From Ignavibacteriota bacterium (GTDB lineage Bacteria > Bacteroidota > Ignavibacteria > UBA10030 > UBA6906), in contig CAWEHG010000009.1 of the NCBI GenBank assembly GCA_963808715.1, positions 8,257 through 72,256 on the forward strand: a DNA stretch of 64,000 nucleotides. Reading direction: 5' to 3'. How positions within the stretch are numbered: position 1 is the stretch's first letter; each line of letters begins with the position of its first letter. Shown piece by piece: positions 1-64,000 of this stretch. The notes under the pieces were generated by a model. The model worked only from the letters and a program-made list of their open reading frames with translations, searched no databases and was not told where the DNA came from. The position numbers and the translations under genes were made by a program.

Positions 1-2306
1 GTTCCGCTGGTCAATCCGCCGCCGTCAAACTCCACTTCGTATCTCCCCGCAGGCTTCAGCGCATCTACAAGAACTCCGACCTCTCGCCCGAGGGGATCGA
101 ACACTGCCAGCCTGACCGGACCGGCAACCGGGAGAGCGTACCGGAGGATCGTCGAGGGATTGAACGGATTCGGGTAGTTCTGCTCCAGTGCGAATCCTCC
201 GATCGGTTCGGCACCGGCCCGCTCAACCACCGTTGCCGTACCGCGGTAACTCCACCGGACGGCATCGAACACCAGCTCCTGCCGGTCCGCCGTAGAAGCA
301 TCTCCCAGCCTCACCACTCCGGCGCTCCCGGCGCCGAGATCATATGTCCCGAGCGAAACCCAGGCGTCGCGGTAGGCCTTCTGGTCGATCTCGACCGTCC
401 GCTGCCCGGCGATCGTGCTGACCTTGTACCGTGCCGCGGTGGCGTTGCTGTACGGGATGTAGGCGAACACCTCGTACGCCCCGGCCTGCGCCAGGTTCGG
501 GGTCCATGTGGCGAAGCAACTGTCCGGCGCGCTCCCCGCGTGCGTGTAGGTGTACCAGAAATGTCCGGCGTACCCCTTGTTGGCGTCCTTCCAGCTCATC
601 ATCGAAACCGGCGCCTGATTGTAGAGGAGGAACCCCGTGTCGATCTGCAGGTCGTCAACGAGCGTATCGGTGACCGCGGGACGCGTGTACGAACCGGAGA
701 CCGCCCAGTAGACGTATCGCCCGAAATTGACGTGACCGTTGTTCCACCCCGGCCAGTCGTAACGGGCGTTCTTTCCATAGGTGTTCGGGTATCCCGGCTT
801 GTTCTTGTCGCCGTACGGATCGTTCGTCACGAACGTCCCGTTCCCTTCGTACCCGTGCGCGAGGACGATGTGCCCGGCGGTGGTCAGGTCCACGCAGAGG
901 CTGTAGGGCCGACCCGCCTCCACCTCGTTCACGGCGGTCTGGAGCGAAGGACTGTCGAGCGTGGAAGCGGCGATCCCGTGCCTGTTGTAGTAGCTGGCCA
1001 TCATCGAATGCGGACTCCCCGACGCCCCACATGTAGCCGAATCCCCCCTGAGCGAGCCGTTTGTTCGGGTCGTAGGCCTGCCACTGATAATCGGATTCTT
1101 TGAACCTGTAGCGGTCGGACACGTATCGTCCCCATACGTTGACATGCCCGGTCGGCGTCGAACACCACCCCGGCCATGGGGGAAGGGCGCGATAGTGCGC
1201 GAGAAGCATGGCGGCGGTCGTCGGCCCGCAGGCTGAATGGCCGTTGAACCAGTCGGGCGTGTCGTAGACCTGGTTGACGTACGGAATGTCCAGCGCCGTG
1301 GCCTTCCGGAGAGCGAGAGGTTCCTCATAGAGTCGCGGCTGGATCGAGATGTTCGGACCAACTCCTCCGTATGACCGTCGGCGGGCTGGATCGACCGCAC
1401 TGACCTCTGGTCGTATGTGTGGCAAAGGATCGACCCGCCGTCGATAGCGAACGACGGATCCATCTCGCACACATCCGGCGTCGAAGTGATCTTTGCCTGA
1501 TCCGACCCGTCCGCGCGGCACTGGAACAGGTCGCTGTTCACCAGCCGCCCTGCGGCGACCTCTTTGCGATAGAAGACGATGCGCGTACCATCGGGAGACC
1601 ACGCCGGGGCGAGGGCCTGACCGAGTTCAACGGTGCTGCCGTCCTGGAGGTTGAAGACGAATGCGTTCCCGGCAAGATCACTATAGAGGAGCCTTGTGCC
1701 ATCGGGAGACCAGGCAGGGAAACCATGGCCATTGCCTCCGGCGCATATCTCTCGTTCCGCACCCGACGTGAGATCCCTGATCCGGACCACACCGTCGTTG
1801 TCGGAATAGGCGATCCTGGAGCCGTCGGGGGAAATGGGGGCGATATTGCTGTAGGTGCCGATCTCAACAGCGACCTCACCGCTTTCCCGCACGACGACCA
1901 GCTTTGTCCCCACCATGAACGCGGCGGAGCCATCGGCAGAAAAACTCACCTGGCCGGCCAGGGGAACGGGAGAATGGAGGCGACGAATGGAGCCGGAGGC
2001 GATGTCGAAGAGCTCCGGGACCTGCAGGCCATCGTCCAGGATCCTTTTGTAGCCGATGGTCTTCCGGTCCGGCGAAAGGGACCAATATCGTCCGGTTCCC
2101 CTCCCCGAGAACAGCTCCTGAACGCCAGATGCGCTCGCCAGGAAGAGCCCGGAACCGTAGTTGTCCGATACGAGAACCCCTTGCTGAACTTCCACCGGGC
2201 AGGTCACATATCCCCCCTCTTCGACCCGGTCCTGGCCAGGAGCCGGCGCGAAGCCGAGCAGGAGAAAGGCTGAAATTGCGTAGAAACTCCGGTTGTCGAG
2301 CTTCAT
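1..2306 (-). CDS. T9SS-sorted secreted multidomain protein (PD40 beta-propeller repeats + C39-like cysteine peptidase + golvesin-C-like domain + Por C-terminal sorting domain); C-terminus cut by window edge
   Basis: ATG 2306 (MKLDNRSFYAISAFLLLGFAPAPG, signal-like) opens a minus frame with no stop down to base 3, so it is absent from the ORF track. Repeats SPDGSRIAYS/SPDGTRLLYS/SPDGTRIVFY. The peptidase block LDIPYVNQ..GHSACGPTTAAMLLAHY is readable only in the frame of track ORF 655..1602, implying two compensating frameshifts near 1370 and 1020. The tail LEQNYPNPFNPSTILRY..VFDPLGREV is the T9SS sorting signature. Confidence 0.7.
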   Translation of the reverse strand, partial: MKLDNRSFYAISAFLLLGFAPAPGQDRVEEGGYVTCPVEVQQGVLVSDNYGSGLFLASASGVQELFSGRGTGRYWSLSPDRKTIGYKRILDDGLQVPELFDIASGSIRRLHSPVPLAGQVSFSADGSAAFMVGTKLVVVRESGEVAVEIGTYSNIAPISPDGSRIAYSDNDGVVRIRDLTSGAEREICAGGNGHGFPAWSPDGTRLLYSDLAGNAFVFNLQDGSTVELGQALAPAWSPDGTRIVFYRKEVAAGRLVNSDLFQCRADGSDQAKITSTPDVCEMDPSFAIDGGSILCHTYDQRSVRSIQPADGHTEELVRTSRSSRDSMRNLSLSGRPRRWTFRTSTRSTTRPTGSTAIQPAGRRPPPCFSRTIAPFPHGRGGVRRRPGMSTYGDDTCPTATGSKNPIISGRPTTRTNGSLRGDSATCGASGSPHSMMASYYNRHGIAASTLDSPSLQTAVNEVEAGRPYSLCVDLTTAGHIVLAHGYEGNGTFVTNDPYGDKNKPGYPNTYGKNARYDWPGWNNGHVNFGRYVYWAVSGSYTRPAVTDTLVDDLQIDTGFLLYNQAPVSMMSWKDANKGYAGHFWYTYTHAGSAPDSCFATWTPNLAQAGAYEVFAYIPYSNATAARYKVSTIAGQRTVEIDQKAYRDAWVSLGTYDLGAGSAGVVRLGDASTADRQELVFDAVRWSYRGTATVVERAGAEPIGGFALEQNYPNPFNPSTILRYALPVAGPVRLAVFDPLGREVGVLVDALKPAGRYEVEFDGGGLTSG

Positions 2307-2340
2307 GATCCACGAACCCGCGTCTGGATGATGCTGTCCA

Positions 2341-2356
2341 TCTCTATACATAGAGA
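2341..2356. promoter_or_regulatory. Palindrome TCTCTAT-AC-ATAGAGA in the divergent intergenic region 2307-2469, candidate operator
   Basis: Perfect 7-bp inverted arms read directly. It lies in the AT-richer spacer between the divergent starts at 2306 (-) and 2470 (+). No binding protein identified. Confidence 0.25.
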
Positions 2357-2469
2357 AGCTACGGAAAATCCACCGCATCCCCAAGAGATGCGCGTCACAC
2401 CTTGATTATCATGAAAAAACAAGACATTTTGCATATGGCAAGGTGTATCATTCCTGAAATACTACCTCC

Positions 2470-3519
2470 ATGACTTCACGAGAACGCTGGCTGGCACTTC
2501 TTGCCGGGGAGAAACCCGACCGCATCCCGACGGACTACTGGGCCACGGACGAGGTGACCGAGCGCCTCCAGCGGGAACTCCGTTGTCCGACGCTGGAGGA
2601 CCTCTACACCACACTGAACATCGACGGCGTCCTGAAGATCTTCCCCAGACGGACCGTCGAGCATTTTCCAGGGGATCCGCGCGCGGACATCTGGGGGATC
2701 AGGCGGAAAGCGGTCCAGTACGGCACCGGATCGTATGACGAATTCGATTCCCACCCCCTCGAGGCGGTGTCCACGGTCGAGGAGATCCACAAGTTCCCCT
2801 GGCCGAAGGCGGCGGATCACGATTTCGACAGCTTCCGCAGGGAGATCGAACGGGCCCCGCATCACCGGATGATCCGTTCCGGGGAGTATGAGCCGTTCCT
2901 CCTCTACTGCGCCATGCGGGGGATCGAGCTCGCCATGATGGACCTGCTGGCAGAGCCGGAGATCGTCACCACCGCGCTCAAGTACATTTTCGACTACTAC
3001 TACGAGCTCAACGCGCGGATCTTCGAGATCGGACACGGGAAGATCGACGTATTCTATCTTGCGGAGGATCTCGGGGGGCAGAGCAGCCTGCTGTTCCGCG
3101 TCGAACAGATCCGGAAGTATTTCATTCCGAACCAGCTGAAGATGGCCGACCTGGCGCGGAGCCATGGCGTGCACGTCTTCTATCATACCGACGGCTCGGC
3201 GCGGGATATTCTGCCCGATCTGATCGACACGGTGGGGATCGAGGTCCTGAACCCGATCCAGTGGCGCTGCCCGGGGATGGAACGGGAAGGGCTGGTGCGC
3301 GATTTCGGGAAGAAGGTGATCTTCCACGGCGCGATGGACAACCAGCAGACGCTCCCGTTCGGCACGGTGGAAGACGTCCGGGCGGAAGTTCTGGAGAACC
3401 TGCAGATCTTTTCGGGCGCGCGCTGGATCTGCGCCCCCTGCCACAATCTTCAGCCGGTGAGCCCCACGGCGAACATCGTGGCGATGTACGAGACGATCCA
3501 CGAGCACGGCACATTGTGA
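2470..3519 (+). CDS. URO-D (uroporphyrinogen decarboxylase) fold protein, MtaA/MT-I-like methyltransferase candidate, paralogue 1
   Basis: Intact 349-aa track ORF. Family-style blocks PDRIPTDYWA, FYLAEDLGGQ, VFYHTDGSARDILPDLIDTVGIEVLNPIQ, CAPCHNLQP. Immediately upstream of a corrinoid protein gene. Confidence 0.75.
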   Translation: MTSRERWLALLAGEKPDRIPTDYWATDEVTERLQRELRCPTLEDLYTTLNIDGVLKIFPRRTVEHFPGDPRADIWGIRRKAVQYGTGSYDEFDSHPLEAVSTVEEIHKFPWPKAADHDFDSFRREIERAPHHRMIRSGEYEPFLLYCAMRGIELAMMDLLAEPEIVTTALKYIFDYYYELNARIFEIGHGKIDVFYLAEDLGGQSSLLFRVEQIRKYFIPNQLKMADLARSHGVHVFYHTDGSARDILPDLIDTVGIEVLNPIQWRCPGMEREGLVRDFGKKVIFHGAMDNQQTLPFGTVEDVRAEVLENLQIFSGARWICAPCHNLQPVSPTANIVAMYETIHEHGTL

Positions 3520-3547
3520 ACAACGACAGCACCCACACCAGGAGGCC

Positions 3548-4189
3548 ATGACCATGGCGGATTTGCAGCAGCTGCACGACGCGATCCTGAACGGTAACTT
3601 CAAGCTTGCGCGCGAGGTGACGGAAAAGGCGCTGGCCGAGAAGGTCGACCCGCAGAAACTCGTCCACGACTACATGATCCCGGCGATGGACGAGGTCGGA
3701 CGCCGGTACGAAGCGAACGAGTACTTCGTCCCCGAGCTCCTGATCGCCGCACGGGCCATGAAGGCCTCCCTCGAGCTGATCCGGCCCCTGCTGGTCGCCA
3801 GCGGCGCCGAATCGGCGGGACGTGTCGTGATCGGCACGGTGAAGGGCGACCTGCACGACATCGGCAAGAACCTCGTCGCGGCCATGCTGGAAGGGGCGGG
3901 CTTCGAGGTGATCGACCTCGGCGTCGACGTGTCGGCGGAGAAGTTCGTCGCCGCGGCGAAGGAAAAGAACGCCCACGTCATCGCGATGTCGGCCCTCCTG
4001 ACCACGACGATGGGGTCCATGAAGACCACGATCGAAGCGATGAAGTCGTCCGGACAGCGCGGGCAGTTCAAGGTGATGATCGGCGGGGCTCCGGTCACGC
4101 AGAAATACGCCGACGAGATCGGGGCCGACGGCTACAGCAACAACGCGAACGCCGCGGTGGCCCTGGCGCGGAAGCTGGTCGCCGCCTGA
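3548..4189 (+). CDS. Methyltransferase cognate corrinoid (B12-binding) protein
   Basis: Intact 213-aa ORF with DxHxxG signature GDLHDIGKN, then SALLTTT and MIGGAP. The N-terminal helical cap resembles MtaC/MtbC-type carriers. AGGAGG lies only 2 nt before ATG 3548, so ATG 3554 is an alternative start. Confidence 0.85.
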   Translation: MTMADLQQLHDAILNGNFKLAREVTEKALAEKVDPQKLVHDYMIPAMDEVGRRYEANEYFVPELLIAARAMKASLELIRPLLVASGAESAGRVVIGTVKGDLHDIGKNLVAAMLEGAGFEVIDLGVDVSAEKFVAAAKEKNAHVIAMSALLTTTMGSMKTTIEAMKSSGQRGQFKVMIGGAPVTQKYADEIGADGYSNNANAAVALARKLVAA

Positions 4190-4191
4190 CC

Positions 4192-5068
4192 ATGACCGGA
4201 TTGAAGGAGATCCTCGCCGGCGCTCCGGTCCTCCTGGACGGCGCGTGGGGAACCCAGCTGCAGTCTCTCGGGCTTCCCACCGGCGACGTTCCGGATGCGT
4301 GGAACCTTCTCCGGCCCGCCGCCGTGAAGGAGGTGGCCCGTCGGTACGTCGACGCGGGGAGCGCGGTCATCCTGACCAACACCTTCCGTGGGAACCCCAT
4401 CTCGCTCGCGGGGTTCGGGCTGGCCGACCGGATGGAGGAGATCAACCGGGCCGGCGTAAGGCTCTCCCGCGAGGCCGCGGGAGACAGGGCCAGGGTCTTC
4501 GCCTCGATCGGCCCGAGCGGCAAGATGCTGATGAGCGACGAGGTCACCGAGGCGGACCTGCGCGCGGCCTTCGAAGCACAGGCCGGGGCGCTGGCGGCGG
4601 AAGGGGCCGACGCTCTGGTGATCGAGACGATGAGCGATCTGGAGGAGGCCACGATCGCTGTCCGCGCCGCGAAACAGACGGGACTGCCGGTCGTCGCCAG
4701 CATGGTGTTCGATTCCGGCAAGGACCACGACCGGACCATGATGGGCTCCACGCCCGAGCAGGTGGCCGTCGCGCTCGAACGAGGCCGGCGCCGACGTCAT
4801 CGGCGCCAACTGCGGCCTCGGGATGGACGGGTACGTCCCCGTGGCACGGAGGCTGCGCGCGGCGACCGACCGGCCGGTCTGGATCAAACCGAACGCCGGA
4901 CTCCCGGAGATGATCGCCGGCATGGTGCGTTACAACACCACCCCGGAGCAGTTCGCCTCCTATGCCCCGGCGCTCGCGTCGATGGGGATCTCGTTCATCG
5001 GCGGGTGCTGCGGCACGACACCGGAGTTCATCCGTGCGCTCGCGCGGACGCTGGGGCGGCAGCCGTGA
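4192..5068 (+). CDS. Homocysteine S-methyltransferase domain protein (MetH N-terminal-like), one frameshift
   Basis: LLDGAWGTQL, ILTNTF and the zinc motif FIGGCCGTTPEFI. The body is in track ORF 4192..5823 and the tail in ORF 4823..5068. One extra base near 4783 turns ALERAGADVIGANCGLG into ALERGRRRRHRRQLRPRDG. Stop TGA 5066-5068. Confidence 0.75.
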
Positions 5069-5823
5069 CCCCGCGAAAATTCCGGCTGATCAGCTGCGAG
5101 GTCCTCTACCGCGAACTGTGCCACACCGTCGCGTCGTCGCCCCACCAGATCGACGTGGGTTTCCTTCCCAAGGGGCTGCACGATATCGGCAGCGCCGGCA
5201 TGGTGGAGCGCCTGCAGTCCGCCGTCGATGCGGTGCCCCCGTCGTCGTACGACGCGATCCTGCTCGGCTACGGCCTCTGCAACAACGGCATCGCCGGTCT
5301 GCGCGCACGCCACACCCCCCTGGTCGTCCCGAGGGCGCACGATTGCATGACCCTCTTCTTCGGCAGCCGCGCGCGCTACACCGAGTTCTTCACCGACAAC
5401 CCCGGGACCTACTTCTTCACCAGCGGGTGGCTCGAGCGTGGGGAGGCCTCCGGCGAGCTCCGGCAGATCTCCATTCAGCATCAGACCGGCATGGACGCCG
5501 ACTATGAGGAACTCGTGAAGAAATACGGCGAGGACAACGCCCGGTTCCTCTACGATCAGCTCTGCGACCATACCAAGCACTACCGGCAGGTCACCTTCAT
5601 CGACATGGGCATCGGGCCGCAGGAACAGTTCCAAGCCATGGCGGAACAGAAGGCCGCCGACCGCGGGTGGAAGTTCACGTGCGCCCGCGGCGACCTGCGC
5701 CTGCTCCGGGACCTGGTGCTCGGGGAATGGAACGCGGAGGAATTCCTCGTCGTTCCCCCGGGCCAGCGGATCGCCGTCTCCTACGACGACGGGATCGTCA
5801 CAACCGAACCGGCGGACGGATGA
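5065..5823 (+). CDS. DUF1638 domain protein (accessory protein of corrinoid methyltransferase clusters)
   Basis: GTG 5065 overlaps the upstream stop (GTGA). RLISCEVLYRE, LLGYGLCNNG, VVPRAHDCMTLFFGS resemble DUF1638 as I remember it. The track shows it only as the 3' part of the false fusion ORF 4192..5823. Confidence 0.6.
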   Translation: MTPRKFRLISCEVLYRELCHTVASSPHQIDVGFLPKGLHDIGSAGMVERLQSAVDAVPPSSYDAILLGYGLCNNGIAGLRARHTPLVVPRAHDCMTLFFGSRARYTEFFTDNPGTYFFTSGWLERGEASGELRQISIQHQTGMDADYEELVKKYGEDNARFLYDQLCDHTKHYRQVTFIDMGIGPQEQFQAMAEQKAADRGWKFTCARGDLRLLRDLVLGEWNAEEFLVVPPGQRIAVSYDDGIVTTEPADG

Positions 5824-7332
5824 GCGTCACGATCACCCTCAGGCCCCTGGGGGCTTCGTTCGAGGTCCCCGAAGGGTCCCCCCTGCAGGACCATCTCTTT
5901 GCCTACGGCGTGGAATTCCCCTGCGGCGGCCGCGGCCGCTGCAAGGGGTGCAGGGTCCGCGTCGCCGACGGGACCCTCCCGGTCACCGCTCCCCAGCGGC
6001 AGATGCTCTCCGCGGAAGAGCTCGCTGCCGGATGGCGGCTGGCCTGCCAGTGCTCGGCGACCTCAGGACCTCACCCTGGAGCTGGCGCAGTGGGAAGCCG
6101 CGATCCTCTCCGACGATTCCCCCCTCTCGTTCCATCCGCGCGACGGCTACGGCATCGCCATCGATGTCGGAACCACGACGATCGTCGGCCAGCTGCTCGA
6201 TCTGCGTGAAGGGAAGGTGCTGGCGGTCCGGAGCGCTCTGAACCAGCAGGCACGGTTCGGCGCCGACATCATGAGCAGGGTAGGCTTCGCAGTGGCCGAA
6301 CACGGGCAGGAACAACTGGTCCGCTCGATCCGCACGCAGACGGGGAGACTGGTCGCCGAGCTGTTGGCCGCCGCCTCGGTTCCGGCGGCCGGCATCGCAG
6401 AAGTGATCCTCGTCGGCAACACCGTCATGCACCATCTCTTTTGCGATCACGACCTGACCCCCCTGTCGGCGTACCCTTTCGAATCCGCCACGCTGGGGGA
6501 GGCCCGCTTCGCCGCGGCGGACCTCGGATGGGACCTCCGCCCGGAGGCAAGCGTCCGTTTCCTCTCCTGCATCGGCAGCTTCGTCGGCAGCGACATCCTC
6601 GCCGGGATCGTGGCCACCCGGCTCCACGAGCAGGAGTCGATCGTCGGACTGGTGGACCTGGGGACCAACGGCGAGATCGTCCTCGGAAACCGCCACCGCA
6701 TGATCTGCACCTCCACGGCCGCGGGACCTGCGTTCGAGGGGGCCCGGATCTCCATGGGAATGCGGGCCTCAACAGGCGCCATATCGGAGGTCCACCGCAA
6801 CGGCGGAACACTGGTCTGCCACGTGCTCGGGAACGTGGCACCCCGCGGGATCTGCGGCAGCGGACTCGTGGATGCGGCCGCCGGGCTCCTGGATCTCGGG
6901 ACGGTTCTCCCGAGCGGACGGATGCCCGGAGGTGATACGATCCTGGCGGAGCCCGTGCGGATCACCCCCACGGACATCCGCGAGTTGCAGCTCGCCAAAG
7001 GGGCCATCGCCGCCGGCGTCCGCCTGCTCTCGAGGGAACTTGGCACAAGCGCTGCAGCGATCGGGCGAATGTCGCTCGCCGGAGCGTTCGGCAACTATGT
7101 GAGTGTGACCAGTGCCCGCAGGATCGGGCTCTTGAACCTGCCGGCGGACGTCATCGTACCGGCGGGGAACACCGCGCTCCACGGGGCAAAACTTGCGTTG
7201 TTCGCTCCTTCGGAGCTTTTTAACGCGATCGCGGCCCGCGTCCAGCACGTCGGGCTCAGCGAGCTCCCCGATTTCCAGGATGTGTATGCCGAAGAGATGG
7301 GCTTTCCAATCACAGACGGAACTCCCCCATGA
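5820..7332 (+). CDS. Reductive activator of corrinoid enzymes (RACE; 2Fe-2S ferredoxin + ASKHA/DUF4445 ATPase), one frameshift
   Basis: ATG 5820 overlaps the upstream TGA (ATGA). N-terminal CGGRGRCKGCRV ferredoxin motif, then IAIDVGTTT, LVDLGTNGEIV, TSTAAGPAFEG. A frame break near 6055-6070 joins track ORFs 5667..6209 and 5899..7332. Confidence 0.8.
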
Positions 7333-8321
7333 GCAGACTCCACGAGCACCTCATCGCTTCGCCTCACAGGCTGGCCATGCCGGTCCTCTCATTCCCCGGA
7401 GGCCAGCTCGCCGGGCGCTCCGTCCGCGAGATGGTCACCGATCCCGCCGCCCAGGTGGAAGTCCAGCAGGCTCTTCACCGAAAATACGGCACGGCGTTCC
7501 TGCTCTCCGCCATGGACCTGAGCGCGGAGGCCGAGGAGTTCGGCGCCTCCATCCTGCTCAGCGACGATGAGATCCCGAGCGTCACGGGCCGCAGGGTGAC
7601 CGACCGCGCCGGGATCGACCAGCTCCGTGTCCCCGCCGTCGGGGGGAAACGCACCGCGGTCTATCTCGAGACCGTACGCCGGCTGGTGGCCGCTTCGCCG
7701 GGTGTCCCGGTGCTGGGCGGTATGATCGGGCCGTTCTCGCTGGCCGGACGGTTGTTCGGCGTCAGCGAGGCACTGCTCGAGACCGCCGTGGATGCCGAGA
7801 CCATGCACGCGCTGATCGACAAGGCCACGACCTTCCTCCTGGCCTACGCCGCAGAATTCAAGAAGGCCGGCGCCTGGGGAGTCATCGTCGCCGAACCGAC
7901 GGCGGGACTGATGTCCCCCCCGGCAGCGGCGGAGTTTTCCTCTCCCTACGTCCGGAGGATCATCGAGTCAGTGACCGACGACCGTTTCGAGATCATTCTG
8001 CACAACTGCGGCGCGCGTCTCCCCCACCTGAAGGCCAGCCTGCAGTCCGGCGCACGTATCCTCCATTTCGGCAAGCCGATGGATATCGTCGCGGCCCTTT
8101 CCGAGGTGAGCCACGACGTGGTCCTGTGCGGGAACCTCGATCCTTCCGAGGTGTTCGTCGGGTCCACCCCGGCGGAGGTTCGCTCCGCCACCGGCAGTCT
8201 GCTGGCGGCAACAGCCTCCAGGAGGAATTTCGTGATCTCCTCGGGCTGCGACGTTCCCCCGAACGCAACCCCCGCGAATATCGAGGCGTTCTTCAAGGCG
8301 GTCGAAGCACATCAACGGTAG
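7329..8321 (+). CDS. URO-D fold protein, MtaA/MtbA-like methyltransferase candidate, paralogue 2
   Basis: Intact 330-aa ORF. ATG 7329 overlaps the RACE stop (ATGA). Blocks MDLSAEAEEFG, IGPFSLAGRL, IVAEPTAGL, ILHNCG, ISSGCDVPP. TAG stop. Confidence 0.75.
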   Translation: MSRLHEHLIASPHRLAMPVLSFPGGQLAGRSVREMVTDPAAQVEVQQALHRKYGTAFLLSAMDLSAEAEEFGASILLSDDEIPSVTGRRVTDRAGIDQLRVPAVGGKRTAVYLETVRRLVAASPGVPVLGGMIGPFSLAGRLFGVSEALLETAVDAETMHALIDKATTFLLAYAAEFKKAGAWGVIVAEPTAGLMSPPAAAEFSSPYVRRIIESVTDDRFEIILHNCGARLPHLKASLQSGARILHFGKPMDIVAALSEVSHDVVLCGNLDPSEVFVGSTPAEVRSATGSLLAATASRRNFVISSGCDVPPNATPANIEAFFKAVEAHQR

Positions 8322-8346
8322 GACCAACCACTTCCAGGAGACTCCG

Positions 8347-9522
8347 ATGCGCACATCACGTCTGTCGCGGCGCAGGGCCCTCGGAACACTGGCGGCATCG
8401 CTCCTTGCTGTGCCGGCGGGCCGCCTCTTTTCGGGCACTCTTCAGACGACTCCCACCACTCCCCAGACCCCTCCGCCGAAGCCCGCCACCAACATCGCGG
8501 ACGCCTTGAAACATCCCCGCACGGCGGCGTCGCTCCCGGGACGATTCCCGGGCAAGGTCGTCCGGGCCGTGGATGCGCGGGCGTGGACCTCCAACGAACC
8601 CGATGTCGAGGTCGTGAACAGGATGCTCGAACGGTCTCTGCTCGCCCTTACCGGAGCCGCAGGGATCAACGAGGCCTGGAGCATGTTCGTCACGCCGGAC
8701 GACATGATCGGACTGAAGGTGAACCCGGTGGCCGGCAAACTCCTCTCCACCAGCCCGCAGCTGGTCCACGCCATCATCCGCCAGCTGACGGCGGCGGGCA
8801 TTCCCAGGGATCGCATCGTCATCTGGGACCGGCGGGAGTTCGAGATGCACGAAGTCGGGTTCACCGCGGAGACCTTCCCCGGCATCCGGATCACCGGAAC
8901 CGAACGGAAGGACGCCCAGGGATCATTCCACGACAAGGAGGGGAAGCTGCATAGCGAGAAGGTCATCGACCGGGACTGGTACTACTGGGCCGATGTGGAG
9001 GGCGAGTACGACGACGAGCACCCTTCCGTACATGGTGAACGAGGGGAAGTACTCCTACTTCACATCGATCTGCACGAAAGAGGTCACCAAGATCATCAAC
9101 CTGCCGATCCTCAAGAACGCGGGCTCGTCGGTGACGCTCTGCCTGAAGAATCTGGCGTACGGGGCGATCTCGAATACCGGGCGCCTGCACAAGCAGCTCT
9201 GGGCCGAGACCTGTGCGGAGGTGCCGGCATTCCCGCCGCTGCGCGACAAGGTGGTGCTGAACATCGTCGACGGCATCAAAGGCTGCTACCAGGGAGGACC
9301 CGCGGCGCAGATCCGCAGTACATCACCAATTTCAACACCCTGCTTGTCGGGACCGACCCCGTCGCCGTGGACAGGGTCGGGTACGAGATCATCCTCAAGA
9401 AGCGGATCGAGGAGAAGATCCAGAAGGAAGAAAACCCGAAGGGACGGCTATTCCTTGAACTTGCGGAGAAGCTGGGGCTGGGCGTGGCGGATCCGTCGAA
9501 GATCGAACGGGCAGAGGTGTAG
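8347..9522 (+). CDS. Tat-signal DUF362 domain protein, two compensating frameshifts
   Basis: MRTSRLSRRRALGTLAASLLA twin-arginine leader. IGLKVNPVAG and IVIWDRREFE are DUF362-like. The central part (LPYMVNEGKYSYFTSICTKEVTKIINLPILKNAGSSVTLCLKNLAYG) is readable only in the frame of ORF 8993..9877. Breaks near 9015 and 9300. Confidence 0.55.
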   Translation: MRTSRLSRRRALGTLAASLLAVPAGRLFSGTLQTTPTTPQTPPPKPATNIADALKHPRTAASLPGRFPGKVVRAVDARAWTSNEPDVEVVNRMLERSLLALTGAAGINEAWSMFVTPDDMIGLKVNPVAGKLLSTSPQLVHAIIRQLTAAGIPRDRIVIWDRREFEMHEVGFTAETFPGIRITGTERKDAQGSFHDKEGKLHSEKVIDRDWYYWADVEGEYDDEHPSVHGERGEVLLLHIDLHERGHQDHQPADPQERGLVGDALPEESGVRGDLEYRAPAQAALGRDLCGGAGIPAAARQGGAEHRRRHQRLLPGRTRGADPQYITNFNTLLVGTDPVAVDRVGYEIILKKRIEEKIQKEENPKGRLFLELAEKLGLGVADPSKIERAEV

Positions 9523-9526
9523 GCGG

Positions 9527-10366
9527 ATGAACTCTGCCCTGGAAAGACTCCGGAACTCTTCTGCACGCGGAATGCGGTGTGCCGTCGTGGCCGCGCTCGC
9601 CGCTCTGCTCCCGGCCGTCGGGAGAGCCGCTGAGCCCCTCCTGCGTGCCGGTGATCTCCAGGGGCTCTCCGTCACGGCCGCGACGACGTACGAAGGGAAG
9701 GCCCTCTACGGATACATCGACGGCGGCGCGGATCTGTACCGGGAATACGGTTTCGTGCGGCTGACGGTCCAGAGCTCTCACCCTCGACGGGGAGGAGTAC
9801 ACGGCGGAGATCTACCGCATGGCGGACGACTCCGCGGCCTTCGGGATCTTCTCGGTCTCCGCCTCCGATGGGGCTGACTCGCTCGGGCCTCACTCTGCCT
9901 CCACCCTCTACCAGTCCCAATTCGCCTCAGGCCCCTTCTTCGTCCGCGTGGTCAACTATACCGGTTCCGCCGGCGCTTCGAAACGATCCGAGCAGATGGC
10001 TTCAGTGATCCGGGCGAGAACAGGCACCTCGGCGTTTCAGCTTCCGGAGGTCCTGCGGAAGTTCCAGGGAGAGGCGGGCCGGGTTCGCTACGTGCGCGGG
10101 CCGCTGGGTATTCAGAACGGCGGGCTCGACGAATGGAGCGATCCCCTGGAAGGGCTGGAGCCCTACTCGGGCTACCTCGTCTCCGCCGGCCAGACCGGGC
10201 GGATCGTCCTGTTGCAGTTCACGACCCCTGCCGCCTCAGAAGAGTTCCTGCGCGGACGGATCGGCCGGCGACGCCGGGGCAGGGCTTCCGGAAGTACTCC
10301 CCCGCACAGGTCCTCGTGGTGGACGGACCCGAAGAGCTGCGCACGGCGATCCTCAAGGATCCGTAA
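9527..10366 (+). CDS. Hypothetical secreted protein, two frameshifts
   Basis: ATG 9527 lies 4 nt after the DUF362 stop. Hydrophobic leader CAVVAALAALLPAVGRAAE. Pieces in three track frames (8993..9877, 9819..10487, 10133..10366) join at about 9778 and 10265. Block GKALYGYIDGGADLYREYGF. No family recognised. Confidence 0.4.
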
Positions 10367-10379
10367 CGATATCGCCCGT

Positions 10380-11768
10380 TCAGTCCTGGACGGTTTTGAT
10401 GAAGAATGTGTAGTAGGGTTTCTTCTCGGCCATCCGCAGCATCATCAGTCCGAGTTCCCTCGCGTGATAGTCCCCCCACATCGATGACTCCCCGCACGGT
10501 ACTTTTCTCCCGTCCGGGACGTGGTCCCACCCGTTCGGCCGGTGATAGACCGAGTGGAGGATCAGCCCCTGATGATCTTCGTCCGTCGAGAGGTAGGGCT
10601 CGTCGAAGAGGGTCTTTGCGATCGTCAGGCCCGCCTGGAGGTATCTCCTCCCCGGCTTGAACCGGCCCAGGGTATTGAAGTACCCGCCGAGACGCAGGAA
10701 TCCCTGGGCGGCGATGGCCGCCGCGGAGCTGTCGACCGGCTCGTGCTCGTTGTAGGGATCCGCCGGAGCGTCGAGGTAGTTCCCCAGTTTGACCAACCCG
10801 GGAGCACCGGTGTCCCAGTAGGGGATCCCGTCGGTGGAGGTCTGCTCGATATAGAAATCGGCCACCGCTTCCGCGGTCTCCTCGAAGCGTTTCAGCGCCT
10901 CGTCCTTGCCTCCGTAGGGTTTCAGGGCTTCGTCCGTGAGGGTTCTCAGGAATTCCAGCTCTTCGGCGTACCCGAGCAGTATCCAGGCGAGCCCGCGGGT
11001 CCAGGTGCTGAACGGGCTGTATCCCTGCTGGGTGCTGGGACAGCGGTAGGAGCCGTCGTTCAGGTTGAAGATCGACTCGTGGGCGACCCGTCCGCGAATG
11101 TCGTAGGAGTCCCGTCCCTTCCCGAAGTAGACGTTGTACTTCGAGGTGGCATCCGCATGCGCCATGAGGCGGTCCAGCAGGGAGATCTTCCGGTCCCGTT
11201 CAGCCATCAGCACGTGCCCGAGCTGGTGGGCCACCGCGAGCGACCGGACCGACCGGATCGTATCCGCGAACAGGGAATGCGGCCCGTTGAACGAATAGAT
11301 GAACCCCTCGCCGTTGCCCAGGTCTGTCCATCGGCTCGCCTGGACCGCGCCGCTCACCTTCAGGGCCATCTCGCAGAATGCTTTCTGCCACTCGTCGGCC
11401 GGGAGGATCCCTTCGCGCAACAGCCTGTGCAGGTTGCCGTAGGTGCTGACGTTGTTGAAGCCGTGGTCGTGCACGCCGATGTGGCTGACATGGGTGGCCA
11501 TATGCTTGAGGGTCCCCTGCCGGCCGATCTCGAGGAACTGATCGTCGCCGGTGGCGTCGAACTGCAGGATCGCGGAACCGAACTGAAACCCCTGGGTCCA
11601 CTCGGTCCATCCGCGCGAGGTATAGTTCCCCTTCTCGGTGAAGACCGGCGTTCCGCGCCCGGGGTCCCAGGAGCGCTGCAGACCCAGGATCTTGGTCCCC
11701 GACAACTCGAAAAGCCTCCCGATACGCTCCCGGAGGTCCATCACGTCGACATCATAATCGATCAGCAT
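10380..11768 (-). CDS. GH88/GH105-like unsaturated glucuronyl hydrolase family protein (six-hairpin), cytoplasmic
   Basis: Intact 462-aa ORF with no signal peptide. Blocks HDHGFN, YSPFSTWTRGLAWILLGY, DSSAAAIAAQGFLRL, CGESSMWGDYHARE. Family call is from motif style, not a search. Confidence 0.6.
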   Translation of the reverse strand: MLIDYDVDVMDLRERIGRLFELSGTKILGLQRSWDPGRGTPVFTEKGNYTSRGWTEWTQGFQFGSAILQFDATGDDQFLEIGRQGTLKHMATHVSHIGVHDHGFNNVSTYGNLHRLLREGILPADEWQKAFCEMALKVSGAVQASRWTDLGNGEGFIYSFNGPHSLFADTIRSVRSLAVAHQLGHVLMAERDRKISLLDRLMAHADATSKYNVYFGKGRDSYDIRGRVAHESIFNLNDGSYRCPSTQQGYSPFSTWTRGLAWILLGYAEELEFLRTLTDEALKPYGGKDEALKRFEETAEAVADFYIEQTSTDGIPYWDTGAPGLVKLGNYLDAPADPYNEHEPVDSSAAAIAAQGFLRLGGYFNTLGRFKPGRRYLQAGLTIAKTLFDEPYLSTDEDHQGLILHSVYHRPNGWDHVPDGRKVPCGESSMWGDYHARELGLMMLRMAEKKPYYTFFIKTVQD

Positions 11769-11804
11769 ACGAATCCTCTATTCAATAGTTCGCTACGATC
11801 CAGC

Positions 11805-12593
11805 CTACAGCCGCCGCAGATGGAAGCCACCGTCCACGTAGATCACGGAGCCGGTGGAGTACGGGAAATCCCCCGCGACCAGCGACGCCGCGGCCTTCCC
11901 CGTGTCCTCGTCGGTCCCCCAGCGGCGCTGCGGGACGAGCCCCTGCTCGATCATCGTGTCATACTTCTCTTTGACCCCGCTCGTCATGTCCGTTGCCATG
12001 ATCCCCGGGCGCAGTTCGTACACCTGAATACCTTCATGAGCCAGGCGCACCGCCCAGAGCTGGGTCACCATGGTCAGTCCCGACTTGGAGACGCAGTACT
12101 CTCCGCGGTTGACGGAGGCAGTGTTCGCCGAAATGGACGACACCATGACCACGGAGAACCCGTGCGGCAGCAGGGGCCTGACCTTCCCGGAAAGCCAGTA
12201 GTTCGCCAGGATCTGCGTCAGGAAGAACGGGCCTTCCAGGTTCACCTGCATGACCTCGCGAAATGAATCGAGGGAGGTCTGGGTGACATCCGCCCGAACC
12301 CGCGGGCCCATGCCGGCGTTGTTGACCAGCGCATCCACCCGCCCGAATGCCTCAAGGCTCCGTTCCAGCAGGGAAGCCCGGTCAGCCGCTTCACCCACGT
12401 TCGCCTGGACCGCGACGAACCGCTGGCGCGGATCGCTCTTGACCGATTCGCACAGGCCCACGGTCTCTTCGGCTGCACGGCTGTTCCCGGCGAAGTTCAC
12501 CACCACCGAAAAACCCTTGCGCGCCATCGAGCAGGCGATACCCCGCCCGAGGCCCCTGCTGGCGCCGGTAACGAGGACGACAGGGAGTTCCAT
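11805..12593 (-). CDS. SDR family oxidoreductase (3-ketoacyl-reductase-like)
   Basis: ATG 12593 (MELPVVLVTGASRGLGRG, TGxxxGxG). NNAG. YCVSK (YxxxK). It forms the 3' part of track ORF 11805..13550, whose 5' part is out-of-frame read-through of the next gene. Confidence 0.85.
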   Translation of the reverse strand: MELPVVLVTGASRGLGRGIACSMARKGFSVVVNFAGNSRAAEETVGLCESVKSDPRQRFVAVQANVGEAADRASLLERSLEAFGRVDALVNNAGMGPRVRADVTQTSLDSFREVMQVNLEGPFFLTQILANYWLSGKVRPLLPHGFSVVMVSSISANTASVNRGEYCVSKSGLTMVTQLWAVRLAHEGIQVYELRPGIMATDMTSGVKEKYDTMIEQGLVPQRRWGTDEDTGKAAASLVAGDFPYSTGSVIYVDGGFHLRRL

Positions 12594-12601
12594 GGCTGCT
12601 C

Positions 12602-13510
12602 CTATGTTGTTCCTTTGCGCCGCAGGGCTGCGAGCGCCTTCCTGGTGAATACCGTGCGTGCCAGGTCGGCATAGAGCTCCGGCCGTCGCGAAGCGGTGAC
12701 CGCCGCGGTCCGCCCGAACTTCTTCTCGAAAAAGAAATGGGTGATCCGCTGGCGCTCGAGATCCAGGTCCTGCGTCACCATGCCGACCCCCCGGCCCGCA
12801 TCGGCGAGGATCAGCCCGTCCCTTCCGATGATGCTCGTCCGCCCCAGCATCTTTCCGGGCATCCAATCCCCTTCTTCGTATCCGTACGAAGCGGAGACCA
12901 GATACAGTCCGGTGTCCACGGCACGGGCACGGTACCGGATCTCCCAGTCGACCTCGCCCCACGAGCCCTGGACGTGGGGGAAGAGCAGCACCTCGGCCCC
13001 GCGCAGCATCAGCACCTGCGCGACCTCGGGGTACTCCACATCCATGCAGGTCATGATCCCCACGCGGCAGCAATCGAGCGAGAACACCGTAAGGTCGTTG
13101 CCGGCCCTGATCCCCAGCCGCTGTTCCTGGATGATGGGATGCGCCTTCTGATAGCACCCCGCGATCCTTCCGCGCCGGTCGAGGAGCACGACCCAGCTGC
13201 TCAGGACCCCCCGGTACGTGCCGAACACCGGCACCGCAATGTTCATCCGGTGCGCCCGCGCCATGATCCCCACCGCCTCGACGAACGGTCCGGGGATCGG
13301 GTCGGGCCGGTAGTCGCGGCGGGCAGACGAGGTGCTCCGGTGGTAGAGATTGGAGTACTCCCCGAGAAGGACCAGGTCCGGAGACTGCCGGCCGGCGGTT
13401 TCGAGCATATCGCAGAGGACCTCGAGGGTCCGCCGTCGCCGTTCCTGCAGGTTCCTGCCCGGGACGTCCGCGGGAAGCTGGACACCCATCACTCGCACGA
13501 TCCTTGCCAT
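12602..13510 (-). CDS. Carbon-nitrogen hydrolase (nitrilase superfamily) protein
   Basis: Intact 302-aa ORF. Glu-Lys-Cys triad context LGEYSN, YQKAHP, GIMTCMDVEYPE. Confidence 0.8.
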   Translation of the reverse strand: MARIVRVMGVQLPADVPGRNLQERRRRTLEVLCDMLETAGRQSPDLVLLGEYSNLYHRSTSSARRDYRPDPIPGPFVEAVGIMARAHRMNIAVPVFGTYRGVLSSWVVLLDRRGRIAGCYQKAHPIIQEQRLGIRAGNDLTVFSLDCCRVGIMTCMDVEYPEVAQVLMLRGAEVLLFPHVQGSWGEVDWEIRYRARAVDTGLYLVSASYGYEEGDWMPGKMLGRTSIIGRDGLILADAGRGVGMVTQDLDLERQRITHFFFEKKFGRTAAVTASRRPELYADLARTVFTRKALAALRRKGTT

Positions 13511-13512
13511 GG

Positions 13513-15273
13513 CTACCCCTTCTCACGTGATACGTACAGCAGCACCCCACCCATCGCCAGCAGGAAGAGCCCGGCGATCAGGTTGATGATGGACGGGGAG
13601 ACCGGCCCCGACGGAAGTGCCACGCATGCCCCCAGGACCACTGCCAGGACGACGCATACCTGTCCGAGAAGCCTGTAGACCCTCAGCCCGGCCGGATCGA
13701 ACGCCGCCCGTTCCGCGATCACCGGCTCTCGCAGATCCCGTTCCAGCGCGAGCAGGCCCGCGTGCCGCGGGTCGTCTTTGCGGAACCAGAACGCCGATCC
13801 GAAGAACACCAGGGTCGCCGCCGCGGTCTCGCTGAGCATGTTCCGGGTGAACGCCTGGTCTTTCCACAGTCCCAGGGACATCAGGACGACCGCGGTCACG
13901 ATCGCGGCGGTGCAGGAGGCCATCCCCGACCACCAGGGAGTGCGCCGGTAGATCATCCCCAGGGCGACGGGCATCATGAACGCCGCCCCGAGGGAATAGT
14001 ACTCCAGCGCGAACGCGAAGGCCCCCCCCAGCTTGGGGATGAACAGTGCCGTGACCGTCCCGAGAGCCCCCACGACCAGCATGGTCATCCTGGCGAACCG
14101 CAGCTGCCGCGACTCCGGCGGTTCTCCCCGGCCGAACCGCTTTTTCAACGGCACGTAGATATCGCGGGTCAGCGTCGCCGCCAGCCAGTTGAACGCGTCG
14201 TTCGCCTGACCGAGCGTGGCCGAGAGGATGGCGGAGACGACGAATCCGATCATCCCGTGGGGGAGCAGGAGGAGCGCCAGGCTCACGAAGGACGCTTCCG
14301 CAGGGACGGCAAGCGAGGGCCAGATGGAAGCGATATCGGGGAAGATGATCCGCGACGCCATGACCGGGAGGATCCAGAGCAGGGGACCGACCAGCGACAG
14401 GACCGCGCACAGGATCGCCATCTTGCGCGCGTCCCGTTCGTCCGGTACGCTCTGGTATCGCTGCACGAGTGACCAGGCGACGTTGTACCCCAGCATGATG
14501 TTGATGAGGTACGAGAGCAGGAAGAGCGGTTCCGCCATCTCCCCGTTCAGTCCGAAGTACCCCGGCGGGGCCTCCCGGACCAGGCGCTCGATGCCGCCGA
14601 AAAATCCTGTCCCCGCCCCGAGGTACTGGAACGAGACCACGAACACGATCAGCGTCATCGTCAGGATGATCACGAACTGGACCGAATCCGAAAGCACCGC
14701 CGCCCAGAGCCCGCCGACCATCGTATAGACGGTCATGACGGTCCCGACGACGAGGATCGACATCTCGAACCCGGTGAGCGATACGAACCCGAGATCGAAG
14801 CTCCTGTCGGCGAATCCCAGGGCCGTCGAGACGAAAATGCAGAGGATGTAGAGCCCCTGGCCGATCCCCACGATCTGAGGGATCACCGCCGTGACCGAGT
14901 AGAAATAGGTGGTGGACGGAGAGAACCTCCGGCTCAGGAACTCCAGCGGCGTGTTGATGCGGGCACGGCGCCACCGGCTGGAAAAATACGCCGCCCCGAC
15001 GAGGTAGGCCCAGAAGGCGGAGGTGAAGATCAGGATGGTCCCCGCGCCCCGCAGGTAGATGAACCCCGCGGCGGCCACGAACATGAAGGCCGAGAACCCG
15101 GAGACCCAGTTGGAAAGTCCCGCGATGAGCCACGGGACCTTCCCCCCTCCCTTGAAGTACTCGTCCGTGTTCCTGTTCTTCCGGGCCGCATAGAACCCGA
15201 CCCAGAGGACGATCACGAAATAGAGGACGATCAGCCCGTAGTCGATGCCGTTGACCGTGTTGAACGCTGGCAT
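13513..15273 (-). CDS. Sodium:solute symporter (SSF) family transporter, copy C
   Basis: Intact 586-aa ORF made of many hydrophobic segments. SSF-type N-terminus YFVIVLWVGFYAARKNRNTDEYFKGGGKVPW. Starts 2 nt upstream of the CN-hydrolase gene. Confidence 0.8.
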   Translation of the reverse strand: MPAFNTVNGIDYGLIVLYFVIVLWVGFYAARKNRNTDEYFKGGGKVPWLIAGLSNWVSGFSAFMFVAAAGFIYLRGAGTILIFTSAFWAYLVGAAYFSSRWRRARINTPLEFLSRRFSPSTTYFYSVTAVIPQIVGIGQGLYILCIFVSTALGFADRSFDLGFVSLTGFEMSILVVGTVMTVYTMVGGLWAAVLSDSVQFVIILTMTLIVFVVSFQYLGAGTGFFGGIERLVREAPPGYFGLNGEMAEPLFLLSYLINIMLGYNVAWSLVQRYQSVPDERDARKMAILCAVLSLVGPLLWILPVMASRIIFPDIASIWPSLAVPAEASFVSLALLLLPHGMIGFVVSAILSATLGQANDAFNWLAATLTRDIYVPLKKRFGRGEPPESRQLRFARMTMLVVGALGTVTALFIPKLGGAFAFALEYYSLGAAFMMPVALGMIYRRTPWWSGMASCTAAIVTAVVLMSLGLWKDQAFTRNMLSETAAATLVFFGSAFWFRKDDPRHAGLLALERDLREPVIAERAAFDPAGLRVYRLLGQVCVVLAVVLGACVALPSGPVSPSIINLIAGLFLLAMGGVLLYVSREKG

Positions 15274-15279
15274 GGACGT

Positions 15280-17604
15280 CTACCGTTTTGACGGCGACTT
15301 GAACCCCGGGACCCTCCACTGAAAGTCGGGATCCACGTAGGGTTCGTCGTTCTCGTGTCCCTGCATGAGTGCGATCTTCCTCCGGAGCTGGTCGGCGAAG
15401 TTCCCGTGGTAGTAGATGAAGGTGGTCTCCCCGACGTCCGAGAAGATCATCCACGGGGTCCGTGAGCGTTCTGCGTGTGCCAGAAGCGCCTTCGTGTTCT
15501 CGATCTCGTCGAGCACCATCTGCCGGAGGATCTCGCGGCATTTCTTCTTTGTTGACTCGTCGCGCGACTCCAGGTAGTTGTGCACCCCCGCGATCCACGC
15601 GGTCACGTTCCGCTGGTTGCGGTACCAGCAGAGCATCGCCACGTACCGGTCGTGGAGGTCCTGCGCTGCGGCCTCCCCCTTGCCGCCCCGGGCGCGCGCC
15701 AGAAGTGCGGCGGAACGGTCGTGCGCCTGCTGCATCACCGGCATGACGTTCTCGTTGATCATGGAAAGACATCGCATCGCGTCGTCCGGCTGGATCAGGT
15801 CGAACCCGACGTCGTACCGGAAGTCGACCCGGCAACGGTTGTGCGGAGGAGCCAGAAGGAACTCCTCATAGTATCGCCGGTCCTCCTCGGAGATCTTTTC
15901 GATGTCGGGGACGATCGGGCGGACGAACAGCCGGTACCAGACCCCCCAGCCGGAATAGATCTGCACCGGGACCGGGAAGGCCCTGTAGGCGTCGTCCGAC
16001 AGGTGCCACAACTGGACCAGCTCCGGGGCGAGCTCCGGGCCGATCCACTCCGCCGCTTTCGAAGCCACGAACCGGTCGTACGACAGTCCCGGATCGGCCT
16101 GGAACGCCCTCAGCAGCTCTTCGTTGATGTTGAAGGGTGTCAGGGAACGCGGGGTCGTGCCGCCGGTGTAGGCCAGCGTCGATACGGACTGCCGGGCCAT
16201 GGCGACGAGCTTCTCGTGCACCAGTCGCGGGAACGGAACGCCCAGCAACGGCTCATGGTTCCAGACGGAGCCGCCGGAGAAGTAGACGTCCGTTTCAGCC
16301 CCTTTGGTCCGGATCTGATCCATGACCGTCTTCTCTGCCGGATCGAACCCGTTGAACAGGGCCGTGCCGAGCGTGGCTTTTCGTTCCGGGTATCGGGGAT
16401 GCTTGTACTCTACCTCCCATCCCCGGGAGACCAGCGAACCGGTTTCCACGTCGATCCCGTCCTCCAGCTGGGCCCACAGGTATTTGTGTTCCGCGACGAA
16501 GGCCTCCAGGCGGAGCAGTGTACGGAACTTCGGGTTGACCTTGCGGCCCGCGTCGCGCAGGACCTTGTGGAAGCGGATCAGGTTGTTCGCGGCCGACTCG
16601 GCGATCTCGGTGTCCCCTTTCCACTCGCGGATGACGTAGCCCCCCCCGTTCCGTCCGACGTACAACGAGCTCGTGTACTCGAAGCCGGCGCCGCTGTCGT
16701 TGGACCAGATGGCGATGAAGTCCAGCAGAGGGACCTCCCGCACGAGGTTCTCCATCAGCTCGGCGTAGTGTTCCCGTACCACCGGATGGGCGATGGAAAG
16801 GTTGTACCGCGGATGCCAGCTCCGGATGGGATGATCCACCCTCGCCCCCCGGAGCATGGGATACCGCTCCAGCAGCGCGTCCGGAACGGATCTCGGCTCG
16901 AAGCAGGTGATCCCGGCCGAGAGGCCGTACTTCTCGGCCAGCGCCGCGTTCGTCTTCAGGAAATTCAGGTTCGCCTGAAGGTAGTCGCTGTCATAGTACC
17001 CCCGGTTCAGGCGGCTGGAGACGAACTGGTCGAGCGCGGGGCAGTAGGTATAGAACCTGTGGAGCACTTCTCCGACGGGGCCGCGCTCGAAGGGGACCGC
17101 AAAGGCGAGACCGTTCACTTCGGCGTGTGAGAACCCGAGTCGGGCGAGGTTCCGGATATGTTCTTCCCGGTCGAAATCCCGGAGGGTCCGGTTGTGCATC
17201 GTCAGGAAGCTGTCGTACGAAGGGCGGACCCGCGGGAATGCCGGCGTGATCGTTTTCCCCTGGCGGAACTCCTCCACCGGCAGGTCGATCCATTCTTCGA
17301 TCGCCGAACTCCACGTCCGGAAGAGGAGATGTGGGGCGGACGCGAGGATCTCGATCCCCCCTCCGGGGAGCAGCCGGACGATCCCCCACCCGTTCGGGCC
17401 GCGCAGGGCCGGGTGCTCGGGAGCGGCACCGGTCTGGACGGCGATACGAACGCCCGTGGCGGGCAGCGGTCCGCCCGTTCCGGGCGTCGCCCGGGGAGCC
17501 CAGCCCCCCCTCAGTTCTGACGCAACGGTCTGCTCCACCCGCGGACCGCCGGCGGAGGTGTGGATCGTCGTGACCGTGGAGAAGAATTCCCTAAGTGTTG
17601 GCAT
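15280..17604 (-). CDS. Large cytoplasmic protein of unknown family (family X, intact copy)
   Basis: Intact 774-aa ORF with AGGGAG 8 nt before ATG 17604 and no signal peptide. Shares long blocks with the broken copy at 59703-61916 (RGARVDHP, NDSGxGFE, SSLYxGRNGG, IREWK). No named family recognised. Confidence 0.7.
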   Translation of the reverse strand: MPTLREFFSTVTTIHTSAGGPRVEQTVASELRGGWAPRATPGTGGPLPATGVRIAVQTGAAPEHPALRGPNGWGIVRLLPGGGIEILASAPHLLFRTWSSAIEEWIDLPVEEFRQGKTITPAFPRVRPSYDSFLTMHNRTLRDFDREEHIRNLARLGFSHAEVNGLAFAVPFERGPVGEVLHRFYTYCPALDQFVSSRLNRGYYDSDYLQANLNFLKTNAALAEKYGLSAGITCFEPRSVPDALLERYPMLRGARVDHPIRSWHPRYNLSIAHPVVREHYAELMENLVREVPLLDFIAIWSNDSGAGFEYTSSLYVGRNGGGYVIREWKGDTEIAESAANNLIRFHKVLRDAGRKVNPKFRTLLRLEAFVAEHKYLWAQLEDGIDVETGSLVSRGWEVEYKHPRYPERKATLGTALFNGFDPAEKTVMDQIRTKGAETDVYFSGGSVWNHEPLLGVPFPRLVHEKLVAMARQSVSTLAYTGGTTPRSLTPFNINEELLRAFQADPGLSYDRFVASKAAEWIGPELAPELVQLWHLSDDAYRAFPVPVQIYSGWGVWYRLFVRPIVPDIEKISEEDRRYYEEFLLAPPHNRCRVDFRYDVGFDLIQPDDAMRCLSMINENVMPVMQQAHDRSAALLARARGGKGEAAAQDLHDRYVAMLCWYRNQRNVTAWIAGVHNYLESRDESTKKKCREILRQMVLDEIENTKALLAHAERSRTPWMIFSDVGETTFIYYHGNFADQLRRKIALMQGHENDEPYVDPDFQWRVPGFKSPSKR

Positions 17605-17658
17605 AGAATAACTCCCTGGTGTCGTGAGACCGTGAGACGTAGTGTGTTGGTATGAGTT

Positions 17659-18675
17659 CTATTTTCCTGTCACTGCTTCTTTCGCCGCGAGCAACACCTC
17701 CGTCGGGGTGCCCAGAGGGACGACGCCCGTTCCGAGGATGAATCCCGGATACCCTCCGGCGGCCGCAACTTCTGCCACCGCCCTGCGGTGCACCTCTTCC
17801 GGCCGATCGGTGAGGAATCCTGTCGGGTCGAGGCTTCTTCTGAAGGCCCGGCCCGCCCGTCTGCAGCGCTCGAGAAACGGCGCCAGTGGCGTCCGAAAAT
17901 CGCACAAGATATTGTTCGCTCCCGTTTCCAGATAGGCGTCGAGGATCGGAAGCGTGTTCCCGCCGATGATCAACGGTACGTGTTTCACCCCCTCCCGGTG
18001 GAGGAGATCGATCAGCTGCCGCGCGGGCTCGATCGCGAGAGCGCGGTACGAAGCCGGCGAGATGACCTCCGGGGAAGCGTGGGAATCATAGATGACCACG
18101 CCGCATCCCCTCCTGGCGAATGCCCGCGCGTAGGCGGCGAGCACACCGACGCAGAATCCCATCAGTTCGCGGACGACATCGGGTTCGCTGCGGACGGCCA
18201 TCAGGAGGTTCTCGGCCCCCATCACGCCCGCTGCCATGGAGAAGGGGCCGCTGAGCGCGCCGCGGACGACGGTCTGTCGGCCGATCGCCCGCTCCACCCG
18301 TTCCGCGGCATGAAGGAACAGGGGCATACGCCCGTCCACTTCCGGATCCGGTACGCGCAAAGCACTGACAGGGGCTCCCTCCGCCAGGACCTCTCCGCCG
18401 GGGAGCAGAGACGGGATCCCGGGATCGTCGCCATCCGGATAGTGCACCCGCGCCCCCGCGGCTTCTGCCTCCACGTTGTACGGATCGACCCCCACGACGA
18501 TCGCATCCGCCTGCAGCTCCTCGAATTCCCGAAGCGTGGCCTGCACCAGCAGATCCGCGTCGCGGCAGAGGCGTGAAGGGACGCTTCCGACGAACCAGGC
18601 CTTGTGTTCGAGCACCGCCGGTACGAACGGGATCCGGTCGGGCTTGCGGCCGTCGAGGACATCCAGCAATCTCAT
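17659..18675 (-). CDS. URO-D fold protein, paralogue 3
   Basis: ATG 18675 (MRLLDVLDGRKPDRIPFVP). Blocks SGPFSMAAGVMG, VVIYDSHASPEVISP, LIIGGNT, FILGTGVVP. The track fuses it to the upstream kinase (ORF 17659..19704). Confidence 0.75.
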   Translation of the reverse strand: MRLLDVLDGRKPDRIPFVPAVLEHKAWFVGSVPSRLCRDADLLVQATLREFEELQADAIVVGVDPYNVEAEAAGARVHYPDGDDPGIPSLLPGGEVLAEGAPVSALRVPDPEVDGRMPLFLHAAERVERAIGRQTVVRGALSGPFSMAAGVMGAENLLMAVRSEPDVVRELMGFCVGVLAAYARAFARRGCGVVIYDSHASPEVISPASYRALAIEPARQLIDLLHREGVKHVPLIIGGNTLPILDAYLETGANNILCDFRTPLAPFLERCRRAGRAFRRSLDPTGFLTDRPEEVHRRAVAEVAAAGGYPGFILGTGVVPLGTPTEVLLAAKEAVTGK

Positions 18676-19611
18676 TGCAGAGGCCCCCGTTGTTCCACCA
18701 GAACTCCTCCTTCCAGGGCGGCGATCCCGGCGCTCGAGGCGCAAGAGACCTCCCACCTCTGCTGCATTGGCGGCCCCAGCGGCCGCCCCCCGCACGAGAG
18801 CGCGGGCGAAACTCTCCCCTGCCTCGAGCGACGCCAGAAAGCCGGCGATCATGGAGTCGCCGGACCCCGTGGCGTTCACCGGACGCACCGGGGGCGGAAC
18901 GATCTTCCACCAGTCTGTCCCATCGGTCGCGTAGCACGGTCGCGGGCCGTCAGTGATGATGGCAGAGCGGATCCCTATCCCCACGAACCGCCGGAGCGCC
19001 ATTCTGAATTCCTCGTCGGTTTCCAGCGTCCCGCCGAACGTCTGCCGGAACTCATCCGCATTGACCTTGACCATTTCCGGCAGCGCCTCCACCCCCAGCC
19101 GGAACGTTTTCCCGTAGGAATCCAGAGCGGAGGCCTTTCCGGCCCGCCGGGCGGCGCCGATGATCCGGGCGTAGACGTCGTCGGTCGCCGCGCAGGGCGA
19201 GCTCCCGCAACAGACCACCCACCGGGCTCCGGGGAAGAGGGCAACACACTTCGCCACCAGAGCGTCCGCCTCGGCCGACGTCACGGTGTGGGGCGGTTCG
19301 AAGATCGCCGTCCAGGTGCCGTCCGGTTCCCGGTAGGTCACCCCCTCGCGCGTGGCGGAGGCGACCTCGACGAAATCGTGCGGGATCCCTTCCGCGGAGA
19401 GCAGATCCGCCAGCATTTCACCCACCGGTCCGCCCCAGCATCCCGTCGCCACTGTCGGCACGCCGAGCAGGTGCAGCTGGCGCGCGACGTTCACCCCCTT
19501 GCCGCCCACCACCATGCCTACGTGGGTCGCCCGGTGGGTCCTCCCCCGCGTGAGGTTCTCCACCTCGACCGTCTTGTCGAGCATCGGGTTGAGCGTGACC
19601 GTCAGGATCAT
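18672..19611 (-). CDS. PfkB-family hexose-phosphate kinase (1-phosphofructokinase/tagatose-6-P kinase type), probable frameshift near 3' end
   Basis: ATG 19611 overlaps the aldolase stop (ATGA). MILTVTLNPMLDKT, GGKGVNVARQL, NATGSGDSMIAGF. Shifting one base near 18750 gives ..AGIAALEGGVLVEQRGPLQ-TGA, and this TGA (18672-18674) overlaps ATG 18675. Confidence 0.7.
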
Positions 19612-20439
19612 CGCAGCAGTTTCAGGGCCGAAGCCACCGTTGCCTCTTCGTGGACCACCGCGCAGAGGGCGGCGATCATCTTCTCCATGCGCGGATGCTG
19701 CCACACGTTCCGTCCGATGATGACGCCGTGGGCGCCTGCCTCCACCGTGTCGTGCGCCAGGCGCAGGAGGTTTTCGTCGGTGCTTTTCATCGGCGGACCG
19801 CCTGCCACGACCACCCGCGCGCCGGCGGCCGAATCGACCACCGAGCGGAAGCCGGCAACGGTCCCCACGAACCGGGTCTTCACCACTTCCGCCCCGGCTT
19901 CCACACCGATCCTGACCACCTCCGCGGTCTCGCGGACAGGATCGACGGCCTTCCCCGAGCGCTTGAAGATCTCGGTCCCGAAATGGTTGTTGAGAAGGCT
20001 GGGGGCGATGATCTCGGCGACGAGCGGGACCCCCAGGTCATCGGCCTCCGCCGCCGTCTTTCCCAGGCGGATCATGGACTCCGACTCGATCGGCGTTCCG
20101 AGGAACGTGAAGACGATCATCGCGTCAGCGCCAAGGGCGAGTCCCTGCCGGACCGTGTACATCTCCTGGTAGTCGGTGGGCTTGACCACGTACTTCGTGA
20201 ATCCCCCGTCGATCCTGAGCATGATGCCCAGGTCTCCGGCCGCCGGGGCGACGTTCTTCAGGATCCCCGGCGTCACCAGGATCCCGTCGGCCTTCGTCCG
20301 GGCGATCCGTTCGGTCAGAGTGAACGGGTCCTCGATCCCGGGAACGGGCCCGGAAAAAGAGCCGTGGTCGAACGGGATGATCACCACTCGTTGGTTCTTC
20401 CAGATCTTCTGCAGGCGCAGCTGTTTTCCGGTGATGCAT
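19608..20439 (-). CDS. Class I aldolase, DhnA/LsrF (DeoC/LacD-like) family, frameshift just after start
   Basis: Body is track ORF 19608..20387 (VVIIPFDHG, LRIDGG, VVKTRFVG, GRNVWQH). The conserved N-terminus TGKQLRLQKIWKNQR has no in-frame start. ATG 20439 (GAGGAA 6 nt upstream) is one base out of frame, so an indel lies near 20428. Confidence 0.65.
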
Positions 20440-20460
20440 ATCGTTCCTCAGCCTCGATCG

Positions 20461-22777
20461 TCAGTGATTGACCTCTTGATCCAACGCCTTCAGTTCTCGG
20501 TTTTCACCACGTCTTCCCAGAGCCTCCACTTCGAGAACCCCACCCGCGGCGGGGTCCCGTCGAGCTGCAGGGAATGCGAATTCGGGAGAGCGCCGACCAG
20601 CGTGTTTCCCACGGTGCGAGATCTTCAGGAAGTTCGAGCAGGCGTACCAGAGGGTTCCGGGTTCCTGCCTCGCGCACAGGAAGTACCCGTCCGTCTCGAA
20701 ATCGCCGAACGAGACCTTCCCGAGATCGTACAGGGCCCGTGGACGGATGTTCTCCCGCGCCAGTTCCATCTCCAGATCGATCCGCGCATAGATCGTCCAG
20801 CGGCTCTTTCCCGAAACCAGTTCGAGCGCCAGCGCGCGCGAGGGAGCGCTTACCGGAAGCAGCCGGACGGACGGGAGTGATGCCGGGAGCTTCGCGGAGC
20901 GGTCGTGCGGCACCAGCAGGGTCACGAAGACCTCATGGTCGCCGGCCTTATACTGGCTTGCGATGGATTGGTAGACGGCCGTTTCCTGGAGACCGTGCCG
21001 GCTGATCGGTTCCACGCTGTCGACCTTGGCGTAGGTCTCGGGGAAGCAGACCGCCAGCGATCGGTCGCGCGGGAAGACGTACCCGGGAAGCGTATCCGTG
21101 GCGACGTCGTACCAGTGTTCGCCCCGGGAAAGGATCTTTCCGGCATGCCAGAAATTCGTGAACGTGAAGTAGTCGGAGCGGAGGATCTTCACGCCGTCGA
21201 TCACCACGAAACAACCGGGTTCCTTCACGTAGACGACGATCCGGTCCCAGCGGTACCCCAGCGCCTCGTCCTCGACGCGGGTCCGGCTCATATCCGCCTC
21301 CCGGGTCTTCAGGAAATCGACCTCTGGCCGTTTGCACCGGCCTGTAGGCTCCGGAGTTCCGCGCGAACTCGAGCGGCGATTGCGCGGGGTCCCGTTTGTT
21401 CAACCGGACCACCAGCCGGTTGTGGAAATAGTCCTGTCGCCAGGCGCCGTACTTCCCGCTCGGCAGGCCGTCACGGTACCCCGCATCGTGCAGGAGCAGC
21501 GACCCCCGGTCCATCAGCGAGACGATGCTGTTCTCGTCCGCGTGGCCGTGGTGCATCTTTTCTTCCTCCACGGAGATGGTGTTGCGCAGGTAGGTCCGAT
21601 CCAGGAGTCCGCCGTCCCCCTCGTCGCGGTAGTTGACCAGAAGGTATGTGCTGGTCGGGTTCCCAGCCGTTCCGGAACACCACCTTCTTGCCGATGACGT
21701 CATCCAGCACCTCCTGGCTGAGCGACGTCGGCCGGGCCGGGCGTGACCGATTCGTCGGTCCAGCGGTAGGCATCGGAGAGGTGGTAGGCATCCCCCACGC
21801 TGAATCCGGCTCCTGGCCGGCGGGCGGCTGCAAGGACCGACGCCGCGGCCCATTTCCATTCGGGGTGCTTGAAGACCGCCGCTCCCTTTTCGAAGAAGGC
21901 GACCATCCGCAGTCCCGCCGCGGACGACTGCCAGCCGGCGTCTCCGTAGTCCGGGATGGTGCCGGAGGGTCCGATCAGTTTCGTGTAGAACTCGAAGTAG
22001 TACCGGACGAACGCGGACGAGTACACTTCCGGGTGCCCGGCCGCTTCGGCGTACGAGAAGAGCGCATGCAGCCAGACCGGGTTGTAGTTCGAGGCATCCT
22101 CGATCTCCCAGTGACCGAGGTTGTCCATCGCGATGACCCGGGCCATCTGCCGCCAGGCCGCGGCGCGGGGATGCTCGGGAAGCGCCATCGCCGCATACTG
22201 AAGCGCCTCCGCCCGTAGCATCGCCCGGTTGTGACCTCCCCACTCGGGGAACCGGAAGATGAAATCCACGCTCTGCGCCAGGTCCCGTTCGATCTTCTCG
22301 CGCTGGGCGGCGGTCATCACCCCGCTGCCGCGGATCCGGAGATATGCCCTGGCATAGGGAGGAAGGAAGAAGAAGTTGCTGAGCGCGGGAACACCGTCCG
22401 CATACTCGGCGCGGGAAGCCGCGAACCCTTTCGGGAGGATCTCCCGCAGGTCTCCGTAGGTCGCCAGCAGGGTCGCGGCCCGCTCGGCGTAGTCGCGCTG
22501 GCCGGTCTGCTCGTACAGGAATCCCAGCGTGGCCGCGAGATAGATCGGGTGGGCCGGGGCATCGTACCCCCAGAGAATGTTGGGCTTCGAGGTCTTCTTC
22601 CACTGCTCCACGATCCCGGGATTCTGCTTCCATCCCTTCTTCCGCGGCCTTGACGATCTCCTGGAGGTAGACCTCCTTCTGCGCGAACGCGGCCGCAGGC
22701 AGCAGAAGGAGCGCCAGGACGGCCCTCGCGAACAACGAACACACTGGAGCGCTGGCGAACCCGGGGACAGCATTCAT
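20461..22777 (-). pseudogene. Heparinase II/III-like polysaccharide lyase family protein 1, Sec signal, reading frame broken at least 4 times as sequenced
   Basis: ATG 22777 (MNAVPGFASAPVCSLFARAVLALLLLPAAAFAQ) overlaps the upstream TGA. Pieces lie in track ORFs 20948..23557, 21700..22773, 21471..21833 and 20461..21291, with breaks near 22640, 21720, 21650 and 21300. HHGHADENSIVSL motif. An alternative C-terminus ..VGNTLVGALPNSHSLQLDGTPPRVGFSKWRLWEDVVKTEN ends at 20490. Confidence 0.65.
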
Positions 22778-23841
22778 GATGTAACTCCCATGTCGTGGTG
22801 ATAGACGTTTCTCTCGTCGAGCATCGTGAGGTAGTTCTCGACCGGCACATAACTGGGGACCGAATTGCCCGCACCGAGCGCGTACCGCCCGCGCGCGCCG
22901 CACGTTTCCAGCAACAGGCGCGTCTGCGCGCGAACCTGCGCAGGAGTACCGCCCGAGAGGATGTTCAGGTCCAGCCCCCCGAGCACGGCGATGCTGTCGC
23001 CGTAGGTCTTCTGGAACTCCTGGACAGGCATGATGGCGTCCTCGAACGAGTGTTTCCCGTCGATCCCGACCGTATCGATCAGGTCGGTCATGATCGCGGC
23101 GAGGTTTCCGCACGAGTGGAGGAAATAGGGCAAACCGTGCTCGTGCGCAAGAGCGGCGAAGCGCGCGTGCCACGGCAGCGTGTATTCCCGGAGCTTCGCC
23201 GGCGAGATGATCGTGGCGGTTCTGTAGCCCATGTCGTCGCCAGGGAAGACCACCGCCAGCCGGTCGAGCTGGACCAGGTGGCGGTAGAACCCCAGCATCA
23301 GCTCTCCGAGCCTGTCGGCGACCGCCCGGACCAGCGCCGGATCCTCGGCGAGCGCGTAGGACAATCCTTCGACCGACATGATCCAGGAGAGGTGTTCGAA
23401 GACACCGCCGCCGTGACACGAGATCAGCCCCATCCCCTCGGGCAGATGGGCGTTCAGATACTCGAACGGGAAAAAGTCGAACTCCTCGACCTTCGGCCAG
23501 GGATACCGTTCGAAGTCGTGCCAGCTCGTGATCGTCCCGTGGGAGCTGTCCGTCCACTCGCGGTCCTTGGCGGATCCGGGGGAAGCGTCCGGAGCGATCT
23601 GGAGCCGGCGCGGCAACGGGAGCATCTCTTCGAACCGGACAAAATCGTATCCCATCCCGTGCCAGAAGGCGATGAAGTTGTCGAGGTATACGCCGAGGCG
23701 TTTCCGGTCGGTGACCCCGGGGGCCGGGCGGTCCACCCAGACGCGGCCGAGCAGATCGCCGAGGACGGGTTTCATGACCACGTCATCCACGATGTACTCG
23801 ATGAGCGGGACGTAGGGGGTCCGCTGATCCCCGCGCAGCAC
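22774..23841 (-). CDS. URO-D fold protein, paralogue 4
   Basis: 355-aa track ORF. Blocks FVRFEEM, VFPGDDMGYRT, PYFLHSCGNLAAIMTDLIDTVGIDGKHSFED, ALGAGNSVP. The GTG start is uncertain: the upstream in-frame PDIDRFLR looks coding and ATGs at 23898 and 23886 are out of frame. Confidence 0.7.
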   Translation of the reverse strand: MLRGDQRTPYVPLIEYIVDDVVMKPVLGDLLGRVWVDRPAPGVTDRKRLGVYLDNFIAFWHGMGYDFVRFEEMLPLPRRLQIAPDASPGSAKDREWTDSSHGTITSWHDFERYPWPKVEEFDFFPFEYLNAHLPEGMGLISCHGGGVFEHLSWIMSVEGLSYALAEDPALVRAVADRLGELMLGFYRHLVQLDRLAVVFPGDDMGYRTATIISPAKLREYTLPWHARFAALAHEHGLPYFLHSCGNLAAIMTDLIDTVGIDGKHSFEDAIMPVQEFQKTYGDSIAVLGGLDLNILSGGTPAQVRAQTRLLLETCGARGRYALGAGNSVPSYVPVENYLTMLDERNVYHHDMGVTS

Positions 23842-23898
23842 GCGGAGGAAGCGATCGATATCAGGCCGTGGGACGGGAAGAGGAGATCATGGAGTCGT

Positions 23899-24836
23899 TC
23901 ATATGCCGTATGTCGTGGTTGCCGGATCGGCCGGGCCGGCCTGGTCAATGGCCGCGCACAGCGCTGCGTAGTCCCCGATGGACTCTCCGAGTGCCGCGGG
24001 GACCACCTGGCAGGCCGCGAAGGCCTCCGGCAGCGCCTCGGCGCGCATCACCTCGACAGCCGGACCGACGAGGGCGTCCGCGATGCGCATTCCCAGGCCG
24101 CCGAGGATGATCTTCTCCGGATTCAGCAGATCCAGCAGCATCGCCAGCCCGCGTCCGAAAGCCCGGGAGGCGCGGTCGAATACCGCGCGCGCCTGCGGAT
24201 CGCCGCTTTTCCACGAAGAGTAGATCCCGGAGGCGCCACCGGTCCATCGCCCGGGGAACATCATCTCTCCCAGCAACGCGATGCCGGTGCCGCTGCAGAA
24301 CCCTTCGAGGGATCCGGCCTTTCCGAAGCACGGGGGGCCCTCTTCGGCGACTCGCACGTGGCCGATCTCACCCGCCACATCGCTGGTTCCCCGGTAGAGC
24401 TGCCCGTTCAGGATCAGTCCCGCCCCGAATCCCGTTCCCATGGTCAGGAAGATGATGTTCCTGTATCCCCGGCCGGCGCCGAAGTGGAACTCCGCGAGCG
24501 CGCCCGCGTTCCCGTCGTGCTCCACGTACACGGGAAGGCGGAACCGCTCGAAGAGCATCGTCTTCAGCGGGATCGAATCCCAGCCGGGGAGGTTCGGGGG
24601 GACTTGACGATCCCCTGCAGAACGTCGAGCGGGCCGCCGATCGAGACGCTGATCGCCGCAGCAGTCCCCCGGGTGCGTTCCCGCGCTGCTTCGATCGCGG
24701 AGCACAATTCGTCGAACATCGCCGCGAAACCACGGCGGGGTTCGGTCGGGAATTGCCGCTTCCAGGTGATCGTCCCCGCTGTGCTCCCAAGGACCACCGC
24801 CGTCTTCGTCCCGCCGATGTCGCAACCGATGATCAT
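23899..24836 (-). CDS. ROK family sugar kinase, one homopolymer frameshift
   Basis: MIIGCDIGGTKTAVV (ORF 24564..24836) continues as ..PNLPGWDSIPLK..VEHDGNAGALAE..GEIGHVRV in ORF 23899..25011. The join lies in the G run at 24596-24601 (KSPPNLPGW needs one more C on the coding strand). Confidence 0.75.
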
Positions 24837-24863
24837 ATGAAAAGGATCGCCGCGGCCCGTTTC

Positions 24864-25998
24864 TCAGGAAGCAAGCAGGCGCTTCACGATCTCCGATGCC
24901 TGATGGAGTTGAACGAGGTCCAGATATCTCGCTCGGCCGTATGGGCCTGCGCGATATCCCCCGGGCCGAAGACGACGGTGGGGATCCCGTGTCGGTTGTA
25001 GATCCCCGCATCGGTCGCGTACGGTGCGGTCTCGACGACCACGGTCCCGGTCACCTCCCGGATCGCCTTCTCGAGAAGGCCGACCACGGGAGCCGTTTCG
25101 GGAACGTCCATCCCGGGGACATCCAGGTACGGTTCCTCCATCCGGATGCCGGGGAGGTCGTCCAGCAATGACCTGGCCGCCCCCAGGACCTCGGCGGTCG
25201 TCTCGCCTGGCAGCGTTCGCCGGTCCACGTCGATGTGGCAGCGGTCAGGGACGATATTCACCGCCTGCCCCCCATCGATCACACCAACGCTCAACGAGCC
25301 GGTCCCCAGTGCCTCGTGCGCAGGAGAGGTCTTCAGCATTGAGGCGTACTGTTCGAGGCGTACCAGCGCTGGCGCCATCCGGTGGATGGCGTTCGTCTCC
25401 CCGCTCAGGGTATGCGGAGTGGGCGGCCCTTCCCTCCGAGTGGATCTTCCACCGGGTGACCCCTTTGTGCGCCCTCACGATCCGCAGCCGGGTGGGTTCC
25501 CCCGCGATACCGAAGTCCGCGCACAATCCCCTGGCGGCCGCCTCCCGGGCGCCGGTGAACAGGAACTCCTCGTCGGCCACCGCCGCGAACACGATGTTGT
25601 AGCGGAGCGCCGCCGGCCGGCGCGCGGCTTCGCCGACCGCGAACAGGAACGCGGCGAGCGACCCCTTGGTGTCACACGCCCCCCGGCCGTACAGACGTCC
25701 TTCCTTCAACGTCGGGATGAATGTCCCGACCTCCATGCCCTCGGCAGGTACAGTATCGAGATGCGCCTCCAGGAGGACGGTGGCGGACGCTCCGGCATGG
25801 AACCGCCCGACCGACGTTGGGCGTCCGGGGCGACCTCCTGCCGTTCGACGTCTGCTCCAAGTGCGCCGAGCGCCCGGGCCACGTAGTCCGCCACCGCCGC
25901 CTCTCCATAGGCTGCCCCCGTGCGGCCGCGCTGCGCCCCATGGGGTTTATACTGGGGATGGCCAGCAGATCCGCGAGCAGAGAGACGAGGGGGTCCAT
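24864..25998 (-). pseudogene. M20 family metallo-deacylase (ArgE/DapE-like), four frame breaks as sequenced
   Basis: ATG 25998 (MDPLVSLLADLLAIPSINP). HLDTVPAEG, GRGACDTKG, AVADEEF, then the C-terminal half in ORF 24884..25378. Breaks near 25900, 25800, 25385 and 24945. True tail ..RYLDLVQLHQASEIVKRLLAS with TGA at 24864-24866. Confidence 0.7.
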
Positions 25999-25999
25999 G

Positions 26000-26900
26000 T
26001 CACGACTTCCGAACCGGGTTCCGGAGTTCCCCGATCTTCTCGATCCGGCAGACCACCTCATCCCCGGGAAGAATCGGACCGATCCCTTCAGGGGTCCCGG
26101 TGGAAACCACATCCCCCGGCTCGAGGGTGATCCTCTGCGAGATGTACGCCAGCACCCGGGGAACCGGGAAGACCAGGTGTTTCGTGCTGGAGCGCTGCCG
26201 GAGCTTCCCGTTGACGCGACATTCGATCTGCAGGCGTCCCGGATCCTTGATCTCGTCTGCGGTCACCATCCACGGTCCCATCGGCCCGAACGTGTCGAAA
26301 CTCTTCGAGCGGAACCAGGGCTCTTGCTTCGCGAGATCCGCAGCCTGCATCTCCCTCGCGGTCACGTCGTTCAGTACGGTATATCCCGCAACGTACTACA
26401 GCGCCTCGTCCGGCCGGATCCCCTTCGCCGTCCTTCCGATGACGACCGCCAGTTCCACTTCATGGTCCACCCTCCCGACGTCCGTCGGAAACACGGATCG
26501 GCTCGTCGGGCCCGATGACCGACGATCCCGCCTTCGCAAAGAGGATCGGGCTCGTGGGGGCACCGGTGCGTTCGCCTCCTTCGCATGAAGGGCGTAGTTC
26601 CGTCCGAGGGCCACGATTTTCTCCGCGGGCGCGCGAGTGGGGCCTTCATGCGTGCCTCTTTCGGTACCCGGTATAGTTTTTCCAGCCGGTTGCCGCGCAC
26701 GAACCGGTCCACCGCCGCGAGCTCTTCCAGGTCGAACTCCTCGTGTTCCAGCAGATCCGTGATCGTCCAGGCCGGATCCGTGTGAATATTGTGGACCTGG
26801 AGGTAGAAGACCGCAGCGGCCTTGGTGTAGTTGATCCACGAAGCTGCGGAACGGACCCAATCAGGGGATTTCCGTCATGTTCGAACTGGGCGACCTTCAT
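26000..26900 (-). pseudogene. Fumarylacetoacetate hydrolase (FAH) family protein, four frame breaks plus an in-frame TAG
   Basis: MKVAQFEHDGNPLIGSV at 26900. KIVALGRNYALHAKE, PILFAKAGSSVIGPDEPI, VDHEVELAVVIG, then EAL-TAG-YVAGYTVLNDVTAREMQ (TAG 26396-26398 in frame). C-terminal ORF 26000..26365 is intact. Breaks near 26848, 26625, 26550 and 26485. Confidence 0.7.
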
Positions 26901-29592
26901 GGCATCATCCTCACGAGCAGTGTGACGATCTCATTGGGGTTCATGGTCACGGCGACCTCTCGTGTCTCCCGGACCTCGATCGGTTCGACCGGAGTCTCGG
27001 TCAAGCCGCGCGCGCCAGGCCTGGCGGAGAGCGCCGGCGAACCGGAGGACCGCCGCTTCCGGTCCCTTCGACGGGTTGTAGTATGGTATTAGCTCATCGC
27101 CTCCGGCCTCCGATTCCTTCAGTGCGCTGAAGACGATCCGCGGGTTGTCAAGGGAACAGAAGCTGCCGCGCAGCGGGGGCAGGTCCGCGTTCTTCCTGCG
27201 GACCGCCAGGAGCGGAAGGTGGAAGGCTTCGCTCGGCCTGGTTGATGGCGGAGAGGTTTCCCTCCCAGGGGCCGTCCAGCGGCATCAGCCCGTAGCGGAA
27301 CGTGTGGACCCCCGCACACTGGGCATCGGGCGTCTCGTTGTGCCAGCCGGCCTTTCCTCCCGGACGGGTGATCAGGTCCTCACCCGCCAGCAGCCCCACA
27401 CACCGGAGGAGCGTTACGGCGATCGACCGCGGGCGATCGAGCCGCAGCTCGTATTCCGGCAGTCCGTCGGTGAGCACGAGCAGCCCGCGCTTCCCGTCCG
27501 CGGCCGCGACGAAACGCTGCATCGGAGCCACTGCCGCAGGGTGCTCGATCGTGAACTGTTTCACCGGATAGGTGCGTTGTTCCCGTTCCACGACGCAGAA
27601 TTGCGAGTCGGCGAAAACGCTGTTCCTATGCGTGCCGGTCGGGAACAGGACCCGCAACCGGTGGTCCTTCGCCCTGTTGTCCACGGTCGTGACGATCTCC
27701 AGCATGTCGGCATCGTGCGCGAGGTACAGGTCGCTGGAGATCCGGACCGGAACGGTCCTGGCCGACCTCGCCTTGCGGTCCGGGGTGGCCGACGCGGGGA
27801 TCCGCATCGTTGTTGTCACCCGCAGGCAGGCCCGGAGCGGCCCGCGTTCGACCAGCGACACTTTCGCGGTCCGCGACCGGACGACCCTGTCGCGGCGCGG
27901 GTATGAGTAGTTGTATTCGTCCCCCACATCGCCCGAATCCTCGAACACGTTGAGTCCCGGGAACCGCCGACCGCGCCGTTTATCCACCAGGGTCACTTCG
28001 CCCCTGGCGTTCACCTCCACGCGCAGCGATGCGTTCTCCAGGAACCGCGCTCCGGTCCGCAATGCCGTGGCGTGCCGGGGGAATCCGCTGCGCCGCTCGA
28101 TCGAGAACCCCGGCGACCCCCATCGCCGGCATGGTCATGGCATGTCGATCAGGACCGGTGCCCCGCTCGGCATAACTTCTGGCGCGGATAGTTGTAGCTG
28201 GGTGTAAGAGATGTCGTATTCCTGCTTTCGTTGGAGCGCGTCTGGAAGGTGAACCTCCTTCCCCACGGGCATCCTTCAGGACGAATCCCTCGGCGGCGCT
28301 GGCAGTTTCCGGATCAAGCACGACGTCGGGATTCAGCCCCACGACCATATCCTGTAGCTAGAACCGGACATCCGCTTCCACCACTCCGAACGCCGGAACG
28401 GGGACGGGTTGAAGACCAGCAATGCCCTGTCGCTCCCGACGGCGTCAGATCATCCGCCTGTACTCTCGCTTCCAGCCCGCATTCCGTGACCGACTCCCGA
28501 TTTCGCCGCTCGCGCCCAAAAGCGGACCATCATTTCCCGGTGAACCGGGTCGATGCTGCATCCGCAGATACTGTCGTGCGGATGGTTCTGCATCAGGGTC
28601 CTCCATCCGTGCTGCACGAGCGGTAGCCGCGAACCCCTCCCTGTGCCACTGTCCATCGCGTTCAGGGGTTCGGCGTAGCGCTCGAACAGCTTCTGGCTGC
28701 CAGTTCGCCTGCTTGATGTACATCCGGCTGGAATAGACTCCCGCCGAGCACCGCAAACGCGTACCGGTAGCCGAACCGGAGTTCCCCCTCCATCTCCGGA
28801 AGAGCGCCGAGCCCTTTTCGGACCGCATCCGTGTAGCCCTGCACCGTGCTGTGGTCGAAAACCCCGTCGAACGACCCCGGATCATCTCCAGGGTGGCGGG
28901 GAGTTTCGGGTCGGGCCAGTGGTGATCGCCGCCGTTCATCATCAGCCGGTGCGAGTCGCTCGCACGAGCGGTCGAGTTCATTCTTCAGCTGCCGCGAAGC
29001 GCCCCCGCACTTGTTCGGGGGAGTCCTGGTGGAAGTAGCCCGCGCTGTAGCCGTGGCGGAACAGGTGCGCCATCAGGGCACCCCTGCCGTCGGGGGCGAT
29101 CCACCAGTATTCGGAAGAGGTCTGCCCGGGTTCCCCGCCAAAGCCCCGATACACCAGGGCGCGTCCATGCCGAACCCGCTCGAGAATCGCCGGCATCATC
29201 GCAATGTGGCCGAAAGAATCGGGGATATAGCCGATGTTCATGCCCGCCGCCTAATCCCGGGCCCCGGGGCCCCAGCCTATCCCCAGGTTCCGGACCGTGG
29301 CCTCGGCGCTCACGAGGAATTCGTCCGGCAGACGTACCAGGGACCTACGACACCCTGCCCGAACGAGATCAGCCGTCGCAGCTACTCTCCTTTTTTCGGG
29401 ACGCACCGCAAATAATCGTCCAGGACGCAGCGTCTGGCCGTCCAGGGTGAAACGGCGGAACGCGGGGTCGCGTTCCGGAACAGTCAGCAGATCGTCGACC
29501 ATCCCCACCAGCATGCTGCGGAACTGTTCGAAGGTCTTGGACCATTCCCGGTCCCAGTGGGAATGCGACACGATATGATAGGTCGGGGTCAT
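26897..29592 (-). pseudogene. GH38 alpha-mannosidase / mannosylglycerate-hydrolase-like protein, at least ten frame breaks plus an in-frame TAG
   Basis: MTPTYHIVSHSHWDREW at 29592. GYIPDSFGH. HRLMMNGGDHHWPDP. NHPHDSICGCS. The C-terminal domain is in ORF 27148..28062. True tail ..TETPVEPIEVRETREVAVTMNPNEIVTLLVRMMP ends at TGA 26897-26899, overlapping ATG 26900. In-frame TAG at 29251-29253. The GPWYV motif near 29331-29360 is readable only in a locally shifted frame. Confidence 0.7.
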
Positions 29593-30576
29593 CGGATCTG
29601 GCCTCGTCCGGCTCTGTTTCTGATCTGCGGATATCTAAGAAGCGGCGGATCGCCGTGGAGGCACCATCGCGGCGACCCAGCTAGCAGCCACGGCGTTACC
29701 GAATTGTGCCGCATCGAACGGGTCGGCCCCCCGGATCTCCCGCGAGGAACCCCGCGATGTACGCGTCGCCCGCCCCCGTCGCATCGACGACCTTCCCACG
29801 TGCCTTGCGGGGCTGTACGCCGACCGTCCGGCGTGGTCCACGAAACACCCTCATTACCGAGTTTCACCCCCACAACGCCTGCCCCCCGCCTTGCAGCATT
29901 CAAGGCAACCATCTGTCCGCGGGTCTCCCCTCCCGTCATCGCCTCCCCCTCCCCGTAGCTCGGGATGAAATAGTCCACGCGCGGCAGGAGCGAGCAGTAG
30001 CGCGGGGGTTCGCGGCGAGGAACCCCGCCCGTATCGAGAAGGATCCGCAATCCCGCGTCCTTTCCTGATCGCGGCGAACGCCGCCGGGATCTCCGGCTCG
30101 CACTCCGGCAGCAGCCCCAGGTAGCCGAACGCGAAGTACGAAGAGCGCCGCAGACGATCATCGCCAAGGTGAGGCGAGCAGGTCTTTCGCCCGGAAGTTC
30201 TCCATGCAACCCCGCGTGAACAGGAACGTCCGTTCCCCGTCCCGTCCACCACTACGAATCGTGGCGGAGGTCTGGCCGGAGGCGTCCACGATCACGCCCG
30301 AGGTGTCGATACCATGTTCCAGCGAACGGCCGGCGTGACGAATCCTGCCGAGGCGTCGTCTCCCGACGCGGGTGACCACCCCCACGCCACCCAGCTTCGC
30401 AAGATCGATGCCGCATTGGCATGTTCCCCCCCGTCGTCAGTGGCGATGGTATCGATCGGCTGCATTCCACCCGCGCCGCGGGGGGCTGTTTCAGTTCGAC
30501 GGGCCGGCCGAGCATATCCACAGCGACAATCCCGCAACGACCACATCTACCGAGCCGGGATCCCTGTTGTTGCCAT
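29589..30576 (-). pseudogene. PfkB/ribokinase-like carbohydrate kinase, heavily frame-broken; boundaries approximate
   Basis: Fragments spread over three frames: VDVVVAGL, IVAVDMLGRPV, LGGVGVVTRVGDDASAGF, EHGIDTSGVIVDASGQTSATI, ERTFLFTRG, DYFIPSYGEGEAMTG, KVVDATGAGDAYIAGFLAG, FGNAVAAS. ATG 30576 is the candidate start. One frame ends in a TGA overlapping ATG 29592. Confidence 0.5.
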
Positions 30577-30579
30577 GCG

Positions 30580-32389
30580 TCACGCTCCGTGATCGTGAGC
30601 TTCTGAAATCGAGGATCCGGCGTCGGCTTTCCATGGCGTATCTCGAGCTTCTCGCTTCCCGTGGCCGCCTTCAGGAACGGGCCATCGAACAGCGGCGTGG
30701 CGCTGAGGTCGACCGCTTGCCGTTCAACGATTCGCCTGTCGGGAAACGCGAATGCCAGGGTGCCGTTCCCCAGCGACGCATACCTGACGGAAACCGCTCC
30801 GGGTTTCAGAACGCGCGAGGGCTTCCGGGTGCGCAGGGCGCCGCAGAAGCGGTCGAACGATCCCGCCTCCTCCCGCGACCGCACCTCGATGACGTACCCG
30901 TTCTGCAGGTGCCGGCTTCGCAACCGCCAGTTCCCGCTTCCTTGCTCCGGGGAAGGTCCTTCGGCCAGCCGACGGGGTCTTCTCCTGCCCCGGAGTGTCC
31001 TGCTCCTCCATCCACTCCCCCGCCGGCCAGGGGATACCAACCGACGTACGTGTCGCCCGCCTTGCAGAGGATCCAACCCGACGGATCGACGATACGCTCC
31101 TCGAGATTCCTCGGGAAGAACCCGTCGATATGTTCGGTCATGGTCCCGCCGGGGATGTCGTACAACACGAGCAGGGTGTTCTTCACCTGGAACGTCCGTT
31201 CGAACGGTGAGCCACCGGTCCATTTGTCCGGGTTGTTGTAGGTGCTCTTCGATGCGGTCACGTCCGCGATGAGCGGCTTGAGCTCCTCGGGGAAGAACAT
31301 CCCCAGCTCCCAGCTGGACCAGTATGGATGCAGCCCGAAGATCGTGGTGTAGGGCCGTCCGTAGAGGTAGCGGACGCTCCACGTATGTTGCTGGATCGGC
31401 TGCAGGATCCCTCCCTGGAGGGAACCGATCCCGTAATCCTTCGTCACATAGGTGTACTTGTAGACGGGAGGGTTCTTTTCGGAGCCGAACCGGATCACGT
31501 TGCGCACCCGTTTCCGCTCCCGGTGCACGAGGGGCCGAACGATCGAGGGCGATATCCAGAACGATCGCGGGGGACGATAATCGCTCAACGCGGGAGCAAG
31601 ACCCAGCCGCTTTGCGTGGGCTCTCCCGAACCGAAATAGAGATAGGCGAACGCCGAGGCACCCGAGAGGAGGGGTTTGAACACCGCGGGCTGGTAGATGC
31701 GGCTGAAGCCCCCGAGGTACTGACCGTCGAGGTGTTCCGCCCCGAAGTCGGCGAGGAGGTAGTCCATCATCATCGTCCCGCGCTTCTTCATCTCCGGATC
31801 GCGGGCGAACTGCGAGAGGAGCACCATCGAGATCGCGTATTCCGGAAAATAGTCGGGAGAATCGAACTCTCCCTGGCCGATCGTGGTCGTCACCTGCACC
31901 CAGTGGATGAGGTACTCGCGGGCGTCACGGAGGTTCTCGTCGGAGCTTTTGCCGTTGAACCATTCGCTCCCCGGCAGGCCGGGCCACTGTTCCGCTGCGA
32001 GGAATAGCGTGGCATAGTACATGGCCCAGTGGTTTTCCGTGTCGCCCCTGTACGGGGCGTAGGTCTTCCAGGCGTTGCGCACGGCGGCAGCCGTCGCGGC
32101 GGACATCTTCCCCTGTCCGTGCAGGAAGGTCCCATGACCGGGAACATCCAGAACATGTCCCGCGGGGTTCGCGCAGCAGGCCGACGAACATCGTGTCGGC
32201 TTCGGCGATGCGGACATCGTGCGCGTACCTGGCCGCCACCGTGTAAAAGCTCGGCGCCATGGCCGTGTCATACGCGGCCGCAATGTAGGCGGCCCTTACG
32301 GGATATTCCTGCAGGACGCGCTGCGGATCTTGGGAAAGAACCGTTCCCGCCGCGAGGAACGAGACGAGGAGGATCAGTGATGCCTTCAT
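30580..32389 (-). pseudogene. Secreted protein of unknown family (family P, copy 1), at least five frame breaks
   Basis: ATG 32389 (MKASLILLVSFLAAGTVLSQ). Paralogue of 34446-36222: RGDTENHWAMYYATLFLAAEQWPG, GQGEFDSPDYF, KRVRNVIRFG, GSLQGGILQPIQQHTW, FFPRNLEERIVDPSGW. Pieces lie in ORFs 31925..32539, 31585..32283, 30806..31588, 30724..31011 and 30252..31661. The end is inferred at TGA 30580-30582 by homology with copy 2 (..SER-stop). Confidence 0.55.
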
Positions 32390-32432
32390 GAACGACCTGT
32401 CAGACGGTAAGTGAAACTGTGCAGTGAGCTGT

Positions 32433-33428
32433 TCAGTGGATCTCGATATGCCAGACCTGGGCTCCGGCCTTGCCGACGTGGCGCCAGGTTTCCCCGGCGT
32501 CGTCGGTCCGGAAGATCCCGCCGCCGTGGGATGCCGCATACACGCGCCGGCTGTTGCGGGGATCGACCGCGAGCGAATGGAAGGTCAGATCGGTCAGCCC
32601 CAGGTTCACGCGTTTCCAGCGCCTCCCTCCATCCACCGACCGGTAGACTCCCGTGACATAGCCGGCGGCGTACACGGTGTCCGGTGCACCCGGGGCGAAC
32701 GCCACGGCATAGAAGGTCGTGTGGTCGACCCCGGCCTCCGATTTTTCCCACCAATCGCCGCCGTTGCGCGAGACGTAGATCCCGTTCTCCTCCGTGGCGG
32801 CGATGAGGACCCGCGGGTCGGACGGATGTTGCGCGATGGCCCGGACGCCGCGGACATGGAGGGCCATGCGCTCCCACGTGACCCCGCGGTCAAGGCTCCT
32901 GAACGCTCCGTCCTCGGCGGCACTGTACAGCCGGTCGGGAATCGCGGACATCCACCCGGACGCAGGAGGTGAATCCGCCCGCTCCGCCGGCGCTGAGATC
33001 CCGCCACGTGGCGCACCCGTCGCTCGTCCCGAAGACCCCGTACGGCGTGGCCGCATACACTACGTTCGGGTCACGAGGGTCGGGTTCCACCCAGAGGACC
33101 TCCGTCATTTTCCAGGTGGTGGTGATCCGCCAGCTCTTCCCGTTGTCGGTGGATCGGTGCACCCCATTCCGGCCGCGATATACAGGGCGGGTCCCGACTC
33201 CCCCGGCCCGAGGGCACAGCCGAACGCGCGGATGTTCTGCGGTCCCGTATGATCCCAGACCGTATCGGCGGATGGGTGCTGGAAGAAGATGCCGGTCTGC
33301 GGGTTGGGCGCCCCCACCACGAACAACTTTGTGGCGACGACCGATACGTAGACCGTGGACTCCTGGGCTGCCGCCGTACCGGCGGCGCCGATCAGGACCA
33401 CTGCAGCGATGAAGCGGTAGAGGCTCAT
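32433..33428 (-). CDS. Asp-box (BNR) beta-propeller protein 1, Sec signal, two frameshifts
   Basis: ATG 33428 overlaps the upstream TGA. MSLYRFIAAVVLIGAAGTAAAQ. STDNGKSW, TSDGCATW, SLDRGVTW, SVDGGRRW, TDDAGETW. Pieces in ORFs 33105..33740, 32890..33462 and 32433..33056, with breaks near 33175 and 32950. Confidence 0.6.
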
Positions 33429-34449
33429 GGGTAGTATTCGATCTGTTTGACGATCGCGCCACGGAGCCCGGCGAACTTCCACCGCACCCCGTGATCCGTG
33501 GATTCGTACACGCCGGAGGCGTGGGTCCCGATCACCAGATGGTTCCTGTCCGCGGGATCGATGGAGATCGCCGTGATGGCCTCGCACTCCACCGTGAACG
33601 GCACCCGCGTCCAGCGTTCCCCCCTGTCGATGCTCCGCCACAACCCGGTGCCGTATCCCCCCGCATACACCTCGCTCGCATCCGCGGAGAATCGTATCGC
33701 ATAGACGGGGTCCCGCCCGAGATCGTGGACGGGGTCCCATGTCCGACCCCCATCAGTGCTCCTCCGCACCCCATCCTCTTCCGATCCGAGGAGCATCGTA
33801 CGAGGATCAAGGGGATCCTGGGCGAAGGCGACCGGGAGCGAGACGCCGCTCCGGAGGGGAACCCACGTCTCCGCGCCGTCAGTCGACCGGTAGACGTCAT
33901 CCTCCACCAGCGCGTAGAGCGTCTTCCGGTCCGCCGGATCGAGGAGCAGACGCTGCACATACCACTTCGCGAAGCCTGCGTTCCGCTGCACCCAGGTTTC
34001 TCCGCCGTCCGTGCTCCTGAAGACGCCGAACGGCGTCGCTGCGAAGATCCTCCTCGAATCGCCCGGATCCGGCACGACGGCCAGGATCTCCTCGGTCCTC
34101 CATCCCGTGAGCACCTTCCAGGTCAGGCCGAGGTCCGTCGAGCGGTGCACCCCGTTGCCGCCCGCAAGGTAGAGCAGCCCATGCGGGCCGTGTGCAGTGT
34201 AGCCGAGGCCGAAACAGATGGCATTCGACCGGTTCAGCTTCGTCCAGGCCGTGTCGTGGCCGTCGCGGACGAACCCGCCGTAGGTCCCGCGGTTGCTTCC
34301 CGCGACGGAACCGCGGACCAGGAAGACCGCCGCATACATTCGCGGGCCTTCGGCCGCGTCTCCGGGCCCGCCCCGAAGACGAACGGGGAGGAGAACAGGA
34401 GCAGAAGAACCGCACCGGTGATCCTGTCTCCGAGCCGACTGTCCATCAT
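33425..34449 (-). CDS. Asp-box (BNR) beta-propeller protein 2, one frameshift in the leader region
   Basis: Track ORF 33425..34339 (STDLGLTW, STDGGETW, STDGAETW, STDGGRTW, SIDRGERW, STDHGVRW). A signal-like N-terminus MMDSRLGDRITGAVLLLLFSSPFVFGAG starts at ATG 34449 (overlapping the family-P copy 2 stop) and joins near 34365. Alternative start ATG 34339 gives no signal peptide. Confidence 0.7.
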
Positions 34450-36222
34450 CGCTCCGACACCACCCCCCTGGCGAAGTCGAGCACCCGGGTCCTTCCCCTC
34501 GCGGTCAGCGTGATGATCCCGGTCCCGATCTCTCCGTTCACGAACGGTCCATGGTACAGGCCATACCCTGCGAACGAGTGGGGTTTCCCGTCCAGGGTCC
34601 GTGTCCCATCCCATCGAAACTCCATCACCTTGCCGTCGGCCGTCACGAACCTGACGGAAGGGGTTTTGGTCCCCATGGCCACTCGCGGGGTTCGCTTCCT
34701 GAGAGAGGCCTGGAATTCGGCGCCACCCCTCCGATCCGCCGGCCGCCTCGACCACGAATCCGCTGCGGCCCGACGGCGTCCGGAGCCGGAAGTTCACCGC
34801 CTCTTCGATCCAGTTCCCCGCGACGGTCGGGTAGAGCCCCACCATCGTCTTTCCCGACCGGCAGAAGATCCACCCGGAAGGATCGACGATCCGTTCGTCC
34901 AGATTCTTCGGGAAGAACCCGTCAGTGTGCTGCTGTACGGTCCCCGGAGGGATATCATAGAGCACGATCAGCGAACCTCTGTGCTGGTAGACCTGCTCGT
35001 AGGGAGACGAGGAGTTCCACTTGTCCGGACTCGTATAGACCTTGTGATACCGGTCGACCTCTCCGGCAAGGAACTGCTGCTCTTCCGGGAAGAACATGGC
35101 CAGCTCACGGCCGGACGCGAACGGATGCAGGGTAAAGATCGTGTTGTTCGGTTTCGGCGAGAGAAACGTGACGTCCCACGTGTGTTGCTGGATGGGCTGC
35201 AGAATGCCTCCCTGCAGCGAACCGATGACGAAATCCGGTGTCATGTACGCGTACTTGTAGACGGGCGGATTCCGGACCTCGCCGAACCGTATGACATTGC
35301 GGACCCGTTTGGTTTCCGTATGCACATAGGGTTTCGAGCGGTCGGTCGCGATGGCATAGACCACCGGGGGGACCCGATAGGTCGAGAGGGCGCCGAGCGC
35401 CGCTTCCCACGACCCCCGGTGGCGCGGCCGGTACCGGAGTTCAGACCACGGTTCGAACCGGGGTTCGCCGAAAAAGAGCCACGCCCACATCGTCGCCGGC
35501 GCGGAGAGGGGGTTGATCATGTCGTCGGGGTAGTCCCGGCTGTGTCCTCCTCCGTAGTTCCCACCCAGATGTTCCGCCCCGAAATCGGCCAGCAGCAGAT
35601 CGACCATCATGCCGGCGCGCCGTTTCATCTCCGGATCCGTGGCGAACTCCTGCAGGACGAGCATCGGGCCAAGGAATACCGTGAAGTAGGTGGGCGAGTC
35701 GAATTCCCCCTGCCCGCGCGTGGTCGTGATCTTCATCCATTCGCGCAACCACTCCGCCCCGTCGCGGAAATTCTCTTCCGAGCTCCGCCCGTTGAACCAT
35801 CGGTCACCGGGCTCACCGGGCCAGGTCTGCGCGGCGAGGTAGAGCCCGGTATGGTACATCACCCAGTGGTTCTCCGTATCGCCCCGGTACATCGTGCGGA
35901 CGCGGAACGCCTCGCGGATCTTCCGGTGAAGAGAATCGGGCAGAACCGCTCGGCAGTGGAGATAGGTGCCGATCAGCTCGTAGGCGTAGAACATCCCGCC
36001 GATCGCCTTGTCGCGCGTCAGCGAATCGATCATCGCGTAGGCCACCGGAAGTTCGCGCCCGAGGCGGATGCGCGCCGCCGCGGTGAAGAAACTCGTGTCC
36101 GGTTCCGACGCCGCCACCTCCAGAAGCCGTCGGGCGCGGGTCTCGTAGGCGGAGTCCTGCGCTTCAGGCGCCGCAACTCCGCCGGACAGCAGGACGATAC
36201 ACATCGTGAGGAACGCGATCAT
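34446..36222 (-). CDS. Secreted protein of unknown family (family P, copy 2), one homopolymer frameshift
   Basis: ATG 36222 (MIAFLTMCIVLLSGGVAAPEAQ). About 500 aa are continuous in ORF 34234..36348. The tail (VAMGTKTPSVRFVTADGKVMEFRWDG..VLDFARGVVSER) is in ORF 34446..34682. The join lies in the C4 run 34726-34729 (..EAAGGSEGGAEFQASLRKRTPRV..). Confidence 0.65.
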
Positions 36223-36259
36223 ACTCCTCCACAGTGACAGATGCCAGGAACGAAACGTT

Positions 36260-37261
36260 TCACGGTTGGCGGTGCGCCCCGGAGGAAAGAGAGAGGCCCC
36301 AGACCTGTGCGTCCTCCTGGCTGGACCAGATCCAGCTCTTCCCTCCATCCTCGCTCCTGAAGAGCCCCCCGTTCAGGGTTCCCGCGTAGACCACGCCCGG
36401 GTGCTGCCGGCTGACCACCAGCGCGTGGACGTCGCGGTTCGTCAGTCCCTCCGTACGCTGCTTCCAGCTCTTCCCCCCGTCGTCCGACCTGTAGACCCCT
36501 CCGCCATGGGTCCCGACGAAGATCACGCCCGCCAGGTCGACGGCGATCGCATAGACGGTATGGTGCTCGAGTCCGGAGGACGACCGGGTCCAGGACCTTC
36601 CGGCGTCCCTGGAGACCAGGACGCCGTGCTCCTCGGTCCCCGCGAGGAACACCTTCGGGAGCAGTGGATGCTGCACCAGAACCCGGATGCCACTCTCTCG
36701 GGCTCCGGCAAGACTCCATGATCCGCCGCCATCGACGGATCTGTATATCCCGTGTTCCGATGCCGCCAGGACGTGATTCCCGTTCGACCGGTCCACGCAA
36801 ACGTCGCTGACGAATCCGCCGGCGATGCTCTTCCCCACCTGCTGCCAGGTGACCCCGAGATCGGTCGAGCGCACTACCCCGTAGGCGCTGGCGCCGAAGA
36901 CACGCGAGGGGTGAGTCGGGTCGGTCTTCACCTTCAGCACCTCCGTCACCCGCCAGTCCGTGGTGACCCTCCATGTGGCTCCGCGGTCCGTCGACCGGAG
37001 GATCCCGTTTCCGCATGCCGACCAGAGCGTTCCGTCGGTCCCGGCCTCCGAGTAGAACACCCGTATGTATTCCCGCCAGCCCCGGTGGTTCCAGGTGGCT
37101 CCGCCGTCGGTGGACACGAACAGTCCCACCACGGGATTCTCCGTGCTTCCCAGCCGGTGCTTTCGGGAATTGAGGATCGACATGTAGAGCGTATCGACCT
37201 GCGCGGCTGCCAGCAGCGGCTGCACGAGAACCGCCATCGCCAGCATCCACCTCCGGAACAT
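36260..37261 (-). CDS. Asp-box (BNR) beta-propeller protein 3, Sec signal, intact
   Basis: ATG 37261 (MFRRWMLAMAVLVQPLLAAAQ) inside track ORF 36260..37345. STDGGATW, STDRGATW, STDLGVTW, SVDGGGSW, SRDAGRSW, SDDGGKSW, SEDGGKSW. Confidence 0.8.
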   Translation of the reverse strand: MFRRWMLAMAVLVQPLLAAAQVDTLYMSILNSRKHRLGSTENPVVGLFVSTDGGATWNHRGWREYIRVFYSEAGTDGTLWSACGNGILRSTDRGATWRVTTDWRVTEVLKVKTDPTHPSRVFGASAYGVVRSTDLGVTWQQVGKSIAGGFVSDVCVDRSNGNHVLAASEHGIYRSVDGGGSWSLAGARESGIRVLVQHPLLPKVFLAGTEEHGVLVSRDAGRSWTRSSSGLEHHTVYAIAVDLAGVIFVGTHGGGVYRSDDGGKSWKQRTEGLTNRDVHALVVSRQHPGVVYAGTLNGGLFRSEDGGKSWIWSSQEDAQVWGLSLSSGAHRQP

Positions 37262-37277
37262 CGTCCGGCACGTCAGA

Positions 37278-39651
37278 CTACTTGATCGCAACGGGAATCC
37301 CTCCTTGTAGCTGCTCGCGGCCGAATGAGCCGACCATCGTACCATTCACGCGGACGTCATACGCTCCGGGATCCACGCCCCTGAATCTGAGCATGATCGA
37401 GCGCGGGGTCGCAACATTGTCCGCGAGCATGACCGACACGCTGCGTCCTTCCGCCCGGACTTCCGTGATCCGGCACCCGTCAATCCCCACTCCCCACGCC
37501 CCCGCCACGTCGACGAGCGCGTCACCGTATCGTGCCCGGAGCATTCCCAGCGAGACCGCCGAGCTGCCGGTCCCCCAGTGGATCCCGGTCACACCGCCCA
37601 ACCGGTCAATTGCGCTGTGAGCGTAGTTCTCGCCGGTGCGCGGCGACTCCGCAGATTCGAACAGGGAGAACATCGCCCTGGCTGCGGCCACCGAACGTTC
37701 CAGGTATTCGCGTTCCCCGGTGAGTTCAAAATAGTCCGAGAGCGTCATCGCGAAATATCCCTGCCGGGCGTCGCTCCATTCTCCGTCGGTGTTCTGCACG
37801 CCGAAACCGCCGAACAGCGCCCGGGAGAGCCACGCCGGACTCCAGACCTGCTGATAGAGGAGCAGGTAGTCGAGAATGGCTGTGCCGAGATCACGGTACA
37901 ACCTTTCGCCCGTCACCCGCGCCAGAAGTGCGCATGCAGCCGCGGCCTGGTCCATCACGAGGGTGTTCTGTGCGTACTGTCGGGTGAAGGGATCATGGAA
38001 GCCCGGTGCCTTGCGCGAACAGGAAAAGAACGTCTCAAAATCGAACCATTTCCGCTGCGGGATCACCTCCGCACGCAGATACCCCACGGCACGTTCGGCG
38101 GCCTCCAGGATCGCCGGCTCGCGAGACCGTTCGTACCAGGCCGCCAGGAAAAGGGCTGCACCGGCCACCTCCGCGCTGCCGGTCCTGAACGTGTCCGCCG
38201 GCTGCAACGTCCCCGGCTCGAACCACGAAGGGAAGCCACCCCCGGCGGACTGGCGGCTCAGGAGGAACCGCGCAAAAGCCCCGCATCTCGAGTGGATCCT
38301 CTCCCGTTGCTCCGGGACGAGGTCCGCCCACTGAAGGAGCCAGTAGTTGTTCCAGGCGTTGTTGAAGGTTGAATAGCACCGCCCATCGCGGATCCCTCCC
38401 CAGCCCTGGTCACCGACCCAGTGGCCACCCGTGCTGTCGATATAGAAGATCGACGGACCGATCCCCTGCTCCTGCGGGGCCGCCAGCGCGAGGTTCAGCA
38501 CCCGCACCGCACGGGCGGTCTTCGTGCTGTCGCCCGTCCCGGCACCATACCGGTACCATCCGTACGCCGTTCGCAGTGCGTTGAACCAGACGGTGAACCA
38601 GCAGTCATTGTTCGCCGAGAGAGGGAGTTCATTGCTCCAGCTCAGCCGGCCCTGCCGCAACAGGGTCACCGGGATCCCGTCGAGCACCGTATCCAGTGCT
38701 ACCTGTGCCGCATAGTCGGTCCACGCCTTCCGCTCGAACTCACGGAAGGGGACCCGCTGCGGTCCCCCGTCTCCGAGGAAGTTCTTCCTTCCGGTGCGAT
38801 CCCAATGGAACCGGACCACCGGGCGGTATCCCTCACCTGCGGTGGCCTGACAGTCGACAAAGACGTAGTACCCGTACCAGAACCGGCTTTTGTAGAACTG
38901 CGTCGTCATCTTGTCCGAGTGCGTATAGAACACATGGGACCGTTGACGCCAGTTCATCGCTCCATACGACACCATCGGCCCGGGTTCGGCTCCCACCTGC
39001 AGATCAGCGCAGGTCTGGATGCTCCTCCATGGAACGATCCGTTCGACCGCGGGAACGAGCGCCGCCACGACCGTTCCCCGCTGGATGATCACGGCAGGCG
39101 ACCGGAAGGTGTGGTCGGCGATCACGTCGTCCGGATCGGGCCGCAGCTGGGGGGTCCAGGTCAGGTCCGGCCGGACCTTCCGTTTCCCGTCGGGGACGAA
39201 CGAACAGGTCGAGAGGAGCGAACTGACCTCCGAGAGCCCCTCCACCGCGTCATAGATCTCGACCCGGACGAAGGGGTCACCCTGTTCCATGGTGACCGTC
39301 TTGGTCACCCGGTGAACCCCGGCGCTCCCCTGCAGCCGCACGGAGATGCGTGTCCCGGTCGTTTCCGCCACGCTGATGGATGGTGAGGCGGATCGCGGTC
39401 GCGCGGCCGTCCGCCTTCAACGTCAGGTCTGCCCGTTTCTTCGAACCGGCCTCCAGGACCAGCCGCCAGCGGTCGCCCAGAGACCAGTAGGTCTCCGCAT
39501 ACCCATTCGGTCCGCGGGCGAAGCGGACACGGACGGCCTCATTCTCCAGGATCCACACCCCCCCGCTTTCGCGGCGGAGCGTCACGCCGGCGGCCGCCGT
39601 GTGGAACGCCGCCGCCAGCAGGAACATGACCGGAAGGATCGCCCACCTCAT
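37278..39651 (-). CDS. Secreted ~790-aa protein of unknown function (beta-sandwich N-terminus + six-hairpin-like body?), one frameshift
   Basis: MRWAILPVMFLLAAAFHTAAAG at 39651 (ORF 39277..39651) joins ORF 37278..39371 near 39370 (..ATAIRLTIH/SVAETTGTRISVRLQ..). The remaining 697 aa are intact. Trp/Gly-rich blocks GGHWVGDQGWGGIRDG, FNNAWNNYWLLQW, GGGFPSWFEPG. No family recognised. Confidence 0.6.
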
Positions 39652-39679
39652 CCCGCCTCTCCGTCCGTGGCCGTCGGGC

Positions 39680-41306
39680 TCACCACCGCACCCGCCTGAG
39701 GATCCGCCGCATGTTCAGCCCGAACATCTTCTTCTTTTCTTCCAGCGAGCAGTGGCTGTACGCCATCCACCCGAACTGCGGGATGGGATCGCGCATCGGC
39801 TGATCGCTCCCGAAGAGGACCCGGTCCGCGCCCACATGCTCGACCATGAATTCGATCACGCGGTAGGTCACCGCGGTGAGGGTGATCTCCAGCGACACGT
39901 TCGGGTTCTTGAGGGCGATGTCGATCCCCTTCCGCGCGTCGGTGAACGACCCTCCGGTGTGGGCCATGATGAACCAGATGTTGGGGAACCTCGGTGCGAG
40001 GTCGTTCATCTCCCGCACCACGTCGTCGGAGGGATGGATCAGGCAATACGCATGCATCCGGTTCCCGTATTCGTACCAGGGGAACCAGACCGGGTCGTTG
40101 TACGGAATGAAGGTTCTCGGGTAGTACGGCTTCATGCCGCCCATGCGCCAGCTCTTGTGGACCTTCCGGAGTTCGCGCGGCCAGTCCTTCACGTACTGCG
40201 GCGACAGCGATGCATACCCGTGGTAGAAACCAGGGTACTGCTTCATGGCCCGGTGGGTGATCTCGTTCCCGGGATCGGAGTCGGTCCAGATCGCCAGGAA
40301 GCTGCTGATGCACATCGCGTCGATCCCCATCAGCTTCGCCCTCTCCTTCATGGAGGCGCCGTCGGAATCCGGACAGTGGATGAATCCGGTCCCCTCCCCC
40401 TTCTCGTGGTTGATGTGGGCGTGCGAATCGATCACGAGGACGTCGTCGAGCGGTTTCCCCTGTCGGACCTTCTTCACGATGGCGTCGCCCCCGGCGGCAG
40501 ACGCGCGGTACGGTGCGGGGAGCCGTTCCAGCTTGAGCAGCCGGGCAACGTTGCCGGCGGCGATCCGCTGCTTCTGCTCTTCGGAGATCGTGCTGTAGTC
40601 CACGAACGCCTTGGCCGCGCCGGGTGATTTTTCCAGGGCACCGGTCCCGAAGAGGATCCGGTCCACGCCGAACCACTCCACAAAGTGTTCGACCGCACGG
40701 TTCCCCTGGTGGGCCGAGAGTTCCAGGTGGAGGTTCCGGTGCTTCGTCATGAGCCAGTGGAGATGCCGCGTGGCATCCCAGCGGGCCCCCTGCAGGACCA
40801 CGTTCAGCGCCGGGTAACGGCCGAGGATCACATCCAGATCCGCGACCAGCACCTGGTTCGAAGGTTCAAAGATATCCGGGCCGTAGAGGTGTCCTCCCTC
40901 GAGAAGGAGCGGGATCTCGTTCCGCTGGAGGGCGCGGAGCAGCTCACCGCAGACGTCGACGTTGAACGGATAGCGGTGAGAGCGCGGATACATCTTCACC
41001 GCCCGGATGTTGTTGTCCCGCAGCTCCTGGACGAGATCTTCCGGGGGAGCCATCTCGCGCGTATGGTGGGGCATGACGGCCCACACGCCGTAGAGCCGCT
41101 TCTGGTCGCGGATCTCCCGGCTCAGCATCCGGTTCCCGTACATGGGGTCGTACTCGCGCGAGGCCGCGTGGGCCACGAGCGCGCCGTGGATCCCGCACCA
41201 TTCCATCTCGGCAGACGAGGTCTGCGGTCTCGTAGCGGGCTTCGGGGTCTTTGGGTCCGCGTTTCCCGACCGTGGCGAAACAATCGATGAAGGTCCGTTG
41301 AGTCAT
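39680..41306 (-). CDS. Tandem-domain amidohydrolase-2 (metal-dependent TIM-barrel hydrolase) protein, one frameshift near the start
   Basis: Track ORF 39680..41206 plus N-terminus MTQRTFIDCFATVGKRGPKDPEARYETADLV from ATG 41306 (join near 41215). The second half carries VLVIDSHAHI (HxH). Both halves end in a ..G(V/A)DR(I/V)LFG(T/S)..EE(Q/K)K.. pattern. Confidence 0.7.
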
Positions 41307-41308
41307 GG

Positions 41309-42557
41309 TCACCACCACGCAGGAGTGAACGAAGCGCCTTCTTTGACCTCGGCCGCCACCGCCCGGCGCAGGGCGCGGCCGGCCTTGTCGATGACTTCGT
41401 CGATGATCGGCCGGGGTGTGCGAATACGAGATGAACCAGCGGGGATTGCCGAAGATCCCTTCGACATAGAGCTCCCTCTGCCAGAGGAACTCCAGCCGCG
41501 CGTGGTACCCCGGATCCTTGTGGATGAACTTCAGGAACGGCGCCACGGGAAGGCCGGCAGGGACCGCCTCCACACCGATGTCGTGGGCGATGACCCGGAA
41601 CCCCTCCATCAGGCGGAGTCCCATGGCCCGGAGATGTTCGTGGACCGGCTCGCGCCGCATGATCTTGAGGGTCGCGATCGCCGCGGCGATCGACAGCGCC
41701 TCGCCGGCGTAGGTCGTCGTCATCTTGAAGTCGTACAGTTTCTCCATGTACTTCTTCCGCCCGACGTAGGAGGACAGGGGGAACCCGTTGGCGATGGCCT
41801 TGGCATACCCCGCAAGGTCGGCCTCCACACCGAAGAACTCCTGCGCCCCGCCCGGTGCGAGCCGGAAACCGGTCAGGATCTCATCCATGACCAGGAGGAT
41901 GCCCTGGTCGGCCGTGGCCTTCCGCAGGAAACGGATGTAGTCGCCGCTCGTGTCCTCGTTGAAGTCGTAGGGAGTCGATATCACGCAGGCCAGCCGGTCT
42001 GCGTACGTCCGGATCAGTCGGTCCGCCGTCTCGCAGTCGCCCCAGGGGATGATCTTGACGTACTCCTTCATGAACGACGGTACGCCGTTATTCGGGCTGT
42101 CCTCGGTCTGGAACCAGTCGGGATAGCCGTGGTAGCCGCTCATCAGGATCATGTCGCGCTTCATGTACGCGCGCGCGATCCGGATATTGGAGAGGTTCGC
42201 GTCCTCGCCGGTCTTCATGAACCGGACCATCTCGGCGTTGGGGACCATGGCGTGGACAAGCTCCGCGAGCTCGAGCTCGATGGGGCTCGCCATGCTGAAC
42301 AGGACCCCGCGGGAGAGCTGCTCGCGCACGGCCTCGTCGACCTCGTCATAGCAGTAGCCGAGCGTCACCGGCCCCAGCGCGAGGCGGAAGTCGATGTACT
42401 CCTTCCCTTCCATGTCCCACAGCTTGCACCCCTTCCCGCGCACAATGTATTTGGGCATCGCGGGCGCGAAGGCAGGGTAGGGACGCTTGGCGTTCGTCTG
42501 CGTACCCCAGGGGATCAGGCGAAGGGCCCGTTCGAAGTGCTCGTCGGATGGTCTCAC
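41309..42557 (-). CDS. Class III aminotransferase (glutamate-1-semialdehyde aminomutase-like), one frameshift near 3' end
   Basis: GTG 42557 (GGAGGTGA upstream) overlaps the heparinase-2 stop (GTGA). TQTNAKRP, FMKTGEDAN, LVMDEILTGFRL, GYAKAIANGFP. The tail ..HTPADIDEVIDKAGRALRRAVAAEVKEGASFTPAWW-TGA (41309-41311) requires removing one base near 41405. Confidence 0.8.
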
Positions 42558-44559
42558 AGGGTCACCTCCGGGATATCGGTGGTCACGCCGATCCGCGCGC
42601 GGATCGTGCGGCCGCGGTGCGTGCCGGAGAGTCTCCAGCCCTGTTCCTCCCGCGCGGCCACGATGATCCCGTGGTTCTCGCCCGCCGGGGCGGCGGTGCA
42701 GACCGTCAGGAGGGTGTGATCCTTCGCCGCCGGGGAAAGGATCTCCACGAAGGGGTGCAGGCCGTATTTCTCGGGAAGTTCGAGTGTCGCGGCCCGTGCG
42801 GAGCATTCGCCGGAGGCCTGGCCCTGCAGGCTTGCTCCCGGCCGGACGATGCGGAACATGAAGGCCCCGGCGGTGGCCGTCCCCTTTCCGTCGGAGTTGT
42901 CGACCTGGAAGCGCAGCTGGACGGCATGGGCGTCTCCGCCGAAGCGGACGCGGTCGAGAACGACGAGGATGTCCGGCTTGATGAAGAGCAGCGTCCGCTG
43001 AACGAGCACGACATCGGGAAAGACCAGGCGGTAGGCCTCCGTGGCATCGCTCGTCACCACCATCCGCTCGTCGGACGCGACGTAGCGATCGACGTGGGCC
43101 TCCGCCCAGGAAGCGTTGGTCCCTTCGTGGCCGTCGTGATACTGGTGCCCTTTGCCATCGATCAGCAGGGCCGTGTGCGCGGCGGTCAGCCGGAGCAGCC
43201 AGTTGGGTTCCGTGTGAGAGTAGGCCGCCTTGTACGGATCGTGCAGGAGCCGCTCGCCGAAGGCGGCGAAGACGATGCTGTTCCGGTCGGCATGCTCGTG
43301 GTTTGCGGGACCGCCGCTGCGCAGGGCCAGGACCGATGCACCCGCATCCCAGCCCGTCCGGGAGACCACGACGTCGTTCACCAGCCGGACGTCCTGCAGC
43401 GCCGCCGGAGGCCGGGCCGGCTCCATCGAGGGATCGTACCAGATCGCCGCATAGTGATTGGCAATGGTCCCCACCGTCGTGGCCATATGCTGCGCGAGCC
43501 CGTCGCGGAAGTTGCGGGCCACCCACGCGGCCGCGGAGACGTCGCCCATCTGCCAGGCGTCCCCGAAGTTGACGCAGTCGTTGGGCCGGTCGTGCGTCGG
43601 CATCGACATCGCCATGCCGTACCGGACCGTCCCGGGGAAGTTGATGATCTTCCGTTCGTCGATCCCCAGCCGCCTGCGGATGACCTCGACGGCGAGCGTC
43701 AGATGCAGAACGGTGTAGCCCCAGTAACCGACCCCTTCGTCGTACGAGCCGTCGGACCCGAACATCGAGGAGAACGCGCGTGCGCTCTGGAGAGCCATGT
43801 TGATCCACGACTCCGCCTGCGGATGGCGGCCGTACAGGAGGCAGCCCGCCATGGCCAGCCCGGCGATGGGGATCACTTTGAGGTTGGTGGAATTCAGGAT
43901 CAACGGCCAGCGGCCAGGTCGAACCGGAACTGATAGTCGGTCTCCGGATCGATGGACCAGCCCCGGACCCGCTCGGGGTATTTCAGACCGTAGAGGGTGC
44001 GGTAGCATGCGGGCGCCCCCTTCTCGGCGATCTGCTTCTCCATCTCGGCCTTCAATGCCGGCGTCAGCCGGTCGTCCAGCCATTCGCGTGCGCTGACGAC
44101 CGCGATGGTGGCTTCGGGGGCGCGCTGGAGCCCGATGGTGGCTTCGCCCGCTTCGAGGAAGTAGTCCCATTTCTTGTAGGCAAGCATCCGCTCGAGCGCC
44201 AGCAATGCCAGGTCGGAGTGGACCGTGTCGCCCGTGACCGCATAGGCGAACGACTCACGTTCCAGGATCTGCCGTGCCCGGAGGAAATGGGCGACGTGGT
44301 TGTTCAGTTTCAGTTCGTTCGTCAGGAAGGTCCGGTCGGCCGCCTTGTCCGCCTCCACGAGGGTCTTCCAGAAGGGCTGAAAGCGGGGGAGCTTCAGGGT
44401 TTCCTTGATCCGCGGGAGGTCGGCCGCGTCCCAGAGCAAACCGGGAACCGCGGACGGTGCCGCCACTTGTGCGGCCGCCTCCTGGAACCGGGGAGCCAGG
44501 AGCAACCCGGCGGTGGTCAGACCGGTTCGCTGGAGGAACTCACGACGGGTGCTATTCAT
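42554..44559 (-). CDS. Heparinase II/III-like polysaccharide lyase family protein 2, Tat signal, one frameshift
   Basis: MNSTRREFLQRTGLTTAGLLLAP at 44559 (ORF 43900..44559) joins ORF 42554..44170 near 43908 (..YQFRFDLA/RWPLILNSTNL..). GGPANHEHADRNSIVF motif. Confidence 0.75.
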
Positions 44560-44619
44560 GGGACCATCCCTGCTGTTCTCGTTTCGGTCGGGCTCCGCGT
44601 GGGGACCCCGCCGTTCACC

Positions 44620-45624
44620 TTATTCCAGCACCTCTGAGATACGCACCGTCCTGCGCTCCGCCACCGACCGGGTCATGGCTTCGATGGCGGCGAGGGCCCG
44701 CAGACCGCCGGGCCCGTCCGTTTCCGGCTGGCGGCCGGTGAGCACGCACTCACCGAACTCTCTCATCTGGAGCGTGTAGCTCCGCGTTCCCTCGTCCGGG
44801 AAGTCCTCGTCCTTCGTCTCCGTGACGGCGCCGCCATCGATCCGTTCGATGTGCACCCGGGTCGGCGTGCAATGCAGCAGCCCTTTCGTGCCATAGATCC
44901 GGAGGAAGAAGGCATCGGGGGTGACATAGTACGATGCCAGCGACACGGGGACGCCGGAGGCAAGCTTCAGGAGAGAGGCAGTGGAGTCGTACACGGCCCC
45001 GGGCATGGCGATCGCGGCCGCGATACAGCTGACCTCCTCGACGGGGCCGAGGAGGAACTCGACCGTATCCACGAGATGGATCCCCAGCTGCATCATGGGA
45101 AGAAGCGGGCAGGTGCGCGGGTCGGCCTTCCAGGGGGGAAGTCCGGGAAGCAGGCCGGCGGGCCGCGAGAGGTTCCCTTCCACCGCGGCAACGGTCCCGA
45201 TGGTTCCGTCCGCGATCAGCGCGGCCGCGCGGCGGAAGGACTGGCGCCTGCGCGTGTTATGGCCGACGAACAGGACGCGGCCCGCATCGGCGGCCATCCT
45301 GAGGATCTCCTTCCCTTCGCCGACATCATTGGCGATCGGTTTCTCGACGAAGAGGTGTTTTCCCGCCCGGGTCGCCAGCCGGACCTGCTCGTGATGGAGG
45401 TGGTTGGGCGTGACCAGGGCCACCGCGTCGAGCGCCGGATCTGCCAGGAGATCCTCGTAGGAACGGGCCGCGCGGACCTTATGTTTCCGCGCCACGGCGT
45501 CCATCGCCGCGGCGTCGATGTCGAAGCAGGAAGTCAGCGTGAGCGTGCCGGACTCCCGGATCGCGTTCAGGATCGTCGTGCCGTGGTTGGCCACGCCCAC
45601 GAGGCCGACGCGTACAGTGGACAT
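44620..45624 (-). CDS. Gfo/Idh/MocA family NAD(P)-dependent oxidoreductase
   Basis: Intact 334-aa ORF. VRVGLVGVANHG Rossmann start and the LFVEKPIA motif. Confidence 0.85.
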   Translation of the reverse strand: MSTVRVGLVGVANHGTTILNAIRESGTLTLTSCFDIDAAAMDAVARKHKVRAARSYEDLLADPALDAVALVTPNHLHHEQVRLATRAGKHLFVEKPIANDVGEGKEILRMAADAGRVLFVGHNTRRRQSFRRAAALIADGTIGTVAAVEGNLSRPAGLLPGLPPWKADPRTCPLLPMMQLGIHLVDTVEFLLGPVEEVSCIAAAIAMPGAVYDSTASLLKLASGVPVSLASYYVTPDAFFLRIYGTKGLLHCTPTRVHIERIDGGAVTETKDEDFPDEGTRSYTLQMREFGECVLTGRQPETDGPGGLRALAAIEAMTRSVAERRTVRISEVLE

Positions 45625-45660
45625 AGGTTCTTTCAGTGGTGGTGACGGAGATTACCGCGT

Positions 45661-46464
45661 TCAGGGTTCCCGCATCAGTGCGCGGAGGACCTCGGCGTTG
45701 CGCCGGGAATTCTCGACCAGCGGATGGCAGTGCGTCTCGATGGTCACATGCTGGACGGGTCGGTCGCGGACCAGCGCCTGCATCTGTCCGCGCCAGTCGA
45801 TCACACCGTCGCCGATGGGGACGCACTGGATCAGGGCCCCCTTCAGGGTATCCTTCGCGTGGACGTTCATGATGACGTCCTTGATGGCCGCATAGCCGTC
45901 CGGGTACGGGCGCTCGTCGGTCCCGTACGCGTTGCACGGATCCCAGTTGGCGCCGAACGCCGGGGACCCGACCTCGCGGATGATCGAGCGCGTTTGCGCG
46001 CCGGTACCGCACCAGAAGCCCGGTTCGTTCTCAACGGCGAGTTTCATCCCTTCCGTCGCGGCAAGGCCGGCGGCGCGGCGGAGGTATGCCACGGCCTTTC
46101 CGCGGTTGTCCTCCGACTCCCCCTTCTCACGCTGGAAGCCGAAGGTGATGATCATCCCCGCTCCGAGCTCCCTGGCCATGGCGATGGTCCTCGGGAGCAC
46201 GGAATCCAGTTCCTCCTCGATCTCCCGGGTACGGGACAGCGGATGTTTGAACGTCCCCGGCGACAGGGCCGTGATCGTCACCGATCCGTCGCGAACCCTC
46301 GCGGCCACCTCGCGCACCTCTGCGGGATCCACGGCGGGGACCCTCCCGGTACGCAGGCAGCGGATCTCGAACCGCGTGATGTCCCAGGTCAGCGCGTGCC
46401 GCGCGGCGGCGCCGAAATCGGGGTCCACCTCATCGCTGACGATCCCCAGGGCGATCGGGGTCAT
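45661..46464 (-). CDS. Sugar phosphate isomerase/epimerase (xylose-isomerase-like TIM barrel)
   Basis: ATG 46464 overlaps the IclR stop (ATGA). MTPIALGIVSDE.., KLAVENEPGFW, FGANWDPCNA, HVTIETH. It forms the 3' part of track ORF 45661..46866. Confidence 0.8.
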   Translation of the reverse strand: MTPIALGIVSDEVDPDFGAAARHALTWDITRFEIRCLRTGRVPAVDPAEVREVAARVRDGSVTITALSPGTFKHPLSRTREIEEELDSVLPRTIAMARELGAGMIITFGFQREKGESEDNRGKAVAYLRRAAGLAATEGMKLAVENEPGFWCGTGAQTRSIIREVGSPAFGANWDPCNAYGTDERPYPDGYAAIKDVIMNVHAKDTLKGALIQCVPIGDGVIDWRGQMQALVRDRPVQHVTIETHCHPLVENSRRNAEVLRALMREP

Positions 46465-47279
46465 GCTGTTCCTCCTCCGTTGCCGGAGAGCGCGGCGGCG
46501 GGATTGACATCCATGAACCCGATATTGTGCGAGATCACTTCCGCCTCGCGCTTCAGGATGGAGACGAGCTGGGAGACCTGCTGTTTGTTCCGCCGCGCGC
46601 GGTCGGAGTGCATGGCGGTCATCAGCGAGGCGCAGACCCGGCCGTGATGGTCGCGGATGGGGACCGCGATCGCGCAGAGGTCGGGCTTGTACTCCGCGTC
46701 GGCGATCGAGTAGCCCTGGGCCCGGACCTCGGCGAGCCGTTTCTTGAACCGTGCCGGGTTCGTGATGGTGGCAGGGGTGAACTTCCTGAGGCCGTGGCGT
46801 TTGATGACGTCGTCGATGGCCTCTTCCGCAAGTTCGGCGATCATCACCTGCCCGGTCGCCGTACAATGGAGGGGCGACCGCTGCCCGAGCCGGGCCACCA
46901 TGCGCCAGATCTCCGGGGTGTCGGCGCGGTCGATGATGATCACGTCTTCCTGGTCGAGCACCGCGACGTAGTAGCTTTCGTGGGTCTCGTGGGACATCCT
47001 GACCAGGTGCGGATGCGAGATGGTCTTCAGGTCGATCTTCTCGAGCGCGCGGTTCCCCCAGTCGATCAGCTTCATGCCGAGGGAGTACTGGCTGCGGTCG
47101 TGGTCCTGCGTGACGATCGAATACTGCTCAAGGGTCAGAAGGATGCGGAACAACGAGCTCTTGGGGATCCGGGTCTGGCGCGACAGATCCGCCAGCGAGA
47201 TCCCCTGGTGGGAACCGGCAAGGATCTCCAGCACCTGCACCGTCCTCTGCACAGCCGGTACCGTGTAGTCCTTCGCCAT
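46461..47279 (-). CDS. IclR family transcriptional regulator
   Basis: Intact 272-aa ORF. N-terminal winged HTH (VQRTVQVLEILAGSHQGISLADLSRQTRIPKSSLFRILLTLE) and a C-terminal IclR effector domain (YSIADAEYKPDLCAIAVPI). Confidence 0.85.
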   Translation of the reverse strand: MAKDYTVPAVQRTVQVLEILAGSHQGISLADLSRQTRIPKSSLFRILLTLEQYSIVTQDHDRSQYSLGMKLIDWGNRALEKIDLKTISHPHLVRMSHETHESYYVAVLDQEDVIIIDRADTPEIWRMVARLGQRSPLHCTATGQVMIAELAEEAIDDVIKRHGLRKFTPATITNPARFKKRLAEVRAQGYSIADAEYKPDLCAIAVPIRDHHGRVCASLMTAMHSDRARRNKQQVSQLVSILKREAEVISHNIGFMDVNPAAALSGNGGGTA

Positions 47280-47315
47280 GGTGGCGCCTGTTTATGTAAG
47301 GGAATAGCGTTTAAT

Positions 47316-47325
47316 TAGTGCACTA
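47316..47325. promoter_or_regulatory. Perfect 10-bp palindrome TAGTGCACTA upstream of the IclR gene, candidate operator
   Basis: Read directly. It lies 37-46 nt upstream of ATG 47279, inside the AT-richer 109-bp spacer 47280-47388, the second-largest gap in the 36-gene array. Confidence 0.3.
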
Positions 47326-47388
47326 CTCAACGATACAGAAAAGGTCCGCAAGAGGCAAGCCGCCCCACGGGGAGCGGAGCGGCTCCGG

Positions 47389-49306
47389 TCACTTCCGGTC
47401 GTACTCCGCCGCACTGCGGATCTCGGAGCGCTTTCCGAAGTACCACATCAGAGCGCCGAACACCACCATGATGACCACGATCGCGCCGAGCACGGTGGCC
47501 TCTCCCGGACCGAGATCGGTGAAAAAGATCAGGCTCATCAGCAGGCCCATCACGATGGTCGTCCCTCCCACCAGCGGGAACGTGGAGATCTGCTTCCTCC
47601 CGGCACCGAACACCTCTTTCGCCACGTCCACCGGCGTGTCGAGCTTCTTGAAGAACTCCACCACCACCGCACGCTCCGCGTCGGTCTCCGTCGCGAACAG
47701 GTGGCCGAAGAGATAGGTGCTGCCGCCGAGGATGAGCGCCGCCGCTCCCGCCGCAGCGTAGGGGATCCATGCGCCATCGCCCCACAGTGCGCCGCCGTTC
47801 ACGTTCAGGAAGAAGATCGCCCCGTACACCGCCGTCACCGCCGCCCCCAGCAGGACCAGCTTCCCCTTGTGCTCCAGGTACCACCTTCCCAGAATATAGG
47901 ACGACGCGAAGATCCCGAAAGAGGTGACGAACGCCAGGTACACCTGCGGACCGATATCCCAACCGAGGAACCAGCGCGCCACGACGCCGACCAGCAGCCC
48001 CCAGGAGATCGAGGCGACCGCGCTCCAGCGCGGCACCCGCCGCATCAGCAGCCCGAACGCCACCGGCACCACCACCGGGATGTTCAGGAGCGTGAAGAAC
48101 GTCTGCATCCAGTTGAAGATGCCGAACTGGCTGTTGTTGAAGACCACCGCCATCACCGGTGACGAACAGCCCCAGCAGGATCGAGAAGATCCTGCCGACC
48201 TTCAGCAGCCCCACGTCCGTGATCCCGGGCTTGAACCATCCCTGATAGATGTCGCGCGACAGGATCGAGGAGACCATGTTGTAGACGGAGCTGAGCGTGC
48301 TCATGGTGGCCGCCAGCATCGCCGCGATGAACACCCCGATCAGGCCGTTCGGGAGCAGCTTCATGCACAGAGCGATGAAGACCAGGTCCTGGGGGTTCTT
48401 CCCGATGTAGGGCTTGAAGAACTCCACCTGGCTCAGGTCAGGCCAGATCACGCTGGCCACCAGCGGCGGGATGCCGAACACCAGCGGCACCGTGACGAAG
48501 AGCCCGCCGGCCAGCAATCCCACCTTCCGGGCGTCTTTTTCGTCCTTCACGCTGTAGAACCGCTGCGCCGCCCCGGCGGCCGTACCCAGGCACATGATGA
48601 GGAAGATCGAGACCAGCCAGTGCTCGGTGTAGTGGACGCCGTTGTACATGTGATCGAACGACAGTGCCGGCAGGGCCGCGAGGAGCTTGTCCAGCCCCCC
48701 CACCAGCCCGAGGCTCAACGGCATAACGATGAACGTGATGCTCAGGAGGATCACCCCCTGCACGACGTCGGTGACCGAGACCGCCCAGAGCCCACCCATG
48801 AAGGTGTAGAGCAGGATCACCACGCCCGTCACGATCGTGACCATCGTGATGTCGAGTCCCATCACCGGCGCCAGGAGCTTGCAGGTGGCCGCCAGCTGCA
48901 CCCCGGCCGACAGGGTGAAGTTGGTGGCGATGACCATGCTGAGGATCTGCTGCGTCGTGAAATTGAAGCGGGTATAGGTGTACTCGACGGGAGAGATGGA
49001 GCGGGTCCGGCGCCAGCGCGACGCCGTCATCTGCGAGCCCACCAGGTACGAAACCGACCAGGTCCCGAAGTAGCAGATCGCGAACCAGCCCGTGGCATAG
49101 GCGAACCCCGCCGCGCCGGTGAATGTCCAGGCGCTGAAGTTCGCCATGTAGAGCGTCATGCCCGACACCCACCAGGGGATCATACTTCCCCCCGCGAAGT
49201 ACTCTTTCGCCCCCTTGTTGACCTTCATGAAGTAGAGGCCGATCCCCAGCATGAAGAGGAAATAGGCCCCGATCACCAGATAGTCGTAGATGTTCACGCC
49301 GTTCAT
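47389..49306 (-). CDS. SSF family symporter, copy B (tandem duplicate), one frameshift
   Basis: ATG 49306 (AGGAGA upstream). MNGVNIYDYLVIGAYFLFMLGIGLYF. RWRRTRSISPVEYTYTR. The 3' third is in ORF 47389..48156, joined near 48158. The track fuses it with copy A into a false 1317-aa ORF. Confidence 0.75.
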
Positions 49307-49350
49307 GGAGTCTCCTGTGTCATCCTGCCGTTCGGCTGCAACTGCCTCGA

Positions 49351-51280
49351 TCACTGCACGCCCCCGGCACCGCGGATCTCCGACCGCTTGCCGAAGTACC
49401 ATAACGCCGCTCCGATCACGAAGAAGAGGCCGATCATCGTCCCGACCACGACCTCGCTCCCCTGCAGGTCGGTCAGGAAAGACGAGGCTCAGCAGCGCCG
49501 CCATGATGATCAGCGTGATCCCCACCAGGGGGAACACCGACACCTGCTTCTTCCCCGAGCCGAAGACCTCGTTCTGGACGTCCACCGGGGTGTCCAGCTT
49601 CTCGAAGAACTTCTCCACCTGCGCCCGCTGCTCGTCGGTCTCCAGCCTGAACAGCCGCGCGAACGGGAGAAGGCTGATCCCGTACAGAACGGCGGCCGTC
49701 CATCCGAGGCCGAGTCCGAGCGTGAGCCTGTCCGCCGCATCCACCAGCGACAGCAGCGGGCTGACCTCCGGCCGGATGAACAGGGTGACCAGCAGCCCCA
49801 CCGCCGCGGTCACCGCCGTGGCGAGCGCGACCAGGAGGGGTTTGTTCCGCTCGTACAGCGCCCCGGTCCACCGCGACGTCGCGAAGATCCCGAAGGTCAT
49901 GGCGAACGAGAAGAACACCTGCGGGCCGATGTCCCATCCGAGCAGCCAGCGACCCGCGGCCCCCGCGATCAGTCCCCAGCTGATCCCGGCGACCGCCGAC
50001 CACTTGGGGATCCGGCGGAAGAGCAGTCCGAAAGCGAGCGGCACGGTGACGGGGATGTTGAACAGCGTGAAGAACGCCACCATGATGTTGAAGATGCCCC
50101 ACTTGCTGTTCACGAAGACGATCGCCAGGATCGTCACGAGGACCCCGATGGAAATGGACGCGATGCGGCCGACCTTCAGCAGCTCGTCGTCTCGCGTCTG
50201 CGGCCGGAACAGCCCCTGGTACATGTCCCGGGCGAAGATCGACGACACCATGTTGTAGACCGAGCTCAGGGTGCTCATCGTCGCGGCCAGCATCGCCGCC
50301 ACAAAGGCCCCGATCAGTCCGTTGGGGAGCAGCTGCATCGCCAGCCCGATGTAGACCAGGTCCTGCGGGTTGTTGCCGGCGTACGGTTTGAAGAAGTCGA
50401 CCTGCATGAGGTCAGGCCAGATGACCTTTGCCACGAGCGGCGGGATGCCGAACATGATCGGCCCCGTCATGCCCAGGGCTGCCGCGAAGTAGCCGACCTT
50501 GCGGGCCGAACGTTCGTCCTTCACCGAGTAGAAACGCTGACCGGAACCTCCCGCGAACCCGATCGACGAGATCAGGAGGATGGAGAGGAGCCACCACTCG
50601 TCGTAATGCACCCCGTTGTAGGTGTGGTCCATGGTCAGCGGCGGGAGCTTGGCCAGCAGGCCGTCCAGTCCGCCTACCAGACCCAGGCAGAGGGGGACGA
50701 GAATGAAGCAGGTGCAGAGGAGGATGATCCCCTGCACTGCGTCGGTGATCGACACCGCCCAGACCCCGCCGAAGAAGGTGTAGGAGAGCACGACGATACC
50801 GGTGATGATGGTGAGCGTCGTCATATCGAGCTGGATCACCGGGGCCATCAGCTTGCAGGTGGAGGCCAGCTGCACACCCGCGGAGAGGGTGAAGTTGATG
50901 GCGATGACCCAGCTCAGGAACTGCTGCGTCGTGACGTTGTACCGGGTGTAGGTGTACTCGACCGGAGAGATCGACCGGGTCCGGCGCCAGCGAGCGGCCG
51001 TCATCGTCGTCCCGATGACATACGCGATCCAACCGGTGGAGAAGTAGAGCAGGACGAACAGCCCGTCGGTGTAGGCGAACCCCGCGGAGGCGGTGAAGGT
51101 CCAGGCGCTGAAGTTCGCCATGAACAGGGTCATGCCCGAGACCCACCACGGGATCATGTTCCCGCCGGCGAAGTACTCCTTGCCGCTCTTGTTGATCCGG
51201 GTGAAGTAGAGGCCGATCGCGAGCATGAACAGGAAGTACCCGCCGATCACCAGATAATCGTAGAGGTTGACCGTTTTCAT
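49351..51280 (-). CDS. SSF family symporter, copy A (tandem duplicate), one frameshift near 3' end
   Basis: ATG 51280 overlaps the upstream TGA. MKTVNLYDYLVIGGYFLFMLAIGLYF. By homology with copy B the tail is ..LVFLTDLQGSEVVVGTMIGLFFVIGAALWYFGKRSEIRGAGGVQ with TGA at 49351-49353, needing a shift near 49478. Confidence 0.75.
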
Positions 51281-52542
51281 GATGCGCTCCGAACGCCGTC
51301 GATCACCCGGTCCACCTCCTCGGGAGAGTTGTAGATGTGGGTCGAGATCCTGAGCGCGGCCATGCCCCCTTCCGCCACCGCGCGTGTGCGGAGCTTGAAC
51401 GTGTCCAGATGCTCCTGCAGCTTCAGGTTCGTGATCGACCGGTGCTGGAACGTGATCATCGCGCTGCGGAGCGCCGGATCGGCCGGCGAGAGGACCTCCA
51501 CGCCGGGGATCCCCCGCAATCCGTCATACAACCGTGTGGACAGCATGCGGTCCCGGGCCCACACCTGGTCCATCCCGATCCGTTGCAGGAACTTCACCCC
51601 CGCGTGCAGACCCGCAGCGGAGCGGGACGCTCACCGTGCCGTATTCGTACCGCTGCGCCGACGGATGGAGGCTGCTCGTCATCTTGAGGGAATCGTAGGC
51701 CCCCGCCGAATAGGCACCGACGTACTTTGACTGGATCACGTCCCACATGTCCCGCCGCACGTAGAGCAGACCGGTCTCCTTCGGGCCCAGCAGCCACTTG
51801 TGGCCGCTGGTGGCGTAGGCGTCGCACCCCAGATCGTGCAGGCTGAACGGGAACATCCCGGCGGTCTGCGCCCCGTCCACCAGGAACCAGATCTTGCGCG
51901 CCCGCGCCAGAGCGGAGATCTCTTTGACCGGCAGGACCATCCCCGTGGTGGTCATCACGTGCGGGACGGCGATCAACCGGGTCTTCTTCGTGATCAATGC
52001 CTGAAGGCGGGTGAGGTTCTCGGCGGCCGACGCCGTGGAGGGCTCGAACATCTTCAGCACGCAGCCGGACCTTTTGCGTGAGCTCGAGCCAGGTCAACGA
52101 GTTGCCGACATGCTCGTGCGTGGTGGTGATGATCTCGTCACCTTTCCCGAGCGGGAGTCCGTTCGCGACGATGTTGATCCCCTCCGTCGTGTTCCGGATG
52201 AACGCCACCTCCTCGAGGTCGCACCCCAGAAGCCCGGCGACGTCCGTCTTGATCTCTTTCCACAGAACGTCGTTGTGTGCCCGTCTCGGACATGAATTCC
52301 AGCTCATCCATCTTCGCCTTCACCGCATCGATCACCGCGTACGGCGATGCCCCCAGCCCGCCGGTGTTGAAGTACGCACGGTCGCGTGTCAGCGGGAACT
52401 GGAGCCTCAGGAATTTCCAGAACCGCTCATCGTCCGGCTCAAACGTCGGCCACGATGCCGCCCGGGCCTCCGGAGTGGTCCACGGCACCATGGTGCCCGC
52501 CGCCAGCAGACCGACCCCCTGCAAGAATTCTTTCCGTTTCAT
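51277..52542 (-). pseudogene. Class V aminotransferase-fold PLP enzyme with Tat-like leader, three frame breaks
   Basis: MKRKEFLQGVGLLAAGTMVPW at 52542. FNTGGLGASP, IRNTTEGINIVANGL, TTHEHVGN, ATSGHKWLLGPKETG, YEYGTV, tail in ORF 51277..51597. Breaks near 52290, 52072 and 51630. Confidence 0.65.
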
Positions 52543-52569
52543 AGGATCCCTTTCCCGCCCGGGGCGGTT

Positions 52570-54856
52570 CTACACTTCGAGGTGAATGTTCACGTGCGAT
52601 CCCTTCGGCGCGTGCGGGAGCCTGACGGCCCCCTGCTCTACCGGCACTGCCTTCCCGTTGACCGTGGCCTTCGATCCGCCCCGGACGATCTCCACATCGT
52701 ACGTCGCCCCGCGCACCGTCTGCGAAAGGGAGAGACGGTCGAGCCCCGAGAGCAGACGCGGCCTCACGACGACCCCCTCCAATCCGGGTCGGAACCCTGC
52801 GATGTGATGGACCGCCAGGGAGATCACTTCGTACCAGACCCATGGCACCACGCCGACCGGCGGCGCGGGGGGCGTGATGCTCTGAGCGTACCGCTCGAAC
52901 CATCCTCCCGACCGGCCGCCGTGAACGGTGTTGAGCCAGTTCAGGATCCGCCACACCTTGTCGTCATCTCCGGCTTCGAGATAGGCCTGGGCCACGATCG
53001 CGGAGCAGAGCGGCCAGGGACCCGGCAGATCGGGTTCGCTGTCGGTGTTGTACCGGGAGTATCCTCCGAAATCCCAGCGCTGGTTCCAGAGCCGCTCCAC
53101 CCATGCGAGGGTGGTCTTGGACAGCTCCCCCTTCGGGTCGATCATTTCGTAGGCGATCGGGAAGACCTCCGTCGTGTCCGGTTCCATCTCCGGCCGGTCG
53201 TTCAGCGCGAGAGGACTCCCCGGAGGCATCCGGTTCCGGTCCACCGGCAGGCAGTAACGCTGCCAGTCGCCGATCAGCGTCCGCCGCTTGATCAGGTGGC
53301 CATCCTCGATCAGACGAAAGCGGGGGTGCATCAGCATCCCGTTCTGCATCGATCCGGAGATCGCCTCCCAGCGTTCCGCGGTGGCCTTGTCCCCCACGAG
53401 CCTCGCGACCTGCGCCCCCTTCTGCAGACCGAAGACGACCCAGAACTGGTAGCCCAGCTCGTAGCCGTCCTCCATCCCGTGGACGTCGTCCCGTTCCCAG
53501 AACTCCCGCTTGTTGTGCACCATGGCACATTGCGTGTCCAGGAACTTCTCGCTCAGCGGAAAGTCCCCGCAGAGGCGGATCCTCGGCCACTGTTTCTTGA
53601 TGAACGCGGTTTCGCCCGTCCAGCAGAGGTAGTTCCAGACCCCGTACAGAAGGGTCCCGCTGTGGTTCAGCTCGGTGTAGTCGTCACCATACCATCTGCT
53701 CGACTCCGCCGCGCGCCCGTCGGGGCCGATGTTCTCCCGCACGTTCCGCTCCAGCATGACACGGGCCTCGTCGACCCAGCCGCATCGCAGCAGCGCCTCG
53801 GAGGCAAGGACCTGGTCGAAGAGCCACTCCATATTGTACATCCAGGTGCCGCCGTCCAGCCTGCCGGATCGGGAGACCGCCGAGCGGAGCCCGGCTGCGG
53901 GAGACGTCGAAGAGATGGTCCACCACCGGATGGTCGCAGGTGAAGCTTTTTCTGGCGAGCGCGGGCGAAGGGACCGCACGGATGGTCGAGCGTTTTCCTT
54001 TGAGCGCCGACTCCGCCCCCTTGATCGCATAGACGAACGTACAGCTCCCGGTCGCGCCGGGTTGGATCCCGGACAGGGGCGCCAGAACATCGTATCGTCC
54101 GGCCACCATCGCCTTGTCGCTCAGCGCCAGCAGCTTCATCCGTGCAAGCCCGACGGCCCCTGCGGTGGTATCCTTCGGGTCGGTAGCGATCCGGTCAAAG
54201 AGCCCGAAGTTCGCGTACAGAGAGATCCTGACGAGGGCGTCCATCGATCGCGCCCCCCGGTTGGTGACGTTCACGCGCCGGAAGAGCATGGCTCCGCGTT
54301 CGGGCACGAAGAACTCCTCCCGGACCTCGCACGCCCCCGCGGTCCAGCGGACGACGACCATGGGGGAGCCATCTACTCGTTCCCAGGCGATGCTTTTGAG
54401 GTTCTCCCGCGTGAGGGAGAACCCGGTGACGCCACGGTAGGCCCCTTCCTTTCGCTCCGTGCCGGCGGGGGTCTCGTTCAGGGTGATCCCGACACGCGTG
54501 TTCTTGAAACCCTGTTCCGGGTGGTACAGAAATGTGGTCCACTTCCTGCTGAAGATCTCCGTGTCCCAGATGGTGAACCCGAAGAACGACGCTTCGGGGT
54601 TCTCCGGACTGTGCTGGACGACGGCTGAGATCTCGCCATTCCCCAGGTGGAAGTATTCTATCCCTTTCACGAAGGTGACGTAATCCGAGTGCATGCGCTG
54701 CCCGGGACCGGCCGGCCCCGGAGACCCCGTCGTCTGTTGCGCAGGGGTCCCCGTCGTCTGCTGATCGGCCGCAGGTTGGGCCGGCAGAAAGTCCAGTATT
54801 CCTGCGGGCAACAACACCCCGAGTGCCGGGGTCGAAAGGAATTCACGTCGTTTCAT
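52570..54856 (-). CDS. GH15-like (glucoamylase/glucodextranase-type six-hairpin) protein A, Tat signal, one frameshift
   Basis: MKRREFLSTPALGVLLPAG at 54856 (inside ORF 53684..54880) joins ORF 52570..54090 near 53900. MYNMEWLFDQV, NKREFWERDDVHGMEDG, NQRWDFGGYSRYNTDSEPD, HGGRSGGWFERY. Paralogue of 54873-57167. Confidence 0.6.
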
Positions 54857-54872
54857 TGGTCGTTCGTCGTTG

Positions 54873-57167
54873 TTACACAAGGATCCTGATGTCCATCATG
54901 GCGGTCTTCGCCGGTTTCGCGGCGCTCTTCCCCTTCGCACTCTTCGCCGATTTTTTGGCCGGTGCGGCCTTCCCCGGATAGGGCACCGTGAGGACCCCGT
55001 CCTTCAGAGCTACGGTCTTTCCGTTCACCGTAGCGGAGGGCTTTCCGGCGGAACGTTCCACGGTCAGTCGCACCTGCATGCCCCGCAGGGAGAACACCTG
55101 GCGCATCCTGTCAATGCCTTCCAGCAGACGCGGTCGGATCGTCAGATCATGGATCCCGGGCCGGAAGCCCAGCAGATGGTGGACGACCAGCGCGGTGATC
55201 TCCGCATAGGTCCACCCCACGATACAGACCGGGGGCGCGGGAGGGGTGATGCTCGGTCCGTAGCGTTCGAACCATCCTCCGGACCTCCCGCCGTGGATCG
55301 TGCGGAGCCACCGGAGCACGCGCCAGACCTTCTCGGAATCCCCGGCCTCGGCATAGGCGCGGGCCAGGAAAAGCGACGCAAACGGCCAGGGGGCCGGCGG
55401 ATCGGGCTCGCTGTCGGTGTTGTACCGGGAATACCCGCCGAAGTCCCAGCGCTGGTTCCAGAGCGACTCCACGTCCGCGAGGGTGTTCCGCGACAGTTCT
55501 CCGCGCGGGTCGATCATCTCGAACATGATCGGATAGACGTTCGAGGTGTCGGGATCGCACGCGGGGCGCGCGACCGTGGCGGCCGGAGAGCCGGGAGGCA
55601 TCGCGGCGCGGTTCGGAGGGATCATGTAGCGCTGCCAGCGGCCGTCACGGGTCCTCCGCTTGATCAGATGTCCTTCTTCGATCAGCCGGAAGACCGGGTC
55701 GGACAGCATATGATCGCGCAGGGAAGCCGCCGCCTTGAACCACCGGTCCGCGGTGTTCCGGTCGCCGACCCATGCCGCGAGTTCCGAGCAGACGGACAAC
55801 CCCAGGGCGACCCAGAACTGGTATGTCAGCTCGAACCCGTCCTCCAGGCCGTGGGAGTCGTTCCGTTCCCAGAACTCGCGCTTGTTTCGCAGCATCCCCG
55901 CCTTCGGGTCCAGGAAGACGCTTTTGAGCGGGAAGTCGCCCGCCAGGCGGATCTGCTTCCAGTATTTCTTCACCAGCGCGACGTCCCCCGTCCAGCAGGC
56001 GTACTGCCAGATGCCGTAGAGAAGCTGGCCGTTCTGGTCGAGTTCCGTGTGGTCGAACCCCGACCAGCGGCTGGATTCGATCGTGCAACCGTCCGGTCCG
56101 ACGGACTTCTCGAGGATCTTGACGAGGATCGTCCGCGCTTCGTCAACGAAGCCGGCCTGCAGCATGCCGACGGCGACCATAACATCGTCGCGCACCCACT
56201 CCATGTTGTACATCCAGATACCGGAATCGCGCTTCCCCGTCCGCGAGACCAGCGCCTTCAGCCCGTTGCGGGCGATACCGTAGAGCCCGTCGAGAAGATC
56301 ATCGCCGCTTTCCATCACGGGCTTGGTCGACCAGTAACGGACGGTGTCGGCCGTGACCGCCCCATAGGTCTTCGCGGTCACCCCTTTCTCCGCGCCGTTC
56401 AGGGCGTAGACGAACCTGACCGTCTTTCTGCCACCGGCGTCCAGCGGGCCGGCCTTGACCGAAATATCGTACCGGCCGCCGGTGGTCACGGGTCCGTCCA
56501 GCGAGTAGAGTTTGATGCGGCCGTACCCTCTCCCATTGACGGACGAAGGATCGACGCCGATCTCGTCATAGATGGCGAAGTTCGGCACCAGCATCAGGTG
56601 GAGGGAGAGATCCTGCGTTCCCTGTCCGCTGCTCGTGACGGTAACGTTCCTGAACAGCACCTGCCCCTTGCTGGGCACGGAGAGTTCCTCGGTCACCTCG
56701 ACCGGTCCCGCCTTCCACTCGATCCGCAGCACCGGGACCTGTTCGATGGTCCGCCATTCGATGGTGGTGAGCGAGTCCGGCGTGGCCGCGTACGCGGTCC
56801 CGTCCGCCCTGACCGTCAGCGCGGACCTCTCAAAGCCGCGCTCCGGATGGAAGAGGAGTGTGCTCCATTTCCGGGCGAACCGTTCCGCATCCATGAGCGT
56901 CAGCCCCAGGAACGTGGGCTTCCGCTCCGCCGACCGGTCCGGAGCGTACTGGACGATGGCGATGATCTCGCCGTTCCCCAGCGGGAAGTACTCGACGCCG
57001 GAGATGTAGGTGTTGAAATCAGGGTGCAGCCGCTGCTGGAATTTCGACTCCTCCGTGAGCGGCGCCCGCTGCGGATCGGTCATGGCGAGCGCAGCCCGTC
57101 CGCTGAATCCCGGAACGAGCACGCCGGCGGCGGGGAGTGCGAGGAAGTTTCGGCGCTTCATGAGCAA
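54873..57167 (-). CDS. GH15-like six-hairpin protein B, Tat signal, intact
   Basis: Intact 764-aa ORF. MLMKRRNFLALPAAGVLVPG. MYNMEWVRDDV, NKREFWERNDSHGLEDG, NQRWDFGGYSRYNTDSEPD. Ala/Lys-rich tail insert GKAAPAKKSAKSAKGKSAAKPAKTA before the last strand. Confidence 0.65.
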   Translation of the reverse strand: MLMKRRNFLALPAAGVLVPGFSGRAALAMTDPQRAPLTEESKFQQRLHPDFNTYISGVEYFPLGNGEIIAIVQYAPDRSAERKPTFLGLTLMDAERFARKWSTLLFHPERGFERSALTVRADGTAYAATPDSLTTIEWRTIEQVPVLRIEWKAGPVEVTEELSVPSKGQVLFRNVTVTSSGQGTQDLSLHLMLVPNFAIYDEIGVDPSSVNGRGYGRIKLYSLDGPVTTGGRYDISVKAGPLDAGGRKTVRFVYALNGAEKGVTAKTYGAVTADTVRYWSTKPVMESGDDLLDGLYGIARNGLKALVSRTGKRDSGIWMYNMEWVRDDVMVAVGMLQAGFVDEARTILVKILEKSVGPDGCTIESSRWSGFDHTELDQNGQLLYGIWQYACWTGDVALVKKYWKQIRLAGDFPLKSVFLDPKAGMLRNKREFWERNDSHGLEDGFELTYQFWVALGLSVCSELAAWVGDRNTADRWFKAAASLRDHMLSDPVFRLIEEGHLIKRRTRDGRWQRYMIPPNRAAMPPGSPAATVARPACDPDTSNVYPIMFEMIDPRGELSRNTLADVESLWNQRWDFGGYSRYNTDSEPDPPAPWPFASLFLARAYAEAGDSEKVWRVLRWLRTIHGGRSGGWFERYGPSITPPAPPVCIVGWTYAEITALVVHHLLGFRPGIHDLTIRPRLLEGIDRMRQVFSLRGMQVRLTVERSAGKPSATVNGKTVALKDGVLTVPYPGKAAPAKKSAKSAKGKSAAKPAKTAMMDIRILV

Positions 57168-57195
57168 TGGGCCTTTCCTGGTACGAGATTCGACA

Positions 57196-58791
57196 TCAAC
57201 GATACTCCACGATCACATTCGTGTTCCCCCTGACCGGGAACGCCGCGTCCGCGTAGCAGCTCTGCTCCACACGGCTCGCCCTGTGGCGCACCGTGCGCCC
57301 GTTGACCCTGAGCGCCGCCGGCCGCGTTCCGGCCGGAAGCTGCAGATGAAGCGCCACGTCGGCATTTCCCCGAACTTCCAGAGCGATCGTCCTCTGCTCC
57401 GGACGATGGACATAGGCGTACGCCAGGCCGGCACCGGAGGCCGCGTAGGAGACCGAAACCTCGACCTCCGTGCATGCCGCGGAGATCCAGCGCGGCGACA
57501 ACCGGACGGAGCGGAACAGACAGCTCAGGTCCTCGATCCCGGCGAGCCCTTCGATCAGGGCATACAGCATGGCCGACGAGCCCCATCCGTCGGTCGGCAT
57601 CGCGTCGGGACTGGTGCTGGTCTCGATCGTGGAGGGCCGGCCGTCGGGGAAATACCAGAGGAACGTCTTCCGGTCCCGGGTCAGCTGCTCGTACTTGAGC
57701 AGCTGCGCGCACCCGTATTCTTCCAGCCCGTGCTCGAACGCCGCGCGGGCCAGTTCCCCTCCCACCAGGGGCATGATCCCTCCGTTGCAGTACATCCCGG
57801 GGACGATCTTCTCGTCGCCGAAGATCCCTGCCGGAAAAGGGGGATCCACACTGAACCACTCGGCAAAGGTGTCGGACCTCTCGCTCCGGCGCTGGTATTC
57901 GCGCAGGATGGAGACCGCCATCCCATGGTCCGCGAGGCCGCGGTTGATGTCCATCGGGTTGCTGAGCGTGAGTTGAGCCTCCTCATCGACCCCGTTCACG
58001 GAGCCGGGGACGAGGGGAACCCGGTGGCGGTAGAACGTGCCGTTGAACGACGCGGCGTTCGCGCGACGGCGAAACTTCCCGGCGTACGTTTCCCAGCCCT
58101 TCGCCCGCGCTTTCTGTCCGAGGGAGCCGTACATCCGCGCCAGCAGCCGGAAGGCCTCGTAGTATCCGGAGCTGTCCCCGTGCATGATCCCCCAGTACGT
58201 ATCGTCCGTGACCTGGAAGTTCAGCCAGTGGTGACGCCCGGCCGTGTAGTCGAAGTCCCAGGTGTCCATGGTGTAGGCGCGCTTGACCAGCTTGTGCGAC
58301 GGATCCCAGCGCCACGGGTCGCTCAGGACGTAGCGCATCGCCCGCTCGGCATGGGGGAGCATCCGTTTCATCCAGGCCCGGTCTCCGGTGGCCTGCCAGG
58401 CGAGGTAGAGAGCCTTGATGAACCGGTATTCCACGTCGGCTTCCACCGGGACCCGCACGAACTTCAGCCAGTTCTCCCGTTCGCAGGGGACCTTCTCCGG
58501 CTGCATGGTGAAGTAGTCGAACAGCCAGCCGTCGGCCGTCTGGGTCTCGGCGAACCGTTCAACGGTGCTGGTCATATCCGGTTCCCAGTACTTCGCCCCT
58601 CGAAGCATGTCGGAATGATCGCGGATCCAGATCGCGGGCGTATCGGGCGAGCGGTAGCCACGCACGGGTTTGCCCATCACGTTGAAGGTGATGGTATCAT
58701 GCTCCAGGAACCACCGAATGCGCTCGACGAGGGCGTCGAGCCGGGCGTTGCCGGTGCGGATGGTGGTCTGCGGTTGAGCCGTGCGGGCCAT
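57196..58791 (-). CDS. Cytoplasmic six-hairpin-glycosidase-like protein, family not recognised
   Basis: ATG 58791 (MARTAQPQTTIRTG) inside track ORF 57196..59136. 531 aa with no signal peptide. AIWIRDHSDMLRG, YTMDTWDFDY, MYCNGGIMPLVGGELARA, PTDGWGSSAMLYALIEGLAGI. Confidence 0.5.
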   Translation of the reverse strand: MARTAQPQTTIRTGNARLDALVERIRWFLEHDTITFNVMGKPVRGYRSPDTPAIWIRDHSDMLRGAKYWEPDMTSTVERFAETQTADGWLFDYFTMQPEKVPCERENWLKFVRVPVEADVEYRFIKALYLAWQATGDRAWMKRMLPHAERAMRYVLSDPWRWDPSHKLVKRAYTMDTWDFDYTAGRHHWLNFQVTDDTYWGIMHGDSSGYYEAFRLLARMYGSLGQKARAKGWETYAGKFRRRANAASFNGTFYRHRVPLVPGSVNGVDEEAQLTLSNPMDINRGLADHGMAVSILREYQRRSERSDTFAEWFSVDPPFPAGIFGDEKIVPGMYCNGGIMPLVGGELARAAFEHGLEEYGCAQLLKYEQLTRDRKTFLWYFPDGRPSTIETSTSPDAMPTDGWGSSAMLYALIEGLAGIEDLSCLFRSVRLSPRWISAACTEVEVSVSYAASGAGLAYAYVHRPEQRTIALEVRGNADVALHLQLPAGTRPAALRVNGRTVRHRASRVEQSCYADAAFPVRGNTNVIVEYR

Positions 58792-58793
58792 GA

Positions 58794-59579
58794 TCACTCC
58801 CTGGCGATGACGGGGAACAGGGGCCCGTGGAACTCCTCCCCGGGCACAAGGTTGCCGCGGTCGCCGACGAGGTGCGGATGGCTCTTGTAGGTGATCCCCT
58901 GGGGGATGTAGATCGTCACCATCGCCCGCCGCGGCGCGTCGGTGGTATTGGCCCCGGCATAGTGCAGCGTGAGGCCGTCGTGGAACGTGCAGCTTCCCGC
59001 CGGCATCTCCACCGTCACCGGCTTCACCCGGGCCGCCGGGGGAAGGACCTCCAGAATGCTTCCCGGGGCCGCGTTGCCAAGATCCACAGCCTCCAGCGGA
59101 CCCAGCTTGTGGGAGCGCGGGATGAAGGACATGCATCCGTTGGCGACCGAGACGTCGTCGAGGGCCATCCAGCAGGAGAGAGCGCCCCCCTGGTTCATCG
59201 GCCAGTAGACCTTGTCCTGGTGCCAGGCGGTCTCCTTGCTGTCCTTCGGATACTTGACGAGCGCCTGGTCATGCCAGAGGCGGACCGACCGGGAGCGGGT
59301 GAGCCGGCGCGCGATCTCGCCGATCTTCGTGGTATGCGCATACTCCTCGAAGAAGGGGTCCCGCTCCCAGAGATTGACCATTTGCAGGAAGACCTTGGTG
59401 TAGCCCTCGTCGCTCCGGGGTCCGAGGTTGAGCTGTTTCTGGCGCACCTCTTCCGCGGCGCGGTCAACGGCGTCCCGCACTCTGCGCACCTCTTCGGGCG
59501 TCAGCACGTTGTCCAGACGGATGAAGCCGTTCTCCTGGTAGAAGACCACCTGCTCTTCGGTGATCGGATACTTTTCCAT
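58794..59579 (-). CDS. Phytanoyl-CoA dioxygenase (PhyH) family Fe(II)/2-oxoglutarate oxygenase
   Basis: ATG 59579 with GAGGAGG upstream. MEKYPITEEQVVFYQENGFIRL. WHQDKVYW (HxD). SCTFHDGLTLHYAGAN (distal His). Intact. Confidence 0.8.
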   Translation of the reverse strand: MEKYPITEEQVVFYQENGFIRLDNVLTPEEVRRVRDAVDRAAEEVRQKQLNLGPRSDEGYTKVFLQMVNLWERDPFFEEYAHTTKIGEIARRLTRSRSVRLWHDQALVKYPKDSKETAWHQDKVYWPMNQGGALSCWMALDDVSVANGCMSFIPRSHKLGPLEAVDLGNAAPGSILEVLPPAARVKPVTVEMPAGSCTFHDGLTLHYAGANTTDAPRRAMVTIYIPQGITYKSHPHLVGDRGNLVPGEEFHGPLFPVIARE

Positions 59580-59620
59580 GCCCCCCTCCTCAGCGATGAT
59601 GTTCTCTGATCTTTGTTTGC

Positions 59621-59679
59621 CACGGAGACACGGAGGCGAACTTTGGGTGAGCAATACGACAATCCTCCGTGTCTCCGTG
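59621..59679. repeat. 16-bp perfect inverted repeat (CACGGAGACACGGAGG / CCTCCGTGTCTCCGTG) with 27-nt loop
   Basis: Read directly, arms 59621-59636 and 59664-59679. It lies in the largest spacer of the array (59580-59702), 24 nt downstream of the family-X copy 2 stop on the coding strand. No U-tract follows. Confidence 0.4.
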
Positions 59680-59702
59680 CCTCCGTGGCCAACAGTGTGA
59701 AG

Positions 59703-61916
59703 CTATGGCATGCGCCACATGTAGTCCGGGTCGATGCGCGGGATGTCGTCGATGTGCCGTTCCATCAGCGCGATCTTTTTCTCGAGCAACTCCCCGAAAT
59801 TCTCGCCGTAGCTGTGCAGCGTCTCCCCGAACCGGGAGACCGGCAGGAACATGACCCCGCTCTTGTGCCAGAGCTCCAGCAGTGTCCGGGCCGAGTCCAG
59901 TTCGCTGAGCATCATGGCCCTGCAGAGCGACCGCGCGGCGGCCTGGTCGTCGGGGGTCTTCGCCTGCAGGTACCCGTGTACGCTTTCCGTCCAGGCCATG
60001 GTGTTCTTCATCGTCGTGTAGAAGCACCGGGCAGCGATCAGGCGGTCGCGCAGGTCCGCGAAGACGGCCCGGGCGTCGCGGGCGATGCGCTGGCGTCGCA
60101 GCACCTTGCCGCAGCGCGCAAGCGCCTCGGCCAGCGGAGGCAGGACGTCGCGCTCGATGGCCTTGCGCCGTTCGCCGGCCTGCTCCGGCGTAAGGAAGTT
60201 CCACATCATGTCGTTGTTCAGATCCACGCGCGCCGGGTTGTTGAACGTCGCCAGCAGAAAGTCCTCGTAGTAGGCGCGTTCCGGTTCCGGGATGGCATCG
60301 ATGTCGGGGACCAGCGGGCGCACCCAGAGGCGGAACCAGGGGAAGCCGAAGGTGCTCATCGGGAACACCGGAAGGAAATCCGCGGACCGCAAGGTCGCTC
60401 AGGGCCCACAGTTCCACCAGTTGCGGCGCGAAACGGTCGCTCACCCACGAACGCGCGACCTGCAGCAGCCGCTCGTCGATCTTCCCGCCGCCGCCGAACT
60501 GCACCCAGCGGACCACCTCACCGTTGACGTCGTAGGGGACCAGTGACCGGGGAACCGCCCCCGCCAGTGCCGCGCCCGTCGCGGCAGCTCCGGACAGCCG
60601 TTCGTGCACGAGCCAGGGGAAGGGAAACCCCAGGACGTTGGTGTCGGTCAGATCCAGCTTCAGGTGGCGCCATGCGCCCCCGGCGGCCAGAGCCTTTTCG
60701 TCCTCGGGGGTGGTCGCCCGTTCGAAGAAGGCGAAATCCCCGGCATCGATCCCATCGCCCAGGTCGCGGGATCAGGAATTTCCGTTCGGCGTAGAACGGG
60801 CCCAGGTCGCAGACCAGCCGGAACGACGGATTCACCGCGCGGGCCTCGTCCCGGAGCAGCCGGTAGTAGGTCAGGACGTTTTCCGCCGCCGTCCGCGCGA
60901 TCTCGTCGTTGTCCTTCCACTCGCGGATAAGGTACGGTCCCCCGTTCCTGCCGGCGTAGAGCGAGCTGACGAACTCGAATCCCGATCCGCTGTCGTTCGT
61001 CCAGACGTGGATGAATCCGAGGTCCGGGACGGCACGCAGCACGCCCGCATGAGCTCGCGGTAGTGTTCCTGCACCGCGGGGTGAGCCATCGCCAGCGTGT
61101 ACCGCGGCCGGAAGGTCTCCCGCGGGTGGTCGACCCGGGCGCCGCGGAGAAATCCATATCGCGCCCAGAACTCCTCGGGCATCGACCGCGGCGAGTTGAT
61201 GTGGAGACCCGGGGACCAGTCCGTACCGCCGCGCGAGGCGGCGTTCTCGCTCCAGGGCGGCGAGATTCGCCTCAGGTAGTCCGGCGGATAGTATCCCGCC
61301 GAGCAGCGCGGCTCGATCGACGAACTGGTCGAGGTCCGGACTGTAGTCGTAGAACCAGAAGTACCGGTCGCCGGGAGGGCCTGATTCGTACGGGCGGGGG
61401 ACGCCGAGGCCGTTGATCGCTGACGTGGGTGAATCCCAGCCGCGCCAGCTCCGCGAAATAGTCCTCGCGGCGGAAACGTTTCGAGAACCGGAGGCTGCCG
61501 ACGACGAAGTCGCTCAGATTGCGAAGCCAGGCAGGCCGGGGGACGATCGTACGGCCCCCGGCGAAGGCGTCGACGGGCTCGTCGCAGCCACTCTTCGAGA
61601 GGCTCACCGTCAGGGCGAAAAGGAACGAGGGATGGGAGGCCGAGAGGAGTCCGGTCCCTCCGGGATCGAACCGGGCGGACATCCAGCGGGTGACCTCCGG
61701 TTCCGGCGGGGCCCCTCCGATGCGGAGGTGCAGGGTCTTCTGTCCCGCGGCGGACTCCCCCGTCATGACGATCTCCGCGTGCCGCGCAACGGCCGTACGG
61801 AACAGTTCCGCCACGGTCGCGGCGGCCGGAGGTGCATCGGGTGGAAGCGCAAGTCTCTGGAGATCCCCGAGCAGCTCGCGCACGGTCTGGATGGATGTGT
61901 CAGGACCGAGCTGCAT
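59703..61916 (-). pseudogene. Family X copy 2 (paralogue of 15280-17604), at least five frame breaks
   Basis: ATG 61916 (MQLGPDTSIQTV). Pieces in ORFs 61272..61916, 60871..61182, 60518..61042, 59590..60609 and 59703..60392. RGARVDHPRETFRPRYTLAMAHPAVQEHYRELM, FIHVWTNDSGSGFEFVSSLYAGRNGGPYLIREWK, KKIALMERHIDDIPRIDPDYMWRMP. Confidence 0.55.
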
Positions 61917-61919
61917 CGG

Positions 61920-62949
61920 TCAGGCGCCGAGCTCCTTCCGGACGATCCGCGCCCCTCGCGACCATGGCCTGCAGTTTTCCGAAGGCCCGTTCGCGAGGCA
62001 TGAATTTCATGCCGCAGTCGGGGCTGAGCCAGAGTTTCTCCGCCGGGATGTATTCCAGCGCCTGGCGGATGCGGCGGGCCACCAGATCCGGCGATTCGAC
62101 CTGCTCCGACCTTCACGTCGATCACCCCCACCACCACCTCTTTGTCGATCTTGTAGGTCTTGAACAGGTCGAGACCCGCGCCGTCCGAGACGGCGAATTC
62201 CAAGCTGATCTGGTCCGCGTGCGTCTCGAGGATGGCCGGGAACAGTTCGGCATACTGCCCGGAGAAGAGCTTCTTCAGCTGGTAGTTGCCGTAGCAGGTA
62301 TGGAGGGCGATCTTCGCCTTCACGCCCTTGACCAGCCGGTTGAACGACTCGACGAGCCAGGGCATATCCTGGGGATATCCGACCCAGATCGGTTCGTCGA
62401 TCTGGATGAAGTCGCATCCTGCGCCGACCAGGCCCTTCAGTTCCTCGTTCAGGATGTCCGCCAGGTCGAAGCACCAGTTCCCGGTCGGTCGTGTAGTATT
62501 CGTTCGTGGCCCGTTTGGCGAGCATCTGCGGGCCGGTGACGCAGACCTTCGTCCGATGCCTGGCGTACTCGCGAAGGAACCGGAAGTGGCGATCCATCCC
62601 GAGGCTCTCCTTCCTGCCGGACCTTGTCGCGAACGACCGGATCGGGCATCTGGATGGAGGGATCGAGATTGCCGATGGACTTCATCTTCCCCGCCATGTC
62701 GAACCCGTGGATCCGCATGGAGAAGAAGTTGACCATCGTTTCCCGCCGGAGCTCGCCATCGGTGATGAGGTCCACGCCGGCCAGTTCCTGGTCGGTGATC
62801 GCGGACTTGACCGCGTTGTCGTGCGCCTCCTCCACCTGGGCGGGGGTGAGGGCATGGCGTTTGCCAAGTTCGCGGACCTGGTCCAGCCATCTGGGATACG
62901 AGTAGCTGCCGATGACCGTGGTGGGGAGGAGCGGGAGGGGGTGCGGCAT
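61920..62949 (-). pseudogene. Cobalamin-independent methionine synthase (MetE C-terminal / Meth_synt_2) fold protein, four frame breaks
   Basis: ATG 62949 (MPHPLPLLPTTVIGSYSYPRWL). DLITDGELRRE, CDFIQIDEP, IALHTCYGN (His-x-Cys), LWLSPDCGMKF. Pieces in ORFs 62449..63042, 62007..62597, 61763..62890 and 61900..62082. The tail ..RIVRKELGA ends at TGA 61920-61922, 3 nt before ATG 61916. Confidence 0.6.
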
Positions 62950-62973
62950 GGGGTTCCCCTTTTCAGGAATTCT

Positions 62974-63008
62974 GATATCGGATATCTGATATCCGATATT
63001 CGATATCT
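62974..63008. repeat. Five tandem heptads GATATCg-GATATCt-GATATCc-GATATTc-GATATCt
   Basis: Read directly, with units starting at 62974, 62981, 62988, 62995 and 63002. It lies 25-59 nt upstream of ATG 62949, the first start codon of the 36-gene array, in locally AT-rich sequence. Confidence 0.5.
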
Positions 63009-63101
63009 GAAATAGGAAGGGGGAAGTCACCCATGGGTACACGTTTCGGTATTTCGCGTGGAGCCCACAAGGTGACCGCCCCCTCGTTCAACCGCTACGG
63101 T

Positions 63102-63134
63102 GTGGCCCCGCGGGACAGTCTTCCGCGGGGCCAC
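63102..63134 (-). terminator. GC-rich hairpin (12-bp perfect stem GTGGCCCCGCGG/CCGCGGGGCCAC, 9-nt loop), candidate terminator of the outer-membrane gene
   Basis: Read directly. It starts 21 nt downstream of the stop at 63156-63158 on the coding strand. No U-tract follows, so classification as an intrinsic terminator is tentative. Confidence 0.45.
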
Positions 63135-63155
63135 GGAGCCAGGGTAGGCCCCGGA

Positions 63156-64000
63156 TCACTTCATGTCGATCGCCAGCGTCACCCGGTGAACCGCATCCAC
63201 CAGGTCCATCTTGTGTAGGCGTAGTCGAGGTGAACGTCGTAGTCGCCTAGGGCGACCTTGAAGCCGGCGCCCGCGGTGAAGGCCTCCACGGTCGTCTTGA
63301 TCGGCCGGGCTGAAACCGGTCCCACCGTCATCGACCCCCGTGTAGTTGAACTTGTATCCCCCGCGGATGGCGACCATGTTCATGAACATGTACTCGCCGC
63401 CCAGGAAGTAGTACTGCACCCCGTCCTGCGGCTTCACGCCGTCGACCGTCAGCAGGATCTGGTTCATGTCGTCCTTGTACGGGATCATCGACGTCCCGAG
63501 GCTGAACGTCAGCGGGATCTGGGCACCGAAATCATAGAACTTGATGTCGCTTCCCAGGTTGCTCAGCCGCGCGCCGATCTTCCAGTCCAGCACGCCGATG
63601 TCGTACACCGAGCCGAAGTCAAAGGCGACGGACGACGCGTTCTGGTCGTCGATCTTCTCGCTGATATACTTCACCGTGACGCCCAGCGAGAGTTGATCGG
63701 TGATGTTGCGCGCGTACGTCAACTGCATGACCATGTCCCGGTAGTCGTAGGTCGACTGGTGCGCCTCGTCGATCTGCAGCGCTTCGAGCGCGGCATTGCC
63801 GGGATACAGTCGCGGTCGGCCGGGATGCCCGAGATGCCGAACATCATGAACCCGATGCCGATGGTCCCGATGTCCTCGAGGTTGTACGACACCGCCGCCG
63901 CCTGCTGCGTCAGGTCGGCGAACCAGTGATTGTGGGTGAACGACGCCTGCAGGCTCTGGTCCTTGGCCAGGGCGATGCCCGCGGGGTTCCAGAACATGTT
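63156..64000 (-). CDS. PorV/PorQ-like outer-membrane beta-barrel protein, N-terminus beyond window, at least three frame breaks
   Basis: FWNPAGIALAKDQSLQASF..IGIGFMMFGISGIP (ORF 63719..63997) continues in ORF 63156..63734 with alternating beta-strand-like sequence. The tail PIKTTVEAFTAGAGFKVALGDYDVHLDYAYT is readable only in a shifted frame between about 63300 and 63215. The family call is weak. Confidence 0.4.
   Translation of the reverse strand, partial: HVLEPRGHRPGQGPEPAGVVHPQSLVRRPDAAGGGGVVQPRGHRDHRHRVHDVRHLGHPGRPRLYPGNAALEALQIDEAHQSTYDYRDMVMQLTYARNITDQLSLGVTVKYISEKIDDQNASSVAFDFGSVYDIGVLDWKIGARLSNLGSDIKFYDFGAQIPLTFSLGTSMIPYKDDMNQILLTVDGVKPQDGVQYYFLGGEYMFMNMVAIRGGYKFNYTGVDDGGTGFSPADQDDRGGLHRGRRLQGRPRRLRRSPRLRLHKMDLVDAVHRVTLAIDMK

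Follow-up and report, generated by a model that had tools for sequence, protein, structure and literature searches.

The cassette and its surroundings

Between positions 2470 and 8321 of the window, by which we mean the whole 64-kb stretch of DNA analysed, lie six plus-strand genes (Table 1). ORF coordinates and the DNA confirm the order and the 4-nt start-stop overlaps of the original prediction (GTGA at 5065-5068, ATGA at 5820-5823 and 7329-7332), and both overlaps that join the DUF1638 gene to its neighbours are also kept in locus L003. Pfam bears out every domain that had been assigned, and the cassette conforms to the logic of a substrate:corrinoid methyltransferase (MT-I), a corrinoid carrier, an MT-II and a reductive activase (RACE).

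Table 1. Features of the cassette and of the neighbouring part of the window
Feature	Position	Strand	Support
URO-D1, divergent URO-D-fold protein, 349 aa, proposed substrate:corrinoid MT-I	2470..3519	+	Pfam URO-D 1.4e-16
Corrinoid (B12) carrier, cap and Rossmann domain	3548..4189	+	Pfam B12-binding_2 9e-24, B12-binding 4e-31
Stand-alone homocysteine S-methyltransferase (Hcy-MT; MetH module-1 type), proposed methyl-corrinoid:homocysteine MT-II	4192..5068	+	Pfam S-methyl_trans, both fragments
DUF1638 protein	5065..5823	+	Pfam DUF1638 6.6e-36
RACo/RamA-type ATP-dependent reductive activase	5820..7332	+	Pfam Fer2, Raco_middle 5e-48, RACo_C_ter 7e-61
URO-D2, MtaA-like methyltransferase	7329..8321	+	Pfam URO-D 8e-56
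GH88-like hydrolase	10380-11768	-	Pfam; PDB unsaturated glucuronyl hydrolase 8e-9
SDR	11805-~12593	-	Pfam
Nit2-like CN_hydrolase	12602-~13500	-	Pfam; PDB Nit2 1e-13
SSF symporter	13513-15279	-	Pfam
774-aa protein without assignment	in run 15280..20387	-	
URO-D3, without metal ligands	17659-18690	-	Pfam URO-D 2.7e-36
PfkB sugar kinase	~18690-19704	-	Pfam PfkB 2.6e-41
DeoC/LacD aldolase	19608-20387	-	Pfam DeoC 2.8e-23
URO-D4, His-x-Cys ... Asn	22774..23841	-	Pfam URO-D 1.3e-16; NCBIfam MtaA/CmuA 4.7e-13

The carrier reads DLHDIG in translation, an instance of the DxHxxG motif; it matches NCBIfam MtgC/MtbC-type corrinoid proteins at 1e-55 to 1e-64, all below cutoffs, and is 78-79 % identical to its orthologues in L002 and L003. 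Hcy-MT has both zinc-ligand motifs, GANCG and GGCCGT. The activase combines a 2Fe-2S ferredoxin domain with the RACo middle and ASKHA C-terminal domains, and scores 5.5e-90 against AcsV and 1e-38 against RamA in NCBIfam. The DUF1638 protein is presumed to serve B12 reactivation. As had been claimed, the MetH-N-terminal-type Hcy-MT is the sole recognisable acceptor-side enzyme, and a pterin-binding domain turned up neither in the cassette nor in any other segment of the window that was scanned. Neither a SAM nor a B12 riboswitch is present, and no homocysteine-regenerating route was seen here.

The surroundings are more mixed than the near-exclusive glycan degradation that was first described. 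Glycan genes are indeed present (GH88-like, heparinase II/III-like, GH38 and BNR), but so are many other families: SDR, CN_hydrolase, SSF symporters, sugar kinases, aldolase, FAA hydrolase, amidohydrolase, aminotransferase and M20 peptidase. The PfkB and DeoC genes adjoin URO-D3, and URO-D4 adjoins a ROK kinase (1e-40). Unannotated ORFs at 20461-22773, beside URO-D4, may be lyase fragments.

Frame breaks in two genes

Although order and overlaps stand, the six genes are not all intact as sequenced, a point overlooked earlier. By tblastn the Hcy-MT gene passes from frame 1 (4192-4776) to frame 2 (4778-5068), owing to one surplus C, at 4780. The activase gene passes from frame 3 (5820-~6065) to frame 1 (to 7332) by a +1 shift near 6063-6066. 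Deleting one base per gene restores proteins of 291 aa (Hcy-MT, with GANCG and GGCCGT retained) and 503 aa (activase).

Is the cassette decaying in this organism, with real frameshifts and a relay that no longer functions? The reading frame is broken in two of the six genes, homopolymer runs occur at neither break, and the GH38 gene, also in this window, is broken up into fragments. We nevertheless judge decay improbable. About 43 stop-less frame breaks are spread across the window, a rate at which 2.2-3.9 breaks would be expected in the cassette, where 2 are observed; one gene that is otherwise conserved has +1 and -1 events paired at a distance of 330 nt. This pattern is the expected product of indel-type assembly error. 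Conservation is similar on either side of the breaks (64-67 % identity downstream, 70 % upstream), and an alignment of 1,521 nt to the intact relative L087, at 94 % identity, has no gap other than the extra C. The genes are intact in relatives at 94-97 % identity, the intact 291-aa Hcy-MT orthologue P0121 being 97 % identical, and Hcy-MT and RACo are also intact in L002 and L003. Because stop-less breaks abound throughout the window and the closest relatives are intact, both breaks are most likely assembly indels rather than biology.

The URO-D-fold proteins

The concern that the URO-D paralogues might be HemE can be set aside, since the MtaA/CmuA models score best for all four, and URO-D1 and URO-D4 do not match the HemE model of NCBIfam. 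URO-D2 scores 4e-33 against MtaA/CmuA and 4.5e-16 against HemE; in a residue-level alignment its His225/Cys227/Cys307 matches the H, C and C of MtaA (4ay7), and this zinc triad is invariant in 7 orthologues. Like MtaA, then, URO-D2 has a His/Cys/Cys site of the S/Se type.

URO-D1 is more divergent. Its Pfam match covers the C-terminal half only, and in NCBIfam only MtaA/CmuA models match (6e-08). The top Foldseek match of its AF2 model (pLDDT 86) is MtaA 4ay7, with an E of 8.6e-13 and a TM of 0.65. Whereas MtaA has His/Cys/Cys, URO-D1 places His239/Asp241/His325 in the corresponding columns, as defined by a weak profile alignment (E 0.004), and His/Asp/His is found in all orthologues examined. 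By the published rule, His-Cys-Cys marks S-type enzymes, and in O-type enzymes a carboxylate or a non-ligand stands in the place of Cys (PMC10418091); the metal site of URO-D1 thus appears to be oxygen-preferring. URO-D1 has 3,578 homologues; its family occurs in 352 species genomes, the best 80 of which are all MAGs, and it is unusually conserved, at 56-79 % across phyla. It sits within a radiation of ~350-aa paralogues (341 clusters at 50 % identity), as expected for substrate-diversified MT-I enzymes. In two assemblies a URO-D1-like domain (34 % identity, FHTDG...APSH) is fused to GH32.

Conservation of the arrangement

By cassette core we mean URO-D1 adjoined by Hcy-MT and by at least one of the corrinoid protein and RACo. 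About 20 species-level genomes share this core, and every compared locus that shows all six genes has them in the order of the window, so the arrangement is not due to chance. URO-D1 is directly upstream of a corrinoid gene in ~24 of 80 loci from at least three lineages, including the Lentisphaerae loci L056 and L059. One MAG has two full cassettes (L006 and L020), and some cassettes (L030, L031 and L059) are without URO-D2. L085 carries Hcy-MT, DUF1638, an S-type URO-D and RACo but no URO-D1.

The expectation that the cassette neighbours CAZyme genes is borne out in part. The unsaturated-uronate module (GH88-like, SDR, CN_hydrolase, SSF) follows it in 12 of the 19 type A loci whose downstream sequence is visible. 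The 11 type B loci, all of a single clade, carry a rhamnose operon of FGGY kinase, RhaA (1e-193), URO-D1, GH78 rhamnosidase, permease and RACo, with URO-D1 between rhamnose isomerase and rhamnosidase and with neither Hcy-MT nor carrier. L056 contains URO-D1, the corrinoid gene, GFO/IDH/MocA, a second URO-D, GH38 and DUF2961. Against this, URO-D1 is solitary among housekeeping genes in ~40 loci of Planctomycetota, Anaerolineales and others.

A proposed relay to methionine, and other readings

What might such a cassette do? Our tentative reading, to which we give somewhat less than an even chance, is that the conserved six-gene operon is a corrinoid methyl relay ending in methionine, with a carbohydrate-derived methyl compound as the most likely donor. 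URO-D1 would take the methyl group off an O-methylated donor and pass it to the Co(I) of the corrinoid protein; the donor would most likely be a methylated deoxy-hexose or uronate, as ether or methyl ester, freed by the neighbouring glycan enzymes. Hcy-MT would then transfer the methyl of CH3-Co(III) to zinc-activated homocysteine, forming methionine, and RACo with DUF1638 would carry out the ATP-driven re-reduction of carrier oxidized to Co(II). For URO-D2 the substrate would be a thiol or selenol, and the enzyme would either admit further methyl groups, from methylthiols, or let them out, for instance to sulfide. Gene content and order, domains, ligand residues, conservation and synteny are observed; the direction of flow, the donor and the role of URO-D2 are what we infer. 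If the relay is as drawn, uncultured glycan-degrading anaerobes would have a B12-dependent conversion of O-methyl groups and homocysteine into methionine.

The sugar donor originally envisaged gains genuine support, though not full support. The rhamnose operon, the uronate module, the GH38 of L056, the GH32 fusion and PfkB/DeoC count for a carbohydrate link, as does the O-type site; confinement of the rhamnose arrangement to one clade and the ~40 solitary loci count against it. The leaving group of an aliphatic methyl ether is far poorer than a phenolate, no corrinoid enzyme is known to demethylate such an ether, and our literature search for one found none. A catabolic methyl flux onto homocysteine would also require a route that regenerates homocysteine, which counts against the relay.

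The donor may be methyl-THF or an aryl methyl ether rather than a sugar. If URO-D1 were the MT-I for methoxy-aromatics derived from lignin or flavonoids, such as the aglycones that GH78 rhamnosidases free from rutinosides, the remaining relay would be unchanged. GH78 enzymes frequently deglycosylate methoxylated flavonoid rhamnosides, and the type B operon includes a GH78 gene; CE15 glucuronoyl esterases target lignin-carbohydrate ester bonds, and a CE15 gene neighbours the L085 set. The O-type ligands fit an aromatic donor equally well, and the habitats of the genomes with URO-D1 (fen, peat, sediment and soil) are rich in methoxy-aromatics. Phenyl methyl ethers are established substrates of URO-D-fold MT-I enzymes in acetogens and Desulfitobacterium (PMC10418091; PMC3727330). 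Even so we think an aromatic donor unlikely: URO-D1 is embedded between rhaA and GH78 with no adjacent aromatic-catabolic genes, no aromatic-ring catabolic genes occur in any locus examined, a paralogue is fused to a GH32 fructosidase, and L056 offers a GH38/GFO context. CdmB, a solved O-/halo-demethylase, has no detectable sequence similarity to URO-D1 and is matched only by URO-D2, weakly. With methyl-THF as donor, URO-D1 would replace the pterin module, and the cassette would be a complete, fully split housekeeping MetH with incidental glycan neighbours. The strong conservation of URO-D1 between phyla would suit such a central role, as would the ~40 housekeeping-type contexts and its position as first gene, beside the carrier, of a cassette that otherwise equals split MetH. 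In L059 URO-D1 has MtaB on one side and the corrinoid gene on the other, the MtaA-like slot expected of an MT-II, which counts against it as an MT-I. The fold matches include MetE (E 2e-4), which is distantly related in structure and binds methyl-folate, and Kountz & Balskus consider it possible that some MtaA-like protein is a hitherto unrecognised H4folate methyltransferase. Against these points, the invariant His/Asp/His has no obvious use for N5-methyl-THF; a THF methyltransferase with the URO-D fold has no precedent that we could find, and acetogen MtaA has a mass of 29.7 kDa, which points to the smaller pterin type, though its source paper gives no fold. The two cassettes in one MAG, the type B URO-D1 without Hcy-MT or carrier, the GH32 fusion and the lack of SAM and B12 riboswitches also make a housekeeping MetH quite unlikely.

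Two further readings would move URO-D1 out of the relay. In a salvage of methylated sulfur or selenium compounds, as proposed for the mlp clusters, URO-D2 would be the donor enzyme, demethylating methanethiol, DMS, methylthio-alcohols or methylselenides onto the carrier, Hcy-MT would make methionine, and URO-D1 would be separate or accessory. The invariant, MtaA-aligned triad of URO-D2 is consistent with this, as are L085 and the IF-2B/MtnA-family genes that adjoin URO-D1 in 2 loci; Type 1 mlp clusters, moreover, comprise MtaA-like protein, corrinoid protein and RACE without a THF methyltransferase (PMC10418091). The carrier-adjacent, most conserved partner is however URO-D1, some cassettes are without URO-D2, the window shows no genes of sulfur metabolism, and mlp clusters occur mainly in Firmicutes (PMC10418091); we regard salvage as improbable. 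Alternatively, URO-D1 could be no methyltransferase but a metal-dependent TIM-barrel enzyme that converts sugars, such as an isomerase or epimerase, found beside corrinoid genes without a functional tie to them. Sugar isomerases and epimerases, too, typically have a His/Asp/His site, there are weak fold matches to psicose/ribulose epimerases (E ~4e-3, TM 0.3-0.4), and neither the rhamnose operon nor the GH32 fusion has an adjacent carrier. The corrinoid gene immediately downstream in ~24 loci, the RACo of type B loci, and MtaA as top fold match with NCBIfam matches solely to MtaA/CmuA models make this highly improbable.

Comparison with known systems

The relay to methionine that we favour shares much with described systems. 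Type 1 mlp clusters have in common with it the MtaA-like protein, corrinoid protein and RACE; mlp clusters lack Hcy-MT and DUF1638 (PMC10418091). Another such system is the split methionine synthase (Price 2018), with stand-alone PF02574, corrinoid protein, DUF1638 and a RamA-like activase; in Phaeobacter DUF1638 is needed for methionine synthesis, and the pterin subunit is encoded elsewhere (PMC5764234). The absence of a pterin-binding domain from the cassette is therefore no proof of folate independence, and such a methyltransferase may lie elsewhere in the genome, as in Phaeobacter. A corrinoid route from methyl sugars to methionine had been put forward as undescribed. Parts of it are on record: the acceptor half equals the genetically validated split methionine synthase, including the requirement for DUF1638 and a RamA-like protein (PMC5764234; PMC12478193), and MttB-type MT-I enzymes feed such modules from non-folate donors (PMC9324843; PMC12478193). 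What is new is the donor side, where URO-D1 is proposed, from its sequence, as a candidate MT-I.

Gene content of the cassette

The ORF listing and Pfam place the six plus-strand genes that we call the cassette where the original prediction had them and in the same order. The start-stop overlaps, GTGA at 5065 and ATGA at both 5820 and 7329, agree with the ORF coordinates and the DNA, and the domain assignments were borne out by profile-HMM searches, with URO-D, B12-binding, S-methyl_trans, DUF1638 and RACo domains all found by Pfam. The same holds for the lack of a pterin-binding domain: no PF00809 subunit was found, either in the cassette or in those segments of the window that were scanned, and neither the cassette nor any of the related loci examined has a pterin-binding MT-II (an acceptor-side methyl-corrinoid:THF methyltransferase). 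The observation was real but incomplete, in that two out-of-frame genes had been overlooked. The reconstructed homocysteine methyltransferase, Hcy-MT, keeps its zinc ligands and aligns to MetH residues 7-311 (1e-49). A search for sigma-70 promoters and internal terminators gave nothing informative. The GC content of the window is 65 %.

Features of the window and of loci in relatives (L numbers) discussed in the text
Feature	Position	Strand	Annotation
URO-D#1	2470-3519	+	Pfam URO-D, E 1.4e-16, C-terminal half of the model only
Cor (corrinoid carrier)	3548-4189	+	cap and B12-binding domains (PF02607, PF02310); DLHDIG as DxHxxG, from translation
Hcy-MT	4192-5068	+	Pfam S-methyl_trans (PF02574) on both frame fragments
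DUF1638	5065-5823	+	PF07796, E 6.6e-36
RACo activase	5820-7332	+	Fer2, Raco_middle, RACo_C_ter; NCBIfam AcsV and RamA
URO-D#2	7329-8321	+	Pfam URO-D, E 8e-56
DUF362 and DUF6599 genes	8347-10487	+	DUF362 with twin-arginine-like leader; between URO-D#2 and GH88-like gene
774-aa protein	15280-17604	-	between URO-D#3 and SSF symporter
URO-D#3	17659-18690	-	
PfkB gene with URO-D#3	17659-19704	-	PfkB stop abuts URO-D#3 start
URO-D#4	22774-23841	-	
GH38 alpha-mannosidase gene	27148-30250	-	at least five out-of-frame pieces
GH38C	27148-28134	-	
GH38N fragment	29251-29592	-	
PorV-like match	63303-63809	-	weak
C39/Golvesin orthologue	L001:7453-9861		Por_Secre_tail
MtaB-URO-D#1 locus	L059:8574-14236		bacterial MAG, 45 % GC
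GH32 fusion	L088:10001-12796		931 aa

Frame breaks

Are the two broken genes a feature of the organism or of the sequence? Hcy-MT reads in frame 1 up to 4776 and its C-terminus, with the GANCG and GGCCGT motifs, in frame 2 from 4778; the activase changes frame near 6065, from 3 to 1, between its ferredoxin and RACo-middle domains. Deletion of one base in each gene restores a 291-aa Hcy-MT and a 503-aa activase. By a codon-usage HMM, the 64-kb window holds 43 same-strand, stop-less frame changes, 24 of them flanked by segments of 150 nt or more; such a density predicts 2.2-3.9 breaks for the 5.85 kb of the cassette, and two are observed. Break positions include 1005/1355, 4780, ~6065, 9021/9313, 9775, ~18730 and 27100-30250, and comparison with relatives bore out several of the breaks. 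Relative to the L001 orthologue, the upstream C39/Golvesin gene shifts by +1 at ~1023 and by -1 at ~1353, the DUF362 and DUF6599 genes downstream of the cassette are also frame-broken, and the PfkB gene has lost its C-terminus to another frame. The window's most heavily broken gene is that for the GH38 alpha-mannosidase.

Relatives carry intact genes. P0121 is an intact 291-aa Hcy-MT orthologue with 97 % amino-acid identity, and in a DNA comparison with an intact relative (94 % identity, 1,521 nt) the sole gap is an extra C at position 4780, CTCGAA[C]GAGGCC. More distant relatives have intact Hcy-MT proteins of 288-289 aa and RACo proteins of 508-513 aa, and conservation 3' of each break equals that 5' of it. 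Because breaks occur throughout the window, relatives are intact and conservation continues undiminished past the breaks, both are probably assembly indels rather than biology; very recent inactivation of the cassette in this population is possible. A look-up by exact sequence, with Cor and URO-D#2 from the window, found no independent assembly on record. Programmed frameshifting at 4780 or 6065 was rejected, since relatives do without the extra base and some 43 similar breaks are spread across the window. The window seems rich in single-base indels, so that gene calls in it need frame-aware handling.

Identity and spread of the URO-D proteins

All four URO-D paralogues of the window score best on MtaA/CmuA models, and none reaches a curated cutoff. 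A HemE identity was rejected for them, as the MtaA/CmuA scores are higher and on the HemE model TIGR01464 (cutoff 303 bits) URO-D#2 scores 58.8 and URO-D#3 46, while URO-D#1 and URO-D#4 have no match. On MtaA (4ay7), URO-D#2 matches all three zinc ligands, with ilHnCG on LHICG and sSGCd on APGCG; this His-Cys-Cys triad is invariant in seven orthologues, and the protein scores 115-124 bits on MtaA/MtbA/MtsA-type models against cutoffs of 235-244. URO-D#3 lacks all three metal-ligand residues.

URO-D#1 is without the triad, and sequence and profile searches of the PDB gave no match to a solved structure. Its AF2 model (pLDDT 86) has MtaA as best fold match (E 8.6e-13, TM 0.65), and HemE matches at equal TM, so that the fold search cannot tell MtaA-like from HemE-like. 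In profile-profile and multiple alignments YHTDG falls on the H-x-C motif, with His kept and Cys changed to Asp, and APCHN falls on the G-C motif, with His325 as third ligand; His/Asp/His is present in every URO-D#1 orthologue examined. In this superfamily S-methyltransferases have His-Cys-Cys, and O-methyltransferases swap Cys for carboxylates or non-ligands (Kountz & Balskus, PMC10418091). Applied to the aligned ligands, which for URO-D#1 come from a weak profile alignment (E 0.004), this rule would make URO-D#1 an O-type and URO-D#2 an S/Se-type enzyme.

URO-D#1, the part of the cassette that is most distinctive, has 3,578 homologues at E <= 1e-5, the best 120 of which are typically 349 aa long and 65-79 % identical. 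Among genomes scanned at one per species, 352 carry it, and the 80 best are without exception MAGs, from Bacteroidota/Ignavibacteriota, Planctomycetota, Lentisphaerota/Victivallales, Verrucomicrobiota and Anaerolineales, and many of them come from fens, peat, lake sediment or soil, judged by isolate names. An exhaustive search (50 % identity, E <= 1e-30) places it inside a radiation of ~341 clusters of full-length, ~350-aa paralogues. One URO-D#1-like paralogue (34 % identical, FHTDG...APSH) carries a fused GH32 exo-inulinase/invertase domain (E 1.3e-64), and gene calls in two assemblies give the identical product. A gene for a PF02574 protein lies ~9 kb from this fusion. Two complete cassettes (L006 and L020) occur in one Bacteroidota MAG, MFD09964.bin.2.229, and two solitary URO-D#1 genes (L042 and L078) in one Planctomycetota MAG.

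Gene neighbourhoods

Synteny was compared at 80 loci anchored on URO-D#1. The six genes recur in long MAG contigs, their order unchanged and the 4-nt overlaps at Hcy-MT/DUF1638 and DUF1638/RACo conserved. About 20 loci from Bacteroidota/Ignavibacteriota (type A) have the cassette core, as a rule with all six genes. Downstream sequence is visible in 19 type A loci; in 12 of these, as in this window, the cassette is followed by a module made up of a distant relative of GH88 (unsaturated glucuronyl hydrolase, E 8e-9), an SDR, a Nit2-like CN_hydrolase and an SSF symporter. URO-D#2 directly adjoins the GH88-like gene in L006, L008 and L020, without the DUF362/DUF6599 insert of the window.

The 11 type B loci consist of an FGGY kinase, L-rhamnose isomerase (E 1e-193), URO-D#1, GH78 alpha-L-rhamnosidase, an APC permease and RACo. 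Their URO-D#1 sequences form one clade, so that type B counts as one lineage-level conserved arrangement. The Fer4 protein c135 was considered as a hidden corrinoid carrier in these loci and rejected, as it matches polyferredoxin domains only. About 40 loci, mostly Planctomycetota, have a solitary URO-D#1 (type C), flanked mainly by housekeeping families with few sugar genes (pooled Pfam scan, 123 ORFs). In two of them URO-D#1 is flanked by genes of the IF-2B/MtnA family (E 3e-89), to which methylthioribose-1-phosphate isomerase belongs; a link to methionine salvage is possible.

Two further loci stand apart. In the Lentisphaerae locus L056, URO-D#1 and Cor are followed by GFO/IDH/MocA, another URO-D, a full GH38 and DUF2961; the GH38 that adjoins this URO-D#1-Cor pair is intact. 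In L059, MtaB (E 2.6e-150) directly precedes URO-D#1, Cor, DUF1638 and RACo, and there is no Hcy-MT. MtaB being methanol:cobalamin methyltransferase, L059 is a methanol-linked variant without a canonical MT-II.

Anchoring on Hcy-MT instead shows the Cor-Hcy-MT pair to be a widespread core with three kinds of setting. The pair stands alone among housekeeping genes in L086 and among sulfatases, GH27 and sugar oxidoreductases in a verrucomicrobial MAG (L084); in L085, Hcy-MT, DUF1638, an S-type URO-D and RACo adjoin a CE15 glucuronoyl esterase, UxaC, a heparinase-type lyase and amidohydrolases. Within the window itself, tblastn found no rhamnose, GH78, MtaB, CE15 or UxaC genes.

Elsewhere in the window, the minus-strand run that holds the conserved module also holds a PfkB kinase and a DeoC aldolase, with URO-D#3 behind them, and URO-D#4 has as neighbours a ROK kinase and some unannotated ORFs, possibly fragments of lyases. 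For the 774-aa protein, Pfam, NCBIfam and the PDB gave no match; the type A locus L031 has a similar partial ORF, and the protein may be a glycan-active enzyme not yet described. The PorV-like match and the Por_Secre_tail of the C39/Golvesin orthologue suggest a type IX secretion system, in keeping with a host of Bacteroidota/Ignavibacteriota type in spite of the 65 % GC.

Mechanism and methyl donor

How might the cassette work? URO-D#1 would act as an O-type, donor-side methyltransferase (MT-I) loading Cor, and the PF02574 protein as MT-II, passing the methyl group on to form methionine; RACo and DUF1638 would be the repair system of the carrier, and URO-D#2 a thiol- or selenol-directed side entry or exit. 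An exit to sulfide has a precedent in sulfide-dependent O-demethylation to methanethiol and DMS (Lomans 2001, as cited in PMC5607357). A corrinoid relay to methionine is the best-supported reading, and we regard it as likely.

A different role for URO-D#1, on the folate side, would make the cassette a complete MetH equivalent. No precedent for this was found, and the Rfam scan of the window detected neither a SAM nor a cobalamin riboswitch, which would mark housekeeping methionine regulation, nor any other RNA element; we think such a role improbable. The acetogen MtaA was considered as a precedent for a URO-D-fold THF methyltransferase and set aside, as its 29.7 kDa fits the pterin-binding type by size, though the paper leaves the fold unstated. 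One might also argue against a folate role from the multiplicity of URO-D#1, but the argument is weakened because L019, L025 and L076 have extra copies of no more than 27-30 % identity, which makes these separate families.

If URO-D#1 does load Cor from another donor, what is that donor? The original prediction of an O-methylated sugar gains from synteny and from the fusion, and falls short of proof. A carbohydrate-bound methyl is favoured by the rhamnose operon, the uronate module, the GH38 cluster, the GH32 fusion and the kinase and aldolase neighbours. It is disfavoured by the chemistry of aliphatic ethers, a methyl ester being easier, by type B being a single clade and type C contexts housekeeping, and by the high conservation of URO-D#1 and its MtaA-like position in L059. 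On balance we hold a carbohydrate donor as a tentative proposal with somewhat less than an even chance. Its more specific form, in which URO-D#1 is an O2-independent demethylase using Co(I) and a His/Asp/His Lewis-acid site to pass sugar-bound methyls directly to methionine, is rather doubtful, as are the donors that it envisages, uronate methyl esters or the O-methyl forms of deoxy-hexoses or uronates. The more conservative choice of donor would be aryl methyl ethers, which we consider improbable.

Glycans of plants, algae and microbes commonly contain methylated sugars such as 4-O-methyl-glucuronate, 2-O-methyl-fucose and -xylose, 3-O-methyl-rhamnose and 6-O-methyl-galactose. If sugar demethylation by the cassette is real, anaerobic glycan degraders of peat, soil and sediment would unblock such sugars and harvest their methyl groups, a corrinoid route would fill a gap in anaerobic carbohydrate demethylation, and Co(I) chemistry would extend from phenyl ethers to aliphatic ethers or esters. 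Glycan turnover would be linked to methionine and C1 supply, possibly with methanethiol release via the S-type partner, in carbon-rich anoxic habitats such as the fens and peat that are the source of these MAGs. Whatever the donor, URO-D#1 represents a large, strongly conserved and uncharacterised family (352 species genomes, thousands of metagenomic copies) that plugs into a split methionine synthase whose DUF1638 component is itself unexplained.

Comparison with known systems

The acceptor half has a close counterpart in the split MetH of Phaeobacter inhibens, defined by fitness genetics as PF02574, corrinoid, pterin-binding, Fer2-DUF4445 (RamA-like) and DUF1638 proteins, the components being required for methionine synthesis and the pterin-binding protein being encoded elsewhere (Price et al. 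2018, PMC5764234). The cassette shares the stand-alone PF02574 protein, separate corrinoid protein, DUF1638 and Fer2 plus DUF4445 activase, so that its middle four genes match a described system. The Phaeobacter system differs in having CH3-THF as donor via the pterin protein, no URO-D-fold proteins and an aerobic alphaproteobacterial host; in the window the module is flanked by two URO-D-fold genes, and the segments scanned yielded no pterin protein.

A methyl group from outside folate also has parallels. In Ruegeria pomeroyi MtgBCDE, the corrinoid protein also takes a methyl from an MttB-family glycine betaine methyltransferase (PMC12478193), and Williams et al. (2022, PMC9324843) proposed that clusters of an MttB homologue, Hcy-MT, corrinoid and activation proteins make methionine from an unknown donor. 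As proposed here, an MT-I passes a non-folate methyl to a corrinoid protein that also serves a stand-alone PF02574 protein, with reactivation by RamA and DUF1638. That MT-I, however, belongs to the MttB superfamily (glycine betaine or an unknown amine) rather than to the URO-D fold; Ruegeria also has a pterin methyltransferase (MtgD), and the Williams clusters have a MetH-type SAM activation domain instead of RACo.

The three- and four-component O-demethylases of acetogens and Desulfitobacterium (MtvABC, OdmABCD) share a URO-D-fold, substrate-specific MT-I (a putative one in the cassette), a DxHxxG corrinoid protein and a RACE activase; their MT-I has an O-type metal site, to which that of URO-D#1 may correspond by its ligand columns in two alignments, the profile one weak (E 0.004). 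They differ in using phenyl methyl ethers and a pterin-binding THF MT-II that feeds the Wood-Ljungdahl pathway, whereas Hcy-MT is the only recognisable acceptor enzyme here; between URO-D#1 and CdmB, whose structure is solved, no sequence similarity is detectable. Among systems known from genome mining, the closest are the type 1 mlp clusters, mainly from Firmicutes and proposed for methyl-S/Se compounds, with several MtaA-like proteins, a corrinoid protein, a RACE activase and no THF methyltransferase (Kountz & Balskus, PMC10418091). URO-D#2 shares their His-Cys-Cys, but they lack Hcy-MT and DUF1638, and URO-D#1, of putative O-type, seems to lie far from the MtaA-like clade; type 1 needs both Mlp2 and Mlp3, each with His-Cys-Cys, and the cassette has one such URO-D protein and so falls outside it. 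Methanogen MtaABC and MtsA likewise pair a corrinoid carrier with a URO-D-fold zinc methyltransferase that alkylates a thiol, and MtaB lies by URO-D#1 in L059; their acceptor is coenzyme M, whereas here a PF02574 thiol acceptor enzyme occurs in bacterial hosts (Bacteroidota/Ignavibacteriota-type MAGs).

The 6-O-methyl-D-galactose demethylase of marine bacteria (PMC6292453) removes methyls that block sugar catabolism, as the proposed route would. It is a P450 of unrelated fold and mechanism that depends on O2 and releases formaldehyde, whereas the proposed route would be O2-independent and conserve the methyl. This is the sole carbohydrate demethylation route in the literature searched, which held no anaerobic route and no corrinoid demethylation of methyl sugars. 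The literature searched held no split methionine synthase with URO-D-fold methyltransferases either. The original interpretation is partly right: a split methionine synthase fed from outside folate is already published and the acceptor half is a known system, and what is new to the literature searched is the URO-D-fed version together with the hitherto undescribed URO-D#1 family.

What the first reader, a model, noticed from the sequence alone, without database searches (positions are those of the whole stretch)
10380..62949. 36 consecutive same-strand genes over about 52.6 kb with ten 4-bp start/stop overlaps
Seen: after frame repair, every gene from 62949 down to 10380 is on the minus strand. 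Ten junctions are ATGA or GTGA overlaps (18672, 19608, 22774, 26897, 29589, 33425, 34446, 42554, 46461, 51277) and many others are 2-40 nt apart. Only two spacers exceed 100 bp: 59580-59702 with a hairpin and 47280-47388 ahead of the IclR gene. No SusC/SusD or TonB-receptor genes are present. Uptake appears to rely on three SSF symporters, and export on Sec, Tat and T9SS signals. Inference: this is a very long co-directional, translationally coupled catabolic super-cluster, organised differently from Bacteroidia PULs.
Basis: seen in the sequence. Interest (0 to 1): 0.6.

Follow-up and report, generated by a model that had tools for sequence, protein, structure and literature searches.

The report
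Conserved 59-kb one-strand glycan-catabolism gene array
An uncultured Ignavibacteria bacterium packs about 39 sugar-breakdown, transport and regulator genes head-to-tail on one strand over 59 kb, an order conserved across related genera; it most likely works as three or four tandem operons behind an outer-membrane TonB-type receptor, not as one giant operon.

Summary
After frame repair, checked against intact orthologues, 36 genes from 62949 to 10380 all lie on the minus strand. All ten ATGA/GTGA overlaps are real, and there is an eleventh at 23899-23902. 33 of 35 spacers are 60 nt or less; only 59580-59702 and 47280-47388 exceed 100 nt.

The run is longer than reported. It continues to 69786 (39 genes, 59.4 kb) and begins with a TonB-dependent-receptor gene, an 873-aa secreted protein and a PorV/PorQ-family gene.

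The whole array is collinear on one strand in two other genera. Its distal 20 kb is collinear in 14 more Ignavibacteria MAGs. This excludes mis-assembly and chance juxtaposition.

The many frame breaks are assembly errors. Independent contigs carry 1-nt indels at the break sites, and contig C2 is a second copy of 22.9-37.1 kb.

A single transcript is unlikely. All three spacers over 100 nt in the run open with a GC hairpin. A conserved TTGACA-N17-TAACAT promoter sits upstream of the receptor gene. A conserved promoter-plus-operator sits upstream of the internal iclR gene, and its 13-nt box occurs only three times in the genome.

SusD is absent from this lineage. No T9SS tail domain was found inside the array. 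This is a SusD-less PUL-like variant of moderate interest.

The parts
63156..64000 (-). PorV/PorQ-family outer-membrane gene. Its start is at 64176, beyond the window end. It is the third gene of the run; upstream lie an 873-aa secreted protein (66723-64205) and a TonB-dependent receptor homologue (69786-66764), in extended window coordinates on contig C9.
   Evidence: The G013 orthologue scores NF033709 168 bits against a cut-off of 90. Mapping. Receptor: CarboxypepD_reg plus a weak Plug hit, SusC N-terminus 53 bits against a 368-bit cut-off, and homologues that carry PF00593 and are named TonB-dependent receptor.
63102..63134 (-).
   Evidence: Fold -44 kcal/mol, z -2.8. G013 has a canonical stem plus T7 terminator at the same place, and G016 has a stem plus TCTTTG.
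62967..63077 (-). Regulatory spacer before the MetE-like gene: a 59-nt block (63019-63077) shared with G016, then five GATATC heptads (62967-63009).
   Evidence: No Rfam family matches. Heptad fold z -3.5.
61920..62949 (-). MetE-like (Meth_synt_2) gene; frame-broken in the window.
   Evidence: The G013 orthologue hits PF01717 at 1.2e-41. Mapping. Indels at 61956 and 62110 in RNA contigs.
59703..61916 (-). Family X copy 2 (about 740 aa, no Pfam hit); frame-broken.
59580..59702 (-). 123-nt spacer with a 17-bp hairpin (59619-59689); specific to this genome.
   Evidence: Fold -47.1 kcal/mol, z -3.0. The orthologous spacer is 16 nt in G013 and 34 nt in G016.
58794..59579 (-). PhyH-family dioxygenase.
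   Evidence: PF05721 4.8e-39.
57196..58791 (-). 531-aa cytoplasmic protein with no family hit.
54873..57161 (-). GH15-like (alpha/alpha)6 enzyme a; the orthologues carry a Tat leader.
   Evidence: TIGR01577 2.6e-13, below cut-off. MKRREFL leader in G013 and G016.
52570..54856 (-). GH15-like enzyme b; one frame break near 53.9 kb.
51277..52542 (-). Class-V aminotransferase-fold gene, split over three frames.
   Evidence: PF00266 on three pieces. 1-nt indels at 51610 and 52279 in RNA contigs.
49351..51280 (-). SSF symporter A; ATGA overlap at 51277.
47389..49306 (-). SSF symporter B, a tandem copy. G013 and G016 have only one symporter here.
47280..47388 (-). 109-nt spacer with three elements: a post-stop hairpin (47357-47385), a promoter-like TTGCCT-N17-TATCGT (47330-47358) and an operator-like CACTAATTAAACGCTATTC (47302-47320).
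   Evidence: The box is conserved in G013 (as a perfect palindrome) and in G016.
46461..47279 (-). IclR-family regulator.
   Evidence: PF01614 8e-42 and PF09339 1.9e-12.
45661..46464 (-). Xylose-isomerase-like TIM-barrel gene; ATGA overlap at 46461.
   Evidence: PF01261.
44620..45624 (-). GFO/IDH/MocA oxidoreductase; absent in G013 and G016.
42554..44559 (-). Heparinase II/III-like protein 2 with a Tat leader. It is one gene; the apparent split at 43900 is a frame break.
   Evidence: PF07940. A single 680-aa ORF in G013.
41309..42557 (-). Class-III aminotransferase; GTGA overlap at 42554.
   Evidence: PF00202.
39680..41306 (-). Amidohydrolase_2; start repaired.
   Evidence: PF04909.
37278..39651 (-). 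Secreted protein of about 790 aa with no family hit.
30580..37261 (-). Module BNR3 (36260-37261), P2 (34446-36222), BNR2 (33425-34449), BNR1 (32433-33428), P1 (about 30580-32389). All are Sec-exported. ATGA overlaps at 34446 and 33425.
   Evidence: Sortilin/BNR Pfam hits.
29589..30576 (-). PfkB-type kinase 2; heavily frame-broken.
26897..29592 (-). GH38 alpha-mannosidase; many compensating frame breaks. ATGA overlaps at 29589 and 26897.
   Evidence: The G013 orthologue has four GH38 domains..
23899..26900 (-). FAH-family hydrolase (26000-26900), M20 peptidase/deacylase (24884-25998) and ROK kinase or regulator (23899-24836).
   Evidence: Orthologue Pfam hits.
17659..23902 (-). URO-D-like 4 (22774-23902), heparinase-like 1 (20461-22777), DeoC/LacD aldolase (19608-20439), PfkB kinase (18672-19611) and URO-D-like 3 (17659-18675). 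ATGA overlaps at 23899, 22774, 19608 and 18672.
10380..17604 (-). Family X copy 1 (15280-17604), SSF symporter C (13513-15273), CN-hydrolase (12602-13510), SDR (11805-12593) and a GH88-like protein (10380-11768), which ends the run.
   Evidence: This block is syntenic in 14 further MAGs.

Best explanation
WHAT IT IS. This is a vertically inherited catabolic locus of 39 genes over 59.4 kb, all on one strand. Its host is an uncultured Ignavibacteria (Bacteroidota) lineage that has no SusD. The likely substrate is a complex glycan that may contain amino sugars or methylated sugars.

SHOWN.
- All genes lie on one strand.
- Spacers are extremely short.
- Eleven junctions overlap by 4 nt.
- Order and orientation are conserved across genera.
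- A TonB-dependent-receptor homologue sits at the head of the run.
- The frame breaks are assembly errors.

INFERRED MECHANISM.
1. A conserved sigma-70-type promoter (TTGACA-N17-TAACAT, 70058-70030) drives an outer-membrane module: the receptor, an 873-aa secreted protein and a PorV/PorQ-type barrel.
2. A GC hairpin after that module damps or stops transcription.
3. Further units follow: MetE-like to X2; PhyH to SSF-B; and iclR to the GH88-like gene (27 genes, 36.9 kb, no spacer above 60 nt).
4. The internal IclR regulator probably binds a box, T[AT]AAACGC[CT]ATTC, found just downstream of the receptor promoter and in front of its own gene. That would coordinate the tandem units.
5. Enzymes exported by Sec or Tat (GH15-like, heparinase-like, BNR propellers, family P) cut the polymer outside the cytoplasm.
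6. Three SSF symporters import the products.
7. Cytoplasmic enzymes feed the products into central metabolism. These include GH38, family X, the GH88-like protein, deacylases, aminotransferases, kinases, an aldolase and oxidoreductases.
8. Within units, the 4-nt overlaps and SD-like sites allow coupled translation.
For: STRAND AND COUNT.

OVERLAPS AND SPACERS.

SYNTENY.
- G013 has 41 plus-strand genes over 58.4 kb with 14 overlaps of 4 nt.
- G016 is collinear with block indels.
- The distal block is collinear on one strand in 14 other MAGs.

HEAD MODULE.

PROMOTER AND OPERATOR.
- The element is conserved in three genera.
- At the 9-of-12 threshold, only three sigma-70-like sites lie on the coding strand of the 71.5 kb scanned. 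Two are upstream of the receptor gene. The third overlaps the P2 start codon.
- The 13-nt box occurs three times in 4.19 Mb, and two of those are these two sites.

HAIRPINS: a hairpin follows the stop codon directly in all three long spacers. G013 has a canonical terminator after the PorV/Q gene.

PROMOTER TYPE: this genome's upstream regions are enriched for TTGACA and TATATT, not for the Bacteroidia TAnnTTTG motif.

COMPARTMENTS: taken from the N-termini of the G013 orthologues.

FRAME BREAKS ARE ERRORS.
- Contigs from other metagenomes and metatranscriptomes show 1-nt indels at predicted break sites: 24595, 31591, 33168, 34351, 34722, 41213, 41408, 51610, 52279, 61956 and 62110.
- Contig C2 duplicates 22872-37099 at 89.8% identity with 207 gap columns, exactly over the dense break zone.

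EXPRESSION: low-depth metatranscriptome contigs lie all along the array. They cross five junctions (12593/12602, 41272-41309, 51277, 57161-57196, 61916-61920) and run from SSF-B through most of the spacer before iclR (47303-47697).
Against: - No transcript ends were mapped. The RNA data are short unstranded contigs of 95-99% relatives, and they may contain DNA.
- The three hairpins lack U-tracts in this genome. They could be mRNA-stabilising or processing sites rather than terminators.
- One RNA contig (47303-47697) runs through the SSF-B hairpin into the iclR spacer. This fits read-through.
- The iclR promoter matches consensus at only 8 of 12 positions.
- IclR binding to the shared box is inferred from position and rarity only.
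- The substrate is unknown. Several large families (X, P, the 531-aa and 790-aa proteins) have no annotation.
- Gene boundaries in the 24.6-34.8 kb zone rest on orthologue-guided repair.
- This is the third longest same-strand run in the genome, so long arrays are a habit of the genome. The pattern may partly reflect replication-strand bias (negative cumulative GC skew).
Confidence: 0.6

Rival explanations
1. One reading: one giant, translationally coupled operon. The 36 genes (or all 39) would be transcribed as a single polycistronic RNA of 52-59 kb.
For: - All genes are on one strand, and 33 of 35 spacers are 60 nt or less.
- Terminator-like and sigma-70-like sites are no more frequent than in shuffled sequence.
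- An RNA contig spans the SSF-B 3' end and most of the iclR spacer.
- G013 leaves almost no room for a promoter between the PorV/Q terminator and the MetE-like start.
Against: - Strong hairpins follow the stop codon in all three long spacers, and G013 has a canonical terminator after the PorV/Q gene.
- A conserved promoter-like and operator region lies in front of iclR in three genera.
- The size is far beyond mapped operons. One whole-transcriptome map found primary operons of 2-23 genes, including a 16-gene, 17-kb example (PMC9549626).
- G016 has spacers of 137-247 nt inside the array.
Confidence: 0.12
2. A frozen gene order with many independent promoters. The genes would share a strand mainly because of replication-strand bias and the inertia of an old arrangement. 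The array would be a neighbourhood of many small operons with unrelated substrates, not one functional system.
For: - The genome has several other same-strand runs of 50-96 kb.
- Cumulative GC skew falls steadily across the window.
- Relatives gain and lose blocks of one to three genes without disturbing the rest.
- The enzyme content is heterogeneous.
Against: - With a median spacer of 6 nt and eleven 4-nt overlaps, there is no non-coding room for promoters at most junctions.
- One regulator box is shared by the head promoter and the iclR promoter and is almost unique in the genome.
- Exported, transport and cytoplasmic steps of one pathway type are interleaved.
- Collinearity holds across 60%-identity genera.
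Confidence: 0.15
3. Artefact or decay. The array would be a mis-assembly or chimera, or a locus rotting into pseudogenes, which would explain the more than 30 frame breaks.
For: - Dense frame breaks lie at 24.6-34.8 kb and 59.7-64 kb.
- MAG completeness is estimated at only 61.8%.
- A second, 90%-identical contig (C2) covers the same region.
Against: - The same order and strand occur in G013, G016 and 14 other MAGs from other samples.
- Near-identical independent contigs carry the missing or extra base at the break sites.
- Breaks inside GH38 compensate each other within tens of bases, so tblastn still aligns 775 residues in one frame. That is typical of consensus noise, not of decay.
Confidence: 0.04

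Closest known systems
Bacteroidota polysaccharide utilization loci (Sus-like PULs, as catalogued in PULDB)
   Same: - An outer-membrane TonB-dependent transporter gene stands at the head.
- Exported glycan-cutting enzymes, inner-membrane sugar importers, cytoplasmic finishing enzymes and a dedicated regulator are clustered together.
- The host belongs to the same phylum in GTDB terms.
   Different: - There is no SusD partner. It is absent from this genome and from 19 of 21 relatives.
- The receptor scores far below the SusC/RagA cut-off (53 against 368 bits).
- The regulator is IclR-type, not HTCS, ECF/anti-sigma or SusR.
- Promoters look sigma-70-like and SD sites are used.
- All 39 genes lie on one strand over 59 kb with a median spacer of 6 nt. 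From my own knowledge, this exceeds most described PULs in size and uniformity of direction.
- PULDB reports susCD tandems in some Ignavibacteriae (PMC5753385). The absence is therefore specific to this sub-lineage.
CAZyme gene clusters (CGCs) / non-Bacteroidetes PULs as defined in dbCAN-PUL (PMC7778981)
   Same: Carbohydrate-active enzymes (GH38, GH15-like, GH88-like, heparinase-like), transporters (three SSF symporters and the TonB-dependent receptor) and a transcription factor (IclR) lie in one tight cluster.
   Different: The cluster is unusually large, strictly unidirectional and conserved across genera. Many members have no CAZy or Pfam assignment. It contains URO-D-like and MetE-like methyl-transfer folds, and it lies next to a corrinoid cassette.
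Very long bacterial operons (ribosomal-protein, nuo, mamAB)
   Same: Genes lie on one strand with tight or overlapping junctions, and SD sites sit inside upstream genes.
   Different: - Mapped primary operons reach about 2-23 genes. Examples are 17 genes for mamAB, 16 genes over 17 kb for nuo, and 21 genes over 9 kb for ribosomal proteins (PMC9549626).
- Even the iclR-to-GH88-like block alone would be 27 genes over 36.9 kb.
- No transcript mapping exists here.
IclR-regulated catabolic operons (e.g. pca/pob, kdg-type regulons; from my own knowledge)
   Same: An IclR-family gene comes first in a catabolic unit. An AT-rich palindromic box lies between its promoter and its start codon, which suggests autoregulation.
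   Different: The box recurs 22.7 kb upstream at the promoter of the outer-membrane module on the same strand. The regulator gene lies in the middle of a co-directional array rather than divergent from its target.

Membership tests
Sus-like PUL (Bacteroidota) | Adjacent susC/susD gene pair | tested here: not met
   PF07980 (SusD_RagB) finds nothing in G000 or in 19 of 21 relatives, while the B. thetaiotaomicron control is positive. No protein in G000 reaches the TIGR04056 cut-off. The gene after the receptor encodes an 873-aa protein with no SusD match.
Sus-like PUL (Bacteroidota) | TonB-dependent outer-membrane transporter linked to glycan-degrading enzymes | tested here: met
   The head gene (69786-66764) has CarboxypepD_reg plus a weak Plug hit. 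It matches the SusC N-terminus at 1.6e-14. Its homologues carry PF00593. It is co-directional with the GH38, GH15-like and heparinase-like genes and conserved in G013 and G016.
CAZyme gene cluster (dbCAN CGC) | At least one CAZyme plus a transporter and/or transcription factor within a few genes | tested here: met
   GH38, three SSF symporters and IclR lie in one array.
Single operon (one transcription unit) | Same strand with short spacers throughout | tested here: inconclusive
   33 of 35 spacers are 60 nt or less, but 206-, 123- and 109-nt spacers exist in the 39-gene run.
Single operon (one transcription unit) | No internal promoter or terminator | tested here: inconclusive
   Consensus scans find nothing above shuffled expectation. 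However, hairpins follow the stop codon in all three long spacers. G013 has a canonical terminator after the PorV/Q gene, and a conserved promoter-like and operator region precedes iclR.
Single operon (one transcription unit) | One continuous transcript | not testable with these tools
   Only short, unstranded, low-depth metatranscriptome contigs of related strains are available. They cross five junctions and part of the spacer before iclR.
IclR-family regulator | N-terminal HTH_IclR plus C-terminal IclR effector domain | tested here: met
   PF09339 1.9e-12 and PF01614 8e-42.
T9SS cargo | C-terminal Por_Secre_tail domain (TIGR04183) | tested here: not met
   About 115 matches occur in the genome and none lies inside C9:18636-78042. 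Only a weak PorZ-like C-terminus is seen on the upstream 873-aa protein. Type-B CTDs were not tested.

The most novel reading that the evidence does not exclude
The 27-gene, 36.9-kb stretch from iclR (47279) to the GH88-like gene (10380) may be transcribed as one mRNA from the iclR promoter. It has no spacer above 60 nt and nine 4-nt overlaps, and it is equally tight in G013. The IclR protein may additionally gate the receptor promoter 22.7 kb upstream through the same rare operator. If so, this would be one of the longest catabolic operons known. It would also define a SusD-less, IclR-wired PUL architecture typical of this Ignavibacteria lineage, where TonB-receptor genes often head co-directional runs.
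Probability: 0.25. Interest if true: 0.65.

Novelty: new variant of a known kind. Interest (0 to 1): 0.45.

Why it matters
Ignavibacteria are abundant glycan degraders in soils, sediments and wetlands, but their polysaccharide systems cannot be found with the SusC/SusD rule used for Bacteroidia.

This locus offers a concrete alternative template. It has a TonB-dependent receptor, a secreted protein and a PorV/PorQ-type barrel at the head. A conserved, strictly one-directional train of about 36 enzyme, transporter and regulator genes follows. An IclR regulator may tie it together.

The locus is also a good test case for two questions:
- How long can a bacterial transcription unit be?
- How is stoichiometry managed across dozens of coupled cistrons?

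It carries a caution for annotation as well. In this MAG the locus looks full of pseudogenes only because of consensus errors.

Tried and rejected
- EXACT-PROTEIN LOOK-UP. A search for the window's SSF gene, meant to obtain public gene calls, found nothing on record.
- BACTEROIDIA PROMOTER MOTIF. TAnnTTTG is not strand-specifically enriched upstream of run-initial genes (12 sense against 10 antisense).
- SIGMA-70 AND TERMINATOR SCANS. Scans over 8-64 kb found nothing above shuffled expectation inside the array. The one internal 9-of-12 promoter hit (36247-36218) overlaps the P2 start codon and was rejected.
- RFAM. Gathering thresholds on the whole window and a permissive search of 62900-63200 gave only meaningless miRNA-model hits on the heptad palindrome.
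- PDB. A sequence search with the receptor orthologue matched only its CarboxypepD_reg-like N-terminus.
- T9SS TAILS. A TIGR04183 search found none in the array.
- NO FAMILY FOUND. Pfam and NCBIfam gave no family for family X, family P, the 531-aa protein, the 790-aa protein or heparinase-like 1.
- SECOND ARRAY. Annotating the second receptor-headed 57-kb run on C16 was abandoned because that region is shredded by frame breaks.
- EARLIER FINDINGS. Searches by words and by relatives returned nothing.
- PfkB/URO-D3 FUSION. This was considered because the two form one ORF as given. It was rejected on the orthologue C-terminus.
- MOBILE ISLAND. This was rejected. GC content is uniform, there is no tRNA, and the locus is inherited across genera.

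Full report
SOURCE. The window is contig C9:8257-72256 of a 4.19-Mb, 44-contig, 64% GC metagenome-assembled genome. Record titles of the closest genomes place it in the Ignavibacteria (Bacteroidota in GTDB terms).

CHECKING THE OBSERVATION. I trained a simple codon-usage gene caller on this genome. A six-frame coding-score plot from it shows minus-strand coding without interruption from 10380 to the window end. Many genes are split between frames, so I used relatives to repair them.
- The 774-aa gene at 15280-17604 has orthologues in 11 of 40 related genomes.
- I fetched 76 kb around it from two well-assembled genomes of other genera in the same family, G013 and G016.
- Their ORFs tile the window's minus strand in one unbroken order.
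- Merging pieces that are one gene in the relatives gives exactly 36 genes from 62949 to 10380.

OVERLAPS AND SPACERS. All ten listed junctions read ATGA or GTGA, and each is a true stop/start overlap after repair.
- At 18672, PfkB and URO-D3 form one 681-aa ORF in the sequence as given. The conserved PfkB C-terminus lies in the frame that stops at that TGA.
- At 22774, the ATG at 22777 opens a signal peptide that matches the orthologues.
- There is an eleventh ATGA at 23899-23902.
- Of 35 junctions, 11 overlap by 4 nt and 33 are 60 nt or less; the median is 6 nt. Only 59580-59702 (123 nt) and 47280-47388 (109 nt) exceed 100 nt.

THE FRAME BREAKS ARE ERRORS, NOT DECAY.
- Short-read-derived contigs from four unrelated metagenomes and three metatranscriptomes are 95-99% identical to the window. 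They carry single-base insertions or deletions at the places where the reading frame switches: 24595, 31591, 33168, 34351, 34722, 41213, 41408, 51610, 52279, 61956 and 62110. Several of these sit next to G or C runs.
- Inside GH38 the shifts compensate within tens of bases, so tblastn still aligns 775 residues in one frame.
- The 14,195-bp contig C2 of the same bin aligns end to end with window 22872-37099 at 89.8% identity with 207 gap columns. C2 is therefore a second assembly of exactly the dense break zone. Its presence probably split or confused the reads used for consensus.

THE RUN IS LONGER THAN REPORTED. Three more minus-strand genes lie upstream. They fall partly beyond the window (window coordinates extended on C9).
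- A PorV/PorQ-family barrel lies at 64176-63156. Its G013 orthologue scores NF033709 168 bits against a cut-off of 90.
- An 873-aa secreted protein lies at 66723-64205.
- A gene of about 1030 aa lies at 69786-66764.
  - Its G013 orthologue has CarboxypepD_reg domains and a weak Plug hit.
  - It matches the N-terminal third of the SusC/RagA model, far below that model's cut-off.
  - Its homologues carry the TonB_dep_Rec barrel and are named TonB-dependent receptor.
- A plus-strand gene starts near 70.19 kb, so the run ends there.
- The full run is therefore 39 genes over 59.4 kb.

IS IT MORE THAN CHANCE?
- This genome's strand-switch rate is 0.20 per junction. A geometric model then expects 0.25 runs of 36 or more genes; three are seen. 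This run is the third longest, after runs of 96 and 66 kb.
- 4-nt overlaps make up 11.7% of same-strand junctions genome-wide, against 31% here (P = 0.0016). The baseline mixes junctions within and between operons.
- The stronger argument is conservation.
  - G013 has 41 consecutive plus-strand genes over 58.4 kb with 14 four-nt overlaps.
  - G016 is collinear with some larger spacers.
  - The distal block (M20, ROK, URO-D4, heparinase-like 1, aldolase, PfkB, URO-D3, X1, SSF, CN-hydrolase, SDR, GH88-like) is collinear on one strand in 14 further MAGs from fens, groundwater, soil and other sources.
- Differences among genomes are clean block indels. Examples are the GFO gene, the amidohydrolase, the CN-hydrolase, the aldolase plus URO-D3, a second SSF copy, and extra genes in G013.

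CONTENT.
- Exported by Sec: the receptor, the 873-aa protein, the PorV/Q barrel, the 790-aa protein, three BNR propellers, two family-P proteins and heparinase-like 1.
- Exported by Tat: two GH15-like proteins, heparinase-like 2 and the class-V aminotransferase-fold protein.
- Membrane: three SSF symporters.
- Cytoplasmic:
  - methyl-transfer folds: the MetE-like protein and two URO-D-like proteins;
  - glycan-cutting or uncharacterised enzymes: GH38, the GH88-like protein, two family-X proteins and the 531-aa protein;
  - hydrolases and deacylases: an amidohydrolase, FAH, M20 and a CN-hydrolase;
  - oxidoreductases and related enzymes: PhyH, a xylose-isomerase-like TIM barrel, GFO/IDH/MocA and SDR;
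  - sugar activation and cleavage: ROK, two PfkB kinases, a DeoC/LacD aldolase and a class-III aminotransferase;
  - regulation: IclR.
- No T9SS tail domain (TIGR04183) lies inside the array, although the genome has about 115.
- SusD is absent from this genome and from 19 of 21 relatives, and nothing reaches the SusC cut-off. The lack of SusC/D is thus a lineage trait, although PULDB reports susCD pairs in some Ignavibacteriae (PMC5753385).

ONE TRANSCRIPT OR SEVERAL?
- This genome's upstream regions are enriched for TTGACA and TATATT, not for the Bacteroidia TAnnTTTG motif. SD-like motifs precede 19 of 37 starts, against a 16% background.
- At 9 of 12 matches, the coding strand of the 71.5 kb scanned has only three sigma-70-like sites.
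  - Two lie upstream of the receptor gene. The better one is TTGACA-N17-TAACAT at 70058-70030. It is conserved in G013 and G016 and is followed by a conserved GTAAAACGCCATTC...TAGTGAAA element.
  - The third overlaps the P2 start codon and is spurious.
- Terminator-like sites are no more frequent than in shuffled sequence, and none lies in a spacer.
- Even so, each of the three long spacers opens, right after a stop codon, with a strong GC hairpin. These are 63134-63102, 59689-59619 and 47385-47357, with z-scores from -2.5 to -3.0. At the first position G013 has a textbook stem plus T7 terminator.
- In front of iclR, all three genera keep a -10-like TAT..T element and an AT-rich box: CACTAATTAAACGCTATTC here, a perfect palindrome in G013.
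- The core T[AT]AAAC[GA][CA][CTA]ATT[CT] occurs only three times in 4.19 Mb. One copy is downstream of the receptor promoter, one is upstream of iclR, and one is near the end of C9.
- I therefore read the run as tandem units:
  - unit 1: receptor to PorV/Q;
  - unit 2: MetE-like to X2;
  - unit 3: PhyH to SSF-B (units 2 and 3 are fused in G013, where the X2-to-PhyH spacer is 16 nt);
  - unit 4: iclR to GH88-like (27 genes, 36.9 kb).
- IclR is the likely common regulator.

RNA EVIDENCE. Three sediment metatranscriptomes hold low-depth contigs of close relatives all along the array.
- They cross five junctions: 12593/12602, 41272-41309, 51277, 57161-57196 and 61916-61920.
- One contig runs from the end of SSF-B through the hairpin to 24 nt before the iclR start (47303-47697).
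- The locus is thus expressed in nature and neighbouring genes are co-transcribed. The contigs are short, unstranded and possibly contaminated with DNA, so they cannot place transcript ends.

COMPARISON AND VERDICT.
- The locus works like a PUL: an outer-membrane TonB-type transporter comes first, followed by exported depolymerases, importers, cytoplasmic enzymes and a regulator.
- It fails the defining SusC/SusD test, so it is not a Sus-like PUL. It does meet the looser CAZyme-gene-cluster definition.
- What stands out is the scale and discipline of the arrangement and its conservation. There are 39 genes on one strand with a median spacer of 6 nt.
- For comparison, one whole-transcriptome operon map found primary operons of 2-23 genes (PMC9549626).
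- Receptor-type genes sit at or near the 5' end of many other co-directional runs in this genome, so this may be the lineage's general way of building glycan loci.
- I rate it a new variant of a known kind. It is of moderate interest and depends on transcript mapping.

Noticed in passing
genome contig C2 (whole, 14195 bp) against window 22872-37099: C2 aligns end to end with this part of the array at 89.8% identity with 207 gap columns. It is a second assembly (strain variant or haplotig) of exactly the zone where the window is densest in frame breaks. Several genes are intact in C2 but broken in the window (GH38, P, FAH), and others the reverse.
   Followed up: partly
window 63019-63077 (minus strand): A 59-nt block upstream of the MetE-like gene (GGTCACC...CACGCGAAATACCGAAACGTGTACCC...GGTGACTTCCCCC) is conserved in G016 but not in G013. 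It matches no Rfam family. It could be an unknown leader or riboswitch-like element, or a protein binding site.
   Followed up: partly
C9:123736-123748 (outside the window): This is the third and only other genomic copy of the rare box T[AT]AAAC..ATT[CT] shared by the receptor and iclR promoters. It is intergenic, near the contig end, and may be another target of the same regulator.
   Followed up: no
whole genome; e.g. C16:56134, C31:227033, C34:14627, C23:16923, C35:86573, C40:104084: Of 28 CarboxypepD_reg-type TonB-receptor N-terminal hits, about a dozen lie within 2 kb of the 5' end of a same-strand run that continues 7-57 kb downstream. A receptor-first, one-directional array may be the general locus design in this SusD-less lineage.
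   Followed up: partly
C16:56134-113201: This is a second run of about 57 kb headed by a receptor-type gene. It is so fragmented by frame breaks (most calls are under 200 aa) that it could not be annotated. It marks another dense error zone in this MAG, whose estimated completeness is only 61.8%.
   Followed up: no
window 47389-51280: There is a tandem duplication of the SSF symporter. The copies match the single G016 orthologue at 61% and 85%. G013 and G016 each have one copy here. In the raw sequence the two genes plus the C-terminal part read as one 1317-aa ORF because of two frame errors.
   Followed up: yes
window 59619-59689; also C34:244608, C31:289250, C36:21236, C38:136453, C40:59166: The hairpin arm is built from CACGGAG heptads (CACGGAGGCACGGAGACACGGAGG). 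One-mismatch copies of the 16-mer occur at five other places, one beside the third family-X paralogue on C34. It may be a small dispersed repeat.
   Followed up: partly
genome-wide upstream regions; starts in window 10380-69786: Expression signals look unlike those of Bacteroidia. TTGACA and TATATT are enriched upstream of run-initial genes, TAnnTTTG is not, and SD-like GGAG/GAGG/AGGA motifs precede 51% of the array's starts against a 16% background.
   Followed up: partly
L018 (G013:C7:476001-496000) and neighbouring loci: G013 carries extra co-directional genes with no counterpart at these positions in the window. They are 356, 351, 368, 465 and 388 aa long. The last lies between X1 and the SSF gene and recurs in many MAGs. 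This shows that single genes are inserted or lost without breaking the array.
   Followed up: partly
window 9819-10487 (+) against 10380-11768 (-): The last gene of the array and a convergent plus-strand ORF overlap by about 100 nt at their 3' ends. A terminator-like stem plus T-run on the plus strand sits at 10376-10393.
   Followed up: no

Follow-up and report, generated by a model that had tools for sequence, protein, structure and literature searches.

The window analyzed here, a stretch of 64,000 nucleotides from an Ignavibacteriota bacterium (GenBank assembly GCA_963808715.1, contig CAWEHG010000009.1, positions 8,257 to 72,256 of the forward strand), encodes a 774-residue protein, P0001, that raises a simple question: what kind of enzyme, if any, is it? 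An earlier note, made from the sequence alone, had placed the protein in a cytoplasmic "family X" present twice in the window. It had assigned the family to no known group and had suggested that its members may be glycosidases, or enzymes that modify sugars, with imported oligosaccharide as their substrate.

Gene copies of family X

Copy 1 is an uninterrupted gene (Table 1), and alignments with its homologues run from residue 1 to the C-terminus. Its N-terminus contains no hydrophobic stretch (Kyte-Doolittle maximum 0.7 in a 12-residue window), in line with the earlier note, which had seen no signal peptide. A tblastn search of the window confirms the second, frame-broken copy, a paralogue that is piecewise 34-44% identical to copy 1 over the match at 59706-61727. 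The six pieces fall in frames -3, -1, -2, -1, -2 and -3 and have a summed E-value of 4e-96 with copy 1 as the query. The sequence blocks described earlier as common to the two copies, ARLGF(S/T)H, RGARVDHP, AHPxVxEHYxELM, NDSGxGFE, SSLYxGRNGGxYxIREWK and VNPxFR, are indeed found in both. The C-terminal KIALM...DPD..WR.P block is likewise shared, but the HxDDxP element proposed within it is not, as copy 1 reads HENDEP.

The closest intact relative is P0132, with 40-62% identity per piece. We found no homopolymers of five or more bases at the frame-switch junctions and no premature stops within the frames used, and the 4.19 Mb assembly is 61.8% complete. On these grounds, assembly indel errors are at least as likely an explanation of the frame breaks as true gene decay. 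A third copy in the assembly is also split between frames.

Table 1. Coordinates of family X copies, domains of copy 1 and neighboring genes (window positions, except for copy 3).
Feature	Position	Strand	Basis or remark
Family X copy 1 (P0001)	15280-17604	minus	uninterrupted ATG-to-TAG ORF, 774 aa
Copy 1, N-terminal alpha/beta domain, residues ~1-120	17245-17604	minus	DSSP, model 2
Copy 1, (beta/alpha)8 barrel, residues ~121-505	16090-17244	minus	DSSP of model
Copy 1, helical C-terminal domain, residues ~506-774	15283-16089	minus	DSSP and conservation
Family X copy 2	59703-61916	minus	paralogue of copy 1, at least 5 frame switches
Copy 2 pieces	61727-61425, 61423-61317, 61317-61036, 61066-60773, 60762-60364, 60374-59706	minus	tblastn
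Family X copy 3	contig C34, 244450-246631		split between frames
GH88-like gene	10380-11768	minus	weak Pfam GH88, E 5e-4
SDR gene	~11805-12590	minus	Pfam
CN-hydrolase gene	12602-13510	minus	59% identical to Pfam-typed CN_hydrolase
Solute:sodium symporter (SSF) gene	13513-15273	minus	Pfam SSF E 5e-32; begins 6 nt past the copy 1 stop
PfkB-type hexose kinase (1-PFK type) and MtaA-like URO-D methyltransferase	17659-19704	minus	Pfam, NCBIfam
DhnA/DeoC-type class I aldolase gene	19608-20387	minus	Pfam DeoC E 2e-23; NCBIfam on L001 orthologue
Frame-broken homologue of ~750-aa heparinase-like protein	20461-22773	minus	tblastn of L1_753aa
u646 protein gene	57196-59136	minus	conserved core from ~residue 124
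MetE-like gene (Meth_synt_2, URO-D/CIMS clan)	61763-62890	minus	Pfam E 5e-12; directly upstream of copy 2

A widespread family outside the annotated libraries

Family X comprises at least 445 clusters at 50% identity, with relatives in at least 517 species-level genomes. These belong to the Ignavibacteria, marine Opitutales/Puniceicoccaceae, KSB1, Kryptoniota and Spirochaetales, while more distant members occur in Gemmatimonadota, Acidobacteria and others. Pelagicoccus sp. SDUM812002 (locus L072) and Puniceicoccaceae bacterium K14 (locus L073) are cultured carriers of the family. Despite this spread, the family is without annotation in the libraries searched: neither the single protein nor a 47-sequence profile found a credible match in Pfam, NCBIfam or PDB sequences, as the earlier note had anticipated. 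The Pfam HMM search that it had proposed as a check returned no family for P0001 at E ≤ 1 (hmmscan), and family assignment searches with ten distant relatives were empty or at chance level. The chance matches in these searches, to inositol pyrophosphate kinase and PARP, had E-values above 0.1.

The family might already be described in CAZy under an entry that lacks a solved structure and has no model in Pfam or NCBIfam, given that CAZy gains families faster than Pfam. We consider this improbable. All of the more than 180 homologues listed are named "hypothetical protein", full-text literature searches turned up no paper on the family or its gene cluster, and the closest solved structure in a Foldseek search of the PDB does not exceed a TM-score of 0.58. 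GH139, a 2-O-methyl-fucosidase family that was attractive for the link to methylated sugars discussed below, was compared and rejected, as it has an (alpha/alpha)6 toroid as in GH95 while family X has a TIM barrel.

Signal-peptide-like N-termini are present in 35 of 230 full-length members, which argues that no cofactor or partner from the cytoplasm is required for the family's chemistry.

Predicted structure and fold matches

An AlphaFold model of copy 1 (model 2), built from a 74-sequence alignment, reached a pLDDT of 93.7 and a pTM of 0.94. In it, a TIM barrel is flanked by an alpha/beta domain on the N-terminal side and by a helical domain on the C-terminal side. The middle region, for which the earlier note had suspected a (beta/alpha)-barrel, is an eight-stranded barrel in this high-confidence model, with strands at residues 125-129, 160-162, 229-235, 294-300, 361-365, 384-388, 438-442 and 476-480 (DSSP). 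The N-terminal domain is of the type that precedes the barrel in GH20, GH67, GH89 and GH115, and it is missing from a distant subfamily of 620-640 residues.

Foldseek against the PDB, which together with structure prediction had been suggested as a further check, returned 152 matches at E ≤ 1e-3. The best 50 of these are all glycoside hydrolases, and most of them are exo-acting enzymes with the three-domain layout of the model. They represent GH138, GH20, GH89, GH67, GH115 and GH84 (among them GH138 6hzg, GH20C 5a6b, NAGLU 4xwh, GH67 1mqr, GH115 5by3 and GH84 6pv4), with E-values down to 8e-15 and TM-scores of about 0.5. Most of the listed matches are full-length (748-871 columns), and alignments of roughly 770-830 columns mean that the N-terminal domain of copy 1 is covered. 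A first, weaker model retrieved largely the same families, minus GH138.

By its predicted structure, family X groups with the exo-glycosidase families GH20, GH67, GH84, GH89, GH115 and GH138. TM-scores of about 0.5 between a predicted and a solved structure show a common architecture, not a close relationship. With a predicted shape that matches enzymes known to cleave sugars, family X is a credible new glycoside-hydrolase family. In our preferred reading, it is an unnamed family of three-domain enzymes, and copy 1 is most likely a cytoplasmic, exo-acting glycoside hydrolase, to which we assign a probability of about 0.6. The glycosidase role that the earlier note considered possible is supported at the level of the predicted structure.

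Invariant residues on the barrel face

Across the 74 sequences, which reach down to 17% identity, nine residues lying just past barrel strands are invariant: R252, G253, R255, V256, D257, D303, G305, G320 and E372. More specifically, R252, R255 and D257 follow strand 229-235, D303 follows strand 294-300, and E372 follows strand 361-365. The C-terminal ends of TIM-barrel strands, where these residues lie, form the canonical active-site face. E236 and N164 are nearly invariant in the family, and P563, E700, N703 and D753 are conserved in the C-terminal domain. Based on position and conservation, D303, E372, D257 and E236 are candidate catalytic residues.

Family X does not keep the catalytic pairs that are canonical in its nearest families, GH89 and GH20 among them. 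Their absence would fit an inactive protein that uses a glycosidase-like fold for binding, scaffolding or regulation. The strict invariance, down to 17% identity, of polar and charged positions at the active-site face of the barrel makes this highly improbable, as does the placement of the gene in catabolic operons, where it often overlaps enzyme genes or lies a few bases from them.

The same missing pairs would also suit an enzyme of the same fold with another carbohydrate chemistry, such as a glycoside phosphorylase, transglycosylase, lyase or sugar isomerase/epimerase acting on an imported compound. The invariant R252 and R255, together with H258, which is present in most members, could bind a phosphate or carboxylate, and the cytoplasmic copy 1 adjoins kinase genes. 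Nevertheless, we regard this alternative as fairly unlikely, considering that the best 50 listed structural matches are all hydrolases and that TIM-barrel phosphorylases such as GH112 are not among the top structural matches. Furthermore, exported members exist, and phosphorolysis is unusual outside the cytoplasm.

Gene neighborhood and conserved partners

Copy 1 is separated from the symporter gene by the six-nucleotide spacer ACGTCC between its TAG and the following ATG, as first noted from the sequence. The block that it was said to form with CN-hydrolase, SDR and GH88-like genes is upheld, all three being typed by homology. An orthologue of the GH88-like protein matches the unsaturated glucuronyl hydrolase 1vd5 (E 3e-8); the protein has no signal peptide and is therefore probably cytoplasmic. 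Directly upstream of copy 1, the kinase and the methyltransferase share one ORF, whereas the orthologous locus L001 carries a gene for each. The intact L001 orthologue of the heparinase-like protein has a signal-peptide-like N-terminus, and the protein gives a weak match to heparinase III (E 0.31). Copy 2 follows the MetE-like gene, as had been stated, and the u646 gene lies downstream of copy 2 and a PhyH gene. Homologues of u646 occur within 10 kb of family X in 10 loci and directly after it in two of them (L046 and L047). No match was found for u646 in Pfam or PDB sequences, nor for another partner protein, u764, in PDB sequences.

The suggestion of an imported substrate gains from the recurrence of the symporter in unrelated lineages. 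An SSF gene is found within about 10 kb of family X, and often right beside it, in Ignavibacteria and Opitutales as well as in two distant subfamilies, and the symporter next to copy 1 is the probable importer of its substrate. Heparinase-like genes recur as well. A heparinase II/III-like gene directly adjoins family X in Opitutales, and the gene for the 753-residue heparinase-like protein lies within 6 kb in 27 of 29 Ignavibacteria-type loci; family X is present in all loci by construction. In a sample of 201 genomes of the class, the 753-residue protein was found only in genomes that also carry family X (15 of 15). Other members are flanked by GH38, GH78, GH15, GxGYxYP and TonB-receptor genes, and the Ignavibacteria loci additionally hold genes for sugar kinases, an aldolase, glycerate kinase and corrinoid methyltransferases.

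The last of these suggests a different role, in which family X would handle methyl groups, either by releasing methanol from a methyl ester or methyl glycoside for an MtaB-like enzyme, or as a substrate-activating methyltransferase that loads a corrinoid protein. As far as is known, every substrate-activating corrinoid methyltransferase is a TIM barrel. An MtaB-like gene lies directly upstream of family X in 12 loci, and 16 of the 29 Ignavibacteria-type loci have one within 10 kb; in G242 and G257, MtaB adjoins a second, more divergent paralogue, and one distant member lies near an MttB-family gene. Copies 1 and 2 of the window follow an MtaA-like URO-D gene and a MetE-like gene, respectively. 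Within the 201-genome sample, family X accompanies MtaB in 11 of 14 MtaB genomes, but MtaB is missing from 12 of the 23 genomes with family X. It is also absent from three of five Opitutales genomes with family X, two of them cultured strains, and the Opitutales loci contain no corrinoid genes within 10 kb. Cys or His residues that could bind Zn are not conserved across the family, Pfam models of corrinoid substrate methyltransferases (PF12176, PF06253, PF01208) do not match it, and members carrying signal peptides have no access to a corrinoid protein in the cytoplasm. Furthermore, the clusters already hold candidate donor enzymes (MtaB-like and several URO-D paralogues). Taken together, we consider a direct role in methyl handling unlikely.

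A proposed pathway

Under the preferred reading as a glycoside hydrolase, the neighboring genes suggest the following order of steps. The heparinase-like enzyme, secreted in the orthologue that was checked, would cut a complex and probably acidic glycan outside the cell. The adjacent symporter would take up a small product, which family X and the cytoplasmic GH88-like enzyme would then split. The released units could pass through a ROK kinase, the 1-PFK-type kinase, the class I aldolase and, in most relatives, a glycerate kinase, while in Ignavibacteria any O-methyl groups may go to the neighboring corrinoid methyltransferases. The substrate may be something other than an oligosaccharide, since the usual cargo of SSF transporters is small solutes.

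Unsaturated uronate oligosaccharides, put forward earlier as a substrate to try, are compatible with this context. The classical unsaturated-uronate (KduD/KdgK) pathway was considered for the PfkB, SDR and GH88-like neighbors, and this reading is weakened because the PfkB protein groups with 1-phosphofructokinase/tagatose-6-P kinase enzymes and because a DhnA-type class I aldolase is found in place of Eda.

A more specific, tentative version, which we think possible though rather doubtful, gives family X the part of a specialized glycosidase in an undescribed route that breaks down methyl-etherified sugars without oxygen. With a specificity pocket evolved to fit the methylated sugar, it would release an O-methylated sugar, or else a methylated glycoside fragment, from an imported compound. 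The adjacent MtaB-like, corrinoid-protein and MtaA-like enzymes would then demethylate this product, with homocysteine or some other compound as the methyl acceptor. The recurrent gene order MtaB-X-glycerate kinase would represent a complete "methyl-sugar" operon. Literature searches on corrinoid-dependent sugar demethylation, on 4-O-methyl-glucuronate with methanol and on MtaB in Ignavibacteria gave nothing relevant, and no known oxygen-independent route for the breakdown of methyl-etherified sugars was found in them. In the Ignavibacteria sugar operons, family X is, along with the PfkB kinase and the 753-residue protein, among the most constant partners of the corrinoid module, so the substrate of family X is probably the quickest clue to the methylated carbohydrate of this module.

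Should family X prove to hydrolyze glycosides, it would become the basis of a new CAZy family and would fill a blank in many "Sus-less", sodium-symporter glycan-utilization operons.

Comparison with known glycoside hydrolase families

In sequence, family X is further from the exo-glycosidase families named above than most of them are from one another, and the links that profile comparison suggests, to GH89 and DUF4838, are marginal. Strand register differs between the low-confidence hhalign alignments to GH89, DUF4838 and GH20, so that catalytic residues of family X are not assignable by homology.

The GH20 beta-hexosaminidases (GH20C 5a6b and GcnA 2epl) share the architecture of family X, with Foldseek E-values of about 1e-13 to 1e-14. 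In contrast, whereas known families match GH20 at 95-99.8% hhalign probability, family X stays below 1%, as it does with GH67 and GH115. The GH20-related DUF4838 (PF16126) aligns locally with 30% probability (E 5e-4, 544 columns), placing its "QND" motif on N302-D303. PF16126 was at first assumed to be possibly GH138, but it presumably corresponds to GH163 and serves here only as a GH20-related comparison family. Neither PF00728 nor PF16126 gave a Pfam match in family X. In the DUF4838-GH20 alignment the D-E pair of GH20 lies on a different strand, and family X has no equivalent conserved pair. The strand aligned to GH20 barrel strand 4 carries no conserved adjacent acidic pair, the strand register of this hhalign comparison being ambiguous.

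GH89 (human NAGLU 4xwh and Clostridium perfringens CpGH89 2vc9) has the same three-domain layout, and it provided the best profile link among the families tested. Global hhalign gave 75-85% probability (E 1e-6 to 3e-6, about 640-660 columns), and local alignment 20-31% (E 5e-4 to 1e-3). Foldseek matched 4xwh at E 2e-12 over 793 columns, and GH89 was the top family by TM-score for the first model (0.48/0.51). GH89 enzymes act on heparan-type chains, and both they and family X occur with heparinase-like enzymes. Their catalytic Glu pair consists of an acid/base in a D-x-F-N-E motif and a nucleophile in a P-E-G motif. In the low-confidence hhalign alignment, the Asp of the GH89 "ADTFNE" motif falls on the invariant D303, while the acid/base and nucleophile positions are occupied by G307 and F491, respectively; E309, two residues past G307, is kept in 24 of 47 sequences. 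Conversely, two motifs that are invariant in family X, RGxRxD and NDSGxG...YxGxNG, are lacking in GH89, and hmmscan found no match to Pfam NAGLU_N, NAGLU or NAGLU_C in P0001 or the ten distant relatives.

The best Foldseek match of the high-confidence model is the GH138 alpha-galacturonidase BP0997 (6hzg, 6hzf and 6hze), with E 8e-15, TM-scores of 0.53/0.58 and about 830 aligned columns for 6hzg, at 8% identity and an rmsd of roughly 8-10 Å. The family X profile retrieved no GH138 (6hz*) chain from PDB sequences. BP0997 is exo-acting on an acidic sugar of rhamnogalacturonan II, a polysaccharide that also carries methyl-etherified sugars.

Finally, the GH67 and GH115 alpha-glucuronidases (1mqr and 5by3) show the three-domain architecture of family X at Foldseek E-values of 1e-10 to 3e-11, with no Pfam match to PF07488 or PF15979 and hhalign probabilities of 0.2-0.8%. 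GH67 enzymes are intracellular exo-enzymes that act on imported acidic oligosaccharides, including 4-O-methyl-glucuronosyl ones.

Copies of family X in the window and its assembly

Copy 1 of the unnamed protein family X is an uninterrupted open reading frame, as the earlier note had described, and runs from ATG to TAG; its 774-aa product (P0001) indeed has no signal peptide. Its stop codon is separated by 6 nt (ACGTCC) from the ATG of the SSF symporter gene, and the neighbouring CN-hydrolase, SDR and GH88-like genes were found where that note had placed them. The second copy, said to be frame-broken, was recovered by tblastn with copy 1 at 34−44% identity; its similarity is scattered over frames -3, -1, -2, -1, -2, -3, with at least five frame switches, and the MetE-like gene precedes it as reported. 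The family motifs quoted earlier are all present in both copies, except that copy 1 reads HENDEP where the pattern had been HxDDxP. The nearest intact relative of copy 2, protein P0132, is 40−62% identical to its individual pieces. The G+C content of the window is 61−68%. A third copy lies on another contig of the assembly; the genes of the glycan-degradation region around it include GH38, NPCBM, alpha-galactosidase and BNR/sortilin-like ones.

The frame breaks of copy 2 are somewhat more likely to reflect indel errors of the assembly than decay, since there are no premature stops inside the frames carrying similarity, every piece keeps its similarity to P0132 within the 40−62% range, completeness is low, and the paralogues of relatives are mostly intact. 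More specifically, the 4.19 Mb assembly is 61.8% complete with 1.5% contamination, and relatives of 3.3−4.9 Mb score 100% complete. The listed X paralogues of two same-family relatives (G053, G037) are intact, and two same-order relatives (G033, G318) have one TGA each within a second-copy X match. None of the inspected junctions lies at a homopolymer of five or more bases. Numerous frame-broken genes are found in the window zones at about 24.6−34.8 kb and 59.7−64 kb, and this, together with the low completeness, suggests locally unpolished long-read sequence, not widespread gene decay.

Two further reading frames can be read in either of two ways. A 681-aa ORF joins a PfkB kinase and an MtaA-like URO-D methyltransferase, whose orthologues in the related locus L001 are two genes 10 nt apart; it is either a true fusion or an indel artefact. 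A 1317-aa ORF bears two SSF symporter domains (two Pfam stretches) and represents a tandem-fused transporter or, alternatively, two indel-joined genes; locus L053 encodes a 50% identical homologue of its first half.

Features of family X and its neighbourhood (window positions unless another contig, locus or protein is named)
Feature	Position	Strand	Remark
Family X copy 1	15280-17604	-	774 codons
Family X copy 2	59706-61727	-	located by tblastn
Family X copy 3	contig C34 244450-246631 (L170 about 8950-11130)		split between frames
GH88-like gene	10380-11768		distant; product without signal peptide
SDR gene	11805-12590
CN-hydrolase gene	12602-13510
SSF symporter gene	13513-15273
PfkB/URO-D ORF	17659-19704	-	681 aa
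~750-aa heparinase-like gene	20461-22773	-	at least 3 frame pieces; L001 copy at 4913-7174
Double-SSF ORF	47327-51280	-	1317 aa
506-aa paralogue	52570-54090	-
764-aa paralogue	54873-57167	-
u646	57196-59136	-	core kept from about residue 124; also L046:12410-13996, L047:2132-3697, L169:5962-7641
PhyH-type gene	58794-59654	-	immediately downstream of copy 2
MetE-like gene	upstream of copy 2
MtaB-like gene	contig C15:8667-10025		same assembly
X alpha/beta domain	residues about 1-120		predicted model
X eight-stranded beta/alpha barrel	strands 125-129, 160-162, 229-235, 294-300, 361-365, 384-388, 438-442, 476-480		predicted model
X helical domain	residues 509-774		predicted model
Tandem X genes	L046:7553-9937 and 9980-12370

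Family size and distribution

A word-indexed search, with 8000 candidates scored, yielded 1347 proteins at E <= 1e-3. The best 120 of these show 57−95% identity, are mostly 773−803 residues long (range 673−835), carry zero Pfam domains and are all named 'hypothetical protein'. An exhaustive HMMER search of 1.84 billion representatives gave 445 clusters (50% identity) at E <= 1e-3 and 103 at E <= 1e-30, and scanning one genome per GTDB species with a sequence pattern brought up X loci numbering at least 517. The best 80 of these belong to Ignavibacteria and other Bacteroidota MAGs, Opitutales/Puniceicoccaceae, KSB1, Kryptoniota and Spirochaetales, and include two cultured strains, Pelagicoccus sp. 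SDUM812002 and Puniceicoccaceae bacterium K14. A distant subfamily of 590−640 residues, found in Gemmatimonadota, Acidobacteria and Glassbacteria, does not have the N-terminal domain, bears signal peptides and is likewise without annotation.

Among 201 genomes sampled from the class of the window, X is present in 23 (15/100 genera), frequently as two paralogues or tandem copies. Tandem duplicates about 100 nt apart occur in L046 and likewise in G161:C84, G162:C41 and G177:C21; such arrangements point to repeated local duplication with diverging specificity.

Search for a named family

The earlier note had recognized no named family, and this held in every search performed. P0001 has no match in Pfam or NCBIfam, ten distant members gave nothing meaningful against Pfam, and all PDB chain sequences returned only chance matches (E > 0.1) to P0001 (phmmer) or to a 47-sequence profile. 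X was further compared by hhalign with aligned GH67, GH115, GH89, GH20 and DUF4838 members from genomes of the same phylum. Most pairs of these known families recognize each other with high probability (GH67-GH115 94%, GH67-GH20 95%, GH115-GH20 95%, GH89-GH20 96%, DUF4838-GH20 99.8%), and GH89-GH67 (2%) and GH89-GH115 (0.2%) are as weak as the comparisons with X. X scored below 1% against each of GH67, GH115 and GH20, 30% (E 5e-4) locally against DUF4838, and against GH89 20−31% locally (E 5e-4 to 1e-3) and 75−85% globally (E about 1e-6, ~650 columns). By these profiles, X is an outlying superfamily relative, diverged beyond most compared pairs of named families, and we therefore regard it as a new family, not as an addition to a known one. 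That it is an already described CAZy family which escapes both Pfam and NCBIfam is improbable.

Predicted fold and candidate active site

A first model, built from a 35-sequence alignment of close relatives, was mediocre (pLDDT 75), with the most conserved loops badly placed. Once Opitutales and KSB1 orthologues, taken from retrieved loci, and the distant subfamily had been added, the alignment comprised 74 sequences with identities as low as 17% and gave a second model with pLDDT 93.7 and pTM 0.94, which bears out the (beta/alpha)-barrel suggested earlier. Foldseek gave this model 152 PDB matches at E <= 1e-3; the top 50 of the list consist entirely of glycoside hydrolases, most of them with the same three-domain layout and aligned over about 750−870 columns. 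These include GH138 BP0997 (E 8e-15, TM 0.53/0.58), GH20C and GcnA (E about 1e-13 to 1e-14) and human NAGLU (GH89, E 2e-12), with GH67 AguA, GH115, CpGH89 and GH84 as further matches. The first model had retrieved approximately the same families without GH138, with NAGLU top by TM. TM-scores near 0.5 at 8−12% identity indicate a common architecture, not close kinship. A non-hydrolytic carbohydrate enzyme with the same fold is an unlikely reading of X.

Invariant in 74/74 sequences are R252, G253, R255, V256, D257, D303, G305, G320, E372 and P563, and N164, E236/P237, H279/Y280, S304, G307, Y315, G317 and N319 are 85−100% conserved in the 47-sequence set. Judged from secondary structure, these residues would come after the C-terminal ends of the barrel strands, where TIM-barrel enzymes have their active sites. 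In hhalign alignments, the conserved Asp of GH89 'ADTFNE' and of DUF4838 'QND' aligns with D303. The positions of the two GH89 catalytic glutamates correspond to G307 and F491; E309, two residues past G307, is kept in only 24/47 X sequences, and the GH20 D-E pair falls one strand later when DUF4838 is aligned with GH20. With no conserved counterpart in X to these catalytic positions, our best guess for a candidate pair is D303 and E372, on adjacent strands of the model. The invariant arginine pair may hold a carboxylate or other anionic group. That X is an inactive protein is very unlikely.

Genomic context

Ignavibacteria-type orthologues of X are 58−71% identical, and gene order is largely kept across 29 surveyed loci of at least 15 kb: M20 deacylase, ROK kinase, URO-D (optional), ~750-aa heparinase-like protein, DhnA-type class I aldolase, 1-PFK-type kinase, MtaA-like URO-D/B12-binding protein/MtaB-like (optional), X, glycerate kinase, transporter (SSF symporter, in some loci ABC), CN-hydrolase, SDR and GH88-like. 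The ~750-aa protein accompanies X in 27/29 loci, PfkB in 28, glycerate kinase in 24, MtaA-like URO-D in 22 and MtaB in 16, in 12 of them immediately upstream of X. In L001, glycerate kinase starts at most 1 nt after X, and the N-terminus of the ~750-aa protein is signal-peptide-like. This protein has no Pfam match, and its sole PDB match, heparinase III, is faint (E 0.31). In the class sample, X occurs in 15/15 genomes with the ~750-aa protein and in 11/14 with MtaB, counts that overstate independence because the genomes are mutually related; MtaB is absent from 12 of the 23 X-bearing genomes. In the window's own assembly, the MtaB-like gene lies on a separate contig, away from X.

Opitutales X (48−51% identical) is immediately preceded by a Hepar_II_III_C protein gene, with no corrinoid genes within 10 kb, and MtaB is absent genome-wide from 3/5 X-bearing Opitutales genomes, including both cultured strains. 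Neighbours there are a xylose-isomerase-like TIM barrel, an FG-GAP/ASPIC protein, a GxGYxYP putative hydrolase, a DUF455 protein, a TonB-dependent receptor, LacI and AraC regulators, a 700-aa SSF symporter, an enolase-superfamily protein, a class V aminotransferase and a GFO/IDH/MocA oxidoreductase. In one Spirochaete, X neighbours GH78 and GH15, and BNR/sortilin propellers recur elsewhere. A GH38 gene and X share 4 nt in L060, and GH38 is also nearby in L046, L002, the window and the copy 3 locus. The distant subfamily neighbours an SSF symporter, beta-helix proteins, a GHMP kinase, a GH109-like oxidoreductase, an Opp-type ABC system, an MttB-family gene and Amidohydro_2. The widest recurring context is an adjoining solute symporter and a heparinase-like partner, absent from some loci.

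A direct role of X in methyl or methanol chemistry finds support in the repeated adjacency of MtaB, URO-D and MetE genes to two different X paralogues, but X-bearing genomes without MtaB and the exported members speak against it, and we consider it quite unlikely.

Downstream of copy 2, the protein u646 (~520 residues) matched neither Pfam nor any PDB sequence. In 10 loci of Ignavibacteria, Opitutales and a distant subfamily it lies no more than 10 kb from X relatives, immediately after X in L046 and L047, and X may thus have in it another partner enzyme without annotation. Two further proteins, of 764 and 506 aa, are paralogues with 57% identity over ~430 residues, the latter with only a weak match to GH65 C-terminal; L016 and L053 have homologues close to X relatives. 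The PhyH-type Fe(II)/2-oxoglutarate dioxygenase is an oxygen-dependent type, in an assembly otherwise rich in corrinoid (anaerobic-type) methyl-transfer genes.

Proposed function and relation to known glycosidases

Fold, invariant residues, exported members and context are most simply accounted for if X is a new exo-acting glycoside hydrolase family, to which we assign a probability of roughly 0.6. The heparinase-like protein would attack a glycan extracellularly, the adjoining symporter would import a small glycoside or oligosaccharide, and X, cytoplasmic in the window, would cleave it there. The nearest folds and the arginine pair are compatible with an alpha-linked uronic acid or hexosamine as substrate, the corrinoid link with a methyl-etherified sugar, and the abutting glycerate kinase in L001 together with recurrent GH38 genes with a glycosyl-glycerate.

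X also constantly accompanies a corrinoid methyl-transfer module, itself unexplained, that is found in sugar operons. New glycoside hydrolase families appear regularly; X stands out by being large, present in several phyla and completely unannotated. As a whole, the family is a probable new, unclassified branch within a known structural class of glycosidases.

Follow-up and report, generated by a model that had tools for sequence, protein, structure and literature searches.

Two URO-D-fold genes of a conserved sugar-catabolic operon as candidate corrinoid-dependent methyltransferases

Why would a sugar-catabolic operon carry two genes of the uroporphyrinogen decarboxylase (URO-D) fold? The question is raised by the minus strand of the window, as we call the whole 64,000-nucleotide stretch analysed here, on which URO-D4, a large secreted protein, a DeoC/DhnA-type aldolase, a PfkB kinase and URO-D3 follow one another. 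The initial annotation had described this order and proposed that the two URO-D genes are either extra substrate-side methyltransferase (MT-I) modules sharing one corrinoid carrier or have a non-methyltransferase role in sugar-acid catabolism, such as cofactor-free decarboxylation. The order was borne out, and both ORFs match Pfam URO-D (PF01208, gathering score 23.9), URO-D3 with 140.5 bits and URO-D4 with 60.8. The features of this region are:

15280-17604, minus strand: U774, cytoplasmic, 774 aa, no family match (placed by synteny)
17659-18675, minus strand: URO-D3, intact, 338 aa, URO-D fold, MtaA-like branch, without zinc ligands; probable corrinoid-dependent methyltransferase
18672-19611, minus strand: PfkB, a 1-phosphofructokinase-type hexose kinase (Pfam PfkB; the GC3 phase changes at ~18760)
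19608-20387, minus strand: DeoC/LacD-family (DhnA-type class I) aldolase (Pfam DeoC, 83.7 bits)
20461-22777, minus strand: HepLike, a large secreted protein, ~750 aa in relatives (signal peptide after the ATG at 22777)
22774-23902, minus strand: URO-D4 (ORF 22774-23841, 355 aa), a separate, highly conserved URO-D-fold subfamily
23899-24839, minus strand: ROK sugar kinase (tblastn pieces 23941-24600 and 24585-24839; GC3 phase)

The full operon reads, on the minus strand, GH38, FAH, M20, ROK, URO-D4, the secreted ~750-aa protein, aldolase, PfkB, URO-D3, U774, SSF transporter, CN-hydrolase and SDR, and it is kept across phyla (Bacteroidota/Ignavibacteria, KSB1 and other MAGs). The PfkB orthologue of L002 passes TIGR03168 (237.6 vs 216.4). 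Coding sequence of the aldolase is conserved upstream to ~20447, some 17 codons, without a start codon in the window; its NCBIfam relatives, ADH-synthase and class I FBP aldolase, score below cut-off. The supposed heparinase-like lyase showed a marginal likeness only, its Hepar_II_III_N match being sub-threshold (E 0.0096, 15.7 vs 22 bits), and no sequence relative of it was found in the PDB; the orthologue in L173 has a precomputed PF16889 match. In relatives U774 invariably follows URO-D3, or URO-D3 plus carrier plus MtaB, as the next gene downstream. It has 1347 homologues, the best 120 of them at 58-71% identity and all 'hypothetical', and gave no Pfam, NCBIfam or PDB match; sequence searches of the same three collections returned nothing usable for U774, HepLike or U608.

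Three ATGA overlaps had been reported along this strand. Two are real as written: that at 22777-22774 is a genuine stop/start overlap whose downstream gene opens with a signal peptide, and that at 19611-19608 joins the aldolase stop to the PfkB start. In the third, at 18675-18672, the TGA does not lie in the PfkB frame as written, and a 681-aa ORF (17659-19704) runs through PfkB and URO-D3 in one frame with no stop between them. We rejected a real fusion protein because the 1-bp insertion near 18760, which shifts the last ~28 codons of PfkB, is missing from three relatives (L090, L005 and L006); in the alignment with these, PfkB without the extra base ends ...EQRGPLQ* on its ancestral stop, the TGA at 18674-18672, which overlaps the URO-D3 ATG. 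Protein lengths also contradict a fusion, the matches listed measuring 326-387 aa save for one 227-aa fragment. Comparison of the N-terminus with P0001 placed the ancestral start of URO-D4 at the ATG 23902-23900, overlapping the ROK stop and out of frame with the window ORF. ROK, coupled to URO-D4 in relatives (with an overlap of 4 bp in L001), is frameshifted near 24590 in the window, and HepLike changes frame about five times (GC3 phase; four tblastn pieces). In intact relatives each URO-D gene overlaps the stop of the kinase upstream, ROK for URO-D4 and PfkB for URO-D3, and the same 4-bp junction overlaps are present (L005, L001).

With so many neighbouring genes frameshifted, the URO-D genes could be passengers, decaying or silent in a pseudogenised locus. 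We consider this extremely improbable and reject it in favour of assembly error: both URO-D ORFs are unbroken across the Pfam span, with a GC3 of 0.78-0.85, and they share 94-97% identity with intact proteins from other sources. The window and its sister contig L090 are 94% identical with 96 gap openings in 17 kb, and the broken genes and their breakpoints differ between the two, as sequencing error predicts, so that the frameshifts are most likely assembly errors in an indel-ridden sequence. Promoter- and terminator-like sites within 13000-30500 showed no excess over shuffled expectation, and neither a cobalamin riboswitch nor any other Rfam family was found in the window.

URO-D3 and URO-D4 belong to different large, uncharacterised URO-D subfamilies. 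The AF2 model of URO-D3 (pLDDT 95) has MtaA (4ay8) as its top PDB match with a TM score of 0.86; that of URO-D4 (pLDDT 86) also matches MtaA best, with a TM score of 0.72. Matches of the two models to MtaA and HemE give TM scores of 0.72-0.86, in keeping with the (beta/alpha)8 URO-D fold. Against NCBIfam, URO-D3 stays below both cut-offs, with 66.8 vs 235.4 for MtaA/CmuA (TIGR01463) and 46.1 vs 302.95 for hemE (TIGR01464), and for the L002 orthologue of URO-D4 the former gives 33.3 and the latter no match. An alignment of the paralogues found the full zinc triad of MtaA (His-x-Cys...Cys; H240, C242 and C319) in URO-D2, a third paralogue in the window, none of it in URO-D3, which reads I-I-G...T, and an H-x-C without the C-terminal Cys in URO-D4. 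The family invariants PLIIGGNT and GTG of URO-D3 stand where H-x-C and C would be. The active-site His of HemE (NLGHG motif) is replaced by Thr in URO-D3 (GTG) and by Ala or Ser in URO-D4 (GAG/GSG). On these model scores and motifs we rejected a HemE-like decarboxylase, and the cofactor-free decarboxylation proposed at the outset is unsupported for both genes. The initial annotation would also have counted a loss of the zinc ligands against methyl transfer, which is invalid, as zinc-free MT-I enzymes of the UroD superfamily such as CdmB are known (PMC13222342). Neither URO-D3 nor URO-D1, a fourth paralogue, gave a sequence match to CdmB (9rui), and URO-D4 showed no significant relationship to it (E 0.36).

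The genomic neighbourhood of URO-D3 points to corrinoid chemistry. Among 77 genome loci with URO-D3 relatives a corrinoid protein is found in 25, in 20 of them directly adjacent (within 400 bp), and the same loci hold MtaB (14), RACo (11), a pterin methyltransferase (12) or an MTHFR-like gene (20); where relatives have 47% identity or more, such a gene is present in 15 of 20. The partners come in two sets: one is an MtaB homologue, the other consists of MTHFR, pterin methyltransferase and RACo. Ignavibacteria-type loci hold PfkB, URO-D3, carrier, MtaB and U774 within the same operon, and their MtaB is a close homologue of the M. barkeri enzyme (E 6.7e-92) that keeps the three zinc ligands. In Opitutaceae the order URO-D3-like, carrier, MTHFR, Pterin_bind, amidohydrolase and RACo is a canonical demethylase layout in which the URO-D3-like protein is the sole MT-I candidate. 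We read URO-D3 as a corrinoid-protein-dependent methyltransferase, most likely acting on the substrate side, and for this gene comparative genomics supports the proposal of an additional MT-I module well.

The loci with MtaB, carrier and URO-D3 would fit equally well a URO-D3 that unloads the carrier as an MtaA-like MT-II. On that account MtaB would load onto the carrier methanol that esterases or beta-elimination had set free from methyl-esterified or methylated glycans, and URO-D3 would hand the methyl group to a non-thiol acceptor. Many Ignavibacteria-type operons do hold a complete MtaABC-like trio, with an MtaB close to a true methanol methyltransferase, and the top structural match predicted for URO-D3 is MtaA itself. 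We nevertheless think this quite improbable. URO-D3 has no MtaA zinc ligand, the window and several other operons retain it without MtaB, and in Opitutaceae the URO-D3-like gene occurs with a pterin methyltransferase and without MtaB. Moreover, the MT-II enzymes of bacterial methanol systems are known as pterin-binding proteins and not as members of the URO-D fold. In size they come to ~30 kDa (MtaA 29.7 kDa; PMC13391211).

If URO-D3 is an MT-I, which carrier would it use here? A Pfam search bore out the earlier statement that the window has a single B12-binding carrier, and no MtaB was found in the window. The carrier belongs to a module on the opposite strand, ~13.5 kb from URO-D3 and ~18.6 kb from URO-D4:

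2470-8321, plus strand: convergent corrinoid module (Pfam and paralogue alignment), the presumed shared carrier, sink and activase
2470-3519, plus strand: URO-D1 (Pfam)
3548-4189, plus strand: corrinoid protein, the carrier (Pfam)
4192-5823, plus strand: homocysteine (Hcy) S-methyltransferase plus DUF1638 (Pfam)
5899-7332, plus strand: RACo activase (Pfam)
7329-8321, plus strand: URO-D2, with the full MtaA zinc triad (Pfam, paralogue alignment)

An activase (RACo) and methyl-acceptor methyltransferases (the Hcy-S-methyltransferase/DUF1638 protein and URO-D2) are thus at hand in the window. The sugar operon together with the convergent module of URO-D1, carrier, SMT, DUF1638 and RACo recurs in at least three other assemblies (L171, L175/L176 and L033); in L090 just the URO-D2-side edge of the module is seen where the fetched stretch ends. 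Because this layout recurs in other lineages, it supports carrier sharing, and a carrier and MT-II common to several MT-I enzymes are established elsewhere (PMC13391211).

For URO-D4 the support for carrier sharing is indirect. Over 2800 homologues match it at 62-70% identity, with lengths of 365-375 aa throughout. Among representatives of at most 50% mutual identity, H242 is conserved in 110 of 111, C244 in 99, H264 in 104 and E267 in 86. Its H-S-C aligns with the zinc ligands of MtaA and may form a metal site, and the third zinc Cys is replaced by Ala (Ser in the family), which leaves the MtaA triad incomplete. The closest paralogue is the carrier-adjacent URO-D1 (E 2e-16, with a YPWPK..DF motif in both). 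A carrier adjoins URO-D4 in 0 of 45 loci. No fusion with a B12 domain appeared among the best 150 of 7282 representatives, where the long matches come from a URO-D tandem and from an unrelated domain at the N-terminus.

These observations bear on a different account, in which URO-D4, and conceivably URO-D3 in the window, would be a corrinoid-independent, metal-dependent TIM-barrel sugar enzyme, such as a MetE-like direct alkyl transferase, a decarboxylase or an isomerase. Besides the missing adjacent carrier, URO-D4 stands alone in more than 25 loci, with no conserved neighbours other than unrelated housekeeping genes, and is the only URO-D gene of operon variants in which no corrinoid gene lies within 10 kb (L001, L002, L172); the variant in L173 has no URO-D gene at all. 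Its high identity across phyla suggests a single fixed, common substrate, its His/Cys/His/Glu constellation could serve other metal chemistry, and carrier-free clusters of URO-D-like paralogues adjoin sugar ABC transporters (L150). Against this stand the kinship with URO-D1, the alignment of the H-x-C and Glu with MtaA/MetE-type alkyl-transfer zinc ligands, the superclusters in which URO-D4 accompanies carrier, MtaB and RACo, the one locus in which it lies next to DUF1638 (L164), and, for a decarboxylase, the missing HemE signature. We regard a corrinoid-independent URO-D4 as somewhat unlikely. We read it as a second, probably metal-dependent enzyme of the URO-D1 subfamily, and tentatively as a further methyl-transfer module for another substrate.

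Our main reading, to which we give a probability of roughly 0.45, is that both URO-D genes are functional members of the long catabolic operon, with URO-D3 as an MT-I using the carrier at 3548-4189 and URO-D4 as a tentative second module. The methyl donor of URO-D3, we infer, would be a methylated sugar or sugar phosphate processed by the operon, possibly an O-methylated sugar, and the acceptor the Co(I) of the corrinoid protein; the Hcy-S-methyltransferase/DUF1638 protein and/or the zinc-type URO-D2 would unload the carrier, and RACo would keep it reduced. In other lineages the same URO-D3 would work with an MtaB homologue (Ignavibacteria) or with pterin methyltransferase and MTHFR (Opitutaceae). 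Against this proposal stand the place of the carrier, ~13.5 kb off on the other strand, the often solitary URO-D4 loci with no adjacent carrier, and the operon variants without a corrinoid gene nearby or without any URO-D gene. Alkyl methyl ethers also resist chemical cleavage more than the aryl ethers on which known O-demethylases act.

The arrangement had been called unusual in a glycan locus. This holds for the literature, in which we found no description of corrinoid methyltransferases acting on sugars or of corrinoid-dependent sugar demethylation, but not for environmental genomes, where it is common. Glycans of plants, algae and microbes commonly contain O-methylated sugars, for which we know of a single described demethylation route, that of an oxygen-dependent P450 with 6-O-methyl-galactose as its substrate. 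It is conceivable, though doubtful, that glycan breakdown includes a widespread, undescribed anaerobic removal of methyl groups from methylated sugars, in which URO-D3-type and perhaps URO-D4-type enzymes load a corrinoid protein and the methyl sink differs by lineage. The sink would be a thiol via the Hcy-methyltransferase/DUF1638 protein in the window, tetrahydrofolate in Opitutaceae and, in Ignavibacteria, possibly water via MtaB in reverse, a net methyl-ether hydrolysis that would release methanol. Such a route would widen the substrate range of corrinoid methyltransferases, so far aryl ethers, methanol, amines, thiols and halomethanes, and would link the turnover of polysaccharides with B12 demand as well as with the C1, methanol and methyl-sulfur fluxes that feed methanogens. 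It would also assign a role to two very large groups labelled 'uroporphyrinogen decarboxylase family', and perhaps to the co-conserved U774, HepLike and U608. The conserved operon that would house it belongs to glycan degraders from sediment, fen and soil.

Finally, we compared the locus with known systems. HemE shares the Pfam family and the fold, but neither its signature nor a haem-synthesis context is found here. MtaA/MtbA (PDB 4ay7/4ay8) are closer in predicted fold, URO-D4 keeps the H-x-C and Glu of their zinc site, and relatives of URO-D3 adjoin an MtaC-type carrier and a true MtaB homologue, as in the MtaABC methanol system. The differences are the zinc ligands missing from URO-D3, the C-terminal Cys missing from URO-D4 and the family-specific His264 of the latter, scores far under the NCBIfam cut-offs (TIGR01463/NF040654), and hosts that are glycan-degrading bacteria, with the genes inside a sugar operon, rather than methanogens. 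The three-component O-demethylase and dehalogenase systems (OdmB/VdmB, MtvB, CdmBCA) consist of a UroD-superfamily MT-I, a carrier, a pterin MT-II and an activase, the very architecture of the Opitutaceae loci; they are known to act on aryl methyl ethers, halomethanes, amines and thiols but not on sugars, and the MT-II candidates of the window are of the thiol type (Hcy-methyltransferase domain, URO-D2) instead of the pterin type. The Type 1 mlp clusters, found mainly in Firmicutes and proposed to be tied to methyl-sulfur metabolism (Kountz and Balskus, PMC10418091), are described with no mention of DUF1638 or a sugar context, but resemble the locus in gene content, with several MtaA-like UroD paralogues, one carrier, a Ram/RACE activase and no THF methyltransferase.

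The initial annotation's observations on the two additional URO-D-fold genes were confirmed in part. Both open reading frames pass Pfam PF01208 and the minus-strand order it described was seen. The window has a GC content of ~65% and its minus strand carries a single long run of same-strand genes at ~13.5-30 kb, within which promoter- and terminator-like sites did not exceed the shuffled expectation. From 5' to 3' this run encodes GH38, an FAA hydrolase, an M20 peptidase, a ROK kinase and URO-D4, then a ~750-aa secreted protein (HepLike), a DeoC/DhnA-type aldolase, PfkB and URO-D3, and finally U774, an SSF transporter, a CN-hydrolase and an SDR. A plus-strand module contains URO-D1, the only carrier (B12-binding corrinoid protein) of the window, as had been noted, an Hcy-S-methyltransferase with DUF1638, the reductive activase RACo and URO-D2.

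22774-23841, minus strand, URO-D4
19608-20387, minus strand, DeoC/DhnA-type aldolase
17659-18675, minus strand, URO-D3
15280-17604, minus strand, U774, a 774-aa protein
3548-4189, plus strand, B12-binding carrier

GC3 phase and tblastn located about five frame changes in the HepLike gene and further ones in the ROK, M20, FAH, GH38 and U608 (608-aa protein) genes, with frameshifts dense over 20461-30000. The sister contig L090 is 94.5% identical to the window, yet 96 gap openings separate the two over 17 kb and the broken genes are not the same ones; the frameshifts are thus most plausibly errors of a long-read assembly that was left unpolished. PfkB and URO-D3 form a single 681-aa ORF in the window because of a 1-bp insertion near 18760. 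L090 and the related loci L005 and L006 lack the extra base, and in them PfkB terminates on a TGA overlapping the ATG of URO-D3, leaving separate, ATGA-coupled genes. Accordingly, two of the three ATGA overlaps reported initially, at 22777/22774 and 19611/19608, are genuine, but the third is not functional as written. The conserved N-terminus of URO-D4 is out of frame in the window, and the ancestral start codon of the gene, an ATG at 23902, overlaps with the stop codon of ROK. In intact relatives ROK and URO-D4, like PfkB and URO-D3, are stop/start-coupled with the kinase upstream each time. The "heparinase" label of HepLike is based on a sub-threshold Pfam match; a protein with a true Heparinase II/III C-terminal domain (6e-13) is encoded at 42554-44170, distinct from the marginal HepLike gene. 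At 47327-51280 lies a 1317-aa ORF with two stretches matching the sodium:solute symporter family, the product of a tandem fusion or of one more artefactual frameshift.

Because of its gene context, URO-D3 is probably a corrinoid-dependent methyltransferase. Counting the 77 genome loci with enough flanking sequence, we found a corrinoid protein in 25 (≤400 bp away in 20), MtaB in 14, RACo in 11, a pterin methyltransferase in 12 and an MTHFR-like gene in 20; at least one of these accompanied 15 of the 20 relatives with ≥47% identity. In Ignavibacteria, Kryptoniota and other Bacteroidota the sugar operon has PfkB, URO-D3, the carrier, MtaB and U774 in this order; in Opitutaceae the order is a URO-D3-like gene, a carrier, MTHFR, Pterin_bind, an amidohydrolase and RACo, adjoining AraC- and GntR/sugar-binding-type regulators. 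The predicted model of URO-D3 (pLDDT 95) has MtaA as its nearest structure (TM 0.86), and the NCBIfam MtaA/CmuA models outrank hemE, all of them under cut-off. The family has invariant PLIIGGNT and GTGVVP motifs. Alignment of the paralogues bore out only in part the MtaA-type zinc ligands considered at the outset: the complete triad (H-N-C ... C) occurs solely in URO-D2, URO-D4 has the H-x-C without the C-terminal Cys, and the URO-D3 family has none of the three ligands, nor the HemE His.

We prefer, at roughly 60%, a role for URO-D3 as MT-I, the substrate-side enzyme that loads the carrier, over one as MT-II, the unloading enzyme, because it has no thiol-activating zinc site, because THF-directed MT-II enzymes have a fold other than URO-D, and because the Opitutaceae layout is that of a canonical demethylase operon. 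Action as MT-II, which we consider unlikely, is kept alive by the trio of MtaB, carrier and URO-D3. The MtaB of these operons matches Methanosarcina barkeri MtaB (2i2x) at 6.7e-92 and keeps the three zinc ligands, at what we take to be the residue numbers of that enzyme. The absence of zinc ligands is no argument against MT-I, since the UroD superfamily includes two MT-I enzymes that have no zinc, CdmB and the O-demethylase of Moorella (PMC13222342). In Bacteroidota/Ignavibacteria-type genomes, which are not those of methanogens, sugar operons contain close homologues of methanogen MtaB (loci L007-L013, L016-L019, L021-L024, L062, L171 and L175), one example being at 11714-13084 of L007; they could capture or release methanol.

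In the related loci L171, L175/L176 and L033, the sugar operon, with URO-D4, URO-D3 and usually MtaB, is followed by convergent URO-D1, carrier, S-methyl_trans, DUF1638 and RACo genes, with URO-D2 in some. Except for the missing MtaB, the window shows this arrangement too, and the examined stretch of L090 ends inside a URO-D2 homologue, at the edge of the module. The repetition of this linkage in separate lineages supports a functional coupling of operon and module, as judged from gene order. It also fits known cases in which several MT-I enzymes use one carrier and MT-II in common (PMC13391211). The initial annotation had proposed either extra MT-I modules sharing one carrier or a non-methyltransferase role such as decarboxylation; its interpretation is partly supported, carrier sharing being strongly favored for URO-D3 by its carrier-adjacent relatives and the recurring module, and weakly for URO-D4. 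With its zinc triad, URO-D2 (7329-8321) is a candidate thiol-methylating MT-II beside the Hcy-methyltransferase-like protein. The latter (4192-5823) covers only model positions 1-195 of 283 and is fused with DUF1638 in a 543-aa ORF, which may be another indel artefact since the two are adjacent, separate genes in L171 and L175. RACo (5899-7332) has a TTG start and lacks the N-terminal Fer2 domain present in L175.

URO-D4 belongs to a subfamily other than that of URO-D3; of the paralogues in the window it is closest to URO-D1 (E 2e-16), and the two share a YPWPK..DF motif. Its model (pLDDT 86) is nearest to MtaA (TM 0.72); in the alignment H242-S-C244 corresponds to MtaA H240/C242 and E267 to the Glu of MtaA "SVEE", with Ala (Ser in the family) at the C-terminal Cys position. 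Across 111 representatives of ≤50% mutual identity, H242 and D203 were each conserved in 110, H264 in 104, N326 in 102, C244 in 99 (replaced in 11 by Asp, the residue of URO-D1) and E267 in 86. A putative His/Cys/His(+Glu) metal site is plausible, since in the model H242/C244 and H264 follow the neighbouring strands beta6 and beta7. We put corrinoid dependence of URO-D4 at somewhat short of an even chance. Paralogy with the carrier-adjacent URO-D1, the occurrence, in 6 of the 45 counted loci and in the short locus L128, of MtaB two genes upstream, and locus L164 with DUF1638 and several URO-D paralogues argue for it; against it count the lack of a nearby carrier in all 45 loci, the more than 25 loci in which URO-D4 stands alone among unrelated genes, and the lack of B12-domain fusions among the best 150 of 7282 representatives. 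Three to five clustered URO-D-like paralogues, URO-D4 orthologues included, were seen in L150 (2683-7491) and L164 (38-6800), adjoining permeases of sugar ABC transporters and a gene resembling nucleoside hydrolase (read by eye from translations) or DUF1638, with no carrier on the contig stretch.

URO-D4 has >2800 homologues; the best ones, in MAGs that bear the labels KSB1 and Bacteroidota, share 62-70% identity. Operon contexts collected with URO-D4, URO-D3 and U774 as anchors share M20, the ~750-aa secreted protein, PfkB, U774, glycerate kinase and SSF; GH38, GH3, ROK, URO-D4, aldolase, URO-D3, carrier with MtaB, MR_MLE/FAH and others are optional. The U774-anchored locus L173 has zero URO-D genes, which are therefore accessory. 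Relatives of Ignavibacterium album are among the carriers of the operon (L011). For U774 there are 1347 homologues (the top 120 at 57-95% identity), every named one "hypothetical", and neither U774, the ~750-aa protein nor U608 has a sequence relative in Pfam, NCBIfam or PDB. U774 and U608 are probably undescribed carbohydrate-active enzymes. A second, frameshifted U774 paralogue lies at ~59.7-61.7 kb (59706-61727), and U608 has two copies (30582-32389 and 34449-36222).

From gene content we infer a donor, a direction and a sink for the methyl group. In the simplest model, the operon glycosidases and kinases would yield a methylated sugar or sugar phosphate, from which URO-D3, and perhaps URO-D4, would move the methyl group to the Co(I)-carrier. 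The demethylated sugar phosphate would go into the PfkB/aldolase steps, and the methyl group would be discharged to a thiol (window) or THF (Opitutaceae), or MtaB would exchange it with methanol.

Taken singly, none of the components is of a new kind: there are UroD-superfamily methyltransferases, an MtaC-type carrier, RACo and MtaB. A full-text literature search returned no paper linking corrinoid methyltransferases to methylated sugars. Among published systems the type 1 mlp cluster comes closest (PMC10418091); its description makes no mention of DUF1638, sugar or carbohydrate. What is new is the building of corrinoid methyltransferase components into a conserved carbohydrate operon, together with two predicted subfamilies, one zinc-less and MtaA-like and the other with a His/Cys/His motif.
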